Source: Blasia pusilla (lineage: Eukaryota). Taken from it: DNA of 64,000 bases. This document shows positions 1-64,000 of the stretch, in pieces. Made by a program: the position numbers and the translations under genes. The notes under the pieces were generated by a model. That model saw only the letters and a program-made list of their open reading frames with translations. It was not told the DNA's origin and did not search any database. Numbering within the stretch: position 1 is the stretch's first letter; each line of letters opens with the position of its first letter. The stretch is from the NCBI GenBank assembly GCA_050084515.1, contig CM114271.1, positions 35,340,001-35,404,000 of the forward strand. The letters run 5' to 3'.

Positions 1-357
1 GCGTGGATTCGTGGAACGGTTCTTGGCTCTCTCTCCCTTCTTGCTTTCTTGGTTTTATGTTAATAGATAGAACATTTATCCTTTCATGAGAGGACATATT
101 TCAAATTTTCAAGGCCTTGTATAAAATGTTAAAATATATGTCCAAGCCGAAAGACCCGCATTAAAAATAAATTACTAATATGATTGTAGTGCCACATCTT
201 ACAAATAAGAGAAAATCGGTCGAAACCAGTACTATTTTTGTTGGTATGCCAATAGTGCCATCTCCTCATGAAGTCAATAAGCCCCGCAATTAGGACCAAA
301 TCAATTTTCCAAATATAGAAATTTTGCATTAAAATATAGCAGTAGGGCTTGCACTGC

Positions 358-493
358 ATATAACACCAGGAGAAAACTAATTAAACCTTCTATACAAAAC
401 AAAATTAATTCATTCATATGTTACACTGCTCATAACACCGGGAGAAAACTAAGTAAACCTTCTGTACAAGATTAATTCATTCATATGTTACAC
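358..493. repeat. Two-copy direct repeat (~65-70 bp)
   Basis: ATAACACC(A/G)GGAGAAAACTAA..AAACCTTCT..ACAA..ATTAATTCATTCATATGTTACACT occurs at ~358-427 and ~431-493. Confidence 0.85.
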
Positions 494-1213
494 TTCTCGA
501 GACACGTGTCGGAAGGGTAGGTTTGGCACCGCGTGTCAAATATAAAAATACGATTTTAAGTTCCTCACGCTAATTGTTTTTCCCGTCCGTAAAGAGAGCT
601 TTGACCCGCCCTCGTGTCATCATGTCATGTGAGGGCCGTGCTTTCAAACAAATATAATGATATAGGCAGGCTCAGAGAGGGCACTCGTGCACTTCTCACT
701 TTCGCGCAGTCTCCTCCTCTTTCTCATGAACTTTTTTGGAGTGCGGGCGGAAGATGTACGAGAGAGGTGCAGAGTTCGCTTCTCGAAGGTGGTGGATGCA
801 AAGATATCTCGTGCTCCGCGGTGTGTTTGATGTCTTGGCGTCCCGGTAATCGTACCCGCCGAGTGCCGCGATGAGATCTTGAGTTCTTGAAAGCGCAATC
901 CTCTCGAACTTGCACGGCACCTGGGACACGAGGGTGGTGGCAGAGTACACGGAACCGGCGAGTGTGGTCGCGGAGCGGAGGGCGTTGTTGGAGAATGAAT
1001 GACGGGTCAGCTGGAGAGGCCCGTCCGAAGGAAGCGTCGGACAGAACAGGAGGTGGAAGGCGGATGCAGATTTGTGGCGAGAGTTCTTGGGAATGGTTTG
1101 ACGTTGCGAGAGAGGGGATTTCTGGATCGAGCTCGGCCGTTTACGTTAATTCCATCCGCCCGTGAGAGATCGTGGAGGAAGGATTGGTCTCGATTCCATT
1201 TCATCCGCTGAAA

Positions 1214-1711
1214 ATGGCGGGATTGGCGATTTTCGAGGTGATATTAATGCATGTAGTTGTGATGTCGATGGCGCGGCTGGTGGTCAGCAGTCCGATGACA
1301 AGTTTCTCGAACGGAACTTATTACGTGAAGGTCTGGAATTTCTGTGATAGCGATGTCAGTTTGCAATGCTACAAGGGCTCGGATCACAGCCATCCTTTGG
1401 TGCAGGTTCTAATTACAAGCCACAACTCGTACGGGTTGGACATCGAATCGAACGATGCGAACCTCAAGGGAGACGCAACCTGTTTCCCGCCCCTTTACTG
1501 GTGCAGCGCAACATGGAACATTGTTCACCACCAGAGGCTGGCAATTCTTGGAGGTCCACACTTAAAAAAATGTGCGAAATTCGTCAATTGGAAGATCTTT
1601 GGCGATGGTCTTCACGTCAATCAATTCGATTCAGTGGTTGGCTCTTGGTCGGGTACTAAACTTTTCAGAAAGTGGGAGACTGTCTATATGGAATTGGATC
1701 CGGATAGCTGA
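1214..1711 (+). CDS. Small secreted Cys-containing protein, plant S-protein homologue (SPH / Self-incomp_S1)-like
   Basis: Single ORF from ATG 1214 with a hydrophobic N-terminal signal-like segment. It is followed by the SPH-like pattern VKVWN...V.LQC.K.SD, LYWCSATW, C...VNWKIFGDGL and a C-terminal W. Confidence 0.65.
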   Translation: MAGLAIFEVILMHVVVMSMARLVVSSPMTSFSNGTYYVKVWNFCDSDVSLQCYKGSDHSHPLVQVLITSHNSYGLDIESNDANLKGDATCFPPLYWCSATWNIVHHQRLAILGGPHLKKCAKFVNWKIFGDGLHVNQFDSVVGSWSGTKLFRKWETVYMELDPDS

Positions 1712-4700
1712 AGAGTCACGAGAACATGTTTATGCATTTGTCCATGAGGAAAGAATGGACGAATTCTTCCAGATTCGATTACTTCCTCTGAACTGTCGAT
1801 CTGATGTTCACCATGCCATCAGAACCGGACACGAAAGTCCACGACCCGCTCAGCTATCCGAGTGAAAAAAAGAGTTGCAGAAGCGCTCCACGAATACTTT
1901 TTAATCGATTGCAAATCTCTTCATGATCAGAGCGGGAATATATTAGGACGTCCGGTGAAGAACTTGCTCAACAGCCTGCGGTTACTTCCGGTTCTGAGAC
2001 AAGTCTGCACGCCACAGACTAACTTGCACACGTGAGATGGCGCACATTGGACTCGATTTCGGAAGAGTCGTAGATTTTGAAGGAACTTTGCAATCAATTG
2101 CACTCTTCTGATGTTGTACGTATGCCTGTCAAATATTCACACTAATGTGCAGCATAAATTTTACCTTGTAGATTAGGATCATTACTCCAAGGTTGAATCT
2201 CTCGACCTTGTACATACATACATATAAAAAAGATTTATGCCTACTTCACTGTCAAATCGACGTAACCTTGGAGATTCCACAATGTCTAAAAGCTTGGCTA
2301 CGATTTTGAAGCGATGGACTAATCTTTCTACTGTGAAGGTGGTATGTTTGGCAGTAATTTGTACGTATATCTTCGCTTGCACAGAGATCATTGAGAGGTT
2401 TCCTCAAATATTCTTTTTTATCTTATCATGTTTCTCTTCTAAGCCTTTTTTTTTCCCTGAGAACCTCACCGTGCACGAAAATGAAGGTACGTAACGCACT
2501 ACTTGAATCGTCTTCAATCATTCATTGGACTAGCTCCCTGATGCGCAAACGAACTGAACATTCAACCGCAAGGAGCTATGTCTTGCGATCTGGACACCGC
2601 TTCATGTTACAGGGGGGTGAAGCTACACATGCGCTAATATTTTTTGCACGTTTGATTGACTATGCACGTCAGATCCACCCACAAAGACCTCGAAGATCGT
2701 CAAATTTGTACGCAATCGAAACTGACAGAGACAAAAGCTTGTCGGCCGTCAGAAGCAGTTTGGTGTGTAAATCTTGTGAATCCTTACGACTGACTTAAGG
2801 TCGTCCAGGAGCCCTGCGGTGACTGACAAATTACAGCTCACAAGTCATCCTTCTGTGCCCACTAGTCACTTGCATACTCAATAGTGACACCGATAAGTGC
2901 AACTTCCCACTTATAGCCTTCCCACGAATTCCTCCCACTTTGTCTATCGTCTTCATAGCCTTCGGAGATAGAGAAATGAAATCGCAGGGAGAACAGGGGA
3001 TGGAAGGATTCGTGGATAAGGGGGATTCAAAGAGCAAATTATAACCATGATTCGTCTCAACTAAAGGGCGAGAAACGAGTCAATCGTAGCCAAGAAGACT
3101 ACTTGCCCGATCGAAACGAAACGAGAATCGGGCAATCAGATGCAGCAATTCTTTTCGTAGATCGAGTATCTCCACTGGTTGTAGAATTTCCGAGTCAATG
3201 AGTCTCTCCTGATGGTGACTACGCCCTCTTTCTTATGTTTTGTTTCTGTTCTTTGGTTTATACTAATTTTCTTCCTTGGGACTTGGTTCACAGTGGAGTT
3301 TCAGCGCCTGGAGGTCAACTGGAAGTTAGCATCTAACTCCAAACTGCTCCTCCCTGCAGACACCAAGAATCGACGTTCGTTGTGAAATCAGTTTGTCGAA
3401 ATTTGGAATTTCATCATGCGGAAATCCTTGCGGAAATTTGGTCAATGCTGAGGAAAATTCTCCGCACGGTTTTCTGAACAAGCGGAAGGTTTACAAGAAA
3501 AAGTTGTATCACATTTACTGGGCCTTCACCTGTCTTAGGCATATGTTTCCCAAGCAACCATTTTTCTACCCTTTCATGCCACAAATTCGGTGCATACCCT
3601 CCAACCCTAAAACCGTATTCCATGAAGATATCTTGTAACATCGCATAAAGAAGAAACCATATAGAGATGTACTTTTACGAACACGGACCAACTTTGGAAC
3701 ATGTGATTGGGAAGGACTCCATGGTCTAATGAAAACATATTGCAAACTGAAGATATGGAGCCCATAAAATCATATTACTGAACGGGATCCATTAAAAGAA
3801 CCATAACGTGAAAAATATTTTCTTGTTGCCTCGTGTTGCATAAAAGTGTTTGAAAAAGAAAACTCTCCGATAATAATAATATATAGATTCTCTCAAAACC
3901 AACTCCTCAAAAACATAAATCTCATAAAACCCTCTTACTAACAAATTTCTTGATATGCATTACTACATCTGATTTTAAGAGATGGAAGACTCGAAAGAAA
4001 ATGCTCTAAAGAGGAAAGGTGGGACGGATTTGTTGTAAATAAAACGTTCCAGGCCAACGAATTAATTTTTAACTCCAAATCAAAGCGTCGGAACCAGAAC
4101 TACAAAGTTTCCTTTCCCGGGGAGAAAGAATAAAAACTGTTCTTTTATTTTATCCAAAATCTCATGAAAATTGCAGGGCCGTTGTGACTCCGCCGGGAAA
4201 GTACTCATTTCACCAGGAATCACTATCCAGACTCCACTAGCGACACATCCGGATACTAAACTATACCTCAGAGCGTTTCCCTATATCCGGACCATATATC
4301 CCAACTTCGTATCTGTTCGGATAAGACACAGTATCCAACGGAGCAGCGATTTTGGGCGGGGATGGCGAGAGGCATGGACGGGGACGGCGGGAGGAAGGAC
4401 GGAGGGCGTAGGGGACGAAAAAAGACGTGCTACATGTCGAAATGGAGAGCGTGACGAGAGCTTCGTTTTGATCCAGACCTTGCTGCATGGCGTGAAGTAT
4501 TTTTATTTTTATTCATCTTTTTAGAATTCGGTTCATATTAGGGTTCCAAATGTGAATATTAGGGCTTAGCTTATTGTCATTTGGAGAAATTTCCCAAGGT
4601 AACGTCCTCTATTCACCCACCCTTCCCCTCCTTTCCCAAGTCCTTTCTTGTTTGTCGTATTTGTCGTATGTGCTTCTCATTTTGGTTCAATTCTCGTTTG

Positions 4701-4859
4701 TATTTGTTACCCTTCCCGTACATACACTTTTCTTCTCATCTATTTTATCTCGAAGGGCCCATGATCTTTTCACACTCTTAGCAACTCTACGTATTCATGA
4801 GTTTATTTTGGGGGGGGTTGGGACTAGAAGTCCTAGGTGATGTCGGTAGGTGAGAGTTT

Positions 4860-7800
4860 ATGTTAGAGGGAGCATTACCGTGGACGGGAAGAGAGTGGTT
4901 TGCGGGACCGCTCGTTCGAATGGGGATGACAGGATGTATTGACGGGGATTGTCGACGATTTTATTGGAGGGGCCATGTCCTCTTCTTGGTGAGTTGCATC
5001 CATGCCTCGACCCATCGGCTCCCCGTGTGGGGACCGTGGGTCGTCTAGTCGGGATACTAAATGCCCATGTTGTCCCGAATTCTTCACTCGTTCAGAATTC
5101 GGAACCACTTAGCGGCTAAACATCCCGACTTTGATAGATTTGGATGGGTGGTCCCTCCTGCCGACCATGGATGCTCTCCGGTGCTTCCCGCATCATCGCC
5201 CCTCTTGAGGCATGGGAGTGGTTGAGGTCCCACCAGGGCAAGCATTATAGGTCTCTTCGAGACCCGTTTCCCCTGCCGAGGTTGTTTTAGGATCCCCATG
5301 CTATTCGGGACGAACTCCGCCACGCATTCCTCCTTCCCCTCGCTAGGATCGCCCTTGATCCTATGGATGAGCTCTCGTGGTACCTACTACTTCTCCTTCC
5401 ACGATGGTGTCTTCTTCGTTACACTCGGGGAGGAAGGCCGATCATAGAGAGGTTATAGCACGTTTGAGACGCTTTCGAGGAGGTGATTGGGAGTCTCTGC
5501 AAAGTGAGTTTGTGGCATTCGCAGAGGTAGTAGTTCACCTGGTTTCCCGGGGGACGATCTGGAGGAGCCAGGTTGCGACGATGTAGGACACAACGGGCGA
5601 GCCTGTGAGTACTCGCGAGCTGCACGTGCTCTTCGCCCGATGGACATGGCTCCTTCTTCAGCTGTTACCATCGATGCCCTCCGGAGGCTACATCCTCGTC
5701 CATCGGTTGACATTCCAGCTTTTGCACGTGACTTCCACCCTGACACGGCTATATGCCTTGACCCGTCCCTCTTTGCACGGGCACGGACGCGTTCTCCGAG
5801 GATTGCGGCGGAGGTTTGTCTGGTATGATGTACGAACACCTTCGTGATTGCTTTCCTTCCGAGGACACCGCTAGCGGCTTCTCCGAGTTGCTTCAGGTTG
5901 CCTCTCACCTAGCTCAGGGGAGAGTGCCAACAGCAGTGGCCCAAGTATTAGGGGCGGGGCGACTTTGGCGTTGTCAAGGGGTGGTGGTATCCGTCCGATT
6001 GCCATAGGTGAGGTGCTCTTGCGGTTGGTGAGTCGTACTCTCGCTTTGCAATTCCGTGAGGCTTTCGGTCACATCCGAGTCCGCATCGTTTGGAGTTGCC
6101 CGCCCCGGATGTGAGACGGTTGCCTTAGGTTTGAGGGCTTGTCTAGATGTACATCCGAGTGGGTGGTTCTCCAAGTGGGCGTGGAGAACGCCTTCAACTC
6201 GATATCTCGGGCTACTATATTCACGAGTTGAGGGACGCTGGTGGCCCCATGGCGAGCCTCATTCCCTTTGTGCAAAGCTTTCTATGGGGCCCCTTCGGCC
6301 CTCTATTTCCACCATGGTCGATTCGAGGAGGAGGTCACGGTCTTGGAGTCCGCTACCGGGACTCGTCGGGGTGACCCCTGGGTGGCGCGTTGTTTCTTTG
6401 TGGCTCATTACCGAGCGGTTCTTTCACGGTGGAGGCTTTCCGGGTTGCATGTTCCCTTCATTTGTGCAGATGATACTCATATTGTTGGTCCTGGAGATCT
6501 GGTTGTCCCCTGCATTCGAGCACTTTTCAAAGACTGTTGGCACGTGTCGCCCTGGCGGTGAAGGTGGGGAAGTGCAAGGCTTGGTCTCCATCAGGCCTAC
6601 GTGATGATCTACATTTACCCGACGGCTTCTTGCGACTGTCGGAGGGCCGAGTCTTGGGAGTACCGCCGGGAGCCAGGACTTTGTATCGACTTTCGTGGCA
6701 GCGGCTCTTACCGAGATCTTCTCCACGTTGATGATCTTCGAGGATTGGTGACCCTCAAGTCGCCTTTGGCATTCTCTCTTCTTGTTTTGCTCGTGAGACC
6801 TGGTTACCTCACTAGAACATCGGACATCTAGTCACCTTTCTTCCCTATATAGATCCTTTGATAGGAAGCTCATGCAGGTGTTTGGGGATCTTCTAGGACC
6901 CGGCTCCTTAGAGTGCCCCATGGGGGAGTTAGCTTGTAGACAGGCCTCTTGGCCGATTTCTTTTGGTGGAGTAGGTCTTCTCTCGACCGAGTTAGTGGCG
7001 CCCTCCGCTTTTTTAGGGAGTTGGGCCATAGTGGCACCCCTCCTTTGCTCCCGATTTTTGGTTAGAGATAGACCGCTCCTTCTACACTATGTCTCCCAGG
7101 TCGAGGATGGCTCTTTCCCACTTCAGTCTTCACTCACGGCTTGTAGAGATTCCTTCTTGAGAGTTGAGGCCGAGCCGTTCTCCCCACTTTCTCCTCCTTA
7201 GTTACCTCCGGTTGTCGGGCTCCAATCTTCCTTGATGGAAGCCCACTTTGAGGCAGTTTTTAGAGGCACTATGTCTGACGGGAATATCCCCATGGAGGTT
7301 AGGGCCCGTATTTGCTCTTGCTCCGGAAAGGGGGCAGGCTCATGGGTAGGGGCGCGCCCCCTTCTCCAGGCTTTCCGTATCGCACCACTTACCTATACCA
7401 CAGCGATGCGGTTCCGCTTGGGCCTCCCCCAACCATCGGTGGTTGGTTCGACACATCTGCGAGTGTCGCCGAGCCTGGATCCACTTGGTGTGCATTTGGC
7501 ACGCTGTCGATTGGGGGTGAGAGGATAGCCACTCACGATGCAAAGTCGCGGGATATCATGTTCAGTATTGCTCGGAGAGTGGCTTCCATGTGCAGAGAGA
7601 GAGGCACTACTCCATGCGGGATTCCCTCATTCGTGCCAATCTCTACATGACACGTGAGGTGAGGTGGTTGTGGCGGACCTGGTAGTCACAGATCCTCACG
7701 CGGGAGGCGTCTGAGCCCAAGTGGTGGCCCAAGGGCGAATGCTACAAGGAGCGGCGGGCGGCGGCGGCGGCGGCGAAGAAGACACATATCTCTGATCGAC

Positions 7801-8100
7801 TACACGAGGGACACATCTTCATCCCCCGGCCATAGAGATGTATGGGGCTATGGGGAGAGGTTCGACTCGTTCTTACGGATGCGCCCATCATCTCCACTCG
7901 AGAAATGGGTTGTCCTTAGCTCTCTGCGATTCTCAGACAGGCGGCGGGTCTCCATAGCGTTGCAGCGTGCCAGGCTAATGGGATTTTTGGCGGCGGGCTC
8001 AGTCATGGGAGACGCCGGCGCTAGAGGCCCACTTAGTAGTAGTCATAGCTCTCTTGTTGTTGCTGATATTGTCTCTGCTGTTGGTGAGTTTCGTCGTTAG
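4860..8100 (+). mobile_element. Decayed non-LTR retrotransposon with RT and C-terminal restriction-like endonuclease (CRE-like)
   Basis: Frameshifted fragments: RLRRFRGGDW, RAARALRPMDMAP..TIDALRRLHP, GGIRPIAIGEVLLRL, FGVARPGCE, ENAFNSISR, GTRRGDP, ADDTHIVG (RT core), GGVGL, MRFRLGLP, GERIATHD, VADLVVTDP, AIEMYGAMG, RRVSIALQR. No LTRs. Ends not defined. Confidence 0.8.
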
Positions 8101-9503
8101 GGGGGGGAATGCCCCCTTCTTCATTTTCTGGTCGTGTTGTGGCCTTCAGGTTTTGACTCTTTGAGTCCCCCTCTTTTGTACTTCTGCGTGCGTCTTCTGT
8201 GGAATTGGAAGGTTCTTTGGGTTCCGCTTTCGCGCTCTTCTACATTGAGGTCCGTCCGAACCCTGATCTGAGCTTCTGCTTCCGGGTGTCCATCCCATCC
8301 CTTTTTATTTGCAAATATTTATTTATTTGACATGTTGTTCCGGGTAATAAAAAAGGTTTTCTATTTTTTTAAGTGCAGCAAGAAAAAAATTTCCCCTCTA
8401 TGGATAGTAAAAAAATCCTGGTTTTGAAAGAGGGTCCTAACACAACAGAAAGAAACGCCGGGAGATTAACATTAGCTGTGGGAAGAGACGAGGCACGAAG
8501 GCAACACGGACTTAAGGCTCCTCAAGTTCCGAGGTGGGATTAATAGGGCACGGCCTGGAGAAGAACGAGGATAGACTAATTAATTAATACTAACACGGGA
8601 GTAATTAGTTATGGGAGGACAAAATTCAATCGGACGACAAAAATTCACATCAAATGTCATCGGAAGGTGCAGAATAACTTGTATTCCGCAGCCTCTGCAC
8701 TCGGGGTTCCACTATTGCAGGGGCCGTACAGATTTGTGTGCAACATGATTAGTCCCTTCATTTTGTGCATGGCACGAGCTGCAGACTAGTATAGATTATT
8801 AGCAACATGGGTCTAAGGAACAAACATCTTTGTACTCGATTCCTCTCTGGTCTTGACATTTGTACCCTCTCATGGTTTAGTTTCATCTAGCTGAACTAGA
8901 TGAGAAAGAAGGCTTCTTTCACTCGTGCGGGGCACATACTCGGGCACCTGCTATTCACTAGTAAGAATCTTAGAATATCCATGCATATTTACAAACTAAA
9001 TTGGAAAATATGGAATTTTTGAGAATTAATTAAATTTTTAAGAGGTTAAGAGAAAATTGTAGGGTGAGTTCATGAGAAAATAAGACAATATGATTATGAA
9101 AATATATATCATTTTGTGCATCTGAGTATTTTTTGATTTCGTAATTTTTATTTTAAAACAAAATTTCCTATGTAATGTTGGTTAAAATTTTCTATTTTCA
9201 AATTTGAAGGGAAAAAATTTTCTAGGAATTAATTGTGATGAATTTTCTTTTCAAGACCCACCTCCTTAATTTTTTCAAGAAATTTCGTTTTTTAAACTAT
9301 TAAAAAATATTAAGATAATTAAATTTAACCTCTACTCCTAAAAGGTTTTAAATTAAAAATCAAAAAACTTTCCCTCCCCTCTTTCCTCTATCCTTAATTT
9401 TTAATCATCCTTCCCCGTCCTTAATTCTTTTTTAAATGATTTAAAATTTTGACACCGGACATAGTTCCGTCCTATGAAAGGACTTGTCCGTATGGGCCCC
9501 ATG

Positions 9504-9565
9504 TGCATGTGAACAAAGTCTGTGTCCATGGACATGTCCACGGACACAGACTTTGTTCACATGCA
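9504..9565. repeat. 62-bp near-perfect palindrome next to a putative DNA-transposon terminus
   Basis: TGCATGTGAACAAAGTCTGTGTCCaTGGACA|TGTCCAcGGACACAGACTTTGTTCACATGCA, with one mismatch. It runs into TGCAACCTTG ending at 9571. Confidence 0.9.
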
Positions 9566-10467
9566 ACCTTGCGCGCGGCCCATACCTCCCCGTAACATAG
9601 ACCCAAGCTCAACCACCCATTCTAGCAACCAATTGTCCGTTCTTACCACTCATTTTGTGGCCCGCATGCACCAAACGAGTTCCTCGCTTGTAGAGGCCCG
9701 CACTAGCCAACATAGGGCCCATAGCCATGCTTACAGGGCGAATACAGGGCATGCCAATGTGGGTCACGCGAGCTAGGTGTAGGCCACGCTAGCTCATGCT
9801 TATAGCCCATACTAGGCCATACATTTGTTCAATCCCTGCCGGCCTCCTTTAATCCGAGCCCGCACATGTTCCCGCATCCCAAGCCTGTGCATGCCACTGG
9901 GATACCGAAAGAACCCATGCAAGGACATGTCTATACCATGGATGGAAAAGTTCGTATCCGTGCAACCATGATTCTATTGTCAAAAAAGGGAAATACTTGA
10001 ATAAAGGAGGAAGATGGAAGGATCCATCATAAGCATGAGGAGGAGGATTGTCATAAAATTTCACCTCTACTTCTCCTCTCTAGACTGTAAAGAGATCTCA
10101 ACCTTCACTTCAACAAGAGGAAGTCTTGGGTTCCATGGGTGAGTTGAAAAAATTACCTAGCACGAATTAGTTCTAAGTCTTCCAAAATGCATATTGGTCT
10201 CCCTAGCAAACCTCTTCCCAAAGCCTCGACCAATCTTCCCCAATTACTCACCCAAACTAGAGTGTGAAGGATTAATTTCCTAGGGTACATCCTGAATGGT
10301 TGCTTAGCTCAAACTTGAACTATGGTTTAATAATCCTTGTTCAAGACTCGAGCAGGTAGGGAGAGAGAAGGTCCCTCCCAAGTCGTCTTGTAGGGTTTTT
10401 GGGGGAACTCCTTTTTTCCCAACCTCCATATCGAGCCCAAACGTAGTTCACATCTCATGAACCCGCA

Positions 10468-10900
10468 TCTCACATCTTAGTTAGCCGACACGTGGAGTTC
10501 TATCATGTTGTCAGTGTAGAGGATTGGTATGTTGTTTGGAGATAATTCCATCCCAAGATGTCAGATGACATTTGAGACTGCTCTGTTGCGTCATGATTTT
10601 TCATTTAGAACTATTTCCTTTTTTTTCTTTTATGGGTCAGATGACCCATTAATCAAGTCAACACTCATCCAATAACTTGTGTGCATAGGTTATCATTGAG
10701 AGGGCTATTTTTGGGGGGAAGGGCTTTTTAAAAGCCTTTTTTCCTCTTTGTAAGGGTATGAAAGAGAAAGAAATGGATTTCTCAAATTATCTTTCTCATA
10801 TTGAGCCTTTGGAGCATCTCTCTTGCTTGAGTATCGTAGGATCTTGTGAACTAGTGTTGTACGTCTACTCCCTTGAACATCTGTCTAATGAAACTCAGAA
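10468..10900 (+). repeat. Old, degenerate copy of the E2 'A' terminal repeat
   Basis: Collinear similarity to 26468-26947: TCTCACATCTTAGTTAGCCGA, ..GTGCATAGGTTATCA..GGGCTATTTTTGGGGGGAAGGGC.., TATCTTTCTCATATTGAGCC.TTGGAGCATCTCTCTTG. Confidence 0.6.
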
Positions 10901-12585
10901 CTTTGCATTGAGCAGGTCACGCACTCCTTATTGATCTACACCCAAACACACTCACATTACCCGTAGTTTGGACTCACAAGCCTTGTGTCTTCCGAGTCTT
11001 GGTCTTGAGCCATCCTACAAGCTCAAGTGATCTAGACACATATAGATACCAGCCTAACCCCTCACTCCCCAATACAAGCCGAGATACATGCAAGTCCTTC
11101 AAGACTTGGGACATATTTCCTTGATAGTCTAGGAACCTAATACAGCGCTGGTGCACCTAGCGGTCCCAACTACTCAATGGACTTTGGTCGAGTCTCTAAT
11201 CGAGACTCAATAATTAAGTCACAATTCAAGGTCCAAAGTTGATATACATAGTTGGCCCACGTAGACTTGGCTTGGTGGCAAAACCCCAAAGTCAATCTCT
11301 CAATCCATCCCATGCCCTTGGTTCATCCCAATGGTTCCCAAGATGGATTTGAGGTTCCAAAAACCCTAGGAGATCCTTTCTCTTATATATAGTTCTAGAG
11401 ATCGCCACCCCCTCCCTACCTTTAGGAAAGTCTTCTTAGGCCGCTTCTTGTGGCCCTAAACTCAATCATCCCAATGAATTGCAGATGGTTTCTACATCTT
11501 TGCTCATGCGTTTGTCTAGATATTTAATGCATTGGAATTTTCTTCCCACAAGCTTTTCAACACCACCTTATTCATCCCACATGACCCAAGATACATGTGG
11601 GATGTATCTAGTTCTCCATGCTAGTTGTTATAACCTCAAGCATGGAGAACCCCCAAACACTTAGTCAAGTTGCAAGTCATGTTACAATCCCCTTACACCC
11701 AAGATTGAACGGAAATTGTTGCGACCCTCATGACCAAACAATTGCCAAGCGGAACATCGGAACATTAGCGGGCTCACGCTAAGATGGTTTGCGCGTTGGA
11801 GTTGTCTCAAAAGAGGAGACAAGAGACGAGACGCAAGCGAGAAGTCGCGACTCAGAAACCTGGACCAAACGCGGAATGAGACTTGAAAGAAGTCGAGTCT
11901 AGGAAGTGGGTTGCCAAAGGAAAGATCCGGATTTGGAACGCCACTTGCGTTTGAGAGTTTCCGACTGTATTTATGGCCATAACTTTTAGCGCCAAGATGC
12001 GTTTGGAGCAAATAAGGATGCGTTGGAAAGCTTATGGAGAGCCGGTCTAAACGCACTAAAGATCGCTGCAAACGCATAAGCAGCAGCCGAGATACGACCC
12101 GAAAACGATTGTAAGTGGAGTCGGGTTGAGGGCCACAATGAAGGGCCCGAACCTCTTTTCCCAAAGGGGAGGGGTTATTGGAGAACCCCAGAAGTACTAG
12201 TAAGGGGGAAGGTCTTCGAGAGTGCTTGGAACCCAAACCCCACTTTGGGCGCCGCGGGGCGGCTCAAGGGCATGGAACGGAATGCGAGTTTGGGCGTTGG
12301 GTTGAAAAACCTGCGAGACGCCGAGTTGAGGACTCGGTGGGTTGGAACGCCGGTTGGCCAAACTTGGGTCTCGGTTCGGAACTCACACGAGGACCGTTGA
12401 ACAATTGGGATCGCTAGGCGTACAAGTGCCGTTTCAGATCCCTGGACTAACCAGGAAGTCTGTTCCAAGTCTTGAAGGACTTGCCATGTGTTTGGGTGCA
12501 GATCGGCGATGAGTTCGTGACCTACTGAACGCACGCTTCCGCAACACTAAAGATTGACGTTCAAGGAGAGTAGGGGCGCGACAAG

Positions 12586-12597
12586 TGGTATCAGAGC
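12586..12597 (+). promoter_or_regulatory. Primer-binding site complementary to initiator tRNA-Met
   Basis: TGGTATCAGAGC lies 2 nt after the LTR's terminal CA. Confidence 0.95.
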
Positions 12598-12731
12598 TTA
12601 TCCTTGGTGAGCGAGAACTTGGGGTCGTGGGATCAGCCGGACGCTTGGGAAATTTCAAGGTAGCGGCTGACTCGGGCTTTCGAGGAGGGACGCAAGAAAC
12701 GAGGAGGAGATCTGAGTGAGTTGGCTTGGAG

Positions 12732-13800
12732 ATGGCGATCGAGGGAGAACAACCCAAGAAGCGCCGAATCAAGCGACGTGAACCGAGAGAGGAACCAATG
12801 CCGGATCGTGAAGCTATAGAGAGACGGAGACTCGAAGAGCCTGAACGCCGATCGTGAGGGCGCCCCAGTGGCGACTCCTTCGCGGGGCGATGGGCTCAAA
12901 CTCGGGGAAAAGACGAGTCGAGCCAGACGTTGGACTTGTTGAAGGTGTTGGTGGAGCAGATGTCCCAAAGAAAGAAAGCGGATTGCAGAGTTAGAGGCCA
13001 CTCGAAATCCAGTGCGGGCAAAAGCTCTGCAAAGACAGAACCGCCACGCCATTTCTTCGGAGTGGGGCGCTCGCATGAAAGTGAAGGATTTTTATGAAAC
13101 TAGAAGCGTACTTCGAGGCGCAAAGGCTGCTGAAAGCGGGGACAAGGTGACGGTAGCCGTTACTTTCCTGAAGGATCATGCTCTACAATGGTGGAGTGCT
13201 CAACGAGAGGAATATCTGGGCGGCGAGTCACCTCTGAGTTGGGAGGAGTTCAAGGAGTTGATTGGGGATCGATTCACTCCGGAGTACCAAGGGTTGCGTG
13301 ACACGGTGGAATGCGTGCGGATGTGGCAGAGTGGTTCCTTAAGCACGTATGTGAGGGAGTTTAGTCGGCCGACTTCTAGTCCAAAGATGGATGAGCACGC
13401 GAAGAAGGCTATCTTCATTAGTGGACTCAAGCCGAGCGCTGAGAAGGCCCTTTACCGAATGCCGACGTTGGAGGAGACCTGCGCGGACCTTCTGACGCTA
13501 GCGGAGCGGATTGGGGACGATGAGGTCCAAACCCAGAAACCCTTCGAGTCAAAGGTTTTTCGAAGAAGTCGAAAAATAAGGAGGCGTTCAAAAGAGGCTG
13601 GAGTGGGGCCGGACGAACCAGAGAGTAAATGCGCGGCAGCAAAATGAGTGGAACTTCATGCGAAGACGAAAGGAGGACAACACTCAAAGACAGGAAACGG
13701 CAAGGTCGTATGCTACAACTGTGGCGAACCGGGGCACCTGTCGAAAGGGTGTTCGAAACCGAAGGTTAGTAACGGGAGTATGATTGCGTTTCTTTGCTAA
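12732..13800 (+). pseudogene. Gypsy gag, frameshifted
   Basis: FLKDHALQWW...LSWEEFKELI.DRF..E capsid-like motif, and zinc knuckle CYNCGEPGHLSKGC at ~13711-13752. Confidence 0.8.
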
Positions 13801-13857
13801 GCATCATCTGTCGGCGATCTTGAGACGTCCCTTCAAGTCACCAAGAGGACGCACAAT

Positions 13858-16330
13858 TTGGTGTACCTAAGATCCAAGATTGCTGATCGCGATGTGTTGT
13901 TGCTCGTGGATACAGGTGCTTCACACTCCTTCCTAAGCCCGAGAATCGTGAAGGAATTGGGGCTATCTACCTCTAAGGCGGACGAGCCCATTCGAGTGGG
14001 ATTTGCAGGAGGCAAGTCTCATCGGACTTCTGATTTGGTCTTGGGTTTGACAGTAGGATGCGGGGTATTCGAGTTGAAGGAGAATTTCACTGTATGCGAA
14101 ATGGACGGCATTGACGGAGTTTTGGGGAATACATTCCTAGATGCGTATGAGGTGGAGTTAAGACGCCGACCATTGAGGTTGAGCGTCTTGCTAAAAGGCA
14201 AACGGTTACAGGTGCGGTTGGTCCGTGAGGTTCCAGCAAAGATGGAGTTGATGAACTCGATCACAAGGAGGAGCATGACTGAGTTGGAGGATGGATTTCT
14301 CTGCTTGATGAGACAAGTGGAAGAGGCTACAAGCAGTATACGCAGAGATCAGGAGGCTGCTTCAAGGGGAATCCCAAAACCACTCCAGGAAGTGGTCAAG
14401 GAGTTTGAGGATGTCTTGACAAATGAGCTTCCGACTGAATTGCCACCGCATAGAGCCGTAGATCATAAGATAGAGATCATACCCGGTTCCCAACCGCCTT
14501 CAAAAGCACCATATAGGTTGAATCAGGAGGAACTTCTTGAGTTAAAAAAGCAGTTAAGTGAGCTCTTGGAAAAGGGTTACATTAGGACTAGCAAGTCACC
14601 TTATGGAGCACCTGTTCTCTTTGTAAAGAAGAAGGATGGAAAGATGAGGCTGTGTGTTGATTACCGTGCACCTTTGAACAAAGTGACGGTTCGAACAATT
14701 ATCCTCTTCAGGATAGATGATCTCTTTGATAGGGCGGCGCGAGATATTTCAATAGGATTGACTTGAAGTCGGATATTAGCAGATTGGGTCACGTGGTCGG
14801 TCTGAGATGGCGTCACCCGACATGGAAAAGGTAAAGCGATTTCGAGTGGGAACCCCATCCACTTTGTAAAGGGATGAGGAGGTTCATAGGTGCGGTGCAA
14901 TTTTATCGTATTTATGTACTTTTCGGGATTGTGAGACCTCTCACGGATTGGACAAACAAAGTTTGCCAACACGACTTGGACCAGGAAGTTAATGAGGCAT
15001 TCAATCGAGTGAAGCGATTCTATCGCAGAACGGTGTTAAAGTGCCGGAGTTTGACAAACCGTTCGAAGTGCATACCGATGCTAGTGATTTTGCGGTTGCA
15101 GGAATGTTGGTGCAAGGAGGGAGACCGGTGGCATATGAGAGCAAGAAGCTTAGCGACACTGAAAGGAGATGGCCTACTCACGAGAAAGAGTTGTTCGCGG
15201 TGGTACATTGCTTGAGGAAGTGGCGGCATTATCTAGGGCTCCACAGGACTCGAGTATTCACCGATAATATATCACTCAAGTATTTTGAGACCCAGGATCG
15301 AGTGACACCGAAAAAACTGCGGTGGCATGATACCTTGGCGCTGATGGATGTAGAGTTGATCCACAAGCCAGGTAAAGATAATGTGATTTCAGATGCGTTA
15401 AGTCGCAAGGAGGAACACATGCCATCGACGACACAGGTCTTGAGAGCAATGTTCCCTAAGGAAACAAATCTGGAGAGAAGGATTCGTGAAGGATATATGA
15501 AGGATGCTCAAGCAGGGGAATACCTAAGGAAGTTGAAGCAGGGTGAGAAGGTGGCCAACATAAGTTTGAGGCACGGTTTACTAAGGTTCAAACAGAGTAG
15601 GATCTATGTAGGGCAAGGCAGAATGCGAACCAAGGTGTTAGCGGAATGTCACGACGGGCCCTTGGAAGGACATAAAGGAGAGAAATCTACGCTAGCTGTT
15701 CTGTCGAAGCGGTTCTTTTGGCCCAACATGAAGGAGGATGTTGCTCAATATGTGAAGACTTGTGTGACCTGCCAAGCGAATAGAGTCTCTTATGATAAGA
15801 AACAGGGCTTGCTGCATCCCTTGCCAATCCCCAAAGGACCCTTGCAAAGTGTGAGTATGGATTTCATCACGAGTCTTCCGAAATCTGGGGGCTACAACGC
15901 TATACTTGTGATTGTTGATCGGTTTAGCAAGTTGGCGAGATTCGTGCCGGCGGTGGATTCGAACGGCGTATCGACGGTGCAACTATTCCTCGATAGCTGG
16001 TGGCGTGCTCATGGTTTGCCGAGGAGCATTGTTTCAGATCGGGATCAAAGTTTACCGGTGCTTTCGGAAGCACTTGTTGAAGGTTTAAGACCAAGCTGAG
16101 TTTCAAGACGGCTTTCCACCCCGATGCGGATGGGCCGGTGAAAAGGTAAACTCTATCGTGAATCGGATGCCTTGAGGAATTATGTCGGTCTTGATCAACG
16201 CGATTGGGTCAGTGGTTGAGCATGGCGGAATCTTTGCTACAACTTTCGACCAAGCATTTGCAATCGGAGAATCTCCGTTTCTCCTGGCAAATGGACGAGA
16301 GCCAAAAGGGCCTCTTGATCTAGCCCTTTC
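13858..16330 (+). pseudogene. Gypsy pol (PR, truncated RT, RNase H, integrase), disrupted
   Basis: [10 protein letters not shown] (PR). [30 protein letters not shown] (RT N-part; I could not find the YxDD core). VHTDASDFAV..EKELFAVVHCL..WRHYL (RH). H..GH..C..C, SMDFI, IVSDRD (IN). Confidence 0.9.
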
Positions 16331-19039
16331 GAAGGGTACTACATTGGCACGAACATGACAAGCGACGGCAGATCCCTGGACTAACCAGGAAGTCTGTTCC
16401 AAGTCTTGAAGGACTTGCCATGTGTTGGGAGCTAGGAACTAAGGAAGGTTGAGCTTGATGAGACGCCGAGTTGAGGACTCGGTGGGTTGGAACGCCGGTT
16501 GGCCAAACCCGACTAATGAGTGTGTGTTTGGGTGCAGATCGGCGATGAGTTCGTGACCTACTGAACGCACGCTTCCGCAACACTAAAGATTGACGTTCAA
16601 GGAGAGTAGGGGCGCGATAGAAATGGACATGTCCACGGACATGCCGTGCAGGTATCCACGGCCGAGCGCATCCCTGAGCCTGTCGCCTAGACCCGGCCAT
16701 GTTGGCCAAGCCCACACTCGTTTTGTGGCCCACATGCAAACTACAGCCAGACCTGTAGGGTGGGCCTGACGATTGCGAGCCAGATGTACCCGGCTTCGGA
16801 CGAAGTTGTCTGTATAGATCAACACAGACATGTGTCCGTCCCTAAGAAGGACACGTACTTTGTAAGTAGGATGCAACCCTTCTTGCATCCTACTCTTGTG
16901 GGATGGGAGCTCTTCTCAAGTCCCGCTTGATGTTTAGTCTTGTATTGTTGAGTGATGGCCTTTATCATTTGAGAAGCCCATCAAGGCTTGCTTCTCACTT
17001 CTGCAACTCATGTCTCTTTTGAGAGACTCCAATACGCTTCCGTCCTGGTGTGAGCCTACTAGAGTTCTAATGTTCTGCGTTGGTGCGTGTTTGGTTATCT
17101 CGTGTCTTTTAGTATAGATCAACAAGTTTATGGTAGAGCATCTTTGACGATAGTGGTGGACAACCTAAAGAGGTCGAGGATGATGTCACGTCTTTTAGGA
17201 TAGATCGGTGAGATCTAGTAGAGCGCCTTCGTGAGTAGTGGATGACATGCCCAGTAGGTTGTGGATGACGTGTTGAGGCCCTGGGAAACCTGAGAGAGCA
17301 GGTTTAGGGTTCCCCTAAACGAAGCGGGAACCTGCTCTCTCAGGTTTCCCTTCGTTTCGGCTCATTTAGAGCCATATTGAGAAACTTACTATTTTAGGTA
17401 AGTACCATTTTGAGTATATGATCGACTTTCTTTTTTTGGTAAGTGGCTCTTGACCTCCTAAATCAGGTCAAGAGCCAAGGAGGTGACTTGGGAGAATAGG
17501 TTACCATGGAGAGAGGTTGGGAGAGGGGAGGGGTATACCTCAAGGAGAGAGAGTTTGAGAGCTCATTCTCTCTTTATTGAACCTGTTGGCATGAGGTGGC
17601 GGAGCTATGGTCCCTTGCCTTGTGAGTGTAACCCAATCCTCTCATTAGGAGAGTGGGCTTGGTTTGACATGAGAGAGAGAGTGCACACCTTTGAGAGCTA
17701 TGGTGTGAGATGGTGTAGAGAGAGATTGGATCTTACTTTACAAAGAGAGAATGAGAGAGTGAGAGAGCTTCATGGGGGAGCTTGCTGGTCACTCGCTGTA
17801 TTTGCAGGATGGGGACCGTGTTCCCCCTTCAACGGCTCATAGGAGTGCTCACCGAGCAAGGGCTGCTTTGATTGTTCTTTGCATTTTCTGATTTTTTGTG
17901 TGGAAGAGTGGCGTGCGGAAGCGCTGCCCAATTTCTGATAGGGATTGATTATGGGGGCGGGTTGCCCCATGCTAGTGCTCTCGGGAGCACCATGTAGCTT
18001 GCTGATTTTTTTTCTTACAGGTTTTACATTTTGGTTTGGAGAAATCAGCGCGGAAGCGCTCCCAAATTTTGTGTAGGAGAAAGAGACATTGGGCTTTACG
18101 ACAGTCCCCTTCAGTTTTTACTGGAATGTCCAATTCCAAATATTTTTTGACGCCGTCGTAGATCGTGAAGCTGTGCACGTTGTGCAACAAACGGTGCACA
18201 ATTTGGACTACGAGCAGAAAGTTATGGCCAATTTTGTAAATTTCCAATTTTAGGGTAAAAATCAAAACCCTAAAGCAGCAGCCGCCGTTGGCGGCGCTGT
18301 CACCGTCGCCGCCAGCCAGGCCATCAACCCGTCGGCCATGCCGTCAACCCTTCCCCAGGATGTCAACCCTTTGCCAAGCCCTTCAACCTGTCAACTGGCC
18401 CATTACCCGTCAAGCTGCCGTCAACCGACTGGAGTACTACTCTGGACGACGTGTGACCCAGTGATGTATGGGGTCCAAGTTTTCTAGCCGCATTTCTATG
18501 TTTTGAGTTGGTAGCCACTCCACAAAGATCGAGTACCGTGACGTGATGCCCGTAGCCGCAACGCGCCGCCAATTTCCGCGCTGTGCCGCTCGTGGCCGCA
18601 CCGCACTGTCTCGATCGCGGAGCCGCACCGTCATTGTGGAGCAGATTGTGTTTTGCTGGTTTGAGGAGTTTGTCTCCATGACCGAGTTGGGGTTGAGATT
18701 TTCAATTGCTGAGGAGCGACATCGACATGTGTTCAGGTTACCCATTGTGGTCCTTTATCCTGCATGCGTGAGGGATTTTGGGATTTGGGTAGTTTATTTG
18801 GGGATATTGGGTTTTGTGGATGCTAAGAGCATCATTTATGTATGTGGTTTAGGGGACATAGACCTATGTGGGATGTCTGGAGTTGAAGGTAGGTTGTCGA
18901 TGAGATGATAGCCTGGTCAATTTGCCGCACCACGCCGCTTGTTGCCGCACGTTACACGTCTCGGGGAGGGAGAGTTTCGAGGGTCTCCACGTGAGAGACC
19001 ACCTCGATCTCCTTCTGTGTCGTCTTCAGACAAGGGGGA

Positions 19040-21500
19040 GCGTGTAGAGGAGTGTGTTAGTGATCTACCGTACACATTGAGTGGTCCTACTAGTTGGGCA
19101 TACGAGATCGACGACCGGGGTAGGGGACCGCGTAGGTTTTCGGGTGCTGTAGGCACCATAGAGCTACACGACTTCATTGCGGAGTTTAGGAGTTGGTGTG
19201 ACTCACAGCGGGCTAGGAACTCTAGAGAGTTCAACCCGTTTCAGCATGGAACGGTATATTCCAACATTTAGAGGGGGCACCCATGGACGATTACCATGAG
19301 TTCTCCCACATATATGCCCAGGAGATTGAGGCATGGCGACTCTACTACGACCCACATTACGTGTCATGGACAGAGCCATTCCCAAATGAGGAGGAGGAGT
19401 AAGGAGAGGCTACTTCATCTTCCACTAGTGATGTGCTAGGAGGGGTGAGTCGGACTGGGGCAGTTGCATCGTCCAGTCGGGTTCGTCCTAGGTTCAACCC
19501 TGTGGTTGAGTTCTTTGCTAAGTTGAGGGTGAGCTACCATGGGGTAGGGACGGAGAAGTTGCGGAGCATCCACGACTTCCAGAGGCGCCTAGGTGAGAGT
19601 TTGCGTGAGGCTTACACTCGCTTCCGCCGGTTGATCAATGTCACTCAGGGGGTGACAGAGGCTCAGGCTATCCAGTCATGGTATGCTGGACCGGACCCTG
19701 CGGACACGGGTGCGGGAAGGGGTGCTTCTTATGAACACCTCCCCTACATTGAGAGATGTTTTTAGAACCGCCGAGAACATTGAGCGCAACATGGCGGATG
19801 AGAGCGTAGCCACCATGGGTTCTGGGCGAGACCAGTCGCGATTTTATGCACCATGTGAGCAGCAAGGTGGACTCCGAGATAGGTCGACTGTGGCACCACG
19901 AGCTCAGGGAGGATACCGGGAGGCCGTGCCAGAGAGACTTGCGCCTTCATATGCGACTCAGCAGCAGCCGCCTACTATTACTTGTTGGTCATGTGGTGGA
20001 GCCCATCATCAATGCGATTGCACTCGTCAGGGTCATGGACGTGTGCCTCAGCATGGAGGAAGAGATGGTGCTGCACTAGGAGGTTATCAGTGTGACTATT
20101 GTCAGAGGTATGGTCATACACGCGCCAGGTGTTTCAGTTTATATCCTGAGTTACGTCCGGACCGAGGGCCAGAGAGGGAACCAGAGGGAGTAGCTGGTCC
20201 GGGTGGGCTAGAGATCATGCTCCAAGTGGTCCCGTTGGGGGACGAGGAGCTGGAGTTGCCCGACACAATGGTGGAGCTGCCCATGGAGGAGGTAAAGTCC
20301 TACCACCTAGACGCGTCGAGGGAGATGTCGGGCGTGAGGCTAGGATGGCTGCTCAGATACATCAGCTACAGGACCAGATTGCCACTATGGCATTGAGATT
20401 ACCCGATGCCGGATCCGTGGCATCGACATCATATGGAGCAGCCAGAGATATGGAGGATCCTGGTTGGATGTGCGGGATTGCCCATATGGATGCAGCCGCA
20501 GTTGTGACGCGTGGAGCAACTGTAGAGTTGGATCCACGGGGGGAAGCCACGAAACAGACTAGGCTTCCTCAGTCTTTCACGTTTTCCGAGGCAATGAGGA
20601 CCCCATTGATGGGTCCTGATCAAAGTTCTGGAGAGTTGGTGATGTTGTTGGTGTGCAGGCACGGAGGGCGATGGGAGAAGCAAGTGCAACGACTCCTATT
20701 GTTGATGCTTAGGAGGGGCATTTGTTGAGCACGTTGTTGGGGGCCGCCACCATTGTGTACCGCGCTCCTTTATTTTCTGCTTCCTATGTTATGACGTTGG
20801 GGGGTCACCCGCCGAGGCTTTTCGGCTGGCCGCTACACTATGTGAGCGTGGAGTTGGAGTTCCTTCATCATGTTCAGAGGTGATTGCAGAGGAGGTGATG
20901 GACGTGCCCTTGAAGCGGATGCTCGGGCCGTCCACGTCAGATTCATGGCAGGCTGCGGCTACTAGGATGGCGGAGATGCCCGCTAGACCCGCGATAGAGC
21001 GTGCCATGGCTTCTCCTGGTGTTGTGTTCTTTGGATGGCGAGGAGAGGTCTTCGAGTTGGTGAGTCCCGGAGGTAGAGCTTTCAGTCCATAGCACGTCTT
21101 GTTGGATTCAGGAGCGCAACCCCTGATGTTGGGGAAAGCGTCATTTAGAGGATTGGGCTTGACGAGAGCCGATGTGGAGCGTTGTCCATTCTGGATGCAG
21201 ACATCCTTGGGTGGAGCAGTATATCACCCGACAGGAGGTCATGGTGAGGATTCGTCCAGGACATCCTACAGATGAGTCCGTGGTGCGAGCCAAGGCGATA
21301 GTGACTGATGCAGAGTCCTACGACGTCTTGGTTGGTGGAGTAGTGTTCTACCCGATGGATTTTTCCTGGATTACTGGGAAGAGTCAGCGTCCTATAGACC
21401 AAGATGGCAGTCATGTGATGGGCGCCTTAGCTCATTATCCGTTCGATTCACATGCGCACTGATCGAGCAATGGCCAGGAGAGATGGTGACCTTAGCAATA
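19040..21500 (+). pseudogene. E1 gag and protease, disrupted
   Basis: RRFSGAVGTIELHDFIAEF.SWCD, two zinc knuckles CWSCGGAHHQCDC and CDYCQRYGHTRARC, and protease VLLDSGAQPLM (~21096). Confidence 0.8.
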
Positions 21501-21806
21501 TTTAGCAATGCCATCACTTGGCCTAGTGATTTTATTGGGGTACATGTCCATGCACAGGATACTCCCGTTCCTCACATTTCTATGGAGAGGAGTGTCATGG
21601 TAGCCGTATCATTCCGTGGAGGAGAGGTGCCGTTGTAGGGCTTGATTGAGGAGGTTCGACGATTGGCAGATGAGCACGTGCAAACCGCGTGGAGCGAGGC
21701 GTTTGCACTAGAGCATGATGGGTCTGAGGAACCTGAGGTAGTAGGGAGTGCTACAATGACACCCTTGGATACCACACCCATTGTGTGGTGTATCCCAGAG
21801 GAGGGT

Positions 21807-23769
21807 ATTCGAGTGTTAGATCTCTTTGGAGGGATTAGCACCTAGTTAGCTGTTGTTTTGCAGGTAGGAGTGCAAGTATAGCTCGTATGAGGGTGAGTGC
21901 TTGGCTGCGGTGTGGGCTGTCGCGCATTTCAGATGTTACTTATTAGGCAATCCCTTTACCATCCTCATTGATCATCAACCACTGAAGTGGTTGATGGAGT
22001 CCGACAAGCTTACAGGGAAGCTTGCGAAATGGGCTCTGTTCTTGCAGGAGTATGATTTTCAGGTGGTACATAGACTTGGGATGCTCAACCAGGATGCATA
22101 TGGGTTGAGTCGTAACCCATGTTCGAGTCAGCGAGATGCAACTGGAGCTCGATGGCATGGAGAGAGTGATGAGGAGTTAGTGCCAGGATGGCACGCGTCA
22201 GCCTATTTAGGCATGTTGGCTATGGAGAGCCAGAGTGTGGAGACTTCGATGGCGAGGTCTAGTAGAGAGTCCTTGGATCCCGAGGCCAGTGAGGAGACGA
22301 CAGATGGCCGAGATATTCATGATGATGGAGTAGTGCGAGCGAGCACCGTGAGTGCTAGAGAGCGGGATCAGATCCTACAACGGGCCACACGATTCCGTTG
22401 GGAGGGGACACATGTTTTGAGGGTTTGGGAGGATGGCAGAGTACGCATAGTGCCGCATCCTTTGTAGAGAGCACGACTAGTGCAGCATGCCCATGAGGAG
22501 TTGGGTCACTTTGGGGTGAAGCGGACGTACAGCTTGCTCTAGATTCAGTATTGGTGGCGAGGCATATAGACTGACGTTCAGCAGTTTGTTGCTAGGTGCA
22601 TGGTGTGTGATCGGGTCCGAGCATCGTTCAATGCTCCGACTCCACAGTTGCATCCATTATTGATCATGGGCTTAGGGTATAGATGGATTTTGGATTTTGC
22701 AGGACCTTTGCCTTTGACGGAGCGTCACAGTCGTTATGTGTTGGTGATGATCGAGCACTTCTCGAAGTGGATCGAGTTGGTTGCATTGCCTAACAAAGCG
22801 AGTGAGGGAGTAGCTTATGCCTTCCTTGAGAGAGTGCTGAGTCATTATGGCGCATCGGTTGAGGTGTTGACAGTCCAGGGTACTGAGTTTTGCGGTGAGT
22901 TCCAGGCCTTGTGTGATCAGGCGTCGATCGACCATCGCACGACTTCGAGAGATCATCTCGAGGCGGATGGATTAGCGGAGAGAGTTATGTAGACGGTGAA
23001 GAGGGGTTTATGTAATTATGGCTTGCAGAGAGGTCACCTAGGAGATTGGGACCTACAGTTGCCCTGGTTGGCGATGGGATACAGATTCAGTAGGCAGACA
23101 TCCTTAGCATCTTTTTCACCGTACTTGCTACTTTATGGCCAAGAGCCAGATTTACCTACGGCCATTCATCGAGATGTTGGTGAGGTGCTGGACCATGATG
23201 ACCCAAATGTATGGATGCGAGCATGTTCTCAGAGGGCTGAGTTGTTTCAGAGATTGATGCCCATGGCGTTCGAGAACTTGGCGATTGCGCATCTATGAGA
23301 TACGTTGAGGTATGCGACTATTCGGGGTGGTGATTATCGACCAACTATCCGGAGGTTTCATCAGGGAGATTATGTCTACTTGTAGCAGACGGCACCGACG
23401 ACTTTGGATGTAAGAGCAGGGCGCACTATCCTGAGAGTGCGTGGCGTTTTGCCATCCGGTGTCCTCTTGCTGGAGGGACGCGATGGTATGGTATGGAAGG
23501 ACCATGTGCGTAATTATGCGCCATGTCACCTTCCTAACATTGATGGTACAGTAGATCCGAGCTTAGTAGTAGTTTCTGCAGGCTTGCATTGTATGTTGTG
23601 TGGTTCTGCCCATGGTGCGGCCACGATGCTAGTCTATGATGGATGTTCGAGAGGTTGGCATATGGCATGTCTGACGCCACCTCTCACTAGGATTCCCCAG
23701 GGACGATGGATGTCCCAAATGTACATAGAGGAGATACTAGGTAGGTTTCGATTCCGACTTTTTTTGTGA
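21807..23769 (+). pseudogene. E1 pol remnant: DNMT motif I joined by deletion to RNase H C-part, integrase and PHD finger
   Basis: IRVLDLFGGIST* is followed directly by YSSYEGECLAAVWAVAHFRCYL. IN: HEELGHFG..CMVC, LDFAGPLP, DGLAER. PHD: CMLC..YDGCSRGWHMACL.PPL...P.GRW. Confidence 0.85.
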
Positions 23770-26700
23770 CATGGATGACAGGAAGGCGACTAACGATGGG
23801 GCCACATGAGCACCCGACCTTCTTGCTCTTAGCGCCCCAGAGATGTATGTCATGGTAGGTAGGGATAGATGGCTATCTGGAGTTAGAGGGACCTAACCAC
23901 CAGCTAAGGGGGCGATTGGAGATATTTTAGCACTTCTTTTCTCGTTATTTGGATGTCATGAGTTAGCATGGGATCGTTTGTGTTTGTGTGTGTGTTCGGT
24001 GACAACAATGTATGTTGTGTAGCGATGTGTATGCGCACGACATCTATCACGTCTTATAGGATAGATCGGTGAGATCTAGTAGAGCGCCTTCATGAATAGT
24101 GGAAGACACGCCCAGTAGGTTGAGGATGACCTGCTGAGGCCCCGGGAAACCTGAGAGAGTAGGTTTCCCCTTCGTTTTGGCTCATTTGGAGCCACATTGA
24201 GAAACTTACTATTTGAGGTAAGTATCATTTTGAGTATATGATCGACTTTCTATTTTTGGTAAGTGGCCCTTGACCTCCTACATCAGGTCAAGAGCCAAGG
24301 AGGTGACTTGGGAGAATAGGTTATTATGGAGAGAGCTTGGGAGAGAGGAGGGGTATACCTCAAGGAGAGAGAGCTTGAGAGCTCATTCTCTCTTTGTTGA
24401 ACCTGTTGGCATGAGGCGGCGGAGTTATGGTCCCTTGCCTTGTGAATGTAACCCGAGCCTCTCATTAGGAGAGTGGGCTTGGTTTAACATGAGAGAGAAT
24501 GCACACCTTTGAGAGCTATGGTGTGAGATGGTGTAGAGAGAGATTGGATCTTACTTTAATTGGAGATATTTTAGTACTTCTGTGTCGTGTGTGTTTGTGT
24601 GTGTGTTTGGTGACAGCGATGTATGTTGTGTAGCGATGTGTATGCGCACGACAGTGATCTGCTAAGGCCTCGGGTAACCTAAGAAAGCATGACATCAATA
24701 TTTTTGCAACCCACCAAAATTCCCATTGAGAGCTTCACTTAGTTTCTCGACAGAAAATAAATTGGTTTGTTTTATGAGGTAGTGTTGTCATTGAGTTCAA
24801 TTTTTGCAATGGAAGCTCTCGATTGTTTCCAAAACATATTGACCTTTTCAAATCCATTTTGGAAATGTCTGAATTCAACCGGCCAACTCTATAAAGAAAC
24901 ATGATTATCTCCTATTTTTATCAACTTAAACAAAACATAACTTTATTATTAAGGAAAGATAGTTTTTGATTTGCAAACACCCATTTTTTTGACACATGGA
25001 AATGGGGCAGCAAGAATATGTTTAAATATCACATGGAATAAGAAATGAATTTTTGGATAGTATGATTATTAGTTTTGTGCAAAGCATCTATAGGAGTGTC
25101 AAGTGAGACACTATGATAAAAAAAAAAAAGAGGGGGTTTAGGGTTTAGCGCATGGGGGCTGCTCGACTTGCCCACGGAACATGCGATAGGTTGGATCTTT
25201 AAGACTCAACCCTAAGACTTCTATGTGCAAGACTCGAGATTGGGATCTATTCTCGGGTAAGTGAGAAAGAGTAGAGTTTGAACTCTACAACGTAGTAGTA
25301 TAGATGGAAATTTACAATTGAAAAATGAGATTAGAAATTGCATCTATTAAAAAATCCTCCTTAACTACGAAATATTGAACAATCATGGAGGACACTTCAT
25401 TCCCATATATGATGTATATGTTTAGGCGATGGATTTACCCTATCCAACAGCCATCAGAAACCAATTATGTTTCAAGTAAGCTCTAGCCCCAAACTTTCCA
25501 ATCCTATTTTTTACTTCATTTTTGGAATTCTCCCTCTTCATGGTTGCACAAAAATGGACAAGTAAGTCCTTGGGATAGACACGAACAGACAAATTTGGAC
25601 ATGTCCACGAATATGGATTGCAAGAGGTGGGGTCCACATTTATATCTTATGATGGAAGGTAGGCCAAAGGCGAGTGGGGTAATAAGGGGGGGAGGGAGTG
25701 GAGGTGGAGGAAGGAAGAAGCGGGAAAGTATGGAACATGAAGGAAAATGGAGGGAATGAGAAAGAAGGGGAAGATGGGATCGACATGGACAAGTCCTTCT
25801 ATAGCACGAACGTAAATCTACGGATACGGATATGTCTGCGCACCCGGACTTTGTCCATATTCAATCTTGTCCCTCTTTGACTACTTGACATAATTTCACA
25901 AAACTCAACCATTTGGTACATCTCAAACTTGGGACTTCATTTAAATATTTAGTTGGGATCACATGAATGTTTCAAATTATCCATTTTGTAGATAGGTAGA
26001 TAGTTTGTTTCTTTGTTTCTTTCTTTGTTTATGTAAAAGTCATATTTTTAGATTTTATTTTTACTTTCACTATTCATTTTTCTTGATGATAAATCTTTCA
26101 TTTTCATAACATATCCATACATACCATGTAAAAATTTTCAACCGAAATGGTCATGGTGGTAGTAGGCTACTAGGCTTTCATATTTCACAAAGGAGAATTA
26201 GATTTATAGCCATTAGAATTCAAGATAAACTTTTTTGGTTCTCTTTCAACTACAAAGTGATCATGAATCTTTAGATATGTCCCAAATTTGGATGGATGAT
26301 AATGACTTGTCCGTTTTTGTGCAACCATGCACATGGCATGACCATACAATTTTCAAGAACTTGGAATGATTATGGTCATGATAGTATTAGGAATATCATA
26401 CTTCATAAATTAGAGATAGACTTGACATTTAATTTCGAGGAAAAGACCATTTTTTGGACTTTCAAGATGTCACATCTGAGTAGCCGATAGGCCGAGATCT
26501 ATCGTGGATAGGGCGTAGGAGCCAGCGGACTATCTTGAGTGTAACTTTGTCCCACGGTGTCGGATGAGGTTGAGGATAGGTCCATTGTGTCAGGAACGTC
26601 GTTTCTGACAACTTTCATGTTGAGGTCTTTTACATCCGGGTGACTTGTTGACCAGGTCACCCGCCCTTGGTAACCTGTGAGCGTAGGTTACCAAGGGAAG

Positions 26701-27914
26701 GGCTATTTTTAGGGGAAGAGCCTTTTGGCTCTTCCCAACCCTATATAAGAGAGGAAGATGGCTTTCCTAAGCCATCTTTCTCATGTTGGGCCGTTGGAGC
26801 ACCTCCCTTGTATGTGTGTGAGCTAGGACTAGGGTGCTAGCGTCCGGATTCCTTGATAGCACAGGGTGGACGAGGCTCGATATGGCGATGTAGATAGAGG
26901 AGTGGAGTTTTAGGCCGAGTGTGCCGTTTTTACTACTCTTTATTTTTACATGAGAAAGATGTCAGGGGGTTGGTGGGAATTCGTTGTTTGCAGGTAGGCA
27001 AGCAAGTTGCCTTGGTCGGGAGCCCCTGGAGACGTGTGTGTGACGTTTTGTGTGTCATTTTCTGTTCGGAAGGCCGTGGGCGGAAGCGCTGTCCGTTTTT
27101 CTCAGATTTTGTTGGTGCGATTGATGGGGGACAGCAGCAGGGTGTAGCGCAGGTTGTGTCGGCAGGAGTAACGTCGTCTTATAACTCGTGGAATGTCGGG
27201 AGTACCCAAGGAGAAGAGTTAGAGCTTGCAGCCGCCAGGGAGCTGTCAAGTAAAGCGGCTGGTCTAGGGTTTAGCCGGGGCGGCGACAGGCGGCGCGGCG
27301 GGAAACAAAGCGGTGACGGCGCCCCCTCCTCCCCTTCCCCCATTTATTTCCCTCCCCAAAAGTTGGGGAGGCCCATAGGGGTGTGGGCCAGGGCGTTGCG
27401 AGAGTTGACGATGGTGGGGCAGTGTGCATGATGCCGACGGGTGGTCCGCATCTGTTGACGGGAGGATCGACGTGTTGGTCGAGGGGAGTGTTGTGTTGCG
27501 GAGATTGTCATCTACGCAACATGTGTTGTGTTGCGGAGGTTGCCGAGCAGGGGTCGCGTGTATGACCCGAGAGAGTGTCGCTAGGTTGAGCGTGCGTGAG
27601 GCCGGGTATGTCATCACGGGATTGATGTTAGCATAGGTGAGCTAGTGAGGCATGTGGGAGACTCTCGGTGAGTGTGAGTGCTTGAGCGGGTGAGACAGGG
27701 TTTGTCATCACGGCGTTCTTCAGGGTTGAAGAATGGGGTAGTCGAGTAGTGGTAGTGGTGTGACACGGGTGGAGTGAGATACTGAGGGGTTACTAGTGAG
27801 GAGCTCCTCGACATCCATCCGTGATTGGATTGTCATCGACACCGGAGTGCAGTGACGAGATCACGACAAAACGATAGTACTTGGCAGGAGATGGACGACA
27901 TGGGCCATTGAGGC

Positions 27915-30260
27915 ATGCGGCGTTTCTCGGGTGCAGTGGGCACCATCGACTTAGATGATTTCATCCAGGAGTTCAACACATGGTGCGACTTCCAGGAGAT
28001 ACGGACCCCGACACGGTTCAACCCTTTCATGGCATGGAAGGGTTGTTCCAAAGACTTGGAGGGTCCCAGATGGATGACTACATGGAGTTTCGATCACTAT
28101 ATTCAGTAGAGATTGATGCTTGGAGGATGTATTGGGCTCTAGGGTATGTGTCCACTAGTGGTCGCGAGGCATATGATGGGATTGTGAGAGGAGAGAGACC
28201 CACACCATCAGCCCGGAGACTAGATGGAGAGGAGGGCAGTGAGACAGGCAATGTGGCAGAGACCTCTGGTGGTAGAGGGCCACCTAGCTTCAGCCCCATG
28301 TTGGAGTTCTTCCGACAGTTGGAGAAGAGCTACCGGGCGTGCATTGAAACACAAGCTGAAGAGTCTACATGATTTTCAGCGGACGATCGGGGAGAGTCGA
28401 GAGAGGCATTCACACGCATGAGGAGGCTGATCATTGCTACGTTTGGAGTGATTGAGACGCAGTCAGTCCAGTATTGGTACGGGATTATGGACCGAGAACT
28501 ACAGAGGAGAGTCCAAGATGCGATGATGATTCACACAGTGAAGCCCACATTGAAGGTGGTCTTTGAGTTGTCTGAGCGTATTGAGCTCAACATGAGTGAG
28601 GAGCAGGTAGTGACCGCTGGATTTTTCGAGAGTCGACGGGTCCACGGCGACCGTGACCCCACAGTGCCCAAAGCAAGCACCGATACCACCATGGGAGCGG
28701 GCGGTGTGCCTAGAGAGCGGGCGGTACCGTGAGCCTATGAGGCAACGACCCGCACCTACATATGTTGCCCAGCACGGACCGATGTGGTCTTGTTGGATGT
28801 GTGGAGGGACCCATAGGCAGAGAGACTGCCCACAGCATGGGAGAGGACCACCATCGCCTCCAATTGCTCAGGAGCCACAGAGGATGGCCCCACCACAGCA
28901 CCACTGTGACCATTGCCACAGATATGGTCACACTAGGGATAGATGTTTTGACCTTCGTCGAGGGGCACGCCCAAAGGTAGGCCGAGGGCCTGGGGCGGCC
29001 GCCCCTGGAGGAGGTTGGGGAGTTCTTCTGGACATGGTGGTAGAGGACCACCACCAGCCGAGGAGGAGATAGAGCAGAGCACCGAGTCGGCACTTCTCTC
29101 ACGCATCGATCGGTTGAGCGGAGGATTGCTGCCATGACGATGATGCGGCTTAGGAAGGCACGGAGTGTGAGCGGCTAGTGTGACTCGATCTCTACCTCTT
29201 ACCCTAACCCGGGTGAGATCTCTCAAAGTATGGGATTTATGTGTAGTGCAGCCAGGTTGAGGCGGTATAGTGGTGACTCGGGGTCTTTGCGAGAGGCATC
29301 AAGCCATCGAGAGGTGGAGTTGAGATTGACCCACCAGAGGGGACCGATGGGCGGCGAGCCAGGGTTCCACGATCGTTCACATTGTCGGAGGCACTACACA
29401 CACCATCGATGGTGCCTCGGCGACCAGCGGTGCCTCGATTGGGCACCTCGTCGGCGTCACGAGGAGTTGGAGTGACAACTCCTATCTTTGGCTCGAGTGG
29501 AGTCGGTGTCGACCATAGTGTTGGAGGTGGCCACCGAGTGAGTCGACTCCGCTATTTTCCGCCATAGAGTTGGCGGCGTTGGGAATTGGACCAAGCGAGG
29601 TGTTTGGTTGGCCGCCACGTTGTGTGGCGTGGAGAGATGGCGCTTCTTGTTTAGAGGTAGTTGAGGAGGTGGTGGACTTGCCCTCAGAGCGGTGCTTGGG
29701 GCGTTCCCACGAGTCATGGCATCTGGCGGCGGAAAAGTTGGTAGATATGCTAGCTCGACCGGCCATAGAGCGGCAAGTGGTGACACTGGAGTAGTATTCT
29801 TTGGATAACCGAGCTAGAGTATTTCGCTTGGTTAGTCCGACGGGGATAGTATACCACCCGCAGCGCGTCCTACTTGATTTGGGAGCGCAACCCTTGATGT
29901 TAGGGAAGGCGGCATGCTTAGTGTTGGGGTTACGGAAGGCCGACATTGAGCCTTGTCCCTTCCAGATACAGACCTCGATTGGGGGCGTATCACCCACTCA
30001 ATATATGACTCGATAGGAGATTGTTGTCAGAATCCAGCCAGAGCATGCGACGGATAGTGTTATGGTGCGCACACATGCGATTACGACACCATCTGAGTCG
30101 TACGATGTGTTGGTGGGGAGTACCGTGTTATATCCCCTAGGATTCATCCTTGACTTCTGGGAGGAGACCGTTGCCTATCAGCTGGGATGGCGGTCAAGTG
30201 ACAGCCGGATGAGTCAGTTACCCGTGCAGTTTGCGAGATGAGGTGGTCGATCACGAGGCG
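27915..30260 (+). pseudogene. E2 gag and protease, disrupted
   Basis: RRFSGAVGTIDLDDFIQEFNTWCD, knuckles CWMCGGTHRQRDC and CDHCHRYGHTRDRC, and protease VLLDLGAQPLM. Homologous to E1. Confidence 0.8.
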
Positions 30261-30613
30261 AGTCTGTGACCACGTTGGCAGCTTTCACACGTAGTGTTAG
30301 CTGGCCAGGAGAGTTGTTGGAGGGGAACGCACATGCGGAGGATGTCCCAGTAGCGGAGGATGTCCCAGTAGCGGATAGTCCCACGGAGAGACAGGCCATG
30401 GCGGGTGTCTCTTCCCATGTTGGCGAGGCCTCTTCACCATTGTGGGGTACGACTCGGGAGCTACAGAGGAGTGTCGAAGACCTCGTGAGGCAAGCGTGGA
30501 GTCATGTTTTTATCCCAAAGCCGCGAGAGTCATGTGGCGATCGGGCTCTTGGAGTGGAGAGGATGACCCCACTAGATACCACACCTGTTGTGTGGCAGTG
30601 CCCAGAGGAGGGT

Positions 30614-31560
30614 GTTAGGGTGTTAGATCTCTTCGGAGGGATTAGCACCGGATTGGCTGCACTATTGCAGGCGGGCATACGGGTGCATCAGTACCTTTAT
30701 GTGGAGAGAGATGAGACCGCGCGGCGAGTATCATTACATCACATGGCGAGATTGGTCCAGAGGTATACTGAGTTGTTGTCGGTATCTGCAGTACGGGGAT
30801 ACCAGCATAGGCTACCCGCCGACATCTCTTTGGTGGGGGCGCAGGATCTGGATAGAGTTGGCACCATTCATTTGGTGATTGCTCGATGGCCATGTCAGGG
30901 TCATTCATCAGCTGGCTGAGGATTTGGATTGCAGGATCCGAGGTCAGGGATGTTTTGGGAGATGATGCGAGTAGTACGACACTTGCACGAGAGTCAGATA
31001 TTTTCTCCAACATACATTTTGGAGAACGTGCCATTGTTGGGAGACACTCGTGCACGTGTGATGACCAGTGTACATCAGGTGAGGTCCTGGTTGGGACCTG
31101 CTGTGCTGTTAGATGCAGCGAGAGTTGGGTCACGTGCCCATCGTCCACGACTGTGGTGGACAAACTTGATACCATCAGAAGTACTAAGTCGAGCATACAA
31201 TGGAGTCCAGAGAGCACCACATCTTACAGTGTATGCTATTTTGGGCTCAGGGCGTCGATCTCACGTGGTGACACGGGATGATAGACCACCGTTGGCCATG
31301 GCCAATAGGGTGGGGGAATTGAGGGCAGCCTTACCTACGTTGGTGAGCTTCCCAGCATCCCATGCCTTTTGTCAGGGAGGGCCAGGCATGATTTGGGATG
31401 AGGTGTCCGGAGCATTGGAGGAGCCTACAGCACATGAGCGTGAGCGCGCCATGGGGTTCACTACCGGTACTACGGCGGTGCCAGGGATGACTGAGGCATC
31501 ACGGAGACAAGTGTTGGGGCAGGCGATGGACCTCAACTGTCTCACATGGATAGTCAGCCT
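30614..31560 (+). pseudogene. C5 cytosine DNA methyltransferase domain (DNMT3-like) within retroelement pol, one in-frame TGA
   Basis: Motif I VLDLFGGI, II YVE, IV WPCQGHS, VI ILENV, VIII AHRPRLWWTN, IX ERERAMGF, X LGQAM. ORFs 30266-30919 and 30929-31822 are in the same frame, separated by TGA at 30917-30919. Confidence 0.9.
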
Positions 31561-31864
31561 AGGTATGGTGAGCGAGAGACGGATACGAGTGTCATCCATG
31601 CCGTCACGCCCACGAAGTTGGACCATTGCCTATGAGGTATGTCTGAGGCATTGGTGGGGCGAGACGAGGAGAGATAGGCACCCATGGACTTCCTGGGACG
31701 TCGTTCGAGCAGAGAGTGCGAAGGCGGCTAGAGTAGCACATGTTCATTTTTCGGATGTGGAGCATGGTGTAGGAGGTCACAGTGGAGTGGTTGTTGCAGA
31801 GGTGGCTAGGGTTGCTACATAGCAACCAAAGCCAAAGGTTGCGTCCTCTCCGAGTGAGGTCACG

Positions 31865-34800
31865 ATGGAGACTTGGGAGCCTGTGATAGGTCTCAAGTTG
31901 ATAGGAGGAGAGCGACGGCAAGTTCATAGGTTTCTGAGAGGGCATGTCAGTTGTTTTGCCTTCAGTATGAGAGACTTGGGTACGCTGAAGGGTCCCGGGA
32001 TACGGATTGAGTTGGCTAGTGATACGTCGATCTTTTGTCGACCCTCAGTATTCGATATGGAGCGAGCCTTGATTGAGCGAGGAGTCGAGGACTTGTTGGA
32101 GGCAGGACTTGTGGAGTTATCACATGGGGAGTATGCATCTGCCACAATCATGCCGGCGAAGAAGGATATGTATGGCAATTGGACAGATAGGCGGATGTGT
32201 GGAGATTACCGTCCTATCAACCGACAGACGAGGTCAGATCGGTATGCCATGCCTACTCCTGAGGAGATCTTTGATGCGGTAGGGCATGCAAAGATCTTGA
32301 TAGATTTTTAGATCTCCGTGTTGGCTATCATCGACTTCCTATCAAGGTTGGAGGACAGGGAGAAGACGAGCATTTTGGGGATAGATCCGTTCGGGAGAGA
32401 TTGCTTGTATTAGTGCGGTTCTTACCATTTGGGTTGAAGAACGCGCTGCAGAGTTTCAGAGAGTGATGGATAGGATTAGGTGGCTTGGATTTTGTACAAT
32501 GTTACATAGATGATATTCTTATCTTGATTCCACGGTTGAGGAGCATGAGCGACACTTGGAGGAGGTGTTTGGCGATTGCGATTACATGGACTGAAGTTAC
32601 ATCCAGCAAGTGCAGATTCTTTTCAGGAGCAGATTGAGTACTTGGGACACACCATATACCCGAGTGGGTTAGGCGTTCAACAGGCGAAGGTAGAGGCTAT
32701 TGCAGATTCCACGCCCTAGAGATGTGAGTCGAGTCCGAGCATTTCTTGGACCGGCAAACTTCTATCGACGGTATGTCAAGGGTTTTAGTGTGTGATCGCA
32801 AAGTCTTTGACCTTGTCGCGAGACTTGATCAGGTTTGGTTGTGGGGAGATGATCGGGAGCGAGCATTTCAGAGCTCAGGACAGGTTGGCGTCCTCACCCA
32901 TTTTCTGAGAGACCGGTTAGGGTCGCCCATTCGATTACATACAGTTGGAGCATGTTGGGTCTAGGAGCAGTGCTTACTCAGAGGGATAACGAGGAGAGGG
33001 AGTTCGTTGTGGCTTACGCGAGCCGATTGAACAACATTGAGAGGCGAAGTACAGCTCCTACGAGGGAGAGTGCTTGGTTGCAGTGTGGGTCGTGGCACAT
33101 TTTAGGTGCTATTTATTCGGCAACCCTTTCACACTTATCACTGATCATCAGCCGTTGAGGTGGTTGATGGAGTCCGACAAGCTTACGGGAAAGCTTGCCA
33201 GGTGGGCTCTATTACTACAGGAGTATGAATTTGAGGTGGTTAATAGGCCAGGTTGGCTGAACCAAGATGCGGATGGGTTGAGTCGTAACCCATGTCCAAG
33301 TCAGAGAGACGACACAAGAGCTCGATGGCACGGAGAGAGTGATGAGGAGATGGTGCCCGGTTGGCATGCATCTGCCTATCTTTGTTGGTTGACTATGGCA
33401 GGTCAGCCACAGGTGATGACTCCAGTGGTGGGGTTGGATGATGAGTCTTTAGATCCGGAGGTTAGTGAGGAGGCGACAGGTGGTCGTGATATCCATGACG
33501 ACGTGGAGGTTGTGGAGTTCTTGCGCACTGGCGTCATTGCGAGTACAATGAGTGCTAGGGAGCGGGATCGGATCCTACAGAGAGCCAAGAGGTTCAGGTG
33601 GGAGGGGACTCACATTTTGCGGGTATGGGGAGATGGTAGGATACGAGTGGTACCTCATCCTTCCCAGCGAGCATGTGTAGTGCGACATGCCCATGAGGAG
33701 TTGGGACATTTTGGAGTAAAGCGTACTTACAGCTTACTCTAGGTTCAGTATTGGTGGCACGGCATGCATACTAGGGTACAGTAGTTTGTGGCCACATGTA
33801 TGGTATGTGACAGAGTGTGAGCATCCTTCAATGCTCCCACTCCGTAGTTACATCCTTTGCCGATTATGGGTTTAGGTTATCGGTGGAGTTTAGACTTTGC
33901 GGGACCTTTGCCATTGACAAGGCGTCATCATAGGTACGTGTTGGTCATGGTGGAACATTTCTCCAAGTGGATAGAGTTGGTGGCACTACCGAGACAAAGC
34001 GCGAGCGAGGCGGCTTATGCGTTTCTAGATCGTGTGCTTAGTCACTTTGGTGCACCGGCGGAGGTGTTGACTGACCAGGGTACCGAGTTCAGGGGAGAGT
34101 TTCAAGCCTTGTGTGATCATGGGCTCCACGTCCAGAGATCATCCTCAGGCGGATGGGTTGGCGGAGAGAGTGGTACATATGGTGAAGAGAGGATTGCGCA
34201 AGTATGGCTTGCAGCGGGGACAGTTGAGGGAGTGGGACCTACAATTGCCATGGTTGGCTATGGGTTATCGCTTTAGTCGGCAGGCATCCTTGGCGTCATT
34301 TTCACCGTACTTTTTTCTCTTTGGGAGAGAGCCAGATTGCAGCCATTCGACGTGACATGGCGGAGGTGTTAGATCTTGATGATCCATATGTGTGGGTCCA
34401 AGCATGTTCTCAGAGGGCAGAAGTTTTTCGTAGAGTTATGCCTATGGCCTTTGAGAACTTAGCTATTGCCCAGCATAGAGATACATTGAGGTATGCGACC
34501 ATTCGTGGAGGAGGTTATCGTCCAGGGATTAGGAGGTTTTATCCTGGAGATTACGTGTATTTACAGCAAGCGGCACCCACGATGCTAGATGTCACTGCAG
34601 GGCGCACAATCCTACATGTGCGCGAGGTATTACCGACCGGAGTCCTCATGTTGGAGGGACGGGATGGTATGGTTTGGAAGGATCATGTGTGCAATTGTGC
34701 GCCATGTCATCTTCCGAACGTAGATGGGACGGTGGATTCGAGCTTGGCAGTGGTACCTGCAGGCTTGAGGTGTATGTTGTCCGGATCTGCGAGGGGTGCA

Positions 34801-34911
34801 ACCACCATGTTGGTATGTGATGGTTGTTCTCGAGGGTGGCATATGTCATGTCTGATCCCTCCTCTTGATGTGGTTCCCACGGGACGATGGATGTGTCCGA
34901 GATGTGTATAG
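31865..34911 (+). pseudogene. E2 RT-RNase H-integrase-PHD, disrupted
   Basis: RRMCGDYRPIN, LPFGLKN, CYIDDIL (RT). VVAYASR, WVVAHFRCYL, TDHQPL (RH). HEELGHFG..CMVC, LDFAGPLP, TDQGTEF, HPQADGLAER (DDE IN). PHD CML..CDGCSRGWHMSCL.PPL..VP.GRWMCPRC at 34771-34908. Confidence 0.9.
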
Positions 34912-37539
34912 GATAGTAGGTCATGTCAGAGAGATGTGATATTTTCTATCTGGAGTTGGGGGATCAAGCGCCAACTAGGGGCGGTTGTGTGATCTCCATG
35001 TATATGCATGAGTTGATTTTTGTACATGTGTGGATCGACCCGTGTCTGGGGAAGATCGATGTTGTGTGGTGTAGATTTGACGAGCGATGTATGTTGTGTA
35101 GCGATATGTTTGCGCACGACAGCTGTCACATCTGAGTAGCCGATAGGCCGAGATCTATCGTGGATAGGGCGTAGGAGCCAGCGGACTATCTTGAGTGTAA
35201 CTTTGTCCCACGGTGTCGGATGAGGTTGAGGATAGTCCATTGTGTCAGGAACGTCGTTTCTGACGACTTTCATGTTGAGGTCTTTTACAGCCGGGTGACT
35301 TGTTGACCAAGTCACCCGCCCTTGGTAACATGTGAGCGTAGGTTACCAAGGGAAGGGTTATTTTTAGGGGAAGAGCCTTTTGGCTCTTCCCAACCCTATA
35401 TAAGAGAGGAAGATGGCTTTCCTAAGCCATCTTTCTCATGTTGGGCCGTTGGAGCACCTCCCTTGTATGTGTGTGAGCTAGGACTAGGGTGCTAGCGTCC
35501 GGATTCCTTGATAGCACAGGGTGAACGAGGCTCGATATGCCGATGTAGATTGAGGAGTTTAGTTTTAGGCCGGGTGTGCCATTTTTACTACTCTTTATTT
35601 TTGTTGTGTGATCTCCATGTATATATATGAGTTGATTTTTGTACATGTGTGGATCGACTCGTGTGTGGGGGAAGATCGGTGTTGTGTGGTGTAGATGTGA
35701 CGAGCGATGTATGTTGTGTAGCGATATGTATGCGCACGACAAAGAGCAAAGTGAAATAAACCCATTGAATGAGTCACGAACTTGGGAGGTTTGTTACAAG
35801 GGTCATTTTCAACACTCTAGATTCTTCACCTTTGGTTTCGATATTAATATAATGATACAAATATTTTAATTGCATTTTCACATCTCATTTTTCCCTTAAG
35901 AAAAACCCAACACATTCATGGCATGCCCCTACGTCCCCTCTATTACTCACACCAAATTTTTCAATTGTAATGAGAGGAATTTTAAAGTTCACAAAAGGGA
36001 GCGAGACTATTGACATTTTACTTTGAATTTAGAATTTTTAATTGTCTTGGGCATCTTTATATAATTGTGAGGAGATTCTCCACTTTCAATTTCAACATAA
36101 ATGACTTATATCTTGAAATTTGAGGTAAATTTTCCATAGTTATTTGGTTCCGTTTTCACAACTCATTTCTCTCAAAAAATGAACTATGAGGTCCCATGCC
36201 TTGCTTATATAGAACTTTCAGTATTTTGGTAATCCTAATGGCCATTATGAGTTATTGTCATATTATCAATACACATCAAAATCAATGATGGGATTTATCC
36301 TGAATTTGTGATACAAAAGTGATATTCCTACAAATGAAAAATTGGACATCTTCCAGAATAGTGATAGAAAGGTCAGGTTAATCGCCCTATCATGAATGAG
36401 GTGGTGTATTACAAATGTCGAGTTATAGCCCACGCTATGCACAGGTGAAAGATATCAATGTTACGACTTTAACATCTGTTAAACACTACACTTGTCAACA
36501 CTAGAGGAAGCAAAAATAGATCCATGTCAACACTAGAAGAAGGGGTCTTCAAACCACATCCTTTTTTGATTATATAAATTCCTAAGCCCGTAAGTCACTC
36601 GTTCACTCCGTTATGGAGACGACTGAAAGCTCGAATTCTGTGATATCTATTCCACTTTGGACATCACTGAAAACTTGAACCTTTGCCATCCAGTGACTTC
36701 TTGTTCTCCCCTCCCTTTGTGCATGCCAGGTACAAATTCTTCTTGTGCGGTATTAGAGTTCTTCTCTGGAATCTCTGTAAAGCTAGTAATCACACGCCCA
36801 AATGGAGTATCCACATCTGCAAAGGTGGGAATGGAGAATAGAGAGAACTAATCTCCAGGATGTACCAACCTGATAGGCAAGAATTATTGAATGAACCCAC
36901 GAAAGAAGTACCTAAAATTTGCAATGGTGGCAAGTGAAGACTGCTCTCTCGATGATATCAAGGTGCAACGAGAACTATTGAGTTCATCGATTGAGTATTG
37001 GGTATCCAGAGTCCACATTGGTATGAAGGGAGAATCACTGATTGCATAAGCAAGACAGATAACTACAGATAACTTTCCAGCAACAATCTCTGGTAGGAAT
37101 CATCCTCTGGTTTCTGATATAGAAGACATTCAACAAATGGATTTGATCTGCTGTGGAGATCAAATGTGGAATCCATTTGGAAAGGAAGAACATACAAACA
37201 ACATACTCTGTGCGAGGGGAAGCTCGCAACTCAAGCTCAGTACTAGCTGGGAAACCGAATGGATGACTGAAGTGCATGAGATCGGGCAACACGGGTAGCA
37301 TGATAAAGTGCGTGTTAACAGCTCACTTCATTCCCAAGAGTACTTCAGGGTCCATTCAATTCCTTATCTAGCCTTGGTGATAAAGCCAGGTAAGCATTAT
37401 CTAAGGATCTAGACCTAGTGACATGTTGCAAACATTTCAGTGGATATGTTTGACTGATGAGAAGCTTTCCCCACTGAAGAGAAGACTGAACTCTTGTTCT
37501 ATCCTTCAACTTTGCACTGATAGTTTTGAAGAGTAGTGT

Positions 37540-40500
37540 TCAATGAAGCTCCCCTACAGGAGCCTCGCTGAGCCACAAATAGTGAATAAAATCGTACAGC
37601 TTCCCGCTTACGCTAACCTGCACACCACCAACCAACAGGCCAGATCTTTTAGAACCATATTGACAGCTTAATCCAATCACCCAAGAAGAACATGCCGAAG
37701 ACACCTAAACTGGATGATTAAACCAAATTCAAAGAATGACCTGGTACCTTGTATGGAGTAGGATTCAATGAGCGCATGTGATCAGAACGCTGAGCAGCCA
37801 ATTCTACCTGGCAGTGCTCCCTTAGTGTCTCTAGGGCTGGCAGAGGCTCTCTTGGAATCCCTGCTTATACCAGCATGCAAGACACAGATGAAAAGCAATT
37901 AATACAGATCAATAAAGGTCCATTCAATGACGCTGCAGATGTCATTACCTGCACGATATACCTGATTCAATGATTGCTATTGCCTTGCACAATTCTTACC
38001 AGATGCTCCACTCCAATAGCACTTGTAAAGAGGTTCCACACGCTGAGGGATAACAAATGCTCTTTTATTTTCACCAAATGGATGTCGACAAAGTATACGT
38101 TCTCCAGCCTGCATGAGACTTCCATCAGTCATCAGGGTATAGCTGTTCATGAGATTCATAAGCAGATGGAATAAACTCAAGTGAAACTCCAGCTTCCAGT
38201 TTTGAAGATGCATGAAGCAGGTGTGGATTCACTTTGACTCTAAGAGCTCAAATATCTGCAGTGTGAGGTATGCTAGTAGCTTGAAAGCATCACTAAGGGT
38301 GCTCGCAAGGACACACTTGACAGGCAAAAAGAATTCTCATAATCAGTCGACCCAGAACTTCCAACACCAACCTTTGGCGGGGCCTCATCTTCTCCAATCA
38401 TCAAGTCCACCAATGCATATCCCTCCCTCCCATAAAGTCTATAGCACAGCTTCTTACACGGAATAGTAACCTGAAAGCACACAAACTTGGCACCTTCAGT
38501 AATGAACCACCAACACATCTCAAACTTCTTGCGTCTAGCAAACTAGATCTGAGAATTGAAAAAGATTTAAGTCATACTGATAGTACCACACAAACCTTTG
38601 AAACATCCTGAGAAAGCTTGATTCGTGGTTGACCATTTATTTCCACTAGTTTGTAGACGCAACCCAATGCGGGCTGTTGGTAGCAGGTAATTAAATGTGT
38701 TCCTATTCCAAAAGCATCAATCTCATGACCCTGCAAATACAATACATTACTTAGTCTACACATGAATAGCACTCAGACAACACTCCAAGGGAGCTCGGAA
38801 TCACATAGTACAAACAAACCCGTACACTGGAATTTGTGTATTGTGGATCCAAGGAAAAGTCGAATCCAAAATCGGCAAGTACAGCCCTAGGACCTACTCG
38901 CAAATAGCGTACACGACATAGAAGATAGCATACCTGTTTATTTAGAGCATCAAGGGTGTTCTCATTGATATCATTACTTGCAGTGATAACCAACTTCCCA
39001 AAACCTTCAACTCCAAACTCTTTTTCAATTGTCTTGAAAAACTTACGGGCTTCTATGGAGAAATAGGAAAGGTCACCAGAATCCAAGCGTATGCCAAGCG
39101 CTTTGTATCTGTACCCAATAACAGTTCACCAACCAGTCTTTGAATGGCGACAAAGTAGGATTCACAGAGAAGGCAATGACAAGGTACGATCTGAAAATCA
39201 TGACGAGGTATGAACTGAAAAGTATTCGGAATGACCATATCAACATTCATGAATCACACAGTTGCGACCTTGACATCCGCAGTCAATATGTACAGATCGC
39301 AAACCCATACCCCAGTTCATGAAGTGCAAGAGCAACGGCACAGAAGTTGGGTATTCCACTTTTTAGCACCTGCGACAGAAGCCAGGATACATACACAGTT
39401 ATTTCATTAGATTGACACATCACTGGTCAACTAAATTCCAAGTTCCTTGATGAGTCCAACTTTGGACAAGCTCAAATGCTAGTAGGATTTTCATAACCAT
39501 AAAATCAGCACATTTGATTGCATGCTCCTGAAAGAGTTGATTCAAGTTTTCTGATCTCTAGGCAGACACTGAGTCAAGTGTGTACATCATAAGTATCGAC
39601 GAGGGCTTGAAATGCTGTTGGGAAGGCCAACGCATAGGACGTAAAAGCTGCTAACTCACTGTGATTGGTTTCCCCAAACCAGCATTGCAGAGATTGCACT
39701 TTCTGAGCATAAGCCACCACTTCGTGTCAAAGTAAGGTCAAAGAAGTCAATCCTTCAGCAGCATTTCAAAACAAGGACTTAACTACTTCGTGCATGGACA
39801 TAGCAGTAAATGTCTTATTACCTGCATGCGACTCAGATAATTCATTGTGAAATGTGTAAAATCCTCACATCTGCTAGAGCCATCGGCATGCTGAAGAGAC
39901 CTCTCCTTTATCTCATCAAAACTCTGCGGGAATCCACAAAGAAATCTTTGCACTTTTCATTACAAAGTCCATCACCGAAATTTTCTTATATCATTAGAAA
40001 TACCTTCCTGTACCACTTGCAATCCCATCTTAGACTCATCCATCTCTTTTGATGAAATGGGTAGAGCAAGATGAGTAAGTGACCTTTCTACCTACATGCT
40101 CCCTTTCTTGTCGCAGCATTTTAGAGGGTAGGTCCTGCAGGTACTACAGTAGGATAAAGACAGGTTTAACTACCAAGTTGATTCAATGGGCGAAAGCCAC
40201 ACAGAGAAATAAAAACAAAAACAGGAAGAAAAAATTTTAAAGAATTACTAACCATAAATGAACTCACAAAGGCATGTGAATGCGTCCCTTTAACTGGTAT
40301 TCCAAACCTTCGTCCTGCATCAATATTGCTGTAGGCAATTCACAATAAGTACGGAATTGAAATCACCCCCACAGAAACAGCTCTTTTCAGAGTCTATAAA
40401 CTCAGATTCTTTCTTTATCAAAGATAACTATTCCACAGAGAGTCGATGCCTGAAGACCAAAATCTCGTATTGAAGGACAATGCCAAGGGACATACAAGGA

Positions 40501-43500
40501 ATGAATCTTCTAAAATCCCTTCTCACTTTCTGTAGATTAGAAACTAGTTCATTCATTCACTTTCCCCATTCCCTACTTTGTTAAGATTCGGAAACACCTA
40601 ATTGAAGCCTCTCTATGTCCACTCATATTGGGCACATGGTGGCACCTTCATTGACCTAGCAATGAAGCAGCCAGTTGCTTGAAGGCTTGAACTTCACTGA
40701 CACTTCCCGCTTCGACCTTTTGGCTCTAGTAGGGCATCAACCCTAAACCCAGCAACCTCCTCAGCACAAAGAGCAGTATGTCACCAGCCCATGCATGTGT
40801 TCACATAAACTCAAGTTCAATGGGGAGAGACAAAAAAAGTCAAGTTTTCAAAAGTGATTGGAAACCATGAAGTTTCGCCTTTCTTCTTGATCATTCATAC
40901 TTTGATTATTGCTTATTTGATTTGCTTTTCATTATAACAAATTTCTTAGACGAGAAGGCCCCCCTGGTCTTGTCTGGTCTGGCCTGGCGTCTGAGACTAG
41001 CCAACATGATTCAACATCTCTACCTGGTGGCATTGAAACCTCCTAGGTAGCAGTACTTGGAGCCACTTATTCCACCATCAGGACCCTGCAGACAAGGGAC
41101 AAGACCAGACAAACCAACATTCCTTAGAATCAACTCTGGCAACAAGAAGACAGCAAAATATAAGGGATGCTAGAGAGTACAGAATCCATGCCTGCGCCCG
41201 CCGCAGACCAAATTCGAGTAAGATCTTTTCTTTGCCAGCAACTCGTCTGTGTCTAGCAGCATTTGTAGCCACCAATGAAGCATAATTCACCAACGTCAGA
41301 AATGTCGTCTCCAAGAGCTGAACCATCTGCTTCCAATGACATGCGGAGCTTCCAATTGAGGTCATTTTGACTGGCAATGGTTGAACCACAGGAGATCACA
41401 AACGCAATCATGGCAGGTAAACAACCTCCAGCACCTATGTAACACAACTATGTTTTAGCAACAAGTCAACAGAACAGAAACCAGCACAGAGAAATCAAGT
41501 TCCTCGCCCAGATTGTAAAGCATTTGAGCTGTAATTACCAGCAAAGGCCCCTCCACTCTAATGAGTGGTACTCGGGGGAAACAAACCGAGCCTTCAGAAA
41601 TCGCATGGATATGCACCTCAGAGCAGTCCACTCCTTTCAGATAGACAAAGAACGCATCCTACCCACACAGAAAAACTTTAGCTATCTCCAGTTTGGGGAG
41701 GGGAAGGGGGCAACTTCTTCTAGCTGGTTGAAAGAGGTGATGGTAACTAAGTACTTTCTCACATTACTACAAGCATCAAAGTAGAACTCCTGACCAACCA
41801 GGGCACAGGGTCTATGATCGCAAGGCTGCGATGGGCACTAATTAATGAGTACAGTCGCTCCCTCTCAACAAAGTCTATGGCCACAATGCTATGACAGGAA
41901 CTACTTAGTGAGTACAGCCTCTCAGCAGGCTTGCAGCAGTAGGAACTCCCAAGACACAGTGATTTGACGACCAACCTCACACCGGGACGGCAAAATGGTA
42001 CGAAGATAGTCTATTTCATCATCCTTAAAGGAAAAATTCGCAGCAAAGCGTATGCACTCTTCAAGACCGGCAAACACTGTGTACTCGCCCCCAAACGGAT
42101 TTTTCCGATGCAGCAGATCAAACCTGTGGTAGATTACACAGCCCTTCCACCAATTAGATTTGCCGTGTTTGGAGGTGTAAATTATATCTTGCATTCCAAA
42201 CTCCTACACTGAAGATTCTCTTGCCAGGAAAAGGCAAACATGGGGATGTTTGCGACCAAACAGTGGTCGCAGAGACAAAAACTTCCATTCATGCATCGAA
42301 ATCCAGAGGTCTGAACTCCAAAATGTAGAACAAGTTCACTACAAGCCCAAGGAGGCCATATCCAAAACATAAAGCACATGAGAGTCAGTCTTCTTGGGCT
42401 GAGTCTTCTTGGGACATGAGTGAATTCAGATAATCAACCCAACCAGGACAGGCGTAATGTGTAGCTGATCATTGATCAGACGTACTACACTTCCCAGGGA
42501 CTGCCACACTAGCGTGTACGGCTATGGCAGGCAAGCCAACATGACTAGCATTAAGAGCTAGAAAGAATGAATGGCTCGATTTTTTGTCCACAGGGACCTA
42601 AGAGCACCACCGGACTCTGATTTACAAAGTTTGCGGCCACAGACCATGCCACAAGTCAGATAAGTCCTACAAATTTGACGGTTTCAGGTGACCAGCCCCA
42701 ACAATCACACCCCGATGGAAGAATTCACCAATTTCTGGTATGAAACCGTGACAATTAGGGCAAGGCCCTGGAGGAGACAGCGGAAGACCTTTCTACAGAT
42801 TTCATGGGAGTTCCATGGAAAAGGGAATACTCTTCATTAGCTAGCATAACTGAACTGCAATTGTCACAATTTGTCCCCCTCTCCTTTGAGGGACAATTTT
42901 CTACTTTCTCGCTCTAAATCAGTTGAGCCACATCTAAGTCTCTCCATGGGGGGCGGAGCTATAAAAGAGTGAGAGAATGAATCACTGACTGAAGTGATCA
43001 TTTGTCCACGGGTACCCCGGAGAGAGAGACAATGGATGCATTGGTTTTCTCGTCCGCGGGCCCCGATAGGCCTATGGGATTTCGATCTACATAGTCTGCA
43101 ACAATGGATGAAGACAAATTACAACCAAGTAAGTCCTACGAATGCCTATGGATGGATAAAGAGAGTGAATAAGAGGTGAATGAAGGGCTTTATTGTCCAA
43201 GGAGACTCGGACTTTGAATTGCAAAGCGTGAGACACAATTAGTGAATGAATGGAATAATTTGTAGTCCACGGGAACCCACTAGCGCCATAGGCTTTTGAT
43301 TCGCAATGCGTGCAAGAGTTCTGACAAGACAGAGACTATCGAAGAGGTCCGACGAGGTCCTCTAATACAGGTGATCTTCTCTAGCTTTCACACAGACGAG
43401 TGAGAATTCAGCGATCTGAACCTGGTTCTTAACCATGAAATCAGCGGTCGTGAGGACAGGGTCTTGGAAGAGTTCAGGGAACTCTAGTCTGATGTTACAA

Positions 43501-43612
43501 TTGGAATGCTGTTGATCATCACGTATCCCTGAACTACAGGATCCACCCAACATGTTCTCCTTTTGTGTGAGAATTTTCCTTTCTGTGACTGTAAGTGTGC
43601 TGATCCACATCT

Positions 43613-43648
<36 letters not shown>

Positions 43649-43907
43649 CAGCCCGGTCGTTCTGCTTTCCAGCTTTCCAATAAGCGTAAGCCATGGTAAT
43701 TTGATACATGTCCGTCAAGAGGGCTGTCACCATGGGGTTGGTGGGAGGTGGAATTGGCGGCTCAGCTTCTCCCTCATCCCCTGCCCTGGCACTTTCTACA
43801 TTCGCAGAGGATCTCTGCTTCCCCTTCTCGATCATATCGCCTGTGATCGCCGCAGCCAAGCCCGGGCTGGGATTCACCAACGAATTCTCATCCAGAGAAC
43901 GCTCCAT
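37540..43907 (-). CDS. NAPRT: Nicotinate phosphoribosyltransferase (multi-exon, about 15 exons)
   Basis: Exons 43907-43648 ([15 protein letters not shown]), 42123-41976 ([12 protein letters not shown]), 41658-41539, 41326-41192 (EFGLRRAQ), 41085-41024, 40328-40253 (GTHSHAF). Later exons carry [29 protein letters not shown] and GCVYKLVE. Last exon ends [12 protein letters not shown], stop at 37542-37540. Confidence 0.95.
43615..43644. repeat. (GA)n microsatellite at the start of NAPRT intron 1
   Basis: Uninterrupted AG dinucleotide run directly after the exon 1 donor. Confidence 0.95.
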
Positions 43908-46499
43908 TTCCCCAATTCTCCACCCCCGATCGAATCACCTCGCCCTCCACTCCCCACAATCGAATCACCTCCGCCGTCGACTCCAATTCTCCCCAATCGA
44001 AACGCCACTCCCTTCCCTTCCTCCCTCCGCAGCACCGCTGCTCCACCGTCTCATTCCCCAATTCTCCTCCTCCTCCTCCTTTCAAATCTCCGCGGCGCTC
44101 GTCATCCCTCTCTCCCATCCCTCTCCCCTCCCCCACTGCTCCGATCTCTCTCCATCTCCACTCCCTTCCTTCATTCCTCCTCCCGATTCCCCTCACCTCC
44201 GCAGCCTCTCCTCTCGGATCCATCTCTTGCGCTCCGTCCCCTTGCCTCTCCCCGCTACCTCCTCTTCCCACAAGAACATGGACGTACGTACATACGTGAG
44301 TGAGTGAGTAAGTAAGTAGGGCAGGAAGGAAGGTCGGACGGAATAAATTAATGAAGGACGGACGGACGGACGGACCGACGGAGCGTGGCGACGTGGGGTT
44401 TTGGAAGTGAGCCTGAAGGGCGGGGGAGGAGTTGAACCGTTGAGGCTAGATGGCGTCCATCCTGTGGACCAGCGGTTGCGAGGGGGTCTGATGGCGTTCA
44501 GCGGCGCTGGTGGGTCCCGAGTCGTGCGTCAGACTGTCAGAGTATCGGAGAGCGCCCGCGGTCAAATGGACGGAGGAATCGACGCGTGATACGAGCGAGG
44601 GCTCGCTCTTATGTCGGGCGGGCTGTGCGCTAGGAGAACATCGGTATTTGAAAATGTGCGAGTTTAAGGGTGAGAAGAGAATGTCGACGTTATTTGACAC
44701 GATGATTGGACTGCTGCTTTTCAGGAGTAGCCCTTCGGAATTCTCCGGACACTTTGCATATAAGAAATCTATGCCCTTTTTATTATATATTTTTCCCGCT
44801 CTTTTCTTTGATCTTGCATGCGCACTTGAAGAGTGCATCACGTCATCTCTATTATAAAGACCATGATCTATATATCTTTTTCTTCAAATTATAAAGACCA
44901 TGAATCTTAATCTTTTTTTCAAATTATTGAAGGTGAATTTAATTTTATTATTTTATTGAAGGTCTTATTGATTACTTTTATCAAACATTTCTCTTGGGTC
45001 TTATTGACATGTGACTTTTTAGCCAATGAAATCTTTACAAGTGTCTTCTATTGGTGAAGGTTACGATGGGTAACTCAAATTACCCATCATAAGTCTTCGT
45101 GCATTGCACAAGTACCTACTAGTACTAGTGTAAAATAGTGTTCTTTTCCCTATACATCTTGTTGCAAATGAAAAATGTTTGTCACATGTTTTTAGGTGAC
45201 TTGATTTCAAATCGAATAATAGTTTTTTCAAAAGCATGTTAAATCGAAAGTTTGTTTCTTGCGTCTGAATTCGTTTATAGCATCCACATGCTGAATTTTC
45301 ATAGTGGCATAAATTTGTATTATATATATATACGCTCATAGAAGTTGGTATTAAGAATGATAATAGTTTTTGGAGATTAGAGTTGTTTGTATGTCTTCGC
45401 ACATAGATTGGATAAACATATTTAAGCCAATAGCCTGACATTATTGGTATTTTTTGTAAACATAAGTTGCTCAAATGAACAATCTTCGGGCAAGCATGTT
45501 ATGTTGGAAAGAGGGGCCATGCGACTATAGACAAAGTTAGGCTCTATTAGAGACTAATAGGTTTAAACAAACATGCAAGTTCCATTAGATCGGCATCAAA
45601 TACAAAGCAACGACAAACATTAAAAATTTAGAGGCTCTTGAGGAGAATTCTTGTTGTTATTGAAGGCTCTTGAGTGGGTGGAGAAGAAAATAGAAGATTA
45701 AAATATAGTTGAATAGGATTGTTGTGTTAGAGAATAGGTTAGTTACAAATGAAAGTGGTTAAAGAAGTGGATATAGTCTAGGTGGAAAGAGGAAGGGAGA
45801 ATATTAAAATATAATTGAATAGGATGGTTGTATTAGAAAATAAGTTAGTTTCAAATTAAAATGAATAAAGAAGATAGGATAGTTCAAAAAGGATCGGTAT
45901 TAGGAGAGGAAACTTAGATTTGCTAAATGGTGATTAGTGGAAATGGTTTAGGAATAGATACTAAGTGGGGGAAGACGAGGAAAAAGAATGAAGGATTCAT
46001 ACCATTCCTTTTATCCTCCCCTACATAAACTTAGCTCATTTTTTGTATACCCTCAGTAATCTCACACATTCCTTCATGTTTCCCTCTCTCTACTCTTTTG
46101 TGGAAGTTTTTTTCTCCATAGATAAGTGAGAATATATTTTACCACTAAATAACCCTTATAATTGAAGGTATCTTGGTTATCCAAGTTAGTATATTGATCT
46201 TGTTCATAGTGGGTATTCCAAGATTTTTATTGGAGCATTCACGCACAAAATTTGATATAATTTGCATATTTTTCAGCAGTCATTATACCCTATCATTGAC
46301 ATTTTAAAATTATTTCGAATTATCCAAATATTACTCTGGTGGGGTTAGTATATGTTCGTAGTCATTAGCAAAGCCAACTCCAACAAATCATGAAGTAACA
46401 TTGGGTAGAAGTATAGATAGAAGGTGGAATAAGCAAATGGCAATGTAAGTATTATTCATATTCATTGAAAACCTATCATAACACGCGTATGATGGAGCA

Positions 46500-47790
46500 T
46501 TTTACACGAGAGAGACAAAAGAAAAAGGATGGGAATTAATATACCTATCATGCGAGATTATGTGTGAAGGTCCCTCCTAATATGTAAGGGGATCTCCCAA
46601 ACAAGGTACTTGTGGAAAATGGACAAAGAAGGGAAGGAAGACCATGGAGTATAGTGGAGGGGATAGTGCCAATCCAAATGGGTTCGCAACAGACAAGAAA
46701 TAGTGTTTATGTTGTGTCCAATATTGATGGGGTTGTGGACATGATATCGAGTGATATTCTTGGTGGATGTAGAGAAGTAGTTGGGCCGATTCATGCGACA
46801 AGTAGCACCGAAAAGAAGCAAGCTCATATGAGGGATTCTTTCAACTTCCAAAGAATAGAAGTTGCAAATGATAAGTGAGCGTAATGTTTCTACAAAGGTG
46901 GAATACTATTCAATATAGTACGACAAAATTCTTTCAAGCAAGCAATGTTGGCAACAACAAAGGTGAAGGGTTACTCAGGTCCTACTTACAATTTGTTTTG
47001 CACCTTTCTACTTGAGAAATATATGGGGAAGGTGAAGGAAAAGGTGGATGACATCTTGGATAATTTGCGGTTGGGAGCCACGATCACAACAGATTCTTGG
47101 ACCAATGTGAGGAGTGAGTATTAGTGAACATCATGGTCTCATGTCCACAAGATGAGGTTATTATTGAATCGATAGAAACCAAGGGGAAATCCCAAATGGT
47201 TGAATGGTTTCTAGGTCACACAAAGAGGATTATCATGCACATAGGTCCAAAGAATATGTTACAACTTATGATAAACAAAGATAGTAATGAGCGAGCACCA
47301 AGGATACTTATTAAGGTAAGGTTTCTTCATATTCTTTGGGATGGATATGTATCACATTATCTTGATCTAATATACAAAGAATGAAATAAGTAGCCTTGGA
47401 TGGATAGAACTTTTGCACAAGCTCGTGAGATGGTAGTATTTGTGAAGACAAGAATTTTGGTGATGGCTAAATTCATGGAAACCAACCCAATGAAGAGACG
47501 ATTGATGTTTCCTACAAACATACGTTTTGCAACAAAATTTATAATATTAGGACATGTCTTAGAAATGAGGGAGGCATTCCATGCCATGGTTGCCTCAAGT
47601 CCTTTTAGAGAATATTTCAATGGGAGGGAGGTGACCCAAAGGGAGAAGGCACTAGAGATTGAGATTATTATGGCGAAACACGATTTTTTTATAGAAGGTG
47701 AAGAATTTTTTCTACGGCCTTGGCTATGGCTTTGCCAACTATTATTTTATTAAGAGAGTATGATGGTCATAAATCAATGACGGCGCGCAT
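46500..47790 (+). pseudogene. hAT-type (DUF659-like) transposase remnant
   Basis: FY..GI.FNIVR..F.QAM, ATITTDSWTNVRS, NIMVSCP, ILWDGYVSHYLDLIYKE and FPTNIRFATKF, interrupted by many stops. Confidence 0.7.
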
Positions 47791-47935
47791 TTCTCATCGT
47801 ACATTATCTCCCCTTACAATCTTCTTGATAATATTCAAGATGTCTCTTCAGATGTTGAGTGTATGAGGGATTTCAAATAATATCTGAAAGTCTACGCATA
47901 AGGGTGTATAACCTCAATATCATCGAGGCTAGTTC

Positions 47936-48780
47936 TTATGTAGGTACTTTTTTGCAAGAGTTTCCCTGCATCCTTGTTGTTGCGAACATTGCTTGCTTGA
48001 AAGCATCTTGCCGTACTATGTTGAATGATATTCCACATTCATAGAAACACTTTTCTTTCATATCATTTGAAATTTTTATTTCTTGGAGGTTGAAAGAATC
48101 CCTCAGATAAGCTTGCTTCTTTCCGGTACTACTAGTCGCACGACTCGGCTCAACTACCCCTTTACATCCATCAAGACTATCTCTCGATGTCATATCTACA
48201 ACCCCATCAACATTGAAGACCAAAAAAATAATATTTCCTCTCTCTTGCAAACCTAATTGGAATGGCGTTGTCTCCTCCACTTCACTTAAGGGTCTCCCTT
48301 CCCTTCTTTCTCTATTTTCCATGAGTACCCTATTTTGGAGATTCCGTTGCATATTAGGAGGGATCTTCACACATAATTTGGTGTGATGGGTATCTTGACT
48401 CCCATCCTTTGTTTTTCGACTTTCTCTTGTGAAATGCTCCACCATTCGCGTGCTATGATATGCTTTCATTGAATAAGAACAATACTTACATTGTCATTTG
48501 CTTAATGTTTCATCTTCCATATGTACTTCTTTCCAATCAAGCTTTCCAATGTTGATTCAAGATATGTTGGAGTTCTATGGCTTTGGTCATGACTATAAGT
48601 AGTTATTATCCCCACCCAAAAAATATTTGGGTAATTTGCAACAAGTTTATAGGCTCAATAATTATATATCTTGACTTATGAAATATGTGCAAATTACACC
48701 ACATATTGTCCATGAATGCTCCAATTCAATAAAAACCTTGGAACACTCACTATGAACAAGAAAAATCAATATACTAACCT
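47936..48780 (-). repeat. Inverted partial copy of the hAT remnant (~46190-46975)
   Basis: Minus ORF ...REGRPLSEVE..VFNVDGVVDM..KKQAYLRDSFN..FYECGISFNIVRQ matches plus ORF ...REGRPWSIVE..SNIDGVVDM..KKQAHMRDSFN. Confidence 0.85.
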
Positions 48781-49575
48781 AGATAAAAGTAAAATAGTAA
48801 ATGATAAATAAATCAAGCCCGTGGGACCCAAAGGGTCAAAAGGTTAAAAAATACATCATAAGTAATACACTGAAAGAGGAGAAGACCCTAGAGGCCTTAT
48901 CCTAGCTAATTCCTAGAGCACTTGAGCAATGAATAATGATATTGCTAATATAACAACTTAAATCATATTGCTTCTATCAATGTTGAGCCATCGCCTTTCA
49001 TCGATGCCTAGTATTTGAGACCCAATCCGATGCCGTACGATAATATGACGTAAGAAATTGGAAATCCCGGCGAGTAGATAGCTTTGTTCACAATATACAA
49101 GCATAGGATTAATACGAAGTTGATCAAACTCCATTTTTGTGCCCGGAATGCTCCAAAGAGTGTTGAGAAATCTCTTTTGTAGTTGCACGCGGAGTGCCAC
49201 TGGTTTCAAGTTCTAATCCCGTTCAGTGATATTCCATTTTTTGGACCAAATCACCACATATGTAATTCAACCAATGGAATGTGTGGCTCGTAAAGCTTGA
49301 TGGGGGAGGCGAGAAATATCAAGAGATATGACCCTTGCAATGTAAGTAATGGTCAAGTAGAGAGTTTCCGCCTCGAGTGGTAGACATCCTGTTTCTGCAA
49401 GAAGTATAGCATAAGGAGTTTGGTTTCTCACGCCCAATTCTTATTGTGAAAAGATCTTTTGCACCCTCTTCACACGCTCCCAACTTGCTTCTTACAAGTA
49501 GGGCACCAAACTTTGGGCCCATATAAACTTATGCCTTTCTTGATTTGAAAGGAAGAAATTTATTAGGATTATCGA

Positions 49576-49800
49576 ATGGCAAAAAATATTTTCACTTATC
49601 AATTGGATGGTCATTTGCGTGATGAACAACAAGCTTTTGTTGATTGGTTATTGGAAGTGGGAGAGGATCGTGTACCTTTACGCCCTCATTTGGAAGAAGA
49701 CTTTATACGATTACTATCTGAAATTGTAACTAATAGTAACAAGATATATGATCTTATTGATTTATTCACCTATCTATGGAGAAATAAAATTTGACAAAAG
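49576..49800 (+). pseudogene. Helitron PIF1-like helicase fragment
   Basis: EQQAFVDWLLEVGED..DFIRL..EI...DLID resembles the F..WLL.IG.G segment of PIF1/Helitron helicases. Confidence 0.55.
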
Positions 49801-52316
49801 AGTAGAGAGGGAGTCTTGGGGAGAGGAGTAATATTGTGAGAAAATACTAAAAATGAGCAAGTTTATAAAGAGGAGGATCGAAGGAAGGGAATCAACCTTT
49901 AATTCTTTTTTCTCATCTACCCCCACTTACTATTAATGCCTAAACAGAATCCACTAATAAGCATGTAGCAAATCTTATTTTATTCTCCTAATCCCAATCC
50001 TTTTCAATTATCTTAACTTCTTCAGCCATTTCATTTGCATCTAACCTATTCTCTAATACAACCATCCTATTCCCCTTTTCTCTCCACCTATGAATATGAG
50101 TCACGTGGCCTTCGGAACTAACCGTATCTTGACCATGCCCCTACCTATGTACGACCCCTCTTGCCCCTAGCTACATACGGTCCCTATATCCACTTCGCGT
50201 TTAAGCTTCCATAAGACCCGGGTGACTCGGGCAACTCGGGCACCAAAAAGACCCAGGCGGTGGCCTAGTTTGATATGTTTGTGGATATGGACGGACTTGT
50301 CTGTTTCCGTGCAACCTTGTAAAATATTAAATGTGAATTAAGGGACAAAATTGCAAGCTTGTTGCTATTTTATCTTGTTATCTCACTATTTTGTCTTATT
50401 GTATATATAGGGTCGCCAATTCTAATATAGATAGATAGATGTATCATACTTCGGAGGGCATTAGTTCATTTTGAGAACCAATGAATGAGTGACACTTGTC
50501 CATAAAGTAAGATGATGAAACCTTTTCTTAATTTCACCCTATACGCAATAATAAATAGATTGAGGGGAAGGTTTTAATAATTATATTATTTAATAATTAC
50601 AAAATTAGAAAAAAATCTCCCAAACTTCCAAAGGTTTCTCTCACGTTGCTTATTTTTTCCTATTTGAATTTTTTTAAAGATTCATGCTAAAAAATTTGTT
50701 ACAAAAAATTATTTTCAAGTTCAATTTGGAGAAATATATAATTCATATTTTTGGAAAAAATTAGACAAAGATAAAAAATAGTGTTCGAATAAGAATTGCG
50801 AGTGAGCGTGCCCACACTTGCACACGAAATGATTTTATTTAAGTAATTACAAAATAACTCCATCCTCCCTAAAAGTTTAAATAACACCTTACTCCTTCTC
50901 CGCCATTCCTCTAGTGAAAATAACATCCACTTATTAAATCATTATTTAATTTTAATTAGATCAATTATCTCTTCCTTTCAAATATATTTTTCATATCAAA
51001 TGTGAATTAAGGGACAAAATTATGCGCATGTTACTATTTTGCCTTATTGTGCATACATGGTTGTCAATAATAATAATACAGTTCTTCAAAAGAAAGATTT
51101 TTTTCCATATAATTTCTGATTCCAAGTTTGATCGGGAGAAAATTTGATCAAATGGGTGTTTTTTTTTATTAATTGAAAGATAGGAATTGGAAAAGGAATA
51201 ACTTCTTTATTCCCAAATTAAGAAGAAAAAATAAAATATTGGAAAACCAAGTTAGGTGCATTATTAAGGAAATTTCTCATAATCATTTTTTTCATCTTTC
51301 TGAATGTTAAACTCTAGAAATTCAACGATAATAATTTTACATTATCATCTATATTATCAAAAGAGGGCAGGGTTTGAGAACCCCGTCCTCCCGTAACGAC
51401 ACGTAGGCATCTTGAAGGCTTCCCCTTACGACACGTGTCTAAGTGGCAATAGCACAGGGGAGGGGATACGAGGACGACTAAAAGGACGGGTTTTCAAGTT
51501 AGAGGTTTTAGGGGCACGGGAGGGTGGGGAGGGGGCATTCAAATAATAATAATCACATTTTGGAATTTTACTGAATCACATTATATGGGTAGAAATAGTC
51601 CAAGTAGAAAAAACCCGTAAGGATTTAAATGAAATAGAAAAATATTTGATTAAGTAGTTAATCTTTTATTTAATATTATAATGGGTGATTCTAAATACTA
51701 AAAAATAGAATAATTCTGATAAAAAAGGTGTCTTTATTCACATGTGATGGAAAGGGAAAATAAAATTTAATGGAGAAGGAGTATATCAAATTTTATGGAA
51801 GGTTAAAATTATTTAGGGGATTGGGATGTCATTTAAATTTGAATGGGGTACTGTAATTACTGAAAAGAGATAAATTTTATTACTCTTCTAAGATTTTAGA
51901 AAAAAATAATTATATTTAAAATCAAGAATTAATTATTTGATTATTTTTAAAATTAATCCTATTAATTTACATGTGATATTTTAGGAAAGGAAAATAAATT
52001 TGAATGGAAAAGGAAAATAATTTCATTCATAAAAATTAATTAAGAATTTTTTTAATGAATGTGATTTTGGTGGGAAGAATGGAAGGGGAAGAATAATTTA
52101 TGTTGGAACTTTTAGGGAGGAATGTAATTATTTAGAGGAGATGGATATTCTCTAAAGGTGATTTTCTTACTCTTTTGAGATTTATAAGAGTGGAAAGTAT
52201 ACCTAAATTTTGAAATTAAATGTATTTTAAGTATAAATTTTAAATATATCATCGATACCTTTTTTTAAGCCATTCTATTGAGGAAACTGTGTTAGGTGTG
52301 CATGGTACGGGCAACA

Positions 52317-53050
52317 TCTATATTATTATGGGAGAATGCCTTCTTGATTTGCGAACACCTATCTGTTTGACACGTGGCAACTAGGCAACAAGAAACTGTT
52401 TCTCCTGCAACAAGCAACAAGAAAAAAGTTTGAATTTGTGTAACGCATTATTAATCCCTTTCCTTCACAAGTTATACACTAATAAAAAATATTCAAACAC
52501 TGTTTATTTCCGTGCATCGCACAGACACCTTACTAGAGGGTACCTTATTGCTTTTGAGCGCCACGCGTCAATTGGAAAGGAAGCCGGCGGACCTTTTTGT
52601 GCGTATTTACGAATTCTATCATCTATATTATCTGTATTATTATGGGAAAGTGCTTTCTTGATTAGCAAACACCTTTATGTTTGATACGTGACATATGGCA
52701 GTAAGAAAATATTTCACATGCTACGGGCAGCAAGAAAATAATTTGAACTGCATAATTAATCTCTCCCCGTAACGGGCTATACACTACCTCTTGAAACATT
52801 TTTTTTATTTCCCGTGTATTGCACGTGCACCTTATCTATATTATTATGGGAGAGTGCCTTCTTGATTTGCAAACTCCTCAATGTTTGACTCGTGGCAATT
52901 GGGCATCAAGGAAATGTTTCACATGCTACGGCCATCAAGAAAAAAATTTAATTTTGTGTGCAACATCATTAATCTCTTCCCTTCACGGGCTATACACTAG
53001 CTCTTCAAACACTTTTTTATTTCGTGTGCATCGCACGGGCACCTTACTAG
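52317..53050 (+). mobile_element. Three ~215-bp non-autonomous Helitron-like units, near-tandem
   Basis: Each begins A|TCT(A/G)TATTATTATGGGA and ends with a GTGCATCGCAC-like hairpin. Copies 1 and 3 end CACCTTACTAG, and copy 3 is followed by T. Copies at ~52317-52536, ~52632-52834 and ~52835-53050. Confidence 0.7.
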
Positions 53051-53164
53051 TCCTCCACAAGTAAGTCATTTCATTTCCCATCACCATGGAAAAAAATTTC
53101 AAGTATGTATAATTTTTTTCTATAGAAATTTATCTCCTTCTCCCTTCTTCTACTGGTCCATGAA

Positions 53165-53720
53165 CCTCAACCCTGGTTAGCCACAACCTTGACACATAGT
53201 CTCTCCTCAACCATGGTTAGCCACAACCTTGACACATATTCTCTCCTCAACCTGCTTAGCCACAACCTTGACACATAGTCTCTCCTCAACCCTTGTTAGC
53301 CACATACCTTTACACCTACTTCCCCCTCAAACCTGGTTAGCCATGGGTCATGATACTTGGCTCCCTCCAAACCCTGGTTAGCCACGGACCGCCTAAAATC
53401 ATCCCAAGTGCTGCTAATGTGGCCACTAAGCTATTTCTTTGGAAAGCTCCTACTAAAATAAGAAATTCCCATGACACCTAGGTCCCCCTCAAACCTGGTT
53501 AGTCATTGGTCATGATAATTGGGTCCCCCTCCACCCCAGTTAAACCACGAACCATGGCACCCAGTTGCCTCTCGACCCTGGTTACCCACGTACCATGGCA
53601 CCTAGCTCCCCCTCAAACCTGGTTAGTCACGGGTCATGATACCCGGTTCCCCCTCAACCTTGGTTAGCTGCGAACCATGGCACCTAGTTCCCCAACCCAT
53701 TGTCAGTCGCGGGCCATGAC
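53165..53720. repeat. ~40-bp minisatellite upstream of RRP9
   Basis: Unit CCTCAACCCTGGTTAGCCACAACCTTGACACATAGTCTCT at 53165, 53205, 53245 and so on, diverging toward the 3' end. Confidence 0.9.
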
Positions 53721-53735
53721 ATCCCGTCCCGACAG

Positions 53736-53795
53736 AAACCCTAGGGTAGCAGTTTCAGCAACAGCAAGGGTTTGGGGGTCCAAACCCTAAACCCT
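53736..53795 (+). promoter_or_regulatory. Telo-box elements (AAACCCTA)
   Basis: AAACCCTAG at 53736 and AAACCCTAAACCCT at 53782, ~160-220 bp before the ATG of a ribosome-biogenesis gene, the typical context in plants. Confidence 0.7.
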
Positions 53796-53956
53796 GGCCC
53801 CATCGTTCAGAGGCGCCGGTGTGCAAGACAGAAATCTGTCTCTGTGTTTACTCCATAGCTGAGCAAATCCGAGGTTCAGATCGGTTGTTGAAATCTGTAT
53901 CTTGAATAGTAGAGCAGAATTGGACTGCAGACGGAAATGCAATTGGATCAGGATTG

Positions 53957-56900
53957 ATGGCGAAGCAGGGAAAAAGGAGGAGAGTGGATCAAGGAGGGAA
54001 GCAGAAGAAGAAGAAGAGAGTTGTGGGGGATTCAGCAGCGGATGGCGAGAGGGATCGATTTTTCCAGGAGAGACGCGATGAGGAATTGCACAGTAGCGAT
54101 GATGAGGAAGCGGAGGAGGACAGGAGAGAGGCGGTGGCGGACGACGAAGGTGAGGAGGAGGATGTAGAAACAGCAGAGGAAAAACGACTGAGAGTAGCGC
54201 GAGCTTATTTGACGAAGATTAGGGATTCTACGAAAGATGCGGAGGATGACGATTATGAGGGGGATGATAGTGCTGAGAAAGGGGATGAGGAGAGGCGAGG
54301 AGCTAGGGATACCATCGTTGCCGACTTGCTCCAGCAACAACAGCTGGAAGAAAGTGGACGTGTGCAGCGCAAGCTTGCCGCAAGGTTACTTCAATCAACC
54401 TAAGTTTACAGTAGTAGTATGGAGAATTGTGGACCCCTCTTGATGCCCTATATATGCTGTTAACCCCAGCCTGAAGATTTGTCATTTTGAATTGCTTGAA
54501 CAACACAATGAGCTAAGATTTACAGAAGAGGTGGTCATTAATCGATAGGTAGAATTTGCTTGAAAGCGACACTGCAAGATTTCGATCTTAGAATTGACGA
54601 CATGGCTCAACGCTGTGGCTACGAATTGACATCGTGCTGCCCATTTTTGTTACAATCAAAGACAGAGCAAACGCAGGTTTTGTAGTTGTTGCCATCGACT
54701 CATCCTGGAATTCCTTCGTGCTATGCTTTCAGAGTAGTCGAGCCCTTGACAGCCCCGGTCGGAAAGAACGTAAGCCGGAAGCATAGGCAGTCTGTGACAG
54801 TGATAACGCTTACAGAGGACGACTCAAGGGGTTTTTCTGCGTCGAAGGACGGGTTAGTTGTACATTGGGATATTGAGACAGGCCAAAGCGAGAAATACGA
54901 TTGGCCTTCCGTGGAAGCCTCAAATTCTGGTAGCGTCGCTGGGAAGAGTTTGCAGGCGAAGGCGAAGAAGCTGGGAAGTAGGCATCTGTTGGCTATGGCC
55001 GTAAGCTCTGATGGTAGATATCTAGCTGCAGGTGGATTGGATCGGAGCATACACCTGTGGGACACCAGAACTCGGAAACATTTGCAGGTACCTAGTGTTG
55101 ATTGATACTGCACTGCTGACTTAGGTTATGTGGCATTGATAGCCATGTCTTCCTTTTAGTGTGGTCCTTTGTGGGGATTGAGACCTGCGATTCTCACCTG
55201 GCTTTCAGCTTCTGCACTTAACGTCAAGCCATGTGAAAGCTTGGTGCGAACCTGCTGTGCTATTGTAATTCTCGAACGTCTTGTCTTAATTTCCGGTAGC
55301 AGCTCAAAGCAATTACTGCGAATTGGGACTTGTGATTCTCACCTGGGGTCTGTATTAATTGATAAGCTATGTGAAGTCTGGGTGCGAACAGCGTTTTATG
55401 TTTTATTGAAAGGGAGCAAGTTTGTGATGAAATGAAATTGAGCATCGGTATTTTGGTTGGAAGACGCTGCCGAACATGTTGTTAGGAAAGGTATGAGAGT
55501 TGGAGGCACAATATTGCCGGGAACCACGGAAATTATGACGACAAGAGATTTAAGTAGAACTAGCAGCTTGAGGAGTCTCAAATTTGAACAGAGAGGGTAG
55601 CTCTCTTTCTACATTAATCTAGTGGAGGTAGACAGAGGTTGTTTGGTGGATTTTCTTACCTCATTGTTGCTGATAACAGGCATTTCCTGGTCACAAAGGA
55701 GCAATTTCTTCACTGGTATTTAGGCAGGGTACCCAGCAGTTAATGTCTGGCTCCTTTGATCGGACTATAAAGCTGTGGAGTGTAGATGACAGATCCTACA
55801 TTGATACGCTATATGGTCACCAGAGTGAAGTCCTCTCAATTGATTGCTTGCGTCAGGAACGAGTTCTTTCTGCTGGCCGTGATCGCACTCTCAGACTTTG
55901 GAAGGTAAGCGACTGTGAAATTCTTAGGTTTTTGTCTGGCTGTGACTGCCACTGCCTTGAGTTCATTTTTCAAATTGTCTGGTATCAGATGCCAAATAAC
56001 TTCTGTATGGATTGCTCATTTTGATCTGAACGCTTATTGGACAAAATTTGTCATGGTGATATGCTTAGGTTCCAGAAGAGACGCAGCTGGTTTTCAGAGG
56101 ACATGCAGCATCAATGGACTCTTGTTGTTTCCTCTCAAATTCAGAGTTTTTTTCAGGTTCTGATGATGGAAGTGTTGCTCTTTGGAACACTCTTCGCAAG
56201 AAACCTGTGTCTGTCATAAAAAGTGCTCATGGAACTCCAGATTTGGCAACAAAGGTAGAACAATCAAGTGATGCCGAGAAGCCCGTGGAGTCTAAGGCGA
56301 CCAAGCGCATGAGTAATGGGCACTGTGATGGTAAGTTTCTGACTAAATTGTGAATGTATTGCAAGTGGTCTATCAATCAGTCAGAAGAAGATGATGTGAG
56401 GTGAGGGAAATATGGGGTGGATGCAAGTTCTGAAAACACATGTGAACAATTTGGTGCTTCAAAGTGGAATCTATAAGGAACAGAAGACTGTCTCCGTTGC
56501 AAGTGCTATCTGAACAAGTTTACTTGAAGGAACCATGGAACTGCTCCCTACAGTCCTGCAGCACAGAGAAGACAGCCTGACATATAGGATGGGTTTGCAG
56601 AGGGTTGATGAAATGGGGTTCACTTGAGGCTGTTGACATTGTTTGCTTGCTTGATTGTAGGAAATGGTACACTTGAACAAGATTCAAGTCTAGAATTTAA
56701 CACAATCTCCGCTGCACCGGGAGGAGCTGCTAGTGCATGGATTGGAGCAGTTGCATCTTGTAGGGGAAGTGACTTAGTTGCTAGTGGTGCCGGTGATGGT
56801 ATGGTTAGACTTTGGGCTTTGGAGGAAGGTAGCAAAGGCTTGAGGGCATCAATCAGTCTTCCAGTTGTAAGTAACTCCTTTTCCTAACCACTGCTTTACA

Positions 56901-57478
56901 AAGATAAATTCTGTCAATATTGAGGATGGTGGCCATAATGTATGCCAGTGAACACTATTCTTGTTTAGATATTTTGGTGTAGAGATATCTGTGAGAGTAC
57001 CTATATAAAATGCTAGCTTGGAATTGTCTGTTCACCACAGAAATGTGTTTTGGTGAAGGATCATATCATTGTTAGCACTCTATCAGTGTCCTGGCAAGAT
57101 CCCTGAGGTAATATTTGTCACGTGCAGAAAGGATTTGTAAATTCTCTTGCATTTGCACACAGTGGGCGATTCTTACTTGCTGGGACTGGCCAGGTAAGCT
57201 GGCATTCTCGAAACCATGGGCCAAAAGGAATTCCTGAAATTGTATTGTCGGGTGGTCTTGGCACTAGATGAAAGTGATTCTAGTCTGTCTGGTAGAACTT
57301 CATTCCCTATTTTACAGGGGTTTCCTTTTTTATGTTGTCTATCAGTGTAATGTTTACATAAATGCTTTCTGATCTGACACATGCTTTCTTTACTCAGGAG
57401 CCACGGCTAGGGAGATGGGGACGAATACCTCATGCTCGCAATGGAGTTGTGCAACACACCATCAATCTTTCTCAATAA
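53957..57478 (+). CDS. RRP9: U3 snoRNP-associated WD40 protein (RRP9 / U3-55K / YAO-like), 7 exons
   Basis: Exons 53957-54384 (ETAEEKRLRVARAYL), 54733-55087, 55680-55904 (SGSFDRTIKLW..DTLYGHQSEV), 56069-56330, 56661-56866, 57128-57193 and 57398-57478 (EPRLGRW). All introns are GT-AG. Confidence 0.93.
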
Positions 57479-60400
57479 TCTGCCATTGACTTAAATTTCC
57501 TTCAGAACGTCCAATTTTGTAGTTAGATCAATAATCCGTGGGGCTGGAATGTACGAGTTATTCAAGTTGTACGGTTTTCATTTATTGTGATCTTAATATG
57601 ATCCGTTTCCATGCTTCACTACCAAATGTTGGTCTCGTATATTTCTTTGATTCACAACGAGATGCCCATCTCCTGATTTTGTTCTGTCGTAGAAGGTGAT
57701 TACAGTTCCTGTCACAGGAAAAAAGACACATCTGGCTTGGTTGGGATGAATCATGATATTCTTGGCCTTGAATTCCACCAAAACTAGCAGAGCCATGGAT
57801 GTTGAAACAGACAATGGCAGCTTTGATGCTAGTGACCTGTGTGGATACTATCTCTGCCATTCCTTCAAGAAGGAGAGGCATGTGCAGGCCACCCTCTGTT
57901 GTTTCCACAGAGGTATGCAGCATATGATGACTTAATCAGCCGCTTTCTTGACCATTCCAGTCTTCTGAGAACTAGTTTCTAGATTTTGTTTTGGGCAAAT
58001 TCACTTCACATGAATATGTCAGATGTGGTATCATTGCGGAGTCATCTATGCCGAAAGATGAAAGAGTGCCTGAATTTTGTTCACCTTTGAAATCACTGGC
58101 ACAAGAGCAGGTTGAGTGTTGTCAAGATTCATTCAGAAAGTTTTGAGGGTTTCAACTTCTTGGTATATGCGTCTTGTGGTTACTGAAAGTTTACTCACGG
58201 GAGCTGTCATTCTCAACTGCTTGGGGGGATATTGGACTTACTCTTTTACTATGAGCCATTTGGTCATCATATGTTTTATTGAAGTTTTGTCCAACGACAT
58301 TGTAAAAGGAGGAGAACACGTCCATGCCTTTAACTTACCTGGGGTTATAAGCAAGGCCTTGTCGTTGGGCTTGTCTAAGTAGGGTGATTCAATTTTGAAG
58401 ATTGAGCCGAAAATTCCTGGGGTGAACAAAGGTGAGGTCCAACATGGTTTACTGAATTATTCTCTTGGCCAAGATGAAGTATTGAATCCTTTGTATAGCC
58501 AAATCAAGACAGAATCAAGACCATTGGTAACTACTACTATCTCACATGCTCATGGGAAACCCCATGAGCATGTGAGATAGTAGTAGTTACCAATGGTGGG
58601 GCGTCTCATCACAAGTAACCGTAGAATGGGTTTCTCCTTTCTGGAGGTGTTCCACATGACAACTGCACAGTGTCTTTTCTGTCTTTGTAGCATACTACAT
58701 AAGACAAGTTTTTGGAAAATGTGATTGGAGTAGTTCAATTTTCTTTTGCTCGAATTTGTTAGTTTAACTGGTTGTGTTTACCTGGTGTTTTTAAGCAAAA
58801 AGTACTTTGTAAGACTGATCTCTTTCTTTCCCTATCCGACTGCCAGTGTTTTTGGATCTTGATGATTCTTTGTTACTGGATCTTCTCTTTCTTGGTGGAG
58901 TTTCCCAGCTCGTACTATTGATGAGAGATTTCCCCGACTAGTACCCTTCAATTTCCATTTCATCTCCTCTCTTTGCCGCCGCAGGAATGGAGAAATAATG
59001 TGCCAGCCCCTACATTCTTTGTTAGCCATAGCAAGGTGGACCTTGCCTCCTGCTTGGTAGCAGTCAAGGGGGGACAAGTGGAAAATGAAGCGGAAGACGA
59101 GCATTTGCCTTGATTCTCTACATGTCAAACAAAACAGCAATGGCCTTGTATCTAGCTTGTGGTGCAACAAGACGAAGTCGTTGTAATCCATGTTTAAGTC
59201 GTTCAAGAAGGAGGAATGAGATGCAGTTGATGGACTACAACCCTTCATCTCATCCCTCTTGCCCCCATGGAATTGCGGGATCTATCTGGGCGCTATGCGT
59301 TGAATCAACTGATGACGGGCTTTGTGGCAAGCAAACTTCGAATGGTGTGGTTTCGGAGAGAGAAACAAGAGATGGAAAAGTTTAGGTAGACATGTCTAAA
59401 AGACTATAGCTCGATTGGAGTTTGCCAGCCTACGATGTTTTCCATGTCATATTTCTTCTGCCAAAAATTTCTCATTGGAAATATTTAACACGGAAGTATT
59501 TCGAATCATATTTCTACCTCATGTATTCTTTTCGGAATCAAGAAGTTTTCATATCCGATTTTTGGTGATGAAGTCTTCTTGCCATAAATGTCTCCAATTT
59601 TTTTCTTCAAATATCAAAACTTCATATCATTAGGTTCTTTCATTATGGTTTTAAAATAAGGAGCGTAAGTAAACGAATAAAAGAAGAAAAATCGTTAAAG
59701 CAGGAAATAAGTTCGACTCCTTCGTTTTGACCCGGTGGGCATCATGGGCATCTAAGTTTTCGTTGGTTTTTTATCAAATAAAAAGTATGTAAACTCCTAT
59801 TTATGGAAAATCCAAAAATGAGAACTATAAAAATATCATAAGAAACATTGATTCGAGGAAAATTTATATATATATATATATATATAGGATTTGTTTAATA
59901 TAAATAGAAGATACTATATTTGAAAAAAATACATAATATTACGAAGCTAAAAATAAACTACTGATGAGAAACCATAAAGTATTAAAGTTAGTGAAAATTT
60001 CAATCCTCAAGATTCTTTCATGGTAGACTAAAAAACTTCCTTAAGCAATATAGGTCTGAAAATACTTGGTCACGTGTTGGACTATGTCATCAACTATAAA
60101 CATTGGTACACGTTTTCTCCATGCTCACATACTCTTTTATTATTTGCCCGACCTATTCTATTTGAATCTTTAAAAATTCAAGATTTTCCTTGAAAAAACA
60201 TCTTTTGTGTTCATTTCTTCTTTGCTTATACCCCTATGAACATCAAGCAACCCAAATTCCCACCTCCTCTTGTGTGTTGTTCTTCCAATGAATGGTCACA
60301 TTTTTATCAAGCTTAGAATGCCTAATATTTCCATAATATAAATGTGATTTCTTACACTTCTTCACTTTGTAATATAACCTCCTTTCATATACCATCCTTT

Positions 60401-62014
60401 ATTCAAAGTAATCTCACTAATATTTCATTTTACAAGTAAGGGAATAACATATACCATTTGTATAGTTTAAATATCATTATTAGAAATATCCATAATAAAG
60501 GAGATTTCCTCTTAGTGCATGCTTTCCTCAAATGAACTACACTAATCTTTTCATATGATTCCCATCCCTATATTAGTCTCTCTTCTTTCAAAAAAATTTC
60601 AACACTAGCATCCACTTCTTTCTACGCCAAAACGTTTGGTATAGTTCCAAACTTTTTATGCAAGGTTTGGCCTAAATCAAACATTCAATACCTTTTTTTT
60701 TAAACCTCCCGAATCTTCAATCTCAAATTTTTCAGTGGATACCCTCTCATTGATACATATTTTTTTTCCGACATTGGAATGAAAAACCCTTATATTTTGT
60801 AATTATTTTGAACATTCCTTGCCTAATATTTGGTTATGAATCCTATGGTAAACCTTGGTTCTATGTGTGCAACATATCCTTTTCTATCTCATTATTATAT
60901 TCATAGATGTGTTTGATATTTGTAAATAATTTTGCTATTATAATTGACAAGGACATGAAATCCTTGTTGATCCTTCCAACTTAACATGTCATATCATGCC
61001 ACTAACAAAGATATGACACTCTAAGACCTGTTGATCCTTCCCATAGAACACGTCACATCATGTAATCATAGGTTTTTCATAACAATTTATCCTCACCTAA
61101 TTTTCACTCCCATGCATCTATTTATCATTTACCAACACACCACTTCCAATGGCAAAAATACGTACTCATCGTCCACATAGTATTAATTTAGTATCCACAA
61201 GATGCAATTGGAAAAAAATGATTCGTCGAGAGGTGTGATTGTATCTCAAGATTCACTCCTAGACCTCTCCAAAAATCTCCAAAAAACTCCCAAAACTAGA
61301 AATCTCACCTTTCAAAATTTTAATAACGATCTCATACTATTAGTCCCAAAACTTATTTAAATATCAATTCATGATTACTTCTTTCTATTTTCCAATATTG
61401 ATTTTTCTTTGATGAAAATGAAATGAAATGAAATGCATTGTGTATCACTCCTAGAGTGTGTTTCAACACAATAATCCAACCTTTAAATTAAAAGAGAAAA
61501 ATATATTATTAATTATTATATATAGAGTACCTTGAAAAAAAAGATATTACTAAGTTTACCATAAGATTTAATCTATCCTCAATCTATAATATTAACAGAG
61601 GATGGGATTAGGAAAACCCACTTCTAGTATTGACACATGTCCTTTGAAAGTTCTTCTACTATTGACACGTGTCAGATTTCAGGAGTAGTTAAGTTAAGAG
61701 GGCCAAAGACTTAAGGGGTTCCTGGAAAGTTTTCCCCTCATTTGTACATAGCACGAGCATCATAATAGTATGCTTAATTACAAAAAAAAATCTTTTAGCT
61801 AGGGATTATTAGGATGAATCATGAAATGTGCATATTTTGCCTCCATGGAAATTTGCAAGAGTGTTTTTATTACTCTATGCACATTGTGTACTAAAAGGGA
61901 GGGACAACTTTAGCTATCTCATCGTGTTCTTCCCTTCCATGTTGCCAAAGAACTCAAGCGTGCATGTAGTACATCATGCATGGGTGGGTATGTGGAGTGG
62001 TCAGGCGTGCATAC

Positions 62015-62800
62015 CTCATTTTGTCCCCCTCGACATTACACATAGGATAGTCGTATCCCTTGACCTCACCTGCACCATTCTCAAGTCTCTTCTTCGCTTT
62101 GAACATGTCAAGATATGGGCTTGATATTCATTGTTTGAGTGGATGTTGTAGAAGTTTATTTGTCTCATCATTTGAAAGAAATAAGGAAAATTTTAGTGGA
62201 ATGGGCTCATACATTAGAAAATTGTGACTTGTACGATAACACAAGTTCATCTTATCTCCCACAAGTGGAGAAAAATAATATCTTTGGGTGATGTGTGTGT
62301 ATAAGGATTTGCAAGATGTTTCTAAGAACTTGATATCAAACTCTTGTGTATGGAGAACAAAATCTTTTTGACACTTGTGGCACCAAATAGTAATGTTAAA
62401 AACTCCACTTTTGAGGGGTTTATGTACATTTAAAGATTTGAATAAGCGAGAAAGAATACCTTGAAATCATCACTTTGAATGCAAAAACACTCAATCTTTG
62501 AGTCCTTTGTATTGCTGAAGCAACAAAGAATTCTTTGAGAACGTCACATATGATGCCAAAAACTAGTATTAACAACACAATATTTTTGTGTTTTGTGTTG
62601 CATGAGTGACAAAGTACTCCTTGAAAACATCACTTGTGATGCTAAACACTCCAATCTTTGAGTTCTTTTTGTTGCTCAGATGATGGAATAATTATTTGAG
62701 AATTTCGCTTATGATGCCAAATACTAGTGTTATATTGCTCAAGTGACAAACAACTCCTTCACAACATCACTTGAGATACAAATACAATGTTCTAAAATAT
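62015..62800 (+). pseudogene. Possible decayed F-box/LRR gene with ~160-bp degenerate repeats
   Basis: VPLDITHRIV..KSLLRFEHVKIW resembles an F-box. Degenerate repeats lie at ~62459-62570 and ~62619-62730. Confidence 0.3.
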
Positions 62801-63067
62801 AAGACATTTATCTTACACTTGATGTTTGAAGTTGTATCGAAGGGGACGCGAGGAATATCTTACATAAACATGTGACTGGCTCCAATGGATGTGAGGGAAG
62901 GATATGAGTAGAAAATATTTCACAATTCATAAGAAAGAATATCAAATATATTTTAATAGTCTAACTTAAGGAAAAAAAAAAAAAGGATCATATTCAACCC
63001 AATGCTAAGAGATCCATGAAAATTTTGCTCTTGTCCTTTCATATAAATGCTTGGACATACATGTATT

Positions 63068-63105
63068 TTAAGGACATGAGGTCCTTCAGGACCTCATGTC
63101 CTTAA
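63068..63105. repeat. Perfect hairpin, 18-bp arms, 2-nt loop
   Basis: TTAAGGACATGAGGTCCT-TC-AGGACCTCATGTCCTTAA. Confidence 0.9.
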
Positions 63106-64000
63106 GGACCCTAAGGAGATTTTTATACTCTTTTATAAGGATAAACACTTATATGGATATGTGTAGCAAGGGCTTGTAAATATGTCTTACTTGTGTTTGA
63201 TCCTACCTACTTTAATTTGCATGTTTGTTAAGGGATTCCAATTCTTTGTCTTTGAATCTTGAAAGGGAGTATGTATTTAATGCTAGGCTATTTGAAAAAA
63301 AAATTCCAATGGAAATATCCCAAAAATATATTTTAATACATATTTCAACCACTTCTAAACTACAATGGGTGGTCTCACACCAAATACCTTATACATGAAA
63401 ATGTAAAAGGACTATTGAGTGTATTTCAAACTAGTGCTTCTTATAAGTAATCCTAGCTTTAAGAACTACTAAGTTGATTTCAAGCTAGTCCTTACTCCAA
63501 GTAAATCATGATACCTCCTATCCATATGGAAAATTTGTTTTTGGAAAATTTTCAAGAAATATAATCACAAAAGTCTAGGCGCCAGAAAAGGTTTTTAGGC
63601 ACCAAATCTTGTGCTTGAATGGCACTACGTGAGCATAGGGCACTAAGCACCCGATTCTTTATAGATAAAAAAAACTTGAAAATGCCTACATGTGTATTTC
63701 TCACACTAGTGAGAAATAAATATGAGAATTATTCTATAATTTTATTATGCTAGGAGGGATACCTCATTTACTAATAATAGGTTCATCATATTAGAGCATG
63801 AAGCGAGTTATAGAAACTATTTATGGAGGATATTTGTTGTCATTTTGCAACATATATGATATTCCTTTTGGTGCCAAAATTCAAACTATATAAATATAAG
63901 AAGCTAAAAGCACATTCCATGCTCCAATGCTCAAGTCATACATCGCACAAGTGCCAAATGAACATGCCCTAAAATGCCAACAAAAGATATTAGAAAATCT

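Follow-up and report, generated by a model that had tools for sequence, protein, structure and literature searches.

Two decayed gypsy-type elements with shifted end repeats

The window analysed here (the whole stretch of 64,000 nt from Blasia pusilla contig CM114271.1) contains two elements, E1 (17184-24653) and E2 (26468-35741), which are dead copies of a bryophyte gypsy-type family with end repeats in the shifted order A-internal-B-A-B (Table 1). Repeat coordinates and junctions in the sequence confirm the layout A1-internal-B1-nn-A2-B2 that the original prediction had assigned to both, and its outer coordinates were correct, with A1 of E2 beginning at 26468. With their flanks, the termini read ATGA-TGTCAC...CACGACA-GTGA in E1 and AAGA-TGTCAC...CACGACA-AAGA in E2, while the B1-A2 junction reads CACGACA-tc-TATCAC in E1 and CACGACA-gc-TGTCAC in E2. 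At the A2-B2 junction of E2 (35602/35603), an A end defined by the primer-binding site (PBS) meets a B start defined by the polypurine tract (PPT). A1 and A2 are 97% identical in E2 and 86% identical, with an indel, in E1; B1 and B2 of E2 are 94% identical. The A repeats of E1 and E2 gave no BLAST match to each other; over the last ~44 nt of B, the E1 and E2 copies agree at 91-95%, and a 36-nt B-end pattern matches exactly the four B ends of the two elements, with 0 expected from 100 shuffles.

Table 1 Features of E1 and E2 (TSD, target-site duplication)
Feature	Position	Strand	Remarks
E1 left TSD ATGA	17180-17183	+	Right copy GTGA, 3/4 match
E1 repeat A1	17184-17740	+	Begins TGTCAC; contains TATA-like GGTATACC; repeat comparison and sequence
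E1 predicted self-primer CTCATTCTCTCTTT	17562-17575	+	Inside A1
E1 predicted PBS AAAGAGAGAATGAG	17742-17755	+	Complementary to 17562-17575; pairing versus shuffles
E1 decayed coding region	19104-23712	+	
E1 gag	19104-20665	+	
E1 protease region	20757-21851	+	
E1 RNase H	21868-22422	+	
E1 integrase core	22630-23034	+	
E1 PHD	23590-23712	+	
E1 PPT AAGGGGGCG	23906-23914	+	Directly before B1
E1 repeat B1	23915-24042	+	Ends CACGACA
E1 2-nt spacer tc	24043-24044	+	Internal CA-nn-TA junction
E1 repeat A2	24045-24558	+	Begins TATCAC
E1 repeat B2	24559-24653	+	Shorter than B1; ends CACGACA, then GTGA
E2 left TSD AAGA	26464-26467	+	Right copy 35742-35745
E2 repeat A1	26468-26947	+	Begins TGTCAC; TATATAA at 26742-26748
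E2 predicted transcript start and self-primer CATCTTTCTCATGT	26773-26786	+	Inside A1
E2 predicted PBS ACATGAGAAAGATG	26948-26961	+	Adjoins A1 end; complementary to 26773-26786
E2 decayed gag-pol	27912-34905	+	Many stops and frameshifts
E2 gag	27912-28955	+	
E2 protease region	29546-30600	+	
E2 C5 DNA methyltransferase	30614-31711	+	
E2 RT	31832-32704	+	
E2 RNase H	33041-33484	+	
E2 integrase zinc and core	33650-34220	+	
E2 PHD	34783-34905	+	
E2 PPT AGGGGCG	34977-34983	+	Directly before B1
E2 repeat B1	34984-35121	+	Ends CACGACA
E2 2-nt spacer gc	35122-35123	+	Internal CA-nn-TG junction, putative att site
E2 repeat A2	35124-35602	+	
E2 repeat B2	35603-35741	+	
E2 right TSD AAGA	35742-35745	+	

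Coding content and integrase type

Both are decayed Ty3/gypsy elements in which gag, protease, RNase H and an HHCC/DDE integrase can be recognised, followed by a PHD finger at the C terminus. E2 additionally retains a C5 DNA methyltransferase (DNMT) and RT, which E1 has lost by a deletion between 21864 and 21874. The pol order protease-RT-RNase H-integrase is present (tblastn map of E2; Pfam on E1, E2 and the near-intact relative L040), and Pfam matches RT_RNaseH, Integrase_H2C2 or rve, and PHD in both E1 and E2. In E2 and its relatives, the DNMT is encoded between protease and RT; sequences that carry PF00145 and are related to the E2 piece at 44-67% identity occur in liverworts and Sphagnum. 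In L040, Pfam identifies Asp protease, DNA_methylase, RVT_1, RNase H, H2C2, rve and PHD, with no Pfam match in its other ORFs. The L040 integrase aligns to those of Ty3 (7q5b) and PFV (3l2q), its D, D and E falling in the DF.GP, TDQG and AER columns; the E2 integrase keeps H-H-C-C and the first two D's and is broken by stops and a frameshift. Pfam found no Phage_integrase match in the ORFs of E1, E2 and L040, and a recombinase domain is absent from the precomputed Pfam lists of 75 relatives (33 + 42 among the matches listed). The Pfam results for these three elements and the integrase alignment thus bear out the claim of an HHCC/DDE integrase without a tyrosine recombinase. As judged from these domain matches, the predicted pol of the lineage comprises a C5 DNMT as well as an integrase that ends in a PHD finger.

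The layout recurs in independent insertions

Relatives were sampled as 80 moss-type metagenome loci in assembled contigs. Among these, B-nn-A(-B) is seen at 11 independent 3' ends, and 20/20 independent 5' ends begin TGTCATG after an unrelated flank; overall, all 22 independent 5' ends begin TGTCA(T/C)G next to unrelated flanking DNA. A-internal-B-nn-A(-B), foreseen as the recurrent form, is present with exact junctions in 13 independent insertions from four families in different assemblies, and the B1-A2 spacer is 2 nt in every case. The A2-B2 junction is exact in 12/12 readable rows, corresponding to 10 independent insertions since L045 equals L046 and L057 equals L059. TSDs of 4 bp bracket the A1 start and the B2 end: in the 12 elements with both ends readable, the two copies match at 4/4 positions in seven and at 3/4 in four, and a TSD is absent in one, so that the TSDs first claimed for E1 and E2 are recurrent (at least 3/4 match in 11 of 12). 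The element ends are A (5') and B (3'); two identical complete TG...CA LTRs at the ends are absent, and the full B-nn-A unit has a single, internal occurrence per element. Nine loci have A-internal-B only. This form had been anticipated as a possible by-product, and the nine loci fit one-LTR circles, B1xB2 deletion, direct internal processing of linear cDNA and collapse of B1 and B2 by the short-read assembler equally well.

Short-read contigs from two studies contain the A-B junction (record 16 of X3 spans 35548-35655), and in both X1 and X3 there are joints that lead from the A end back to 34984. In the short-read data, 25 and 19 contigs have diverse flanks before 35124, and 23 contigs have them behind 35741. 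Because short-read contigs of two studies as well as independent metagenome contigs hold the joints, the layout is not an assembly quirk. We conclude that A-internal-B-A-B is a lineage trait of this bryophyte family.

Predicted priming sites point to a B-nn-A repeat

Downstream of A1, the first 12-16 nt can pair with a stretch of A that lies ~30 nt below a TATA box. In 22 elements, this pairing is 12/12 in seven and 11/12 in nine. It covaries across six element types, the paired sequences differing among E1, E2, moss families M1 and M2, and L040. Each of five perfect pairings tested was reached by 0/300 shuffles, and the E1 pairing, in which one unpaired C separates the A1 end from the duplex, by 0/300 and 0/500. 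The covariation indicates that these elements are probably self-primed in the manner of Tf1. On the other side of the internal region, a G-run PPT directly precedes B1 in 23/24 loci. Because the PBS abuts the A1 end and the PPT abuts the B1 start, textbook reverse transcription gives an LTR of the form B-nn-A, and the covarying self-primer/PBS and the G-run PPT in these positions support the original proposal that this is the real LTR. In RNA data from relatives, sense reads cross from the B end over nn into the A start, as expected if B-nn-A is U3, and continue across the A2-B2 joint into B2. Reads from B1 and B2 are indistinguishable at 90% likeness.

A proposed replication and integration cycle

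The layout implies that the site which integrase connects to host DNA lies within the repeat. In the cycle that we propose, transcription would start inside A, ~30 nt below the TATA box, and the first 12-16 nt of the RNA would fold back onto the site after A1 and prime the minus strand, as the covariation suggests for a Tf1-like mechanism; judging from its position, the G-run tract before B1 would start the plus strand. The finished cDNA would then be [B-nn-A]-internal-[B-nn-A]. Its tips would not be integrase sites; rather, the conserved half-sites TGTCAYG and CACGACA lie back to back, 2 nt apart, within each LTR. An exact fusion of the two tips, in which the A end meets the B start, would follow, its simplest form being a two-LTR circle. 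Of the two junctions, the DDE integrase would choose the one in the PBS-proximal LTR and cut it 3' of each CA. Both ends left by this cut would be of the ordinary recessed CA-3'OH type with an overhang of 2 nt, and their insertion with a 4-bp stagger would yield the end product seen, A-internal-B-nn-A-B with TSDs. We see an even balance for and against the reading that a bryophyte-wide, self-priming Ty3/gypsy lineage, of which E1 and E2 are dead members, follows this cycle. That a streptophyte lineage replicates obligatorily through DNA with joined tips (tandem LTRs), opened by a DDE integrase at the internal CA-nn-TG palindrome, we put forward more tentatively, at somewhat below even weight.

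Of the original prediction, the DDE integrase, the TSDs, the recurrent form and an LTR of B-nn-A are supported, whereas a covalently closed two-LTR circle is a putative integration substrate. The part that did not stand is one of the two possible by-products: unbiased opening of a circle with two identical CA-nn-TG sites should also give A-B-A-internal-B, yet this form was found at 0/22 independent 5' ends, versus 13 3' ends of the form A-internal-B-nn-A(-B), which counts against simple circle opening. The exact A-B joint in every readable case suggests that joining is precise or templated, a step which the model leaves unspecified; the joints of end-joined retroviral circles are less tidy. 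The sense reads that run on into B2, the unpaired C of E1 and the nine A-internal-B loci also count against the cycle.

This polarity and the exact joint (12 readable rows, 10 independent insertions) would also be explained if no closed circle formed and the RT instead, on reaching the A end of its template during plus-strand synthesis, switched end to end onto the B start of a cDNA, giving linear [B-nn-A]-internal-[B-nn-A]-[B...] whose arms the integrase trims while using the outermost TG and CA half-sites; plain linear cDNA would then give the nine A-internal-B loci. RTs do switch end to end, and Tf1 integrase trims primer-derived extra nucleotides beyond CA. However, arms of 116-480 nt would have to be removed, and we know of no integrase end-processing that approaches this. 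Moreover, a mirror-image minus-strand switch would restore symmetry, so that an extra asymmetry is still needed, and the A-internal-B contigs may be assembly collapses. We regard this route as unlikely, albeit the strongest competitor. We give still less credence, and consider it improbable, that the elements replicate like DIRS/PAT elements with a different integrase, an RNA running from A1 into B2 and B1-nn-A2 serving as the bridging template that circularises the cDNA, which is then opened at the newly made B2-nn-A1 joint. The layout is that of PAT, Ngaro and VIPER (PMC4157794), RNA reads run over A2-B2 into B2, and a joint that is newly made, and perhaps still nicked, could account for the opening of that junction alone. 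Yet this leaves without reason that in every family the A end coincides with the self-primer PBS and the B start with the G-run PPT; no tyrosine recombinase was found in the Pfam searches and TSDs are present, and the inseparable B1 and B2 reads make the RNA support weak.

The layout might, finally, be secondary, produced by rearrangement of ordinary LTR elements after insertion, by mis-assembly or by a tyrosine recombinase acting in trans. Numerous stops and frameshifts mark E1 and E2 as dead copies, metagenome contigs can be repeat chimeras, and the L040 assembly forms a cycle through A. But exact junctions are shared by the 13 independent insertions of four families in different assemblies, short-read contigs of two studies contain the joints, the precomputed Pfam domains of the 75 listed relatives include no recombinase, and TSDs, which tyrosine-recombinase elements do not make, flank the A1 start and the B2 end. 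We consider this explanation very improbable.

Relation to known elements

The claim that no such combination had been described was overstated: KnitGypsy-Dnmt3 of Klebsormidium nitens is reported to have a DIRS repeat structure with typical Gypsy domains (de Mendoza et al. 2018, PMC5890265, Fig. 4c legend), has been cited as 'Gypsy-DNMT3 of streptophytes' and is cited again in bioRxiv 10.64898/2026.05.21.726589. Like E2 and its relatives, it has a Dnmt3-type C5 methyltransferase within a gypsy pol and A-coding-B-A-B repeats, as presented there (PMC5890265). Its host is a green alga whereas those of E1 and E2 are bryophytes; the likeness described here is one of layout and domains, and the named matches in the searches for relatives included no protein from Klebsormidium. 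The passages on KnitGypsy-Dnmt3 in the main text (PMC5890265) give no TSDs, PBS, PPT, PHD finger or mechanism. SymbioDIRS-Dnmt3 of Symbiodinium likewise combines an A-coding-B-A-B layout with a C5 DNMT in pol, but it is described as a DIRS element with a tyrosine recombinase, unrelated by the authors' RT tree (PMC5890265).

PAT, TOC1, Ngaro and VIPER share the split direct repeats A1-internal-B1-A2-B2 (PMC4157794, in its account of these groups). They have a tyrosine recombinase and no TSD, in contrast to the HHCC/DDE integrase, 4-bp TSDs, TG...CA ends, PPT and self-primer PBS of E1 and E2. The Tf1/sushi group, including the plant Tcn1 clade, resembles E1 and E2 in lacking a tRNA-type PBS and, going by the predicted transcript start of E1 and E2, in having a transcript 5' end complementary to the site after the 5' repeat; the relevant section of Neumann et al. 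(2019, PMC6317226) predicts that plant Tcn1 elements of mosses prime themselves. However, ordinary LTRs and a chromodomain characterise the Tf1/sushi elements, whereas E1 and E2 have permuted repeats and, by Pfam, a PHD finger where the chromodomain would sit. Cleavage of the palindromic two-LTR junction by integrase is described for foamy virus (PFV) and HIV-1 (PMC1180852, PMC1905944, PMC4372172), the likeness being that a retroviral-type integrase cuts an internal CA...TG palindrome to give integration-competent ends. In retroviruses, the palindrome arises where the two cDNA tips are ligated, and the route is a minor one; in the E1/E2 lineage the palindrome lies inside each LTR, the A-B ligation joint is separate, and the route would be obligatory.

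Implications

The layout itself was thus previously noted in a green alga, without a mechanism; the self-primer/PBS covariation in the bryophyte elements is new and provides an exact, testable prediction of the transcript start. Standard LTR finders would take A...A as the LTRs and miss the true ends, TSDs and TG...CA, and would mis-date or drop an abundant bryophyte family. Circles with two tandem LTRs as integration precursors are an old idea that was dropped for retroviruses, and the proposed cycle, if true, would be a natural, fixed version of it. Split direct repeats would then have evolved without any dependence on tyrosine recombinases, and the split layout of DIRS, PAT and Ngaro elements would be set by the position of the attachment site relative to the primer sites rather than by the type of recombinase. 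If integrase acts on the internal site of joined LTRs, these elements, whose bryophyte hosts can be grown and transformed, would offer a natural system for a reaction otherwise known only from a side route of foamy virus and HIV.

Split terminal repeats of E1 and E2

Self-comparison of window positions 16000-37000 delimited two elements, the decayed Ty3/gypsy elements E1 and E2, each with two pairs of direct repeats, A and B, in the order A1-int-B1-nn-A2-B2, where int is the internal region and nn a 2-nt spacer (Table). A1 and A2 are 86% identical in E1 (with an indel) and 97% in E2, and B1 and B2 are 94% identical in both. Both elements start with TGTCAC and end with CACGACA, and they are flanked by ATGA/GTGA (E1) and AAGA/AAGA (E2). 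Repeats, termini and flanks, read directly, agree with the layout described in the original prediction. Sequence comparison gave no match between the A repeats of E1 and E2; the terminal ~44 nt of B are 91-95% identical between the two elements, and a 36-nt pattern from the B end matches only the four B ends of E1 and E2, with 0 expected in 100 shuffles. This stretch of ~36-44 nt (GATGTATGTTGT...CGCACGACA), far longer than the usual integrase end site, is nearly identical in the E1 and E2 families and in moss family M1, and the C5 DNA methyltransferase (DNMT) proteins of these families are only ~55% identical. Moss family M2 and the near-intact relative L040 have B ends of different sequence. 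We note that A1 of E1 contains an additional ~43-nt hairpin-forming inverted duplication that A2 lacks, and that a degenerate piece, which resembles the TATA and self-primer part of E2 A at 68% over 153 nt and lacks a B end nearby, is probably an old remnant.

The layout recurs among related elements

With the DNMT alignment as query, metagenome contigs yielded 80 loci that are apparently moss DNA; the same scan of viral contigs returned no relative. For the census, A and B repeats taken from four families served as BLAST queries and every boundary was read; contigs with common flanks were merged (L045=L046, L047=L050, L055=L058, L057=L059), and two 5'-truncated A copies (L014, L015) were excluded from the counts. 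All 22 independent 5' ends (20 from metagenomes, plus E1 and E2) read TGTCA(T/C)G after unrelated flank, and B-nn precedes A in none of them; the A-B-A-int-B by-product that had been considered possible did not appear. At the 3' end, 13 elements have B1-nn-A2(-B2), as expected if A-int-B-A-B is the recurrent form (B2 lies past the locus edge in L002 and is shortened to 29 nt in L064), and in nine B is followed directly by flank. The latter correspond to the anticipated A-int-B by-product, with a count that is soft because the contigs come from short-read assemblies, where B1 may collapse on B2. We rejected these copies as proof of a 1-LTR circle, since such a collapse or a B1xB2 deletion would give the same product. 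The internal junction is CA + 2 nt + T(G/A) in every case, and A2 meets B2 exactly in 12/12 readable listed rows (10 independent insertions). Among 12 elements with both ends readable, the target-site duplication (TSD) is perfect in seven, matches at 3/4 positions in four and is absent in one, so that the TSDs of the original prediction hold. We conclude that the layout is a lineage trait.

A2 begins with TA in 4/14 independent elements, versus TG at A1 in 22/22. We rejected this difference as a mechanistic clue, because deamination explains it equally well and the excess at c-preceded sites (4/12 vs 0/4) is not significant. The spacer usually ends in C, so that the bottom-strand C at the A2 start stands in a CAG (CHG) context, and its deamination may explain the TA starts. 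In L065, the final 15 nt of B2 are tandemly duplicated (14593-14622; CTACACGTCACGACA twice), with the TSD CCAA after the second copy.

Features of E1, E2 and related elements (window coordinates unless a locus is named)
Element	Feature	Position or loci	Detail
E1	A1	17184-17740	
E1	B1	23915-24042	
E1	spacer		tc
E1	A2	24045-24558	
E1	B2	24559-24653	
E2	A1	26468-26947	
E2	B1	34984-35121	
E2	spacer		gc
E2	A2	35124-35602	
E2	B2	35603-35741	
E1, E2	conserved B-end stretch	24007-24042; 24618-24653; 35086-35121; 35706-35741	
M1	like B ends	L024, L045, L050	
E1	inverted duplication in A1	17283-17350	
Window	degenerate A-like piece	10673-10825	
Census	3' end B1-nn-A2(-B2)	L002, L011, L012, L024, L045, L050, L053, L055, L057, L064, L065, E1, E2	
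Census	3' end A-int-B	L006, L013, L025, L027, L031, L035, L049, L069, L072	
Census	TSD 4/4	E2, L045, L050, L053, L064, L065, L006	AAGA, CATA, AAGG, GGTC, CCAC, CCAA, TACA, respectively
Census	TSD 3/4	E1, L024, L025, L035	
Census	TSD none	L055	
Census	A2 starting TA	24045 (E1); L024, L045/46, L053	
E1	segment in A; site after A1		CTCATTCTCTCTTT; AAAGAGAGAATGAG
E2	segment in A; site after A1		CATCTTTCTCATGT; ACATGAGAAAGATG
M1	segment in A; site after A1		TAGTTCTTTGAG; CTCAAAGAACTA
M2	segment in A; site after A1		AGTTTTTCTAGA; TCTAGAAAAACT
L040	segment in A; site after A1		GACATTCTTGTCAAGT; ACTTGACAAGAATGTC
E1	second G-run	17793-17799	
E2	second G-run	26964-26970	
Families	B start variants		GTTGTG; ATTGGA; ATACAT
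Families	A end variants		TTATTTTT; TACTTTA; TTTTCA; TTCAAT
E2	DNMT ORF	30920-31822	
E1	PHD finger	23590-23712	
E2	PHD finger	34783-34905	
L040	PHD finger	ORF2 residues 990-1034	
Window	different gypsy-type RT/RNase H fragment	14461-16099 (+)	ORF 14996-16099, 367 aa

Predicted primer sites and the proposed LTR ends

The original prediction had A1 ending at the primer site, and in E1, E2, M1, M2 and L040 the primer-binding site (PBS) does adjoin the A1 end: immediately past A1, 12-16 nt are reverse-complementary to part of A ~30 nt below a TATA-like box. A tRNA-type PBS was rejected, as no TGG-type site adjoins A1 and the TGG stretches 20-25 nt downstream vary between families. None of 300 shuffles reached any of the perfect pairings tested. 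Among 22 elements the match is 12/12 in seven, 11/12 in nine and lower in six, three of which have a disrupted leader. In minimum-energy folds from the start to the PBS, the closing stem is the self-primer/PBS pairing in 6/6 sequences, with ends chosen to permit the stem. The sequences differ but the pairing and its location are maintained; the pairs thus covary, which at the level of sequence is the signature of Tf1-type self-priming. Self-priming has been predicted for the plant Tcn1 clade (Neumann et al. 2019, PMC6317226), and we predict it likewise for E1, E2 and their relatives. In M1, the PBS-complementary motif TTCTTTGAG occurs twice in A, at ~168 and ~254 (e.g. L045, L018). The TATA box lies 31 nt above one copy and the A end 85 nt beyond the other, so the M1 PBS has two possible partners.

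A G-run tract, the candidate polypurine tract (PPT), directly precedes B1 in 23/24 loci, the exception being L025, which has an internal deletion. A second G-run (CAGGGGG, CATGGGGG, CCGTGGGGG) lies 15-40 nt past the PBS in E1, E2 and M1 leaders and might serve as another plus-strand primer or as a packaging signal. In retroviral reverse transcription, the positions of the primer sites set the LTR ends. With the minus-strand primer site adjoining the A end and that of the plus strand adjoining the B start, the cDNA would be [B-nn-A]-internal-[B-nn-A]. An alternative frame, in which the true LTR is A+B with the PBS after B and the PPT before A, was rejected because the PBS adjoins A1 and the PPT adjoins B1.

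The elements encode a DDE integrase

E1 and E2 are both decayed, with no ORF >300 aa. In E2, Pfam finds RT_RNaseH, the zinc domain and rve core of the integrase, and a PHD finger at the C terminus; in E1 it finds RT_RNaseH, rve and PHD. In a tblastn map, E2 runs gag, protease region, DNMT, RT, RNase H, integrase and PHD; E1 shares this order except for DNMT and RT, removed by a deletion of 2.4 kb that lies between positions 21864 and 21874 (corresponding to 30671-33047 of E2). Since the repeat layout of E1 is complete and a TSD is present, either mobilisation in trans or a later deletion is probable. Relatives of the E2 DNMT (PF00145), 44-67% identical, occur in Sphagnum and in the liverworts Calypogeia and Marchantia; several carry a fused RT and RNase H, and the PCQ and ENV motifs are kept in those aligned. 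A short way upstream of E1 lies a fragment of a different gypsy-type RT/RNase H, whose ORF is ~30-33% identical to the relatives used.

The E2 integrase retains H-H-C-C and the DF.GP and TDQG aspartates, and is broken by three in-frame stops and one frameshift. L040 has a 1369-aa ORF, a single stop and a 1047-aa ORF, with Asp protease, DNA_methylase, RVT_1, RNase H, H2C2, rve and PHD domains in Pfam; its remaining ORFs have no Pfam match. The in-frame stop (L040 5083-5085), between gag-protease-DNMT and RT-RNase H-integrase-PHD, may be one that is read through and not a sign of decay. The L040 integrase aligns to those of Ty3 and PFV with the three acidic columns kept. Because DDE integrase domains are present and a phage-integrase domain is absent, both from the L040 ORFs and among the relatives listed, we conclude that the enzyme is a DDE integrase and not a tyrosine recombinase, as originally proposed. 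A tyrosine recombinase acting in trans was also rejected, given the 4-bp TSDs and the lack of this domain in the listed relatives. The PHD finger terminates the integrase, where chromoviruses have a chromodomain, and suggests chromatin-guided insertion via a different histone reader; the matches listed included no literature on a PHD finger at this position in such elements.

Contigs and reads support the joints

We aligned to 34400-35900 the contigs from two DNA runs, each of a different study, together with unassembled reads from two RNA runs. Word depths, which do not equal copy number, reach from the thousands to hundreds of thousands and show that the family is highly abundant. Diverse loose ends lie before the A start at 35124 (25 and 19 contigs, agreement 0.41-0.42) and behind the B end at 35741 (23 contigs), and are genomic flanks. 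Behind the A end at 35602, 18 contigs agree on the post-A1 leader, and joints from A-end variants back to the B start at 34984 are also present; among the matches listed, none has diverse flank at the B start or A end. An assembly artefact was rejected, because A|B joints occur in short-read contigs of two studies and are exact across metagenome loci.

RNA reads cover the integrase region, B1, A2 and B2 on the sense strand, and many from E1-like relatives span the B end, 2 nt and A start, with the extra spacers at and ac. The E2-like reads (284 and 369, mostly 90-95% identical) are too few to fix the transcript start or poly(A), and the sole begin and end places, 35235 and 35402, coincide with an indel and the TATA box.

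Polarity and the route of integration

The predicted cDNA tips are unconserved and not TG...CA, and the conserved half-sites TGTCAYG and CACGACA stand back to back within the LTR. To yield A-int-B-nn-A-B, the A end would first have to be joined to the B start. An integrase cut after both CA's of CA-nn-TG would then produce a pair of recessed CA-3'OH ends, each with a 5' overhang of 2 nt, just as integrase end-processing normally does, and nn would be lost on insertion, matching every TSD. Foamy virus and HIV-1 integrases are reported to cleave palindromic 2-LTR junctions (PMC1180852, PMC1905944, PMC4372172). The original prediction proposed that the LTR is B-nn-A and that a 2-LTR circle is opened at the internal CA-nn-TG. 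Its first half is solid because of the primer-site evidence. A closed 2-LTR circle, however, has two identical junctions, and opening the other one would give A-B-nn-A-int-B, found in 0/22 elements versus 13 of the observed polarity; some step must be polar, and the simplest closed-circle form is contradicted. The original interpretation is therefore partly supported, with the LTR frame, the enzyme and the TSDs upheld, and we rate a route through joined tips, most simply a 2-LTR circle, as about as likely as not.

The exactness of the A|B joint suggests precise joining rather than sloppy end-joining, and together with the polarity led us to keep two rivals. An end-to-end template switch extending the plus strand only, with integrase taking the outermost half-sites, would supply both the bias and the exact joint, although we regard it as rather unlikely. 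A DIRS-like bridged circle opened at the new joint alone was prompted by the same two observations, and we consider it very improbable.

Relation to known elements

PAT, Ngaro and VIPER have the same layout as E1 and E2, but theirs is a tyrosine recombinase (PMC4157794). The exact combination of gypsy domains and DIRS-type repeats is in print once, for KnitGypsy-Dnmt3 of Klebsormidium nitens, with a gypsy pol and a Dnmt3-type DNMT (de Mendoza et al. 2018, PMC5890265), so that the novelty originally claimed was too strong. The main text of that paper describes KnitGypsy-Dnmt3 without termini, TSDs, primer sites or mechanism. In our literature search, no published explanation of a split-repeat layout in a DDE-integrase element was found, PMC5890265 alone noting it, and KnitGypsy was not mentioned elsewhere; a 2026 preprint treats "streptophytes (Gypsy-DNMT3)" as known (bioRxiv 10.64898/2026.05.21.726589). 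Because the combination was already printed for K. nitens, we conclude that E1 and E2 are new bryophyte cases of a known, barely studied element type. New here are the spread of the layout over liverwort- and moss-type families, the TSDs, the self-primer, the PHD finger and the polarity problem.

Follow-up and report, generated by a model that had tools for sequence, protein, structure and literature searches.

Probable self-priming of two methyltransferase-bearing Ty3/gypsy-type retrotransposons with DIRS-like repeats in Blasia pusilla

Coding content and repeat order of E2 and E1

The window (the whole stretch of DNA that was analysed, 64,000 nucleotides) contains two retroelements, E1 and E2, whose features are collected in Table 1. 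E2 is a broken Ty3/gypsy-type element with an RNase H, a DDE integrase, a PHD finger and a C5-DNA-methyltransferase domain, the last of which was scored on a translation that reads through one stop as X. The order along its Pol (reverse transcriptase starting at 31823, RNase H at 33041, then H2C2, and rve at 33848) is that of Ty3/gypsy elements, and its ends, TGTC...GACA with a duplicated AAGA, are also those expected of this group. Pfam found no Phage_integrase match, and hence no tyrosine recombinase, in the 30 open reading frame pieces of E2. A DIRS element is recognized by a tyrosine recombinase without a DDE integrase, whereas both rve and Integrase_H2C2 are present in E2. No chromodomain was found by Pfam in these pieces, and a PHD finger occupies the C-terminus of the integrase.

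In E1, methylase residues 6-139 run straight into RNase H (21477-21868), and most of the methyltransferase and the reverse transcriptase are missing; E1 is an internally deleted, non-autonomous copy. E1 and E2 are both Ty3/gypsy-type retrotransposons with a cytosine methyltransferase.

The best protein relatives of the E2 methylase region were hypothetical proteins of Marchantia polymorpha with PF00145, at 53-57% identity, and a further protein relative of E2 came from Sphagnum fallax (40% identity). One intact relative (P0031, 2358 residues) holds PR, DNA_methylase, RVT_1, RNase H, rve and PHD in a single protein, and it matched the structure of Ty3 Gag-Pol (7q5b) at 3.5e-101. A C5 DNA methyltransferase domain that scores above the PF00145 cut-off within a gypsy-type Pol makes E2 similar to KnitGypsy-Dnmt3 of Klebsormidium nitens (de Mendoza et al. 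2018), a likeness that we draw from the published description of that element as a gypsy-type Pol with a C5 DNA methyltransferase (PMC5890265). KnitGypsy-Dnmt3 is from Klebsormidium, whereas the best protein relatives of E2 are from the two species named above.

The repeats of E2 are arranged in the order A-coding-B-A-B, and the direct repeats of E1 follow the same order. Thus, E2 does not have two equal LTRs; its 5' end consists of A only and its 3' end of B-nn-A-B. The outer ends of E2 are TGTC...GACA, with AAGA flanking each side; E1 has ATGA before it and GTGA after it. In both elements A ends at the proposed primer site described below, and B starts right after a conserved purine tract (CTAGGGGCG in E2, AAGGGGGCG in E1). 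At the joint between A2 and B2 the last base of A meets the first base of B with nothing gained or lost, again in E2 and in E1. The joint between B1 and A2 (35108-35137) reads GACA-GC-TGTC in E2, a perfect 10-nt palindrome that resembles a two-LTR circle junction with a 2-nt spacer. The corresponding joint of E1 (24029-24058) reads GACA-TC-TATC.

This order is not usual for an integrase element. DIRS, Ngaro and PAT share the order A1...B1-A2-B2 with E2 and E1, and in all of them the B1-A2 joint mirrors the joined ends of the element. However, DIRS, Ngaro and PAT have a tyrosine recombinase, whereas E2 and E1 have a DDE integrase and TG...CA ends, and E2 has a 4-bp target duplication. The same combination has been printed for KnitGypsy-Dnmt3, whose repeats are given in a figure legend (Fig. 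4) as those of a DIRS retrotransposon (A-coding-B-A-B), alongside Gypsy domains (PMC5890265). In the main text of the paper 'self-prim', 'PBS', 'primer binding' and 'circular' have 0 occurrences each, and neither a priming mechanism nor an account of the layout is given.

Table 1. Features of E2 and E1, with the evidence for each; presumed and proposed functions are predictions
Feature	Position	Strand	Evidence or remark
E1 element, whole	17184-24653	+	Layout A1...B1-nn-A2-B2 as in E2; broken copy
E1 A1 repeat	17184..17740	+	86.5% identity to 24047-24558
E1 CTCATTCTCTCTTT, proposed self-primer	17562..17575	+	Exact complement of 17742-17755; 28 nt past TATA-like GTATACC
E1 CAAAGAGAGAATGAG, proposed primer binding site, abuts E1 A1	17741..17755	+	Complementarity, shuffles, fold
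E1 3' end: B1 23915-24042, spacer TC, A2 24045-24558, B2 24559-24653	23915..24653	+	Direct repeats
Target-site duplication AAGA of E2, left	26464..26467	.	Directly ahead of TGTC at 26468; repeated at 35742-35745
E2 element, whole	26468-35741	+	Repeats and ends; broken copy
E2 A1, 5' repeat, begins TGTCAC	26468..26947	+	97.3% identity to 35124-35602
Presumed TATA box TATATAAG	26742..26749	+	Sequence; 31 nt ahead of 26773
14-bp hairpin, upstream arm in U3	26752..26765	+	Other arm 26770-26783, overlaps self-primer; -22.4 kcal/mol, z -3.93, 0/200 shuffles as good
Proposed self-primer CATCTTTCTCATGT, putative first 14 nt of transcript	26773..26786	+	Exact complement of 26948-26961; RNA 5' end putative
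Proposed primer binding site ACATGAGAAAGATG, abuts A1	26948..26961	+	Complementarity, shuffles, fold
C5 DNA methyltransferase region of Pol, one in-frame stop	30242..31822	+	PF00145 E 7.2e-08, 32.7 bits, cut-off 22
RNase H, integrase zinc domain and DDE integrase core, in pieces	33041..34276	+	RT_RNaseH 9.2e-19, Integrase_H2C2 0.0011, rve 2.2e-14 (Pfam)
PHD finger, integrase C-terminus	34783..34905	+	PF00628 6.4e-10
Purine-rich tract CTAGGGGCG, presumed plus-strand primer	34975..34983	+	Ends exactly at B1 start; E1 counterpart AAGGGGGCG
E2 B1 repeat, ends ...CGACA	34984..35121	+	94.2% identity to 35603-35741
GC spacer, B1 end to A2 start	35122..35123	+	GACA-GC-TGTC palindrome; E1 has TC here
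E2 A2, 3' copy of A, with the same hairpin and 14-mer (35428-35441)	35124..35602	+	Direct repeats, fold
E2 B2, second B copy, right end of E2 (...GACA)	35603..35741	+	Base-exact joint to A2 end; RNA reads cross from A to B
Target-site duplication AAGA of E2, right	35742..35745	.	Matches left copy

Complementary segments at the boundary of the 5' repeat

The first 14 nt past A1 of E2 (ACATGAGAAAGATG, 26948-26961) are the exact reverse complement of CATCTTTCTCATGT (26773-26786) inside the repeat. An earlier note on this DNA had pointed out this complement, which we found to be real and correctly placed in all its coordinates; it begins at offset 0 past A1 (26468-26947). When at most one mismatch was allowed, ACATGAGAAAGATG was found in only three places in the 64-kb window: at the site itself (26948-26961, plus strand), at its target (26773-26786, minus strand) and at 35428-35441 (minus strand), which is the same target as found in the 3' repeat copy A2. 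Three matches compare with 0.05 expected by chance, and none of 100 shuffles gave three or more. Additionally, we compared the first 16 nt past A1 with dinucleotide-shuffled A1 sequences (n=2000); the longest complement in the shuffles was 10 nt, compared with 14 nt in E2. The presumed TATA box TATATAAG starts at 26742, and the distance from there to the start of the target at 26773 is 31 nt.

E1 provides a second case. Its complement of 14 nt compares with a longest match of 11 nt in 2000 shuffles. The A2 copy of E1 reads ...TTTG, and the G that it has kept lengthens the match from 14 to 15 nt, includes position 17741 and brings the match flush with the repeat boundary. The duplexes of E1 and E2, each of them paired throughout, differ at 9 of 14 positions when they are put in register from the 5' end of the target and at 8 of 14 when they are aligned at the boundary. 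The repeats in which they lie have little in common: at E<=1e-3 blastn did not align the A repeat of E1 to that of E2, and the match between their B repeats was limited to the last 45 nt. Protein identity between the two elements is 74-77% in RNase H, integrase and PHD, but only 39-42% in gag. The earlier note had read the complement in E2 as a sign of self-priming of the Tf1 type and had named covariation of the two sites across family members as a check. Between E1 and E2 the sites do covary, in a comparison of two elements only (n=2), both of them broken copies. Recurrence of this arrangement in the diverged E1, where the sequence is another, lends the self-priming reading strong and independent support.

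The same note had stated that E2 has no TGG-type primer binding site, and we agree; the earliest TGG past A1 is at 26971, 24 nt downstream. There is no TGG-type site beside A1 in either element (the first TGG is at +24 in E2 and at +33 in E1, in unlike contexts), and we found no other candidate primer site adjoining A1. A neighbouring gypsy element has TGGTATCAGAGC 4 nt past its 5' repeat, which we take to be the usual plant site for the initiator-Met tRNA. Because the neighbour has this sequence, a tRNA-type site looks ordinary for this genome, and neither E1 nor E2 has one. The neighbour (12435-16617) is a different Ty3/gypsy element in which Pfam recognized gag, an aspartic protease, RNase H, H2C2 and a partial rve. 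Its repeat pieces are 98-100% identical, and the copies differ by about 100 nt in length; it looks young but truncated. There are no tRNA genes in the window. A search of 26400-27400 against Rfam returned nothing at gathering score, and two matches below it were rejected, FsrA with 22.8 bits (gathering score 80) and VEGF IRES with 16 bits (gathering score 160).

We also considered whether the 14-mer past A1 might bind a host tRNA half or another small host RNA, so that the match inside the repeat would be secondary. ATGAG is present in each of the two proposed sites and would pair with CUCAU, an anticodon-loop motif that is presumably tRNA-Met-like. However, ATGAG lies at opposite ends of the E1 and E2 sites. 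The two sites differ in sequence, each is perfect to its own repeat over 14-15 nt at the same distance from the TATA box, and neither a tRNA nor an Rfam match turned up in the region. Thus, although half-tRNA primers occur in plant copia lineages (PMC6317226), we believe that this explanation is extremely unlikely for E1 and E2.

Proposed self-priming, predicted folding and RNA reads

Self-priming has been established for Tf1, in which RNase H cuts the element's RNA and its first 11 bases then serve as the primer (PMC7175516). Tj1 and others have been inferred to self-prime likewise (PMC4600332), and self-priming has been predicted for 12% of the plant LTR elements surveyed (PMC6317226). E1 and E2 resemble Tf1/Tf2 of Schizosaccharomyces pombe and Tj1 of S. 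japonicus in that a site just past the 5' repeat complements the start of the element's own transcript (in E1 and E2, a predicted start), that there is no tRNA-type site, and that a stem-loop is predicted just ahead of the site (PMC7175516, PMC4600332; our own folds for E1 and E2). They differ in the length of the complement, which is 11 nt in Tf1 and 14-15 nt in E2 and E1, and in their repeats, as Tf1-type elements have two equal LTRs and E2 and E1 have A...B-A-B. In addition, the Tf1 integrase ends in a chromodomain, whereas the integrase of E2 ends in a PHD finger and the Pol of E2 carries a DNA methyltransferase. Among plants, the Tcn1 clade (Ty3/gypsy) and TAR (Ty1/copia) of Neumann et al. 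(2019) are LTR elements like E1 and E2 that have no tRNA site and a site that complements their own repeat (PMC6317226). The main text of that paper has 0 occurrences of Marchantia, Klebsormidium, PHD or methyltransferase, and in the main text, at least, a family of the E1/E2 type seems to be left out.

We propose that E2 and E1 start minus-strand DNA synthesis by self-priming as Tf1 does; this is the best reading of the data and one that we consider likely. According to this proposal, the E2 transcript would begin at 26773 or close by, about 30 nt past the TATA box, and its first 14 nt would fold back on the complementary 14 nt right after the 5' repeat (26948-26961). RNase H would cut the RNA behind the duplex, and the freed 3' end would be extended through the repeat, which would make the repeat end exactly at 26947. 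We read 26948-26961 as the self-primer binding site because the complement adjoins the repeat without a gap in E2 and E1 alike, and this is the boundary that a minus-strand primer defines. What we observed is the complementarity, its exact abutment on the repeat, its recurrence in E1 with another sequence, the lack of a tRNA-type site, and sense transcripts over the joint between A1 and the primer site. From these observations we infer the transcription start, the RNase H cut and priming itself, the start being placed near 26773 by its distance from the TATA box (31 nt in E2 and 28 nt in E1). The self-priming reading of the earlier note is therefore strengthened by the repetition of the arrangement in E1 with another sequence and by leaders that are predicted to fold onto the duplex, whereas its start near 26773 still depends on the TATA distance.

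The folding predictions are as follows. When the leader RNA was taken from the proposed start to just past the site, it closed on the duplex between its 5' end and the site in both elements, in the minimum-energy structure as well as in the centroid. For the E2 RNA starting at 26773, pair probabilities were 0.94-1.00 for 9 of the 14 pairs, and for E1 they were 0.97-0.99 for 12 of 14. The fold energies of the whole leaders were unexceptional, with z -1.80 (13 of 200 shuffles equally good) and z -1.63 (11 of 200). E2 also has a hairpin in U3 whose downstream arm overlaps the proposed self-primer. In E2 RNA begun at 26750 the 14-mer pairs within this hairpin and no longer with the site. These folds suggest that a transcript begun no later than about 26752 would have its 14-mer paired with the hairpin arm rather than with the primer site. 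Because the hairpin displaces the duplex in RNA from 26750, the self-priming model needs a start between the two hairpin arms, and the TATA distance predicts such a start. It is only an idea, but in the 3' copy, where the RNA would contain both arms, the hairpin could mask the 14-mer and leave priming to the 5' end of the RNA alone. We rejected conservation of the hairpin, which is strong in E2 alone and weak in E1 A1 (z -2.12), in E1 A2 (z -0.68) and in the isolated A-like fragment near 10.7 kb described below (z -0.88).

The leaders of E1 and E2 are otherwise diverged, and a 12-mer, GCGGAAGCGCTG or a close variant of it, is found once in that of E2 (27080-27091) and twice in that of E1 (17918-17929 and about 18050). 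This 12-mer may be a packaging or dimerisation signal.

RNA reads were taken from three runs with the same species label, of which 6-12% each was read, and were mapped to 26400-27300 at a likeness of at least 90%; 119, 110 and 123 reads mapped. Most of these were only 90-99% alike, and thus the mapped reads come from copies of the family and not from E2 itself. Their orientation was mostly single, with the first mate on the minus strand, which, as in most stranded libraries, corresponds mainly to plus-sense RNA. The reads cover the whole of A. Some reach it from B1, with the loose end ...GCGCACGACAGC in 21, 11 and 12 reads of the three runs. Past the end of A, reads go on into the primer site and the leader, at depths of 3.5, 7 and 9.3, and 9, 7 and 6 reads go on into B instead. 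Because reads cross both the A/leader and the A/B joints, we conclude that the E2/E1-type family is transcribed and that some transcripts extend beyond A2 into B2. The reads that run from A into B also mean that not all transcripts end within A2. B is GU-rich and could serve as a downstream polyadenylation element; B2 may be such an element that only the 3' A receives.

The reads did not mark a transcription start at the proposed position. Only two piles were seen, a start pile at 26579 and an end pile at 26747; at 26773, where depth was at most 31 and reads from the 3' A mask the site, there was no pile. Nor was there a clear step in depth at 26773, with the 3' copy of A covering the same bases. 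Among 40 of the 147 variant rows none fell within either 14-mer and the flanks varied, which is weak evidence that the 14-mers are kept. The differences among family copies in 26400-27300 were mainly C>T and G>A, which make up 65 of the 104 variant places from run X20 and 25 of the 45 from DNA contigs. Such an excess would be expected from deamination of methylated cytosines in a silenced repeat family.

An alternative with which the missing start pile would agree is that the complementarity is a long-range RNA stem that closes R-U5 and acts, for example, in packaging, dimerisation, translation control or assistance to strand transfer. Priming would then occur elsewhere, for example at the 3' end of the RNA, as has been suggested for DIRS-1. 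The reads that run from A2 into B2 fit this explanation as well, since transcripts then reach past A2; A-coding-B-A-B is the layout printed for DIRS-type elements (PMC5890265), and the primer of DIRS-1 is unknown (PMC7192593). However, the duplex begins at the very first base past the repeat in both elements. A structural stem has no reason to respect this boundary, whereas a primer defines it. Moreover, no other candidate primer site was found beside A1, and the elements encode a DDE integrase, with no tyrosine recombinase found. We believe that a stem of this kind is unlikely and that self-priming is the better explanation.

Repeat layout and a possible circle model

Self-priming by itself is a known mechanism and would not be surprising. 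What is new is a self-primed LTR element, as we read it, within a methyltransferase-bearing gypsy family. In the papers searched, only one of which mentions KnitGypsy (PMC5890265), we found nothing on the replication mechanism or the priming of methyltransferase-carrying gypsy elements with DIRS-like repeats.

To account for the layout we propose, tentatively, that the LTR defined by reverse transcription is B + 2 nt + A, bounded by the purine tract and the self-primer site, with the integrase signals GACA-nn-TGTC lying inside it, and that the cDNA ends are joined and then cut at these signals. We regard this model as possible rather than probable. Joining of the linear cDNA end to end would produce an exact A/B joint, seen as A2/B2. 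Cutting by the DDE integrase at the internal palindrome GACA-nn-TGTC would then produce A-coding-B-A-B together with a 4-bp target duplication, and the integrated copy would be a permutation of the B + 2 nt + A unit. The sequence of A2/B2 looks as if the two ends of a linear cDNA had been joined. The boundaries (the end of A at the primer site, the start of B at the purine tract and the exact A2/B2 joint) fit the circle model of the earlier note; this is consistency and not proof. We also considered linear models for B2, in which priming occurs at the 3' end of the RNA or a long primer comes from the 3' copy. These were set aside by reasoning, as they leave unexplained why A ends at the primer site and why B starts at the purine tract.

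If the circle model is true, an obligatory circular or concatemeric cDNA explains DIRS-like repeats in an integrase element. A minus-strand site at the end of A and a plus-strand tract at the start of B would give the first concrete, testable U3/R/U5 map of A/B repeats. An integrase element with recombinase-type repeats has been a puzzle, and in this form the puzzle becomes open to bench experiments.

Palindromes at functional joints, such as GACA-GC-TGTC, raise the question of whether the inverted match at A1 might act on DNA, in the joining or cutting of circular cDNA, and not as an RNA primer site, or might be a chance inverted repeat. Chance is excluded by the shuffles in both E2 and E1. 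As to a role in DNA, integration uses the outer ends of the element, where A starts and B ends, and thus no DNA cut is needed at the end of A1. We consider either possibility very unlikely, and we continue to read the match as the binding site of a self-primer.

Searches for relatives outside the window used several probes. A metagenome scan with the leader motif common to E1 and E2 gave 13 loci, which were rejected; none was similar by blastn or tblastn at E<=1e-3. These 13 loci are GC-rich (0.58-0.61), and 11 of the 13 share one bacterial-looking gene, as judged by eye. A scan of genome contigs with a 19-mer from B gave a single locus (L014) with no similarity, which we take as a chance match. 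Among viral contigs, the RNase H piece of E2 gave 14 pattern matches with 0 relatives, and an alignment of 17 DNMT proteins gave 23 matches including one locus (L015). This was rejected because it is a phage contig whose methylase is of the bacterial type and is accompanied by Vsr and a tail protein.

Further repeats lie elsewhere in the window. An isolated A-like fragment (10467-10900) has about 68% identity to the A repeat of E2 over 153 nt and has kept a target-like TTATCTTTCTCATAT; its TATA box is decayed, and no B or internal part follows it. An AT-rich stretch at 52316-53676 contains several dispersed direct repeats of two families, of 166 nt and 127 nt, with 62-81% identity.

Follow-up and report, generated by a model that had tools for sequence, protein, structure and literature searches.

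Because plants rely mainly on cytosine methylation to silence transposons, it is paradoxical that a transposon should bring along a de novo methyltransferase. The 64-kb stretch of DNA analysed here (the window) raises this paradox. A first-pass annotation had proposed that it holds a DNMT3-like C5 methyltransferase borne by a retrotransposon, between the protease and RT, and had noted that methyltransferase-bearing retrotransposons have been reported in dinoflagellates and in the charophyte Klebsormidium, a precedent that is real (de Mendoza et al. 2018, Nat Commun 9:1341, PMC5890265).

A Ty3/Gypsy-type element with a methyltransferase domain

We found that the domain lies inside E2, a Ty3/Gypsy-type element of 9.3 kb (26468-35741) with TG...CA ends, which encodes, in this order, gag, protease, DNMT, RT, RNase H, integrase and a PHD finger. 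Its parts are as follows:

26464-26467, forward strand: left 4-bp target-site duplication, AAGA; the same bases follow the right end (35742-35745)
26468-26947, forward strand: repeat A1, the left terminal repeat, starting TG (467 matches, 12 mismatches and 2 gaps against A2)
27912-29072, forward strand: degenerate gag, with two Cys-His knuckles and several stops or frame changes (tblastn and translation)
29795-30241, forward strand: aspartic protease remnant, with stops at 30014 and 30239 (protease piece of P0104 placed by tblastn at 29858-30226)
30611-31591, forward strand: DNMT3-like C5 cytosine methyltransferase domain with the canonical order of motifs I-X and a TGA within it at 30917-30919
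31820-31828, forward strand: in-frame stop and its context, TAG CAA CCA, where the Gag-protease-DNMT ORF gives way to the RT-RNase H-integrase-PHD ORF
31823-33226, forward strand: RT and RNase H, interrupted by a stop at 32309 and by frame changes at about 32290-32560 (ORFs and tblastn of P0104)
33659-34340, forward strand: integrase, comprising the zinc-binding region and the rve core; the frame changes near 34130 and again near 34340 (tblastn, frames 2, 3 and 1)
34783-34905, forward strand: C-terminal PHD finger of the integrase (PF00628, 39.3 bits, cut-off 24)
34975-34983, forward strand: purine-rich, polypurine-tract-like run abutting repeat B1 (read directly)
34984-35121, forward strand: repeat B1, ending CA (131 matches, 7 mismatches and 1 gap against B2)
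35124-35602, forward strand: repeat A2 (repeat comparison with A1)
35603-35741, forward strand: repeat B2, the right end of E2, ending CA and followed by AAGA (repeat comparison)

The PR-RT-RH-INT order, the TG...CA ends and the 4-bp target duplication are as in Ty3/Gypsy LTR retrotransposons. The gag region was traced by tblastn with residues 10-350 of the Marchantia protein P0083, which matched in frames 3, 2 and 3. The active-site triplet of the protease is DLG (29876-29884) in place of the DSG or DTG of relatives, and the protease ORFs gave no Pfam match at E 0.01. Pfam recognized RT_RNaseH (68 bits over 33041-33226) and the rve core of the integrase (54 bits), with Integrase_H2C2 at 19.5 bits, under its cut-off of 25.5. 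A PHD finger also closes the polyproteins of relatives. We hold this identity and architecture with high confidence.

The repeats are not those of a plain LTR element. E2 is arranged as A-coding-B-A-B, with B1 and A2 separated by 2 bases (35122-35123), and it lacks an identical pair of long terminal repeats at its ends, the left end having A only and the right end B-A-B. The same arrangement was seen in E1, an older relative in the window, and in the locus L038. The standard model, in which the LTR is B+A or A+B, was rejected, as neither form fits the left end of E1, E2 or L038. The polypurine-tract-like run next to B1 has a counterpart in E1, whose B1 is likewise preceded by a purine-rich run; from its sequence we infer only that the run in E2 could prime DNA synthesis. 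A TGG-led stretch 24 bases past A1 in E2 is a candidate tRNA-primer-binding site; E1 does not share this stretch, and we therefore make no such claim for E2. Rfam and tRNA scans of the window gave no match.

The E2 copy itself is inactivated many times over, by the TGA in the methyltransferase domain, by further stops and by frameshifts. Besides the stop at 31820-31822, five in-frame stops lie between 29546 and 32311, and with the TGA and the stops and frame changes elsewhere in the element there is no open frame from which this copy could supply an enzyme. This copy is thoroughly dead and so does nothing itself.

E1 is more eroded at the domain, and its features are these:

17184-24653, forward strand: element E1, A-coding-B-A-B, with flanks ATGA and GTGA
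17184-17740, forward strand: repeat A1 of E1
about 23915-24042, forward strand: repeat B1 of E1
24047-24558, forward strand: repeat A2 of E1
24559-24653, forward strand: repeat B2 of E1
21756-21864, forward strand: remnant of DNMT motif I, 79% identical to E2 30563-30671, with a TAG inside

The report that E1 keeps motif I therefore stands for this remnant, but the remnant holds a stop and joins RNase H directly at 21868, a jump indicating that about 2.4 kb (motifs II-X and RT) has been deleted. Nested elements are common in this part of the window, where 24 kb holds three elements of the Gypsy type.

The domain most resembles the DNMT3 catalytic domain

The methyltransferase occupies a frame of 526 residues (30242-31822), established from ORFs and translation, in which the TGA at 30917-30919 is the single in-frame stop. 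In a Pfam profile search the domain matched PF00145 (DNA_methylase) with 32.7 bits (E 7.2e-08), above the curated cut-off of 22 bits. Motif I (LDLFGGISTG) begins at position 30614; PCQ has its catalytic cysteine at 30893-30895, and ENV occupies 31022-31030, after which come GSRAHRPRLWWTNL, ERERAMGF and RRQVLGQAMDLN in succession. Motifs I, IV (PC with the catalytic cysteine), VI (ENV), VIII, IX and X are all present and ordered, and their alignment to the DNMT3A chain (residues 6-171 and 235-268) is colinear. The canonical motif order, the intact PCQ and ENV and the lone TGA had thus been read correctly. The proposed origin of the TGA from CGA is plausible, but relatives show Arg, His, Val or Lys in this column. 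Across 34 sequences the catalytic columns (PCQ, ENV, the RxR region, and motif IX and X residues) are at least 90% conserved, a pattern that argues for catalysis.

Sequence and structure searches converged on DNMT3. Using the single E2 domain sequence against the PDB, phmmer placed DNMT3A, DNMT3B or DNMT3C in rows 1-29 of 47 (best DNMT3A, E 1.3e-7), with DRM and HhaI only at E of about 0.05. A family profile gave DNMT3A as its top PDB match (92 bits, E 3.1e-25), ahead of tobacco DRM (54 bits), HhaI (48), DNMT2 (46), DRM2 (42) and DNMT1 (22). An AF2 model of the domain (pLDDT 92.8, pTM 0.91) was compared by Foldseek; the best 50 matches listed were all DNMT3A, DNMT3B or DNMT3C (best E 2.1e-19), at about 20-22% identity and with a target-normalized TM of 0.78-0.84 in those rows where the chain consists of just the catalytic domain (272-291 residues). 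In an Atlas structure search with a relative from Calypogeia, rows 1-3 were DNMT3 clusters with ADD/PWWP (TM 0.73). Next to the E2 domain, Pfam found no PWWP or ADD match, and the protease lies upstream instead; the lack of these modules is expected for element-borne copies. As judged from sequence and predicted fold, the domain is a genuine C5 methyltransferase, nearest to the DNMT3 catalytic domain and, unlike DRM, unrearranged in motif order. The term 'DNMT3-like' rests on the ranking of best matches and not on phylogeny, because our word-indexed protein searches returned only element copies; the domain tree described below covers element-borne domains and bacterial-like outgroups.

A conserved stop separates the methyltransferase from RT

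The RT of E2 starts in the same frame as the DNMT, past the stop at 31820-31822. The first-pass annotation had noted both the stop and the shared frame, which are correct, but had counted the stop as one more interruption, whereas we found a stop at the homologous site in 14 of the 14 relatives with readable frames, including copies only 49% identical in the domain. In L023 it is the lone stop in 2416 codons, lying between ORFs of 1369 and 1047 aa, and the Marchantia and Calypogeia protein models terminate at it. The two codons after the stop are conserved as CAA CCN or CAG TTA (CAA CCA in E2 and L001; CAG TTA in L023 and L024), and the surrounding linker is not conserved. P0104 and L058 have no stop at this site. 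We found no conserved RNA structure 3' of the stop (7 weak pairs, no covariation).

The type I leaky stop motif of tobamoviruses is UAG-CARYYA (review PMC5382211). There, as in the E2 family, a UAG with a CAR-YYA context stands between an abundant upstream product and the polymerase, whereas only 4 of the 14 conserved family stops fit CAR-YYA exactly, 9 of the 14 being followed by CAA-CCC and 2 using TAA. The conservation of the stop and its UAG-CAR-YYA context indicate that the domain ends a Gag-protease-DNMT product rather than simply sharing the ORF of RT, as had been supposed. Translation of RT through integrase probably requires readthrough of the UAG, and we lean, with some reserve, towards programmed readthrough at this site.

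The domain is a regular part of a green-plant family

Word-indexed protein searches returned 82 near-length and 34 longer homologues of the domain, among which the named ones include 25 from Marchantia, 3 from Calypogeia, 4 from Sphagnum and 1 each from Riccia and Closterium; no Klebsormidium, host DNMT3 or DRM sequence was among them. At least 25 Marchantia polymorpha protein models belong to the family and are annotated only as 'hypothetical protein'. An exhaustive search gave 624 clusters at E <=1e-30, and the names obtained among the 20 cluster representatives looked up were Scenedesmus and Closterium only. The lineages with copies are chlorophytes (Scenedesmus), Zygnematophyceae (Closterium), liverworts and mosses, so the capture, which had been placed before the split of E1 and E2, is older by far; the nearest relatives of E2 are liverwort and moss copies, and it is on these that the description of the host as land-plant-type rests.

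Other family copies carry the domain in the same place. It lies between protease and RT, ahead of RT, in 31 independent metagenome loci, and P0104 joins PR-DNMT-RT-RH-INT-PHD within a single protein of 2358 aa. Recurrence of the same domain at the same place in these loci and in dozens of database proteins is not chance. Related elements have two domain orders, PR-DNMT-RT and RH-DNMT-INT. A FastTree phylogeny covered 182 domains, five of them bacterial-like methyltransferases that served as the root; the other 177, all borne by elements, formed one group (support 100); the RH-DNMT-INT rows (66 of 66) fell in one group of 138 rows (support 94), and 65 of them in its subgroup of 135 (support 92).

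The domain has been under purifying selection between lineages. Lineages differed from one another in the domain by a dN of 0.24-0.31 at saturated dS, which shows its conservation. Between E2 and type-A loci, dN was 0.24-0.52 with dS saturated, and omega between lineages was 0.08-0.17 (12 pairs where computable), values that are rough because dS above 2 is unreliable; the open pair L023/L024 gave 0.14. Young copies within one cluster, by contrast, gave 0.33-1.04 (median 0.53, 198 pairs), the young dead copies approaching 1, and stops interrupt the domain in 33 of 37 type-A loci. The check on neutrality proposed at the outset therefore came out for selection between lineages, and by their sequences most copies decay neutrally once inserted. 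Taken together, E2 is very probably a degenerate copy of a green-plant Ty3/Gypsy-type lineage in which a DNMT3-like domain is a regular, selected part of the coding region.

In three RNA-seq runs with the same species label, 162-189 reads per run fell on E2, of which 145-175 were only 95-99% identical, and almost none fell on the domain region (30443-31686). At this identity most of the reads come from other copies and say little about E2. Some reads fitted only 30870-30904, with unlike flanks; a difference at 30884 occurred in 3, 8 and 8 reads of the three runs, and loose-end rows for this interval numbered 8 and 8 in runs X21 and X22. They indicate a diverged relative that is transcribed rather than the E2 copy. 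Open copies and transcripts of the family do exist.

Literature searches returned no report of methyltransferase-bearing elements in bryophytes, although the supplements of the 2018 and 2025 papers may list some. A classification of plant LTR elements (PMC6317226) does not mention methyltransferase, PHD or Marchantia.

A possible role, and alternative explanations

A leaky UAG would let a minority of ribosomes go on to produce the full fusion, the majority stopping after Gag-protease-DNMT. In that case the abundance of the methyltransferase would match that of Gag, and the enzyme would enter the particle in which the cDNA is synthesized. It might methylate the new DNA of the element itself, or DNA at the insertion site, and a new copy would arrive already bearing the mark of the host. 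Self-methylation of element cDNA is an idea already in print, and we offer it here as a tentative proposal, possible rather than probable. We put forward with the same caution a broader reading, that the elements of bryophytes and Zygnematophyceae might form a separate Gypsy-DNMT3 variant in which the DNMT moved from Pol into the Gag-protease frame, upstream of a programmed leaky UAG, and became a stoichiometric particle component at capsid-protein levels, with members active in liverworts that supply host genomes, that of Marchantia polymorpha among them, with de novo methylation. If this were true, the role of transposon-borne DNMTs, a long-open question, would be directly testable in a land plant; Marchantia is genetically tractable, and the role of the enzyme could be addressed there. 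Given the conserved leaky-type stop, the enzyme is predicted to be synthesized along with Gag and not with RT, which has consequences for the place and time of its action.

Several other explanations have to be weighed. Since nested elements are common here, the domain might be a fragment of a host DNMT3 gene beside, or interrupted by, a retrotransposon, or the product of a chimeric assembly; yet it is in frame with protease and RT inside one repeat set with a target duplication, the same order recurs in the 31 loci and in single proteins, and no PWWP or ADD flanks it, which makes this explanation extremely improbable. We also consider it very unlikely that the stop at 31820-31822 is ordinary mutational damage and the DNMT part of one continuous Pol frame. 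The five other stops in E2 and the open frames of P0104 and L058 across this region would suit such damage, but they must be set against the homologous stop in every copy that could be followed, the otherwise stop-free L023 included, against protein models from two liverwort genera that end there, and against two following codons that stay constant while the linker varies.

The domain may also be kept for something other than DNA methylation of the element, such as RNA methylation, the marking of host chromatin near the insertion so as to dampen the activity of the element, or non-catalytic DNA binding or scaffolding. PHD fingers are readers of histone tails, and the pairing of the domain with this chromatin-type module is in keeping with such roles, as is the score that DNMT2, an RNA enzyme, reaches with the family profile. 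The one Gypsy-DNMT3 domain assayed in yeast, from Klebsormidium, gave no DNA methylation, a result described by the authors as 'inconclusive', and they also raise RNA methylation and a benefit to the host (PMC5890265). We nevertheless regard these functions as rather unlikely, because the catalytic motifs are conserved across the 34 sequences and the match to DNMT3, which acts on DNA, far exceeds all others in both sequence and fold. It is improbable, too, that the methyltransferase of the bryophyte elements and that of the Klebsormidium Gypsy-DNMT3 elements go back to separate captures, the likeness being convergent. Such a history would agree with the published placing of the acquisition 'in the K. 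nitens lineage' and the repeated independent captures documented elsewhere (PMC5890265), with the absence of Klebsormidium sequences from our protein searches and cluster look-ups, and with the two positions of the domain in related elements. However, the element-borne domains form one fully supported group, within which the RH-DNMT-INT rows nest, copies from chlorophytes to mosses fit one old family, and the published description likewise has these unusual A-coding-B-A-B repeats together with a DDE integrase (PMC5890265).

Comparison with known systems

Host DNMT3 enzymes (mammalian DNMT3A/B/C; moss DNMT3, PMC6453930) share their motif order with the E2 domain and are its best match in sequence and fold. 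The E2 domain differs in a stretch between motifs VIII and IX that is about 25 residues longer, by hand count in the DNMT3A alignment, and in being embedded in a retrotransposon polyprotein without PWWP or ADD readers.

SymbioDIRS-Dnmt3 of Symbiodinium, as described in PMC5890265, resembles E2 in having a DNMT3-type domain in an RT polyprotein and A-coding-B-A-B repeats, and two domain orders coexist there, as they do in the E2 family. It uses a tyrosine recombinase, whereas the integrase of E2 is of the DDE type, and E2 ends in TG...CA with a 4-bp duplication on either side. The SymbioDIRS-Dnmt3 domains methylated CG in yeast. EpiLTR (bioRxiv 10.64898/2026.05.21.726589) is, like E2, an LTR-type element with DNA methyltransferase and chromatin-reader domains. 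According to the preprint it combines a Dam-type adenine methyltransferase, a DNMT4-related cytosine enzyme and a chromodomain, whereas E2 has one DNMT3-like domain and a PHD finger, and the preprint sets EpiLTR apart from 'streptophytes (Gypsy-DNMT3)'.

The closest parallel is KnitGypsy-Dnmt3 (PMC5890265), to which E2 is likened by description and not by sequence kinship. Both have a DNMT3-related, unrearranged and intronless domain in a Gypsy-type coding region (protease, RT, RNase H and DDE integrase), and both combine Gypsy-type domains with DIRS-like A-coding-B-A-B repeats, an arrangement that a figure legend of that paper gives as 'A-coding region-B-A-B' and as common to the K. nitens Gypsy-DNMT3 elements. 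The published Ka/Ks is below 0.2, in line with the values obtained here between lineages and for the open pair. The host of KnitGypsy-Dnmt3 is an alga and that of E2 bryophyte-type, and, going by the text of that paper, the algal domain lies in a Pol polyprotein ORF, whereas the E2 domain ends a Gag-protease-DNMT frame. The Gypsy-DNMT3 kind, known since 2018 from one charophyte alga, with element-borne DNMTs also in dinoflagellates, is thus abundant in liverworts and mosses.

Identity of the methyltransferase domain

Translation of the frame that starts at 30242 yielded 526 codons up to a stop at 31820–31822, with a single internal TGA at 30917–30919. With X placed at the TGA, this frame matched PF00145 (C-5 cytosine-specific DNA methylase; Pfam) with an E value of 7.2e-08 and 32.7 bits, above the curated cut-off of 22 bits, as the first-pass annotation had expected of a cytosine methyltransferase.

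Motifs of the methyltransferase domain of E2, the 9.3-kb Ty3/Gypsy-type element (by translation)
From 30614, + strand: motif I (LDLFGGISTG)
30893–30895, + strand: PCQ, catalytic cysteine
31022–31030, + strand: ENV
After ENV, + strand: motif VIII (contains RxR), motif IX (ERERAMGF) and motif X (RRQVLGQAMDLN)

These motifs align colinearly with residues 6–171 and 235–268 of a DNMT3A catalytic-domain chain, so the span of 30614–31560 proposed in that annotation is correct, as is the canonical order that it described. Catalytic columns were at least 90% conserved among 34 sequences. A DRM identity is ruled out because the motif order is unrearranged.

Four lines of sequence and structure matching ranked DNMT3 first. 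When the single sequence was searched against the PDB, DNMT3A, DNMT3B and DNMT3C made up the first 29 of 47 matches (best E value of 1.3e-7), with DRM and M.HhaI at only about 0.05. A family profile built from 34 relatives widened the gap between DNMT3 and the rest, scoring 92 bits for DNMT3A (3.1e-25), 54 for tobacco DRM, 48 for HhaI, 46 for DNMT2, 42 for Arabidopsis DRM2 and 22 for DNMT1. An AlphaFold2 model based on the 34-relative alignment (mean pLDDT of 92.8, pTM of 0.91) retrieved DNMT3A, DNMT3B or DNMT3C chains throughout the best 50 Foldseek matches in the PDB (best E value of 2.1e-19); target-normalised TM-scores were 0.78–0.84 for chains consisting of the catalytic domain only and smaller for longer chains. 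Finally, the first three rows of an ESM Atlas structure search with residues 290–640 of P0001, a Calypogeia relative, were DNMT3 clusters that include ADD and PWWP domains (TM of 0.73). The earlier label of DNMT3-like is thus supported for the predicted domain by the ranking of matches, rather than by a tree with host enzymes.

Architecture and terminal repeats of E2

The methyltransferase is followed, in the same frame or close to it, by a reverse transcriptase (RT) and an RNase H (PF17917, 68 bits), then by an integrase core (rve, 54 bits) preceded by a weak zinc-binding match (19.5 bits, below the cut-off), with a PHD finger at the integrase C terminus (39.3 bits, Pfam). Gag and an aspartic protease were located upstream by tblastn with a Marchantia protein and with P0104, a 2358-residue protein of the family, giving the order gag-PR-DNMT-RT-RH-INT-PHD.

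Terminal features of E2
26468–26947 (left end) and 35124–35602, + strand: repeat A, 480 bases (repeat comparison)
34984–35121 and 35603–35741, + strand: repeat B, 138 bases, flanking the second A (repeat comparison)
26464–26467 and 35742–35745, flanks of E2: 4-bp target duplication AAGA (direct reading)

Because A is left-terminal and repeated and B lies on either side of the second A, the layout of E2 is A-coding-B-A-B; its outermost bases are TG on the left and CA on the right, and its terminal repeats are not ordinary LTRs. The same layout was found in E1, the older relative of E2 (17184–24653, flanks ATGA/GTGA), and in an unrelated metagenome locus, L038 (1676–10805). 'A-coding region-B-A-B' is the arrangement given for DIRS elements in a figure legend of de Mendoza et al. 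2018 (PMC5890265), a paper that also ascribes it to the Gypsy-DNMT3 elements of K. nitens. In this respect E1, E2 and L038 resemble DIRS/Ngaro-type elements, yet their integrase is of the DDE type, their ends are TG...CA and their target duplication is 4 bp long. The standard LTR scheme gives no account of how such Gypsy-type elements replicate. The inner joint between B and A reads CA-NN-TG, which resembles an end-to-end circle junction, and a purine-rich run lies immediately 5' of the first B in both E1 and E2.

Decay and expression

The E2 copy is dead. It carries six in-frame stops within 29546–32311 (at 29792, 30014, 30239, 30917, 31820 and 32309) and frame changes in gag, in the RT (about 32290–32560) and at two points of the integrase (close to 34130 and 34340). 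Its protease active-site triplet (29876–29884) reads DLG instead of the DSG or DTG of Marchantia and other relatives. Across 481 positions, the two A copies show 12 mismatches and 2 gaps, and the insertion is therefore not very old; the copy was probably defective already when it inserted. At the TGA column (30917–30919), seven relatives carry His (three), Arg (two), Val (one) and Lys (one), and the origin from CGA suggested previously is possible.

In E1, the linker and motif I are kept at 79% identity to E2, in agreement with the first-pass annotation, albeit with a TAG inside; RNase H is joined directly after, and about 2.4 kb between motif I and RNase H is absent. A third Gypsy-type element without a methyltransferase (12943–16099; gag, protease, RNase H and integrase) lies just upstream of E1, so that three such elements follow one another in the same orientation (+ strand) within 24 kb. 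GC skew is strongly positive (0.12–0.27) and sustained across this + strand block (12001–36000) and about zero in the flanks. Both E1 and E2 show an excess of CpA (observed/expected of 1.3–1.8) and moderate depletion of CpG (0.64–0.77). An AT-rich flank (52316–53676) holds two short direct-repeat families, dispersed or tandem: 166-nt copies 518 apart, and 127-nt copies at 53264, 53509 and 53550.

No RNA run matching the window's element was found in the run search. Three RNA-seq runs, bearing the species label of the best-matching DNA run, were mapped to E2. Each placed 162–189 reads, 145–175 of which were just 95–99% alike, and these reads derive from relatives. Next to no reads in the three runs fell on the DNMT region (30443–31686). 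A small set fits 30870–30904 alone (35 bases, motif IV) and is unlike E2 on both sides, the loose-end rows listing 8 and 8 in runs X21 and X22; a difference at 30884 is carried by 3, 8 and 8 reads in the three runs. Translation of the flanks of these reads matches the family around motif IV. The reads show low-level transcription of a diverged relative whose motif IV region is open.

Distribution and phylogeny of the family

Word depth in the DNA run is very high over all of E2, indicating that the family is present in many copies in that genome. A near-length protein search returned 82 relatives, the closest 70% identical (Calypogeia fissa); those named include 11 from Marchantia polymorpha, 3 from Calypogeia, 3 from Sphagnum and 1 from Riccia. 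A search among longer proteins returned 34, including 14 from Marchantia, one from Sphagnum fallax and one from Closterium. An exhaustive profile search gave 33,349 representatives at E ≤0.001 and 624 at ≤1e-30; among 20 looked up, one Scenedesmus sp. 'pol' and three Closterium proteins were named. A scan of metagenome contigs found 255 relatives, from which 80 loci were retained.

Mapping pieces of P0104 onto these loci revealed two layouts. In layout 1 (31 loci), the DNMT precedes the RT, in many cases with a protease in front, as in the window. In layout 2 (13 loci and the Scenedesmus element), the order is RT-RH-DNMT-INT-PHD. As both occur in one family, the domain has moved within the polyprotein at least once. 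The larger layout-2 branch contains metagenome loci L046–L057, L059 and L060, proteins P0109, P0121 and P0144, and the Scenedesmus 'pol'.

The domain of the window, 248 further selected full-length domains (249 in all) and five bacterial-like outgroup sequences were thinned at 72% identity, which left 182 sequences for a FastTree tree rooted on the outgroup. All element-borne domains formed one group (support of 100; FastTree supports are weaker than bootstraps). All 66 layout-2 rows fell in one 138-row group (94), and 65 of them in its 135-row subgroup (92). Fourteen of 16 layout-1 rows lay in groups outside the 138-row group, one of which holds the Closterium proteins; the other two, P0284 and P0278, sit inside it, beside the 135-row subgroup. 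The root is uncertain because the outgroup branch is long and the supports are of this weaker kind. The window's domain groups with copies from Marchantia, Calypogeia and metagenomes in a clade of 7 rows (99), and the putative bryophyte-type assignment of the element rests on these nearest relatives.

Two proteins combine further domains. P0286, a 1417-residue metagenome protein, carries PF00145 together with PF05869 (Dam adenine methylase), a pairing reminiscent of the 'EpiLTR' elements with two methyltransferases described in a 2026 preprint (bioRxiv 10.64898/2026.05.21.726589). In P0115 (Closterium sp. NIES-54), a Copia-type polyprotein is fused to a Gypsy-type protease and a broken family methyltransferase; the gene model is probably a chimera annotated across nested elements.

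A conserved stop codon between DNMT and RT

The first-pass annotation listed the stop at 31820–31822 as one more interruption of an otherwise shared DNMT-RT frame. We traced this frame from the DNMT end to the RT in 16 loci and the window. Two loci (L004 and L019) are frameshifted and unreadable there, and the distant L058 has no stop. In the remaining 14 copies, one of them the window, the homologous site always carries an in-frame stop; in nine further loci, tracing by script met a nearer, secondary stop first.

Stop and the next two codons
TAG CAA CCA: window and L001
TAG CAA CCC: seven loci
TAA CAA CCC: two loci
TAG CAG TTA: L023 and L024
TAG TAG CCA: L035

The domains of L023 and L024 are only 48–49% identical to the window's. 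L023 is otherwise fully open: the conserved TAG is the sole stop between a 1369-codon gag-PR-DNMT frame (976–5085) and a 1047-codon RT-RH-INT-PHD frame (5086–8229). Marchantia and Calypogeia protein models also terminate at this site. Judged by these homologous copies, the stop is a conserved feature of the family and not damage, which is the chief revision of the first-pass annotation.

Tobamoviruses, among others, use a type I leaky-stop signal in which CAR-YYA follows UAG (PMC5382211). This signal is matched in full by the window, L001, L023 and L024, and the nine CAA-CCC copies are off at the last base. A search of the relatives for a conserved RNA structure 3' of the stop found none. On this sequence context, programmed readthrough is the somewhat favoured reading. 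An abundant Gag-protease-DNMT product would then carry the methyltransferase at its C terminus, and only ribosomes passing through the UAG would make RT-integrase.

Selection on the domain

Fifty loci were checked for stops, and 35 plus the window entered the codon analysis, the other 15 being frameshifted in the match or duplicates of another locus. Stops interrupt the domain in 33 of 37 layout-1 loci; it is open in 10 of 12 layout-2 loci. Against 24 layout-1 loci, the window's dN was 0.24–0.52 and dS was saturated; the 12 computable pairs (dS of 2.0–3.1, in the saturated range) gave an omega of 0.08–0.17. Between lineages the domain does not evolve neutrally; neutrality across copies was what the first-pass annotation had named as evidence against its reading. 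The open pair L023/L024 gave an omega of 0.14 (dN of 0.036, dS of 0.253), and a young cluster of mostly dead copies gave 0.14–1.04 (median of 0.53, 198 pairs). These values fit the pattern usual for transposons, in which the active lineage is constrained and individual insertions decay neutrally.

Proposed function

The architecture, conservation and leaky-type stop of the element are observed; the mechanism is a proposal. The enzyme would be produced together with Gag and protease and freed, or retained as a fusion, inside the particle, where its target would be fresh double-stranded cDNA or else the DNA into which the element inserts; chromatin choice would be aided by the PHD finger of the integrase. 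Self-methylation of the element's DNA, which follows an idea of de Mendoza et al. 2018 (PMC5890265), is a tentative proposal, and we would put it below even chances. In the same paper, dinoflagellate DIRS enzymes methylated CG in yeast, and the Klebsormidium Gypsy enzyme gave no methylation there, a result its authors deemed inconclusive. A role in methylating RNA, in marking chromatin for self-restraint or without catalysis is unlikely, even when the three are taken together.

Relation to known elements

Full-text literature searches found no paper on methyltransferase-bearing elements in bryophytes; supplements may list further cases. The text of the 2018 paper (PMC5890265) has no mention of Marchantia, Physcomitrella or liverworts, and that of a plant LTR classification paper (PMC6317226) has none of methyltransferase, PHD or Marchantia. 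A 2025 paper refers to DNMT3s 'embedded within retrotransposon structures', and the 2026 preprint (bioRxiv 10.64898/2026.05.21.726589) cites 'streptophytes (Gypsy-DNMT3)'. By its described features, the window's element belongs to this known Gypsy-DNMT3 kind, reported from Klebsormidium in 2018. Within that kind, it may represent a variant in which the DNMT precedes the RT and a conserved stop follows the domain.
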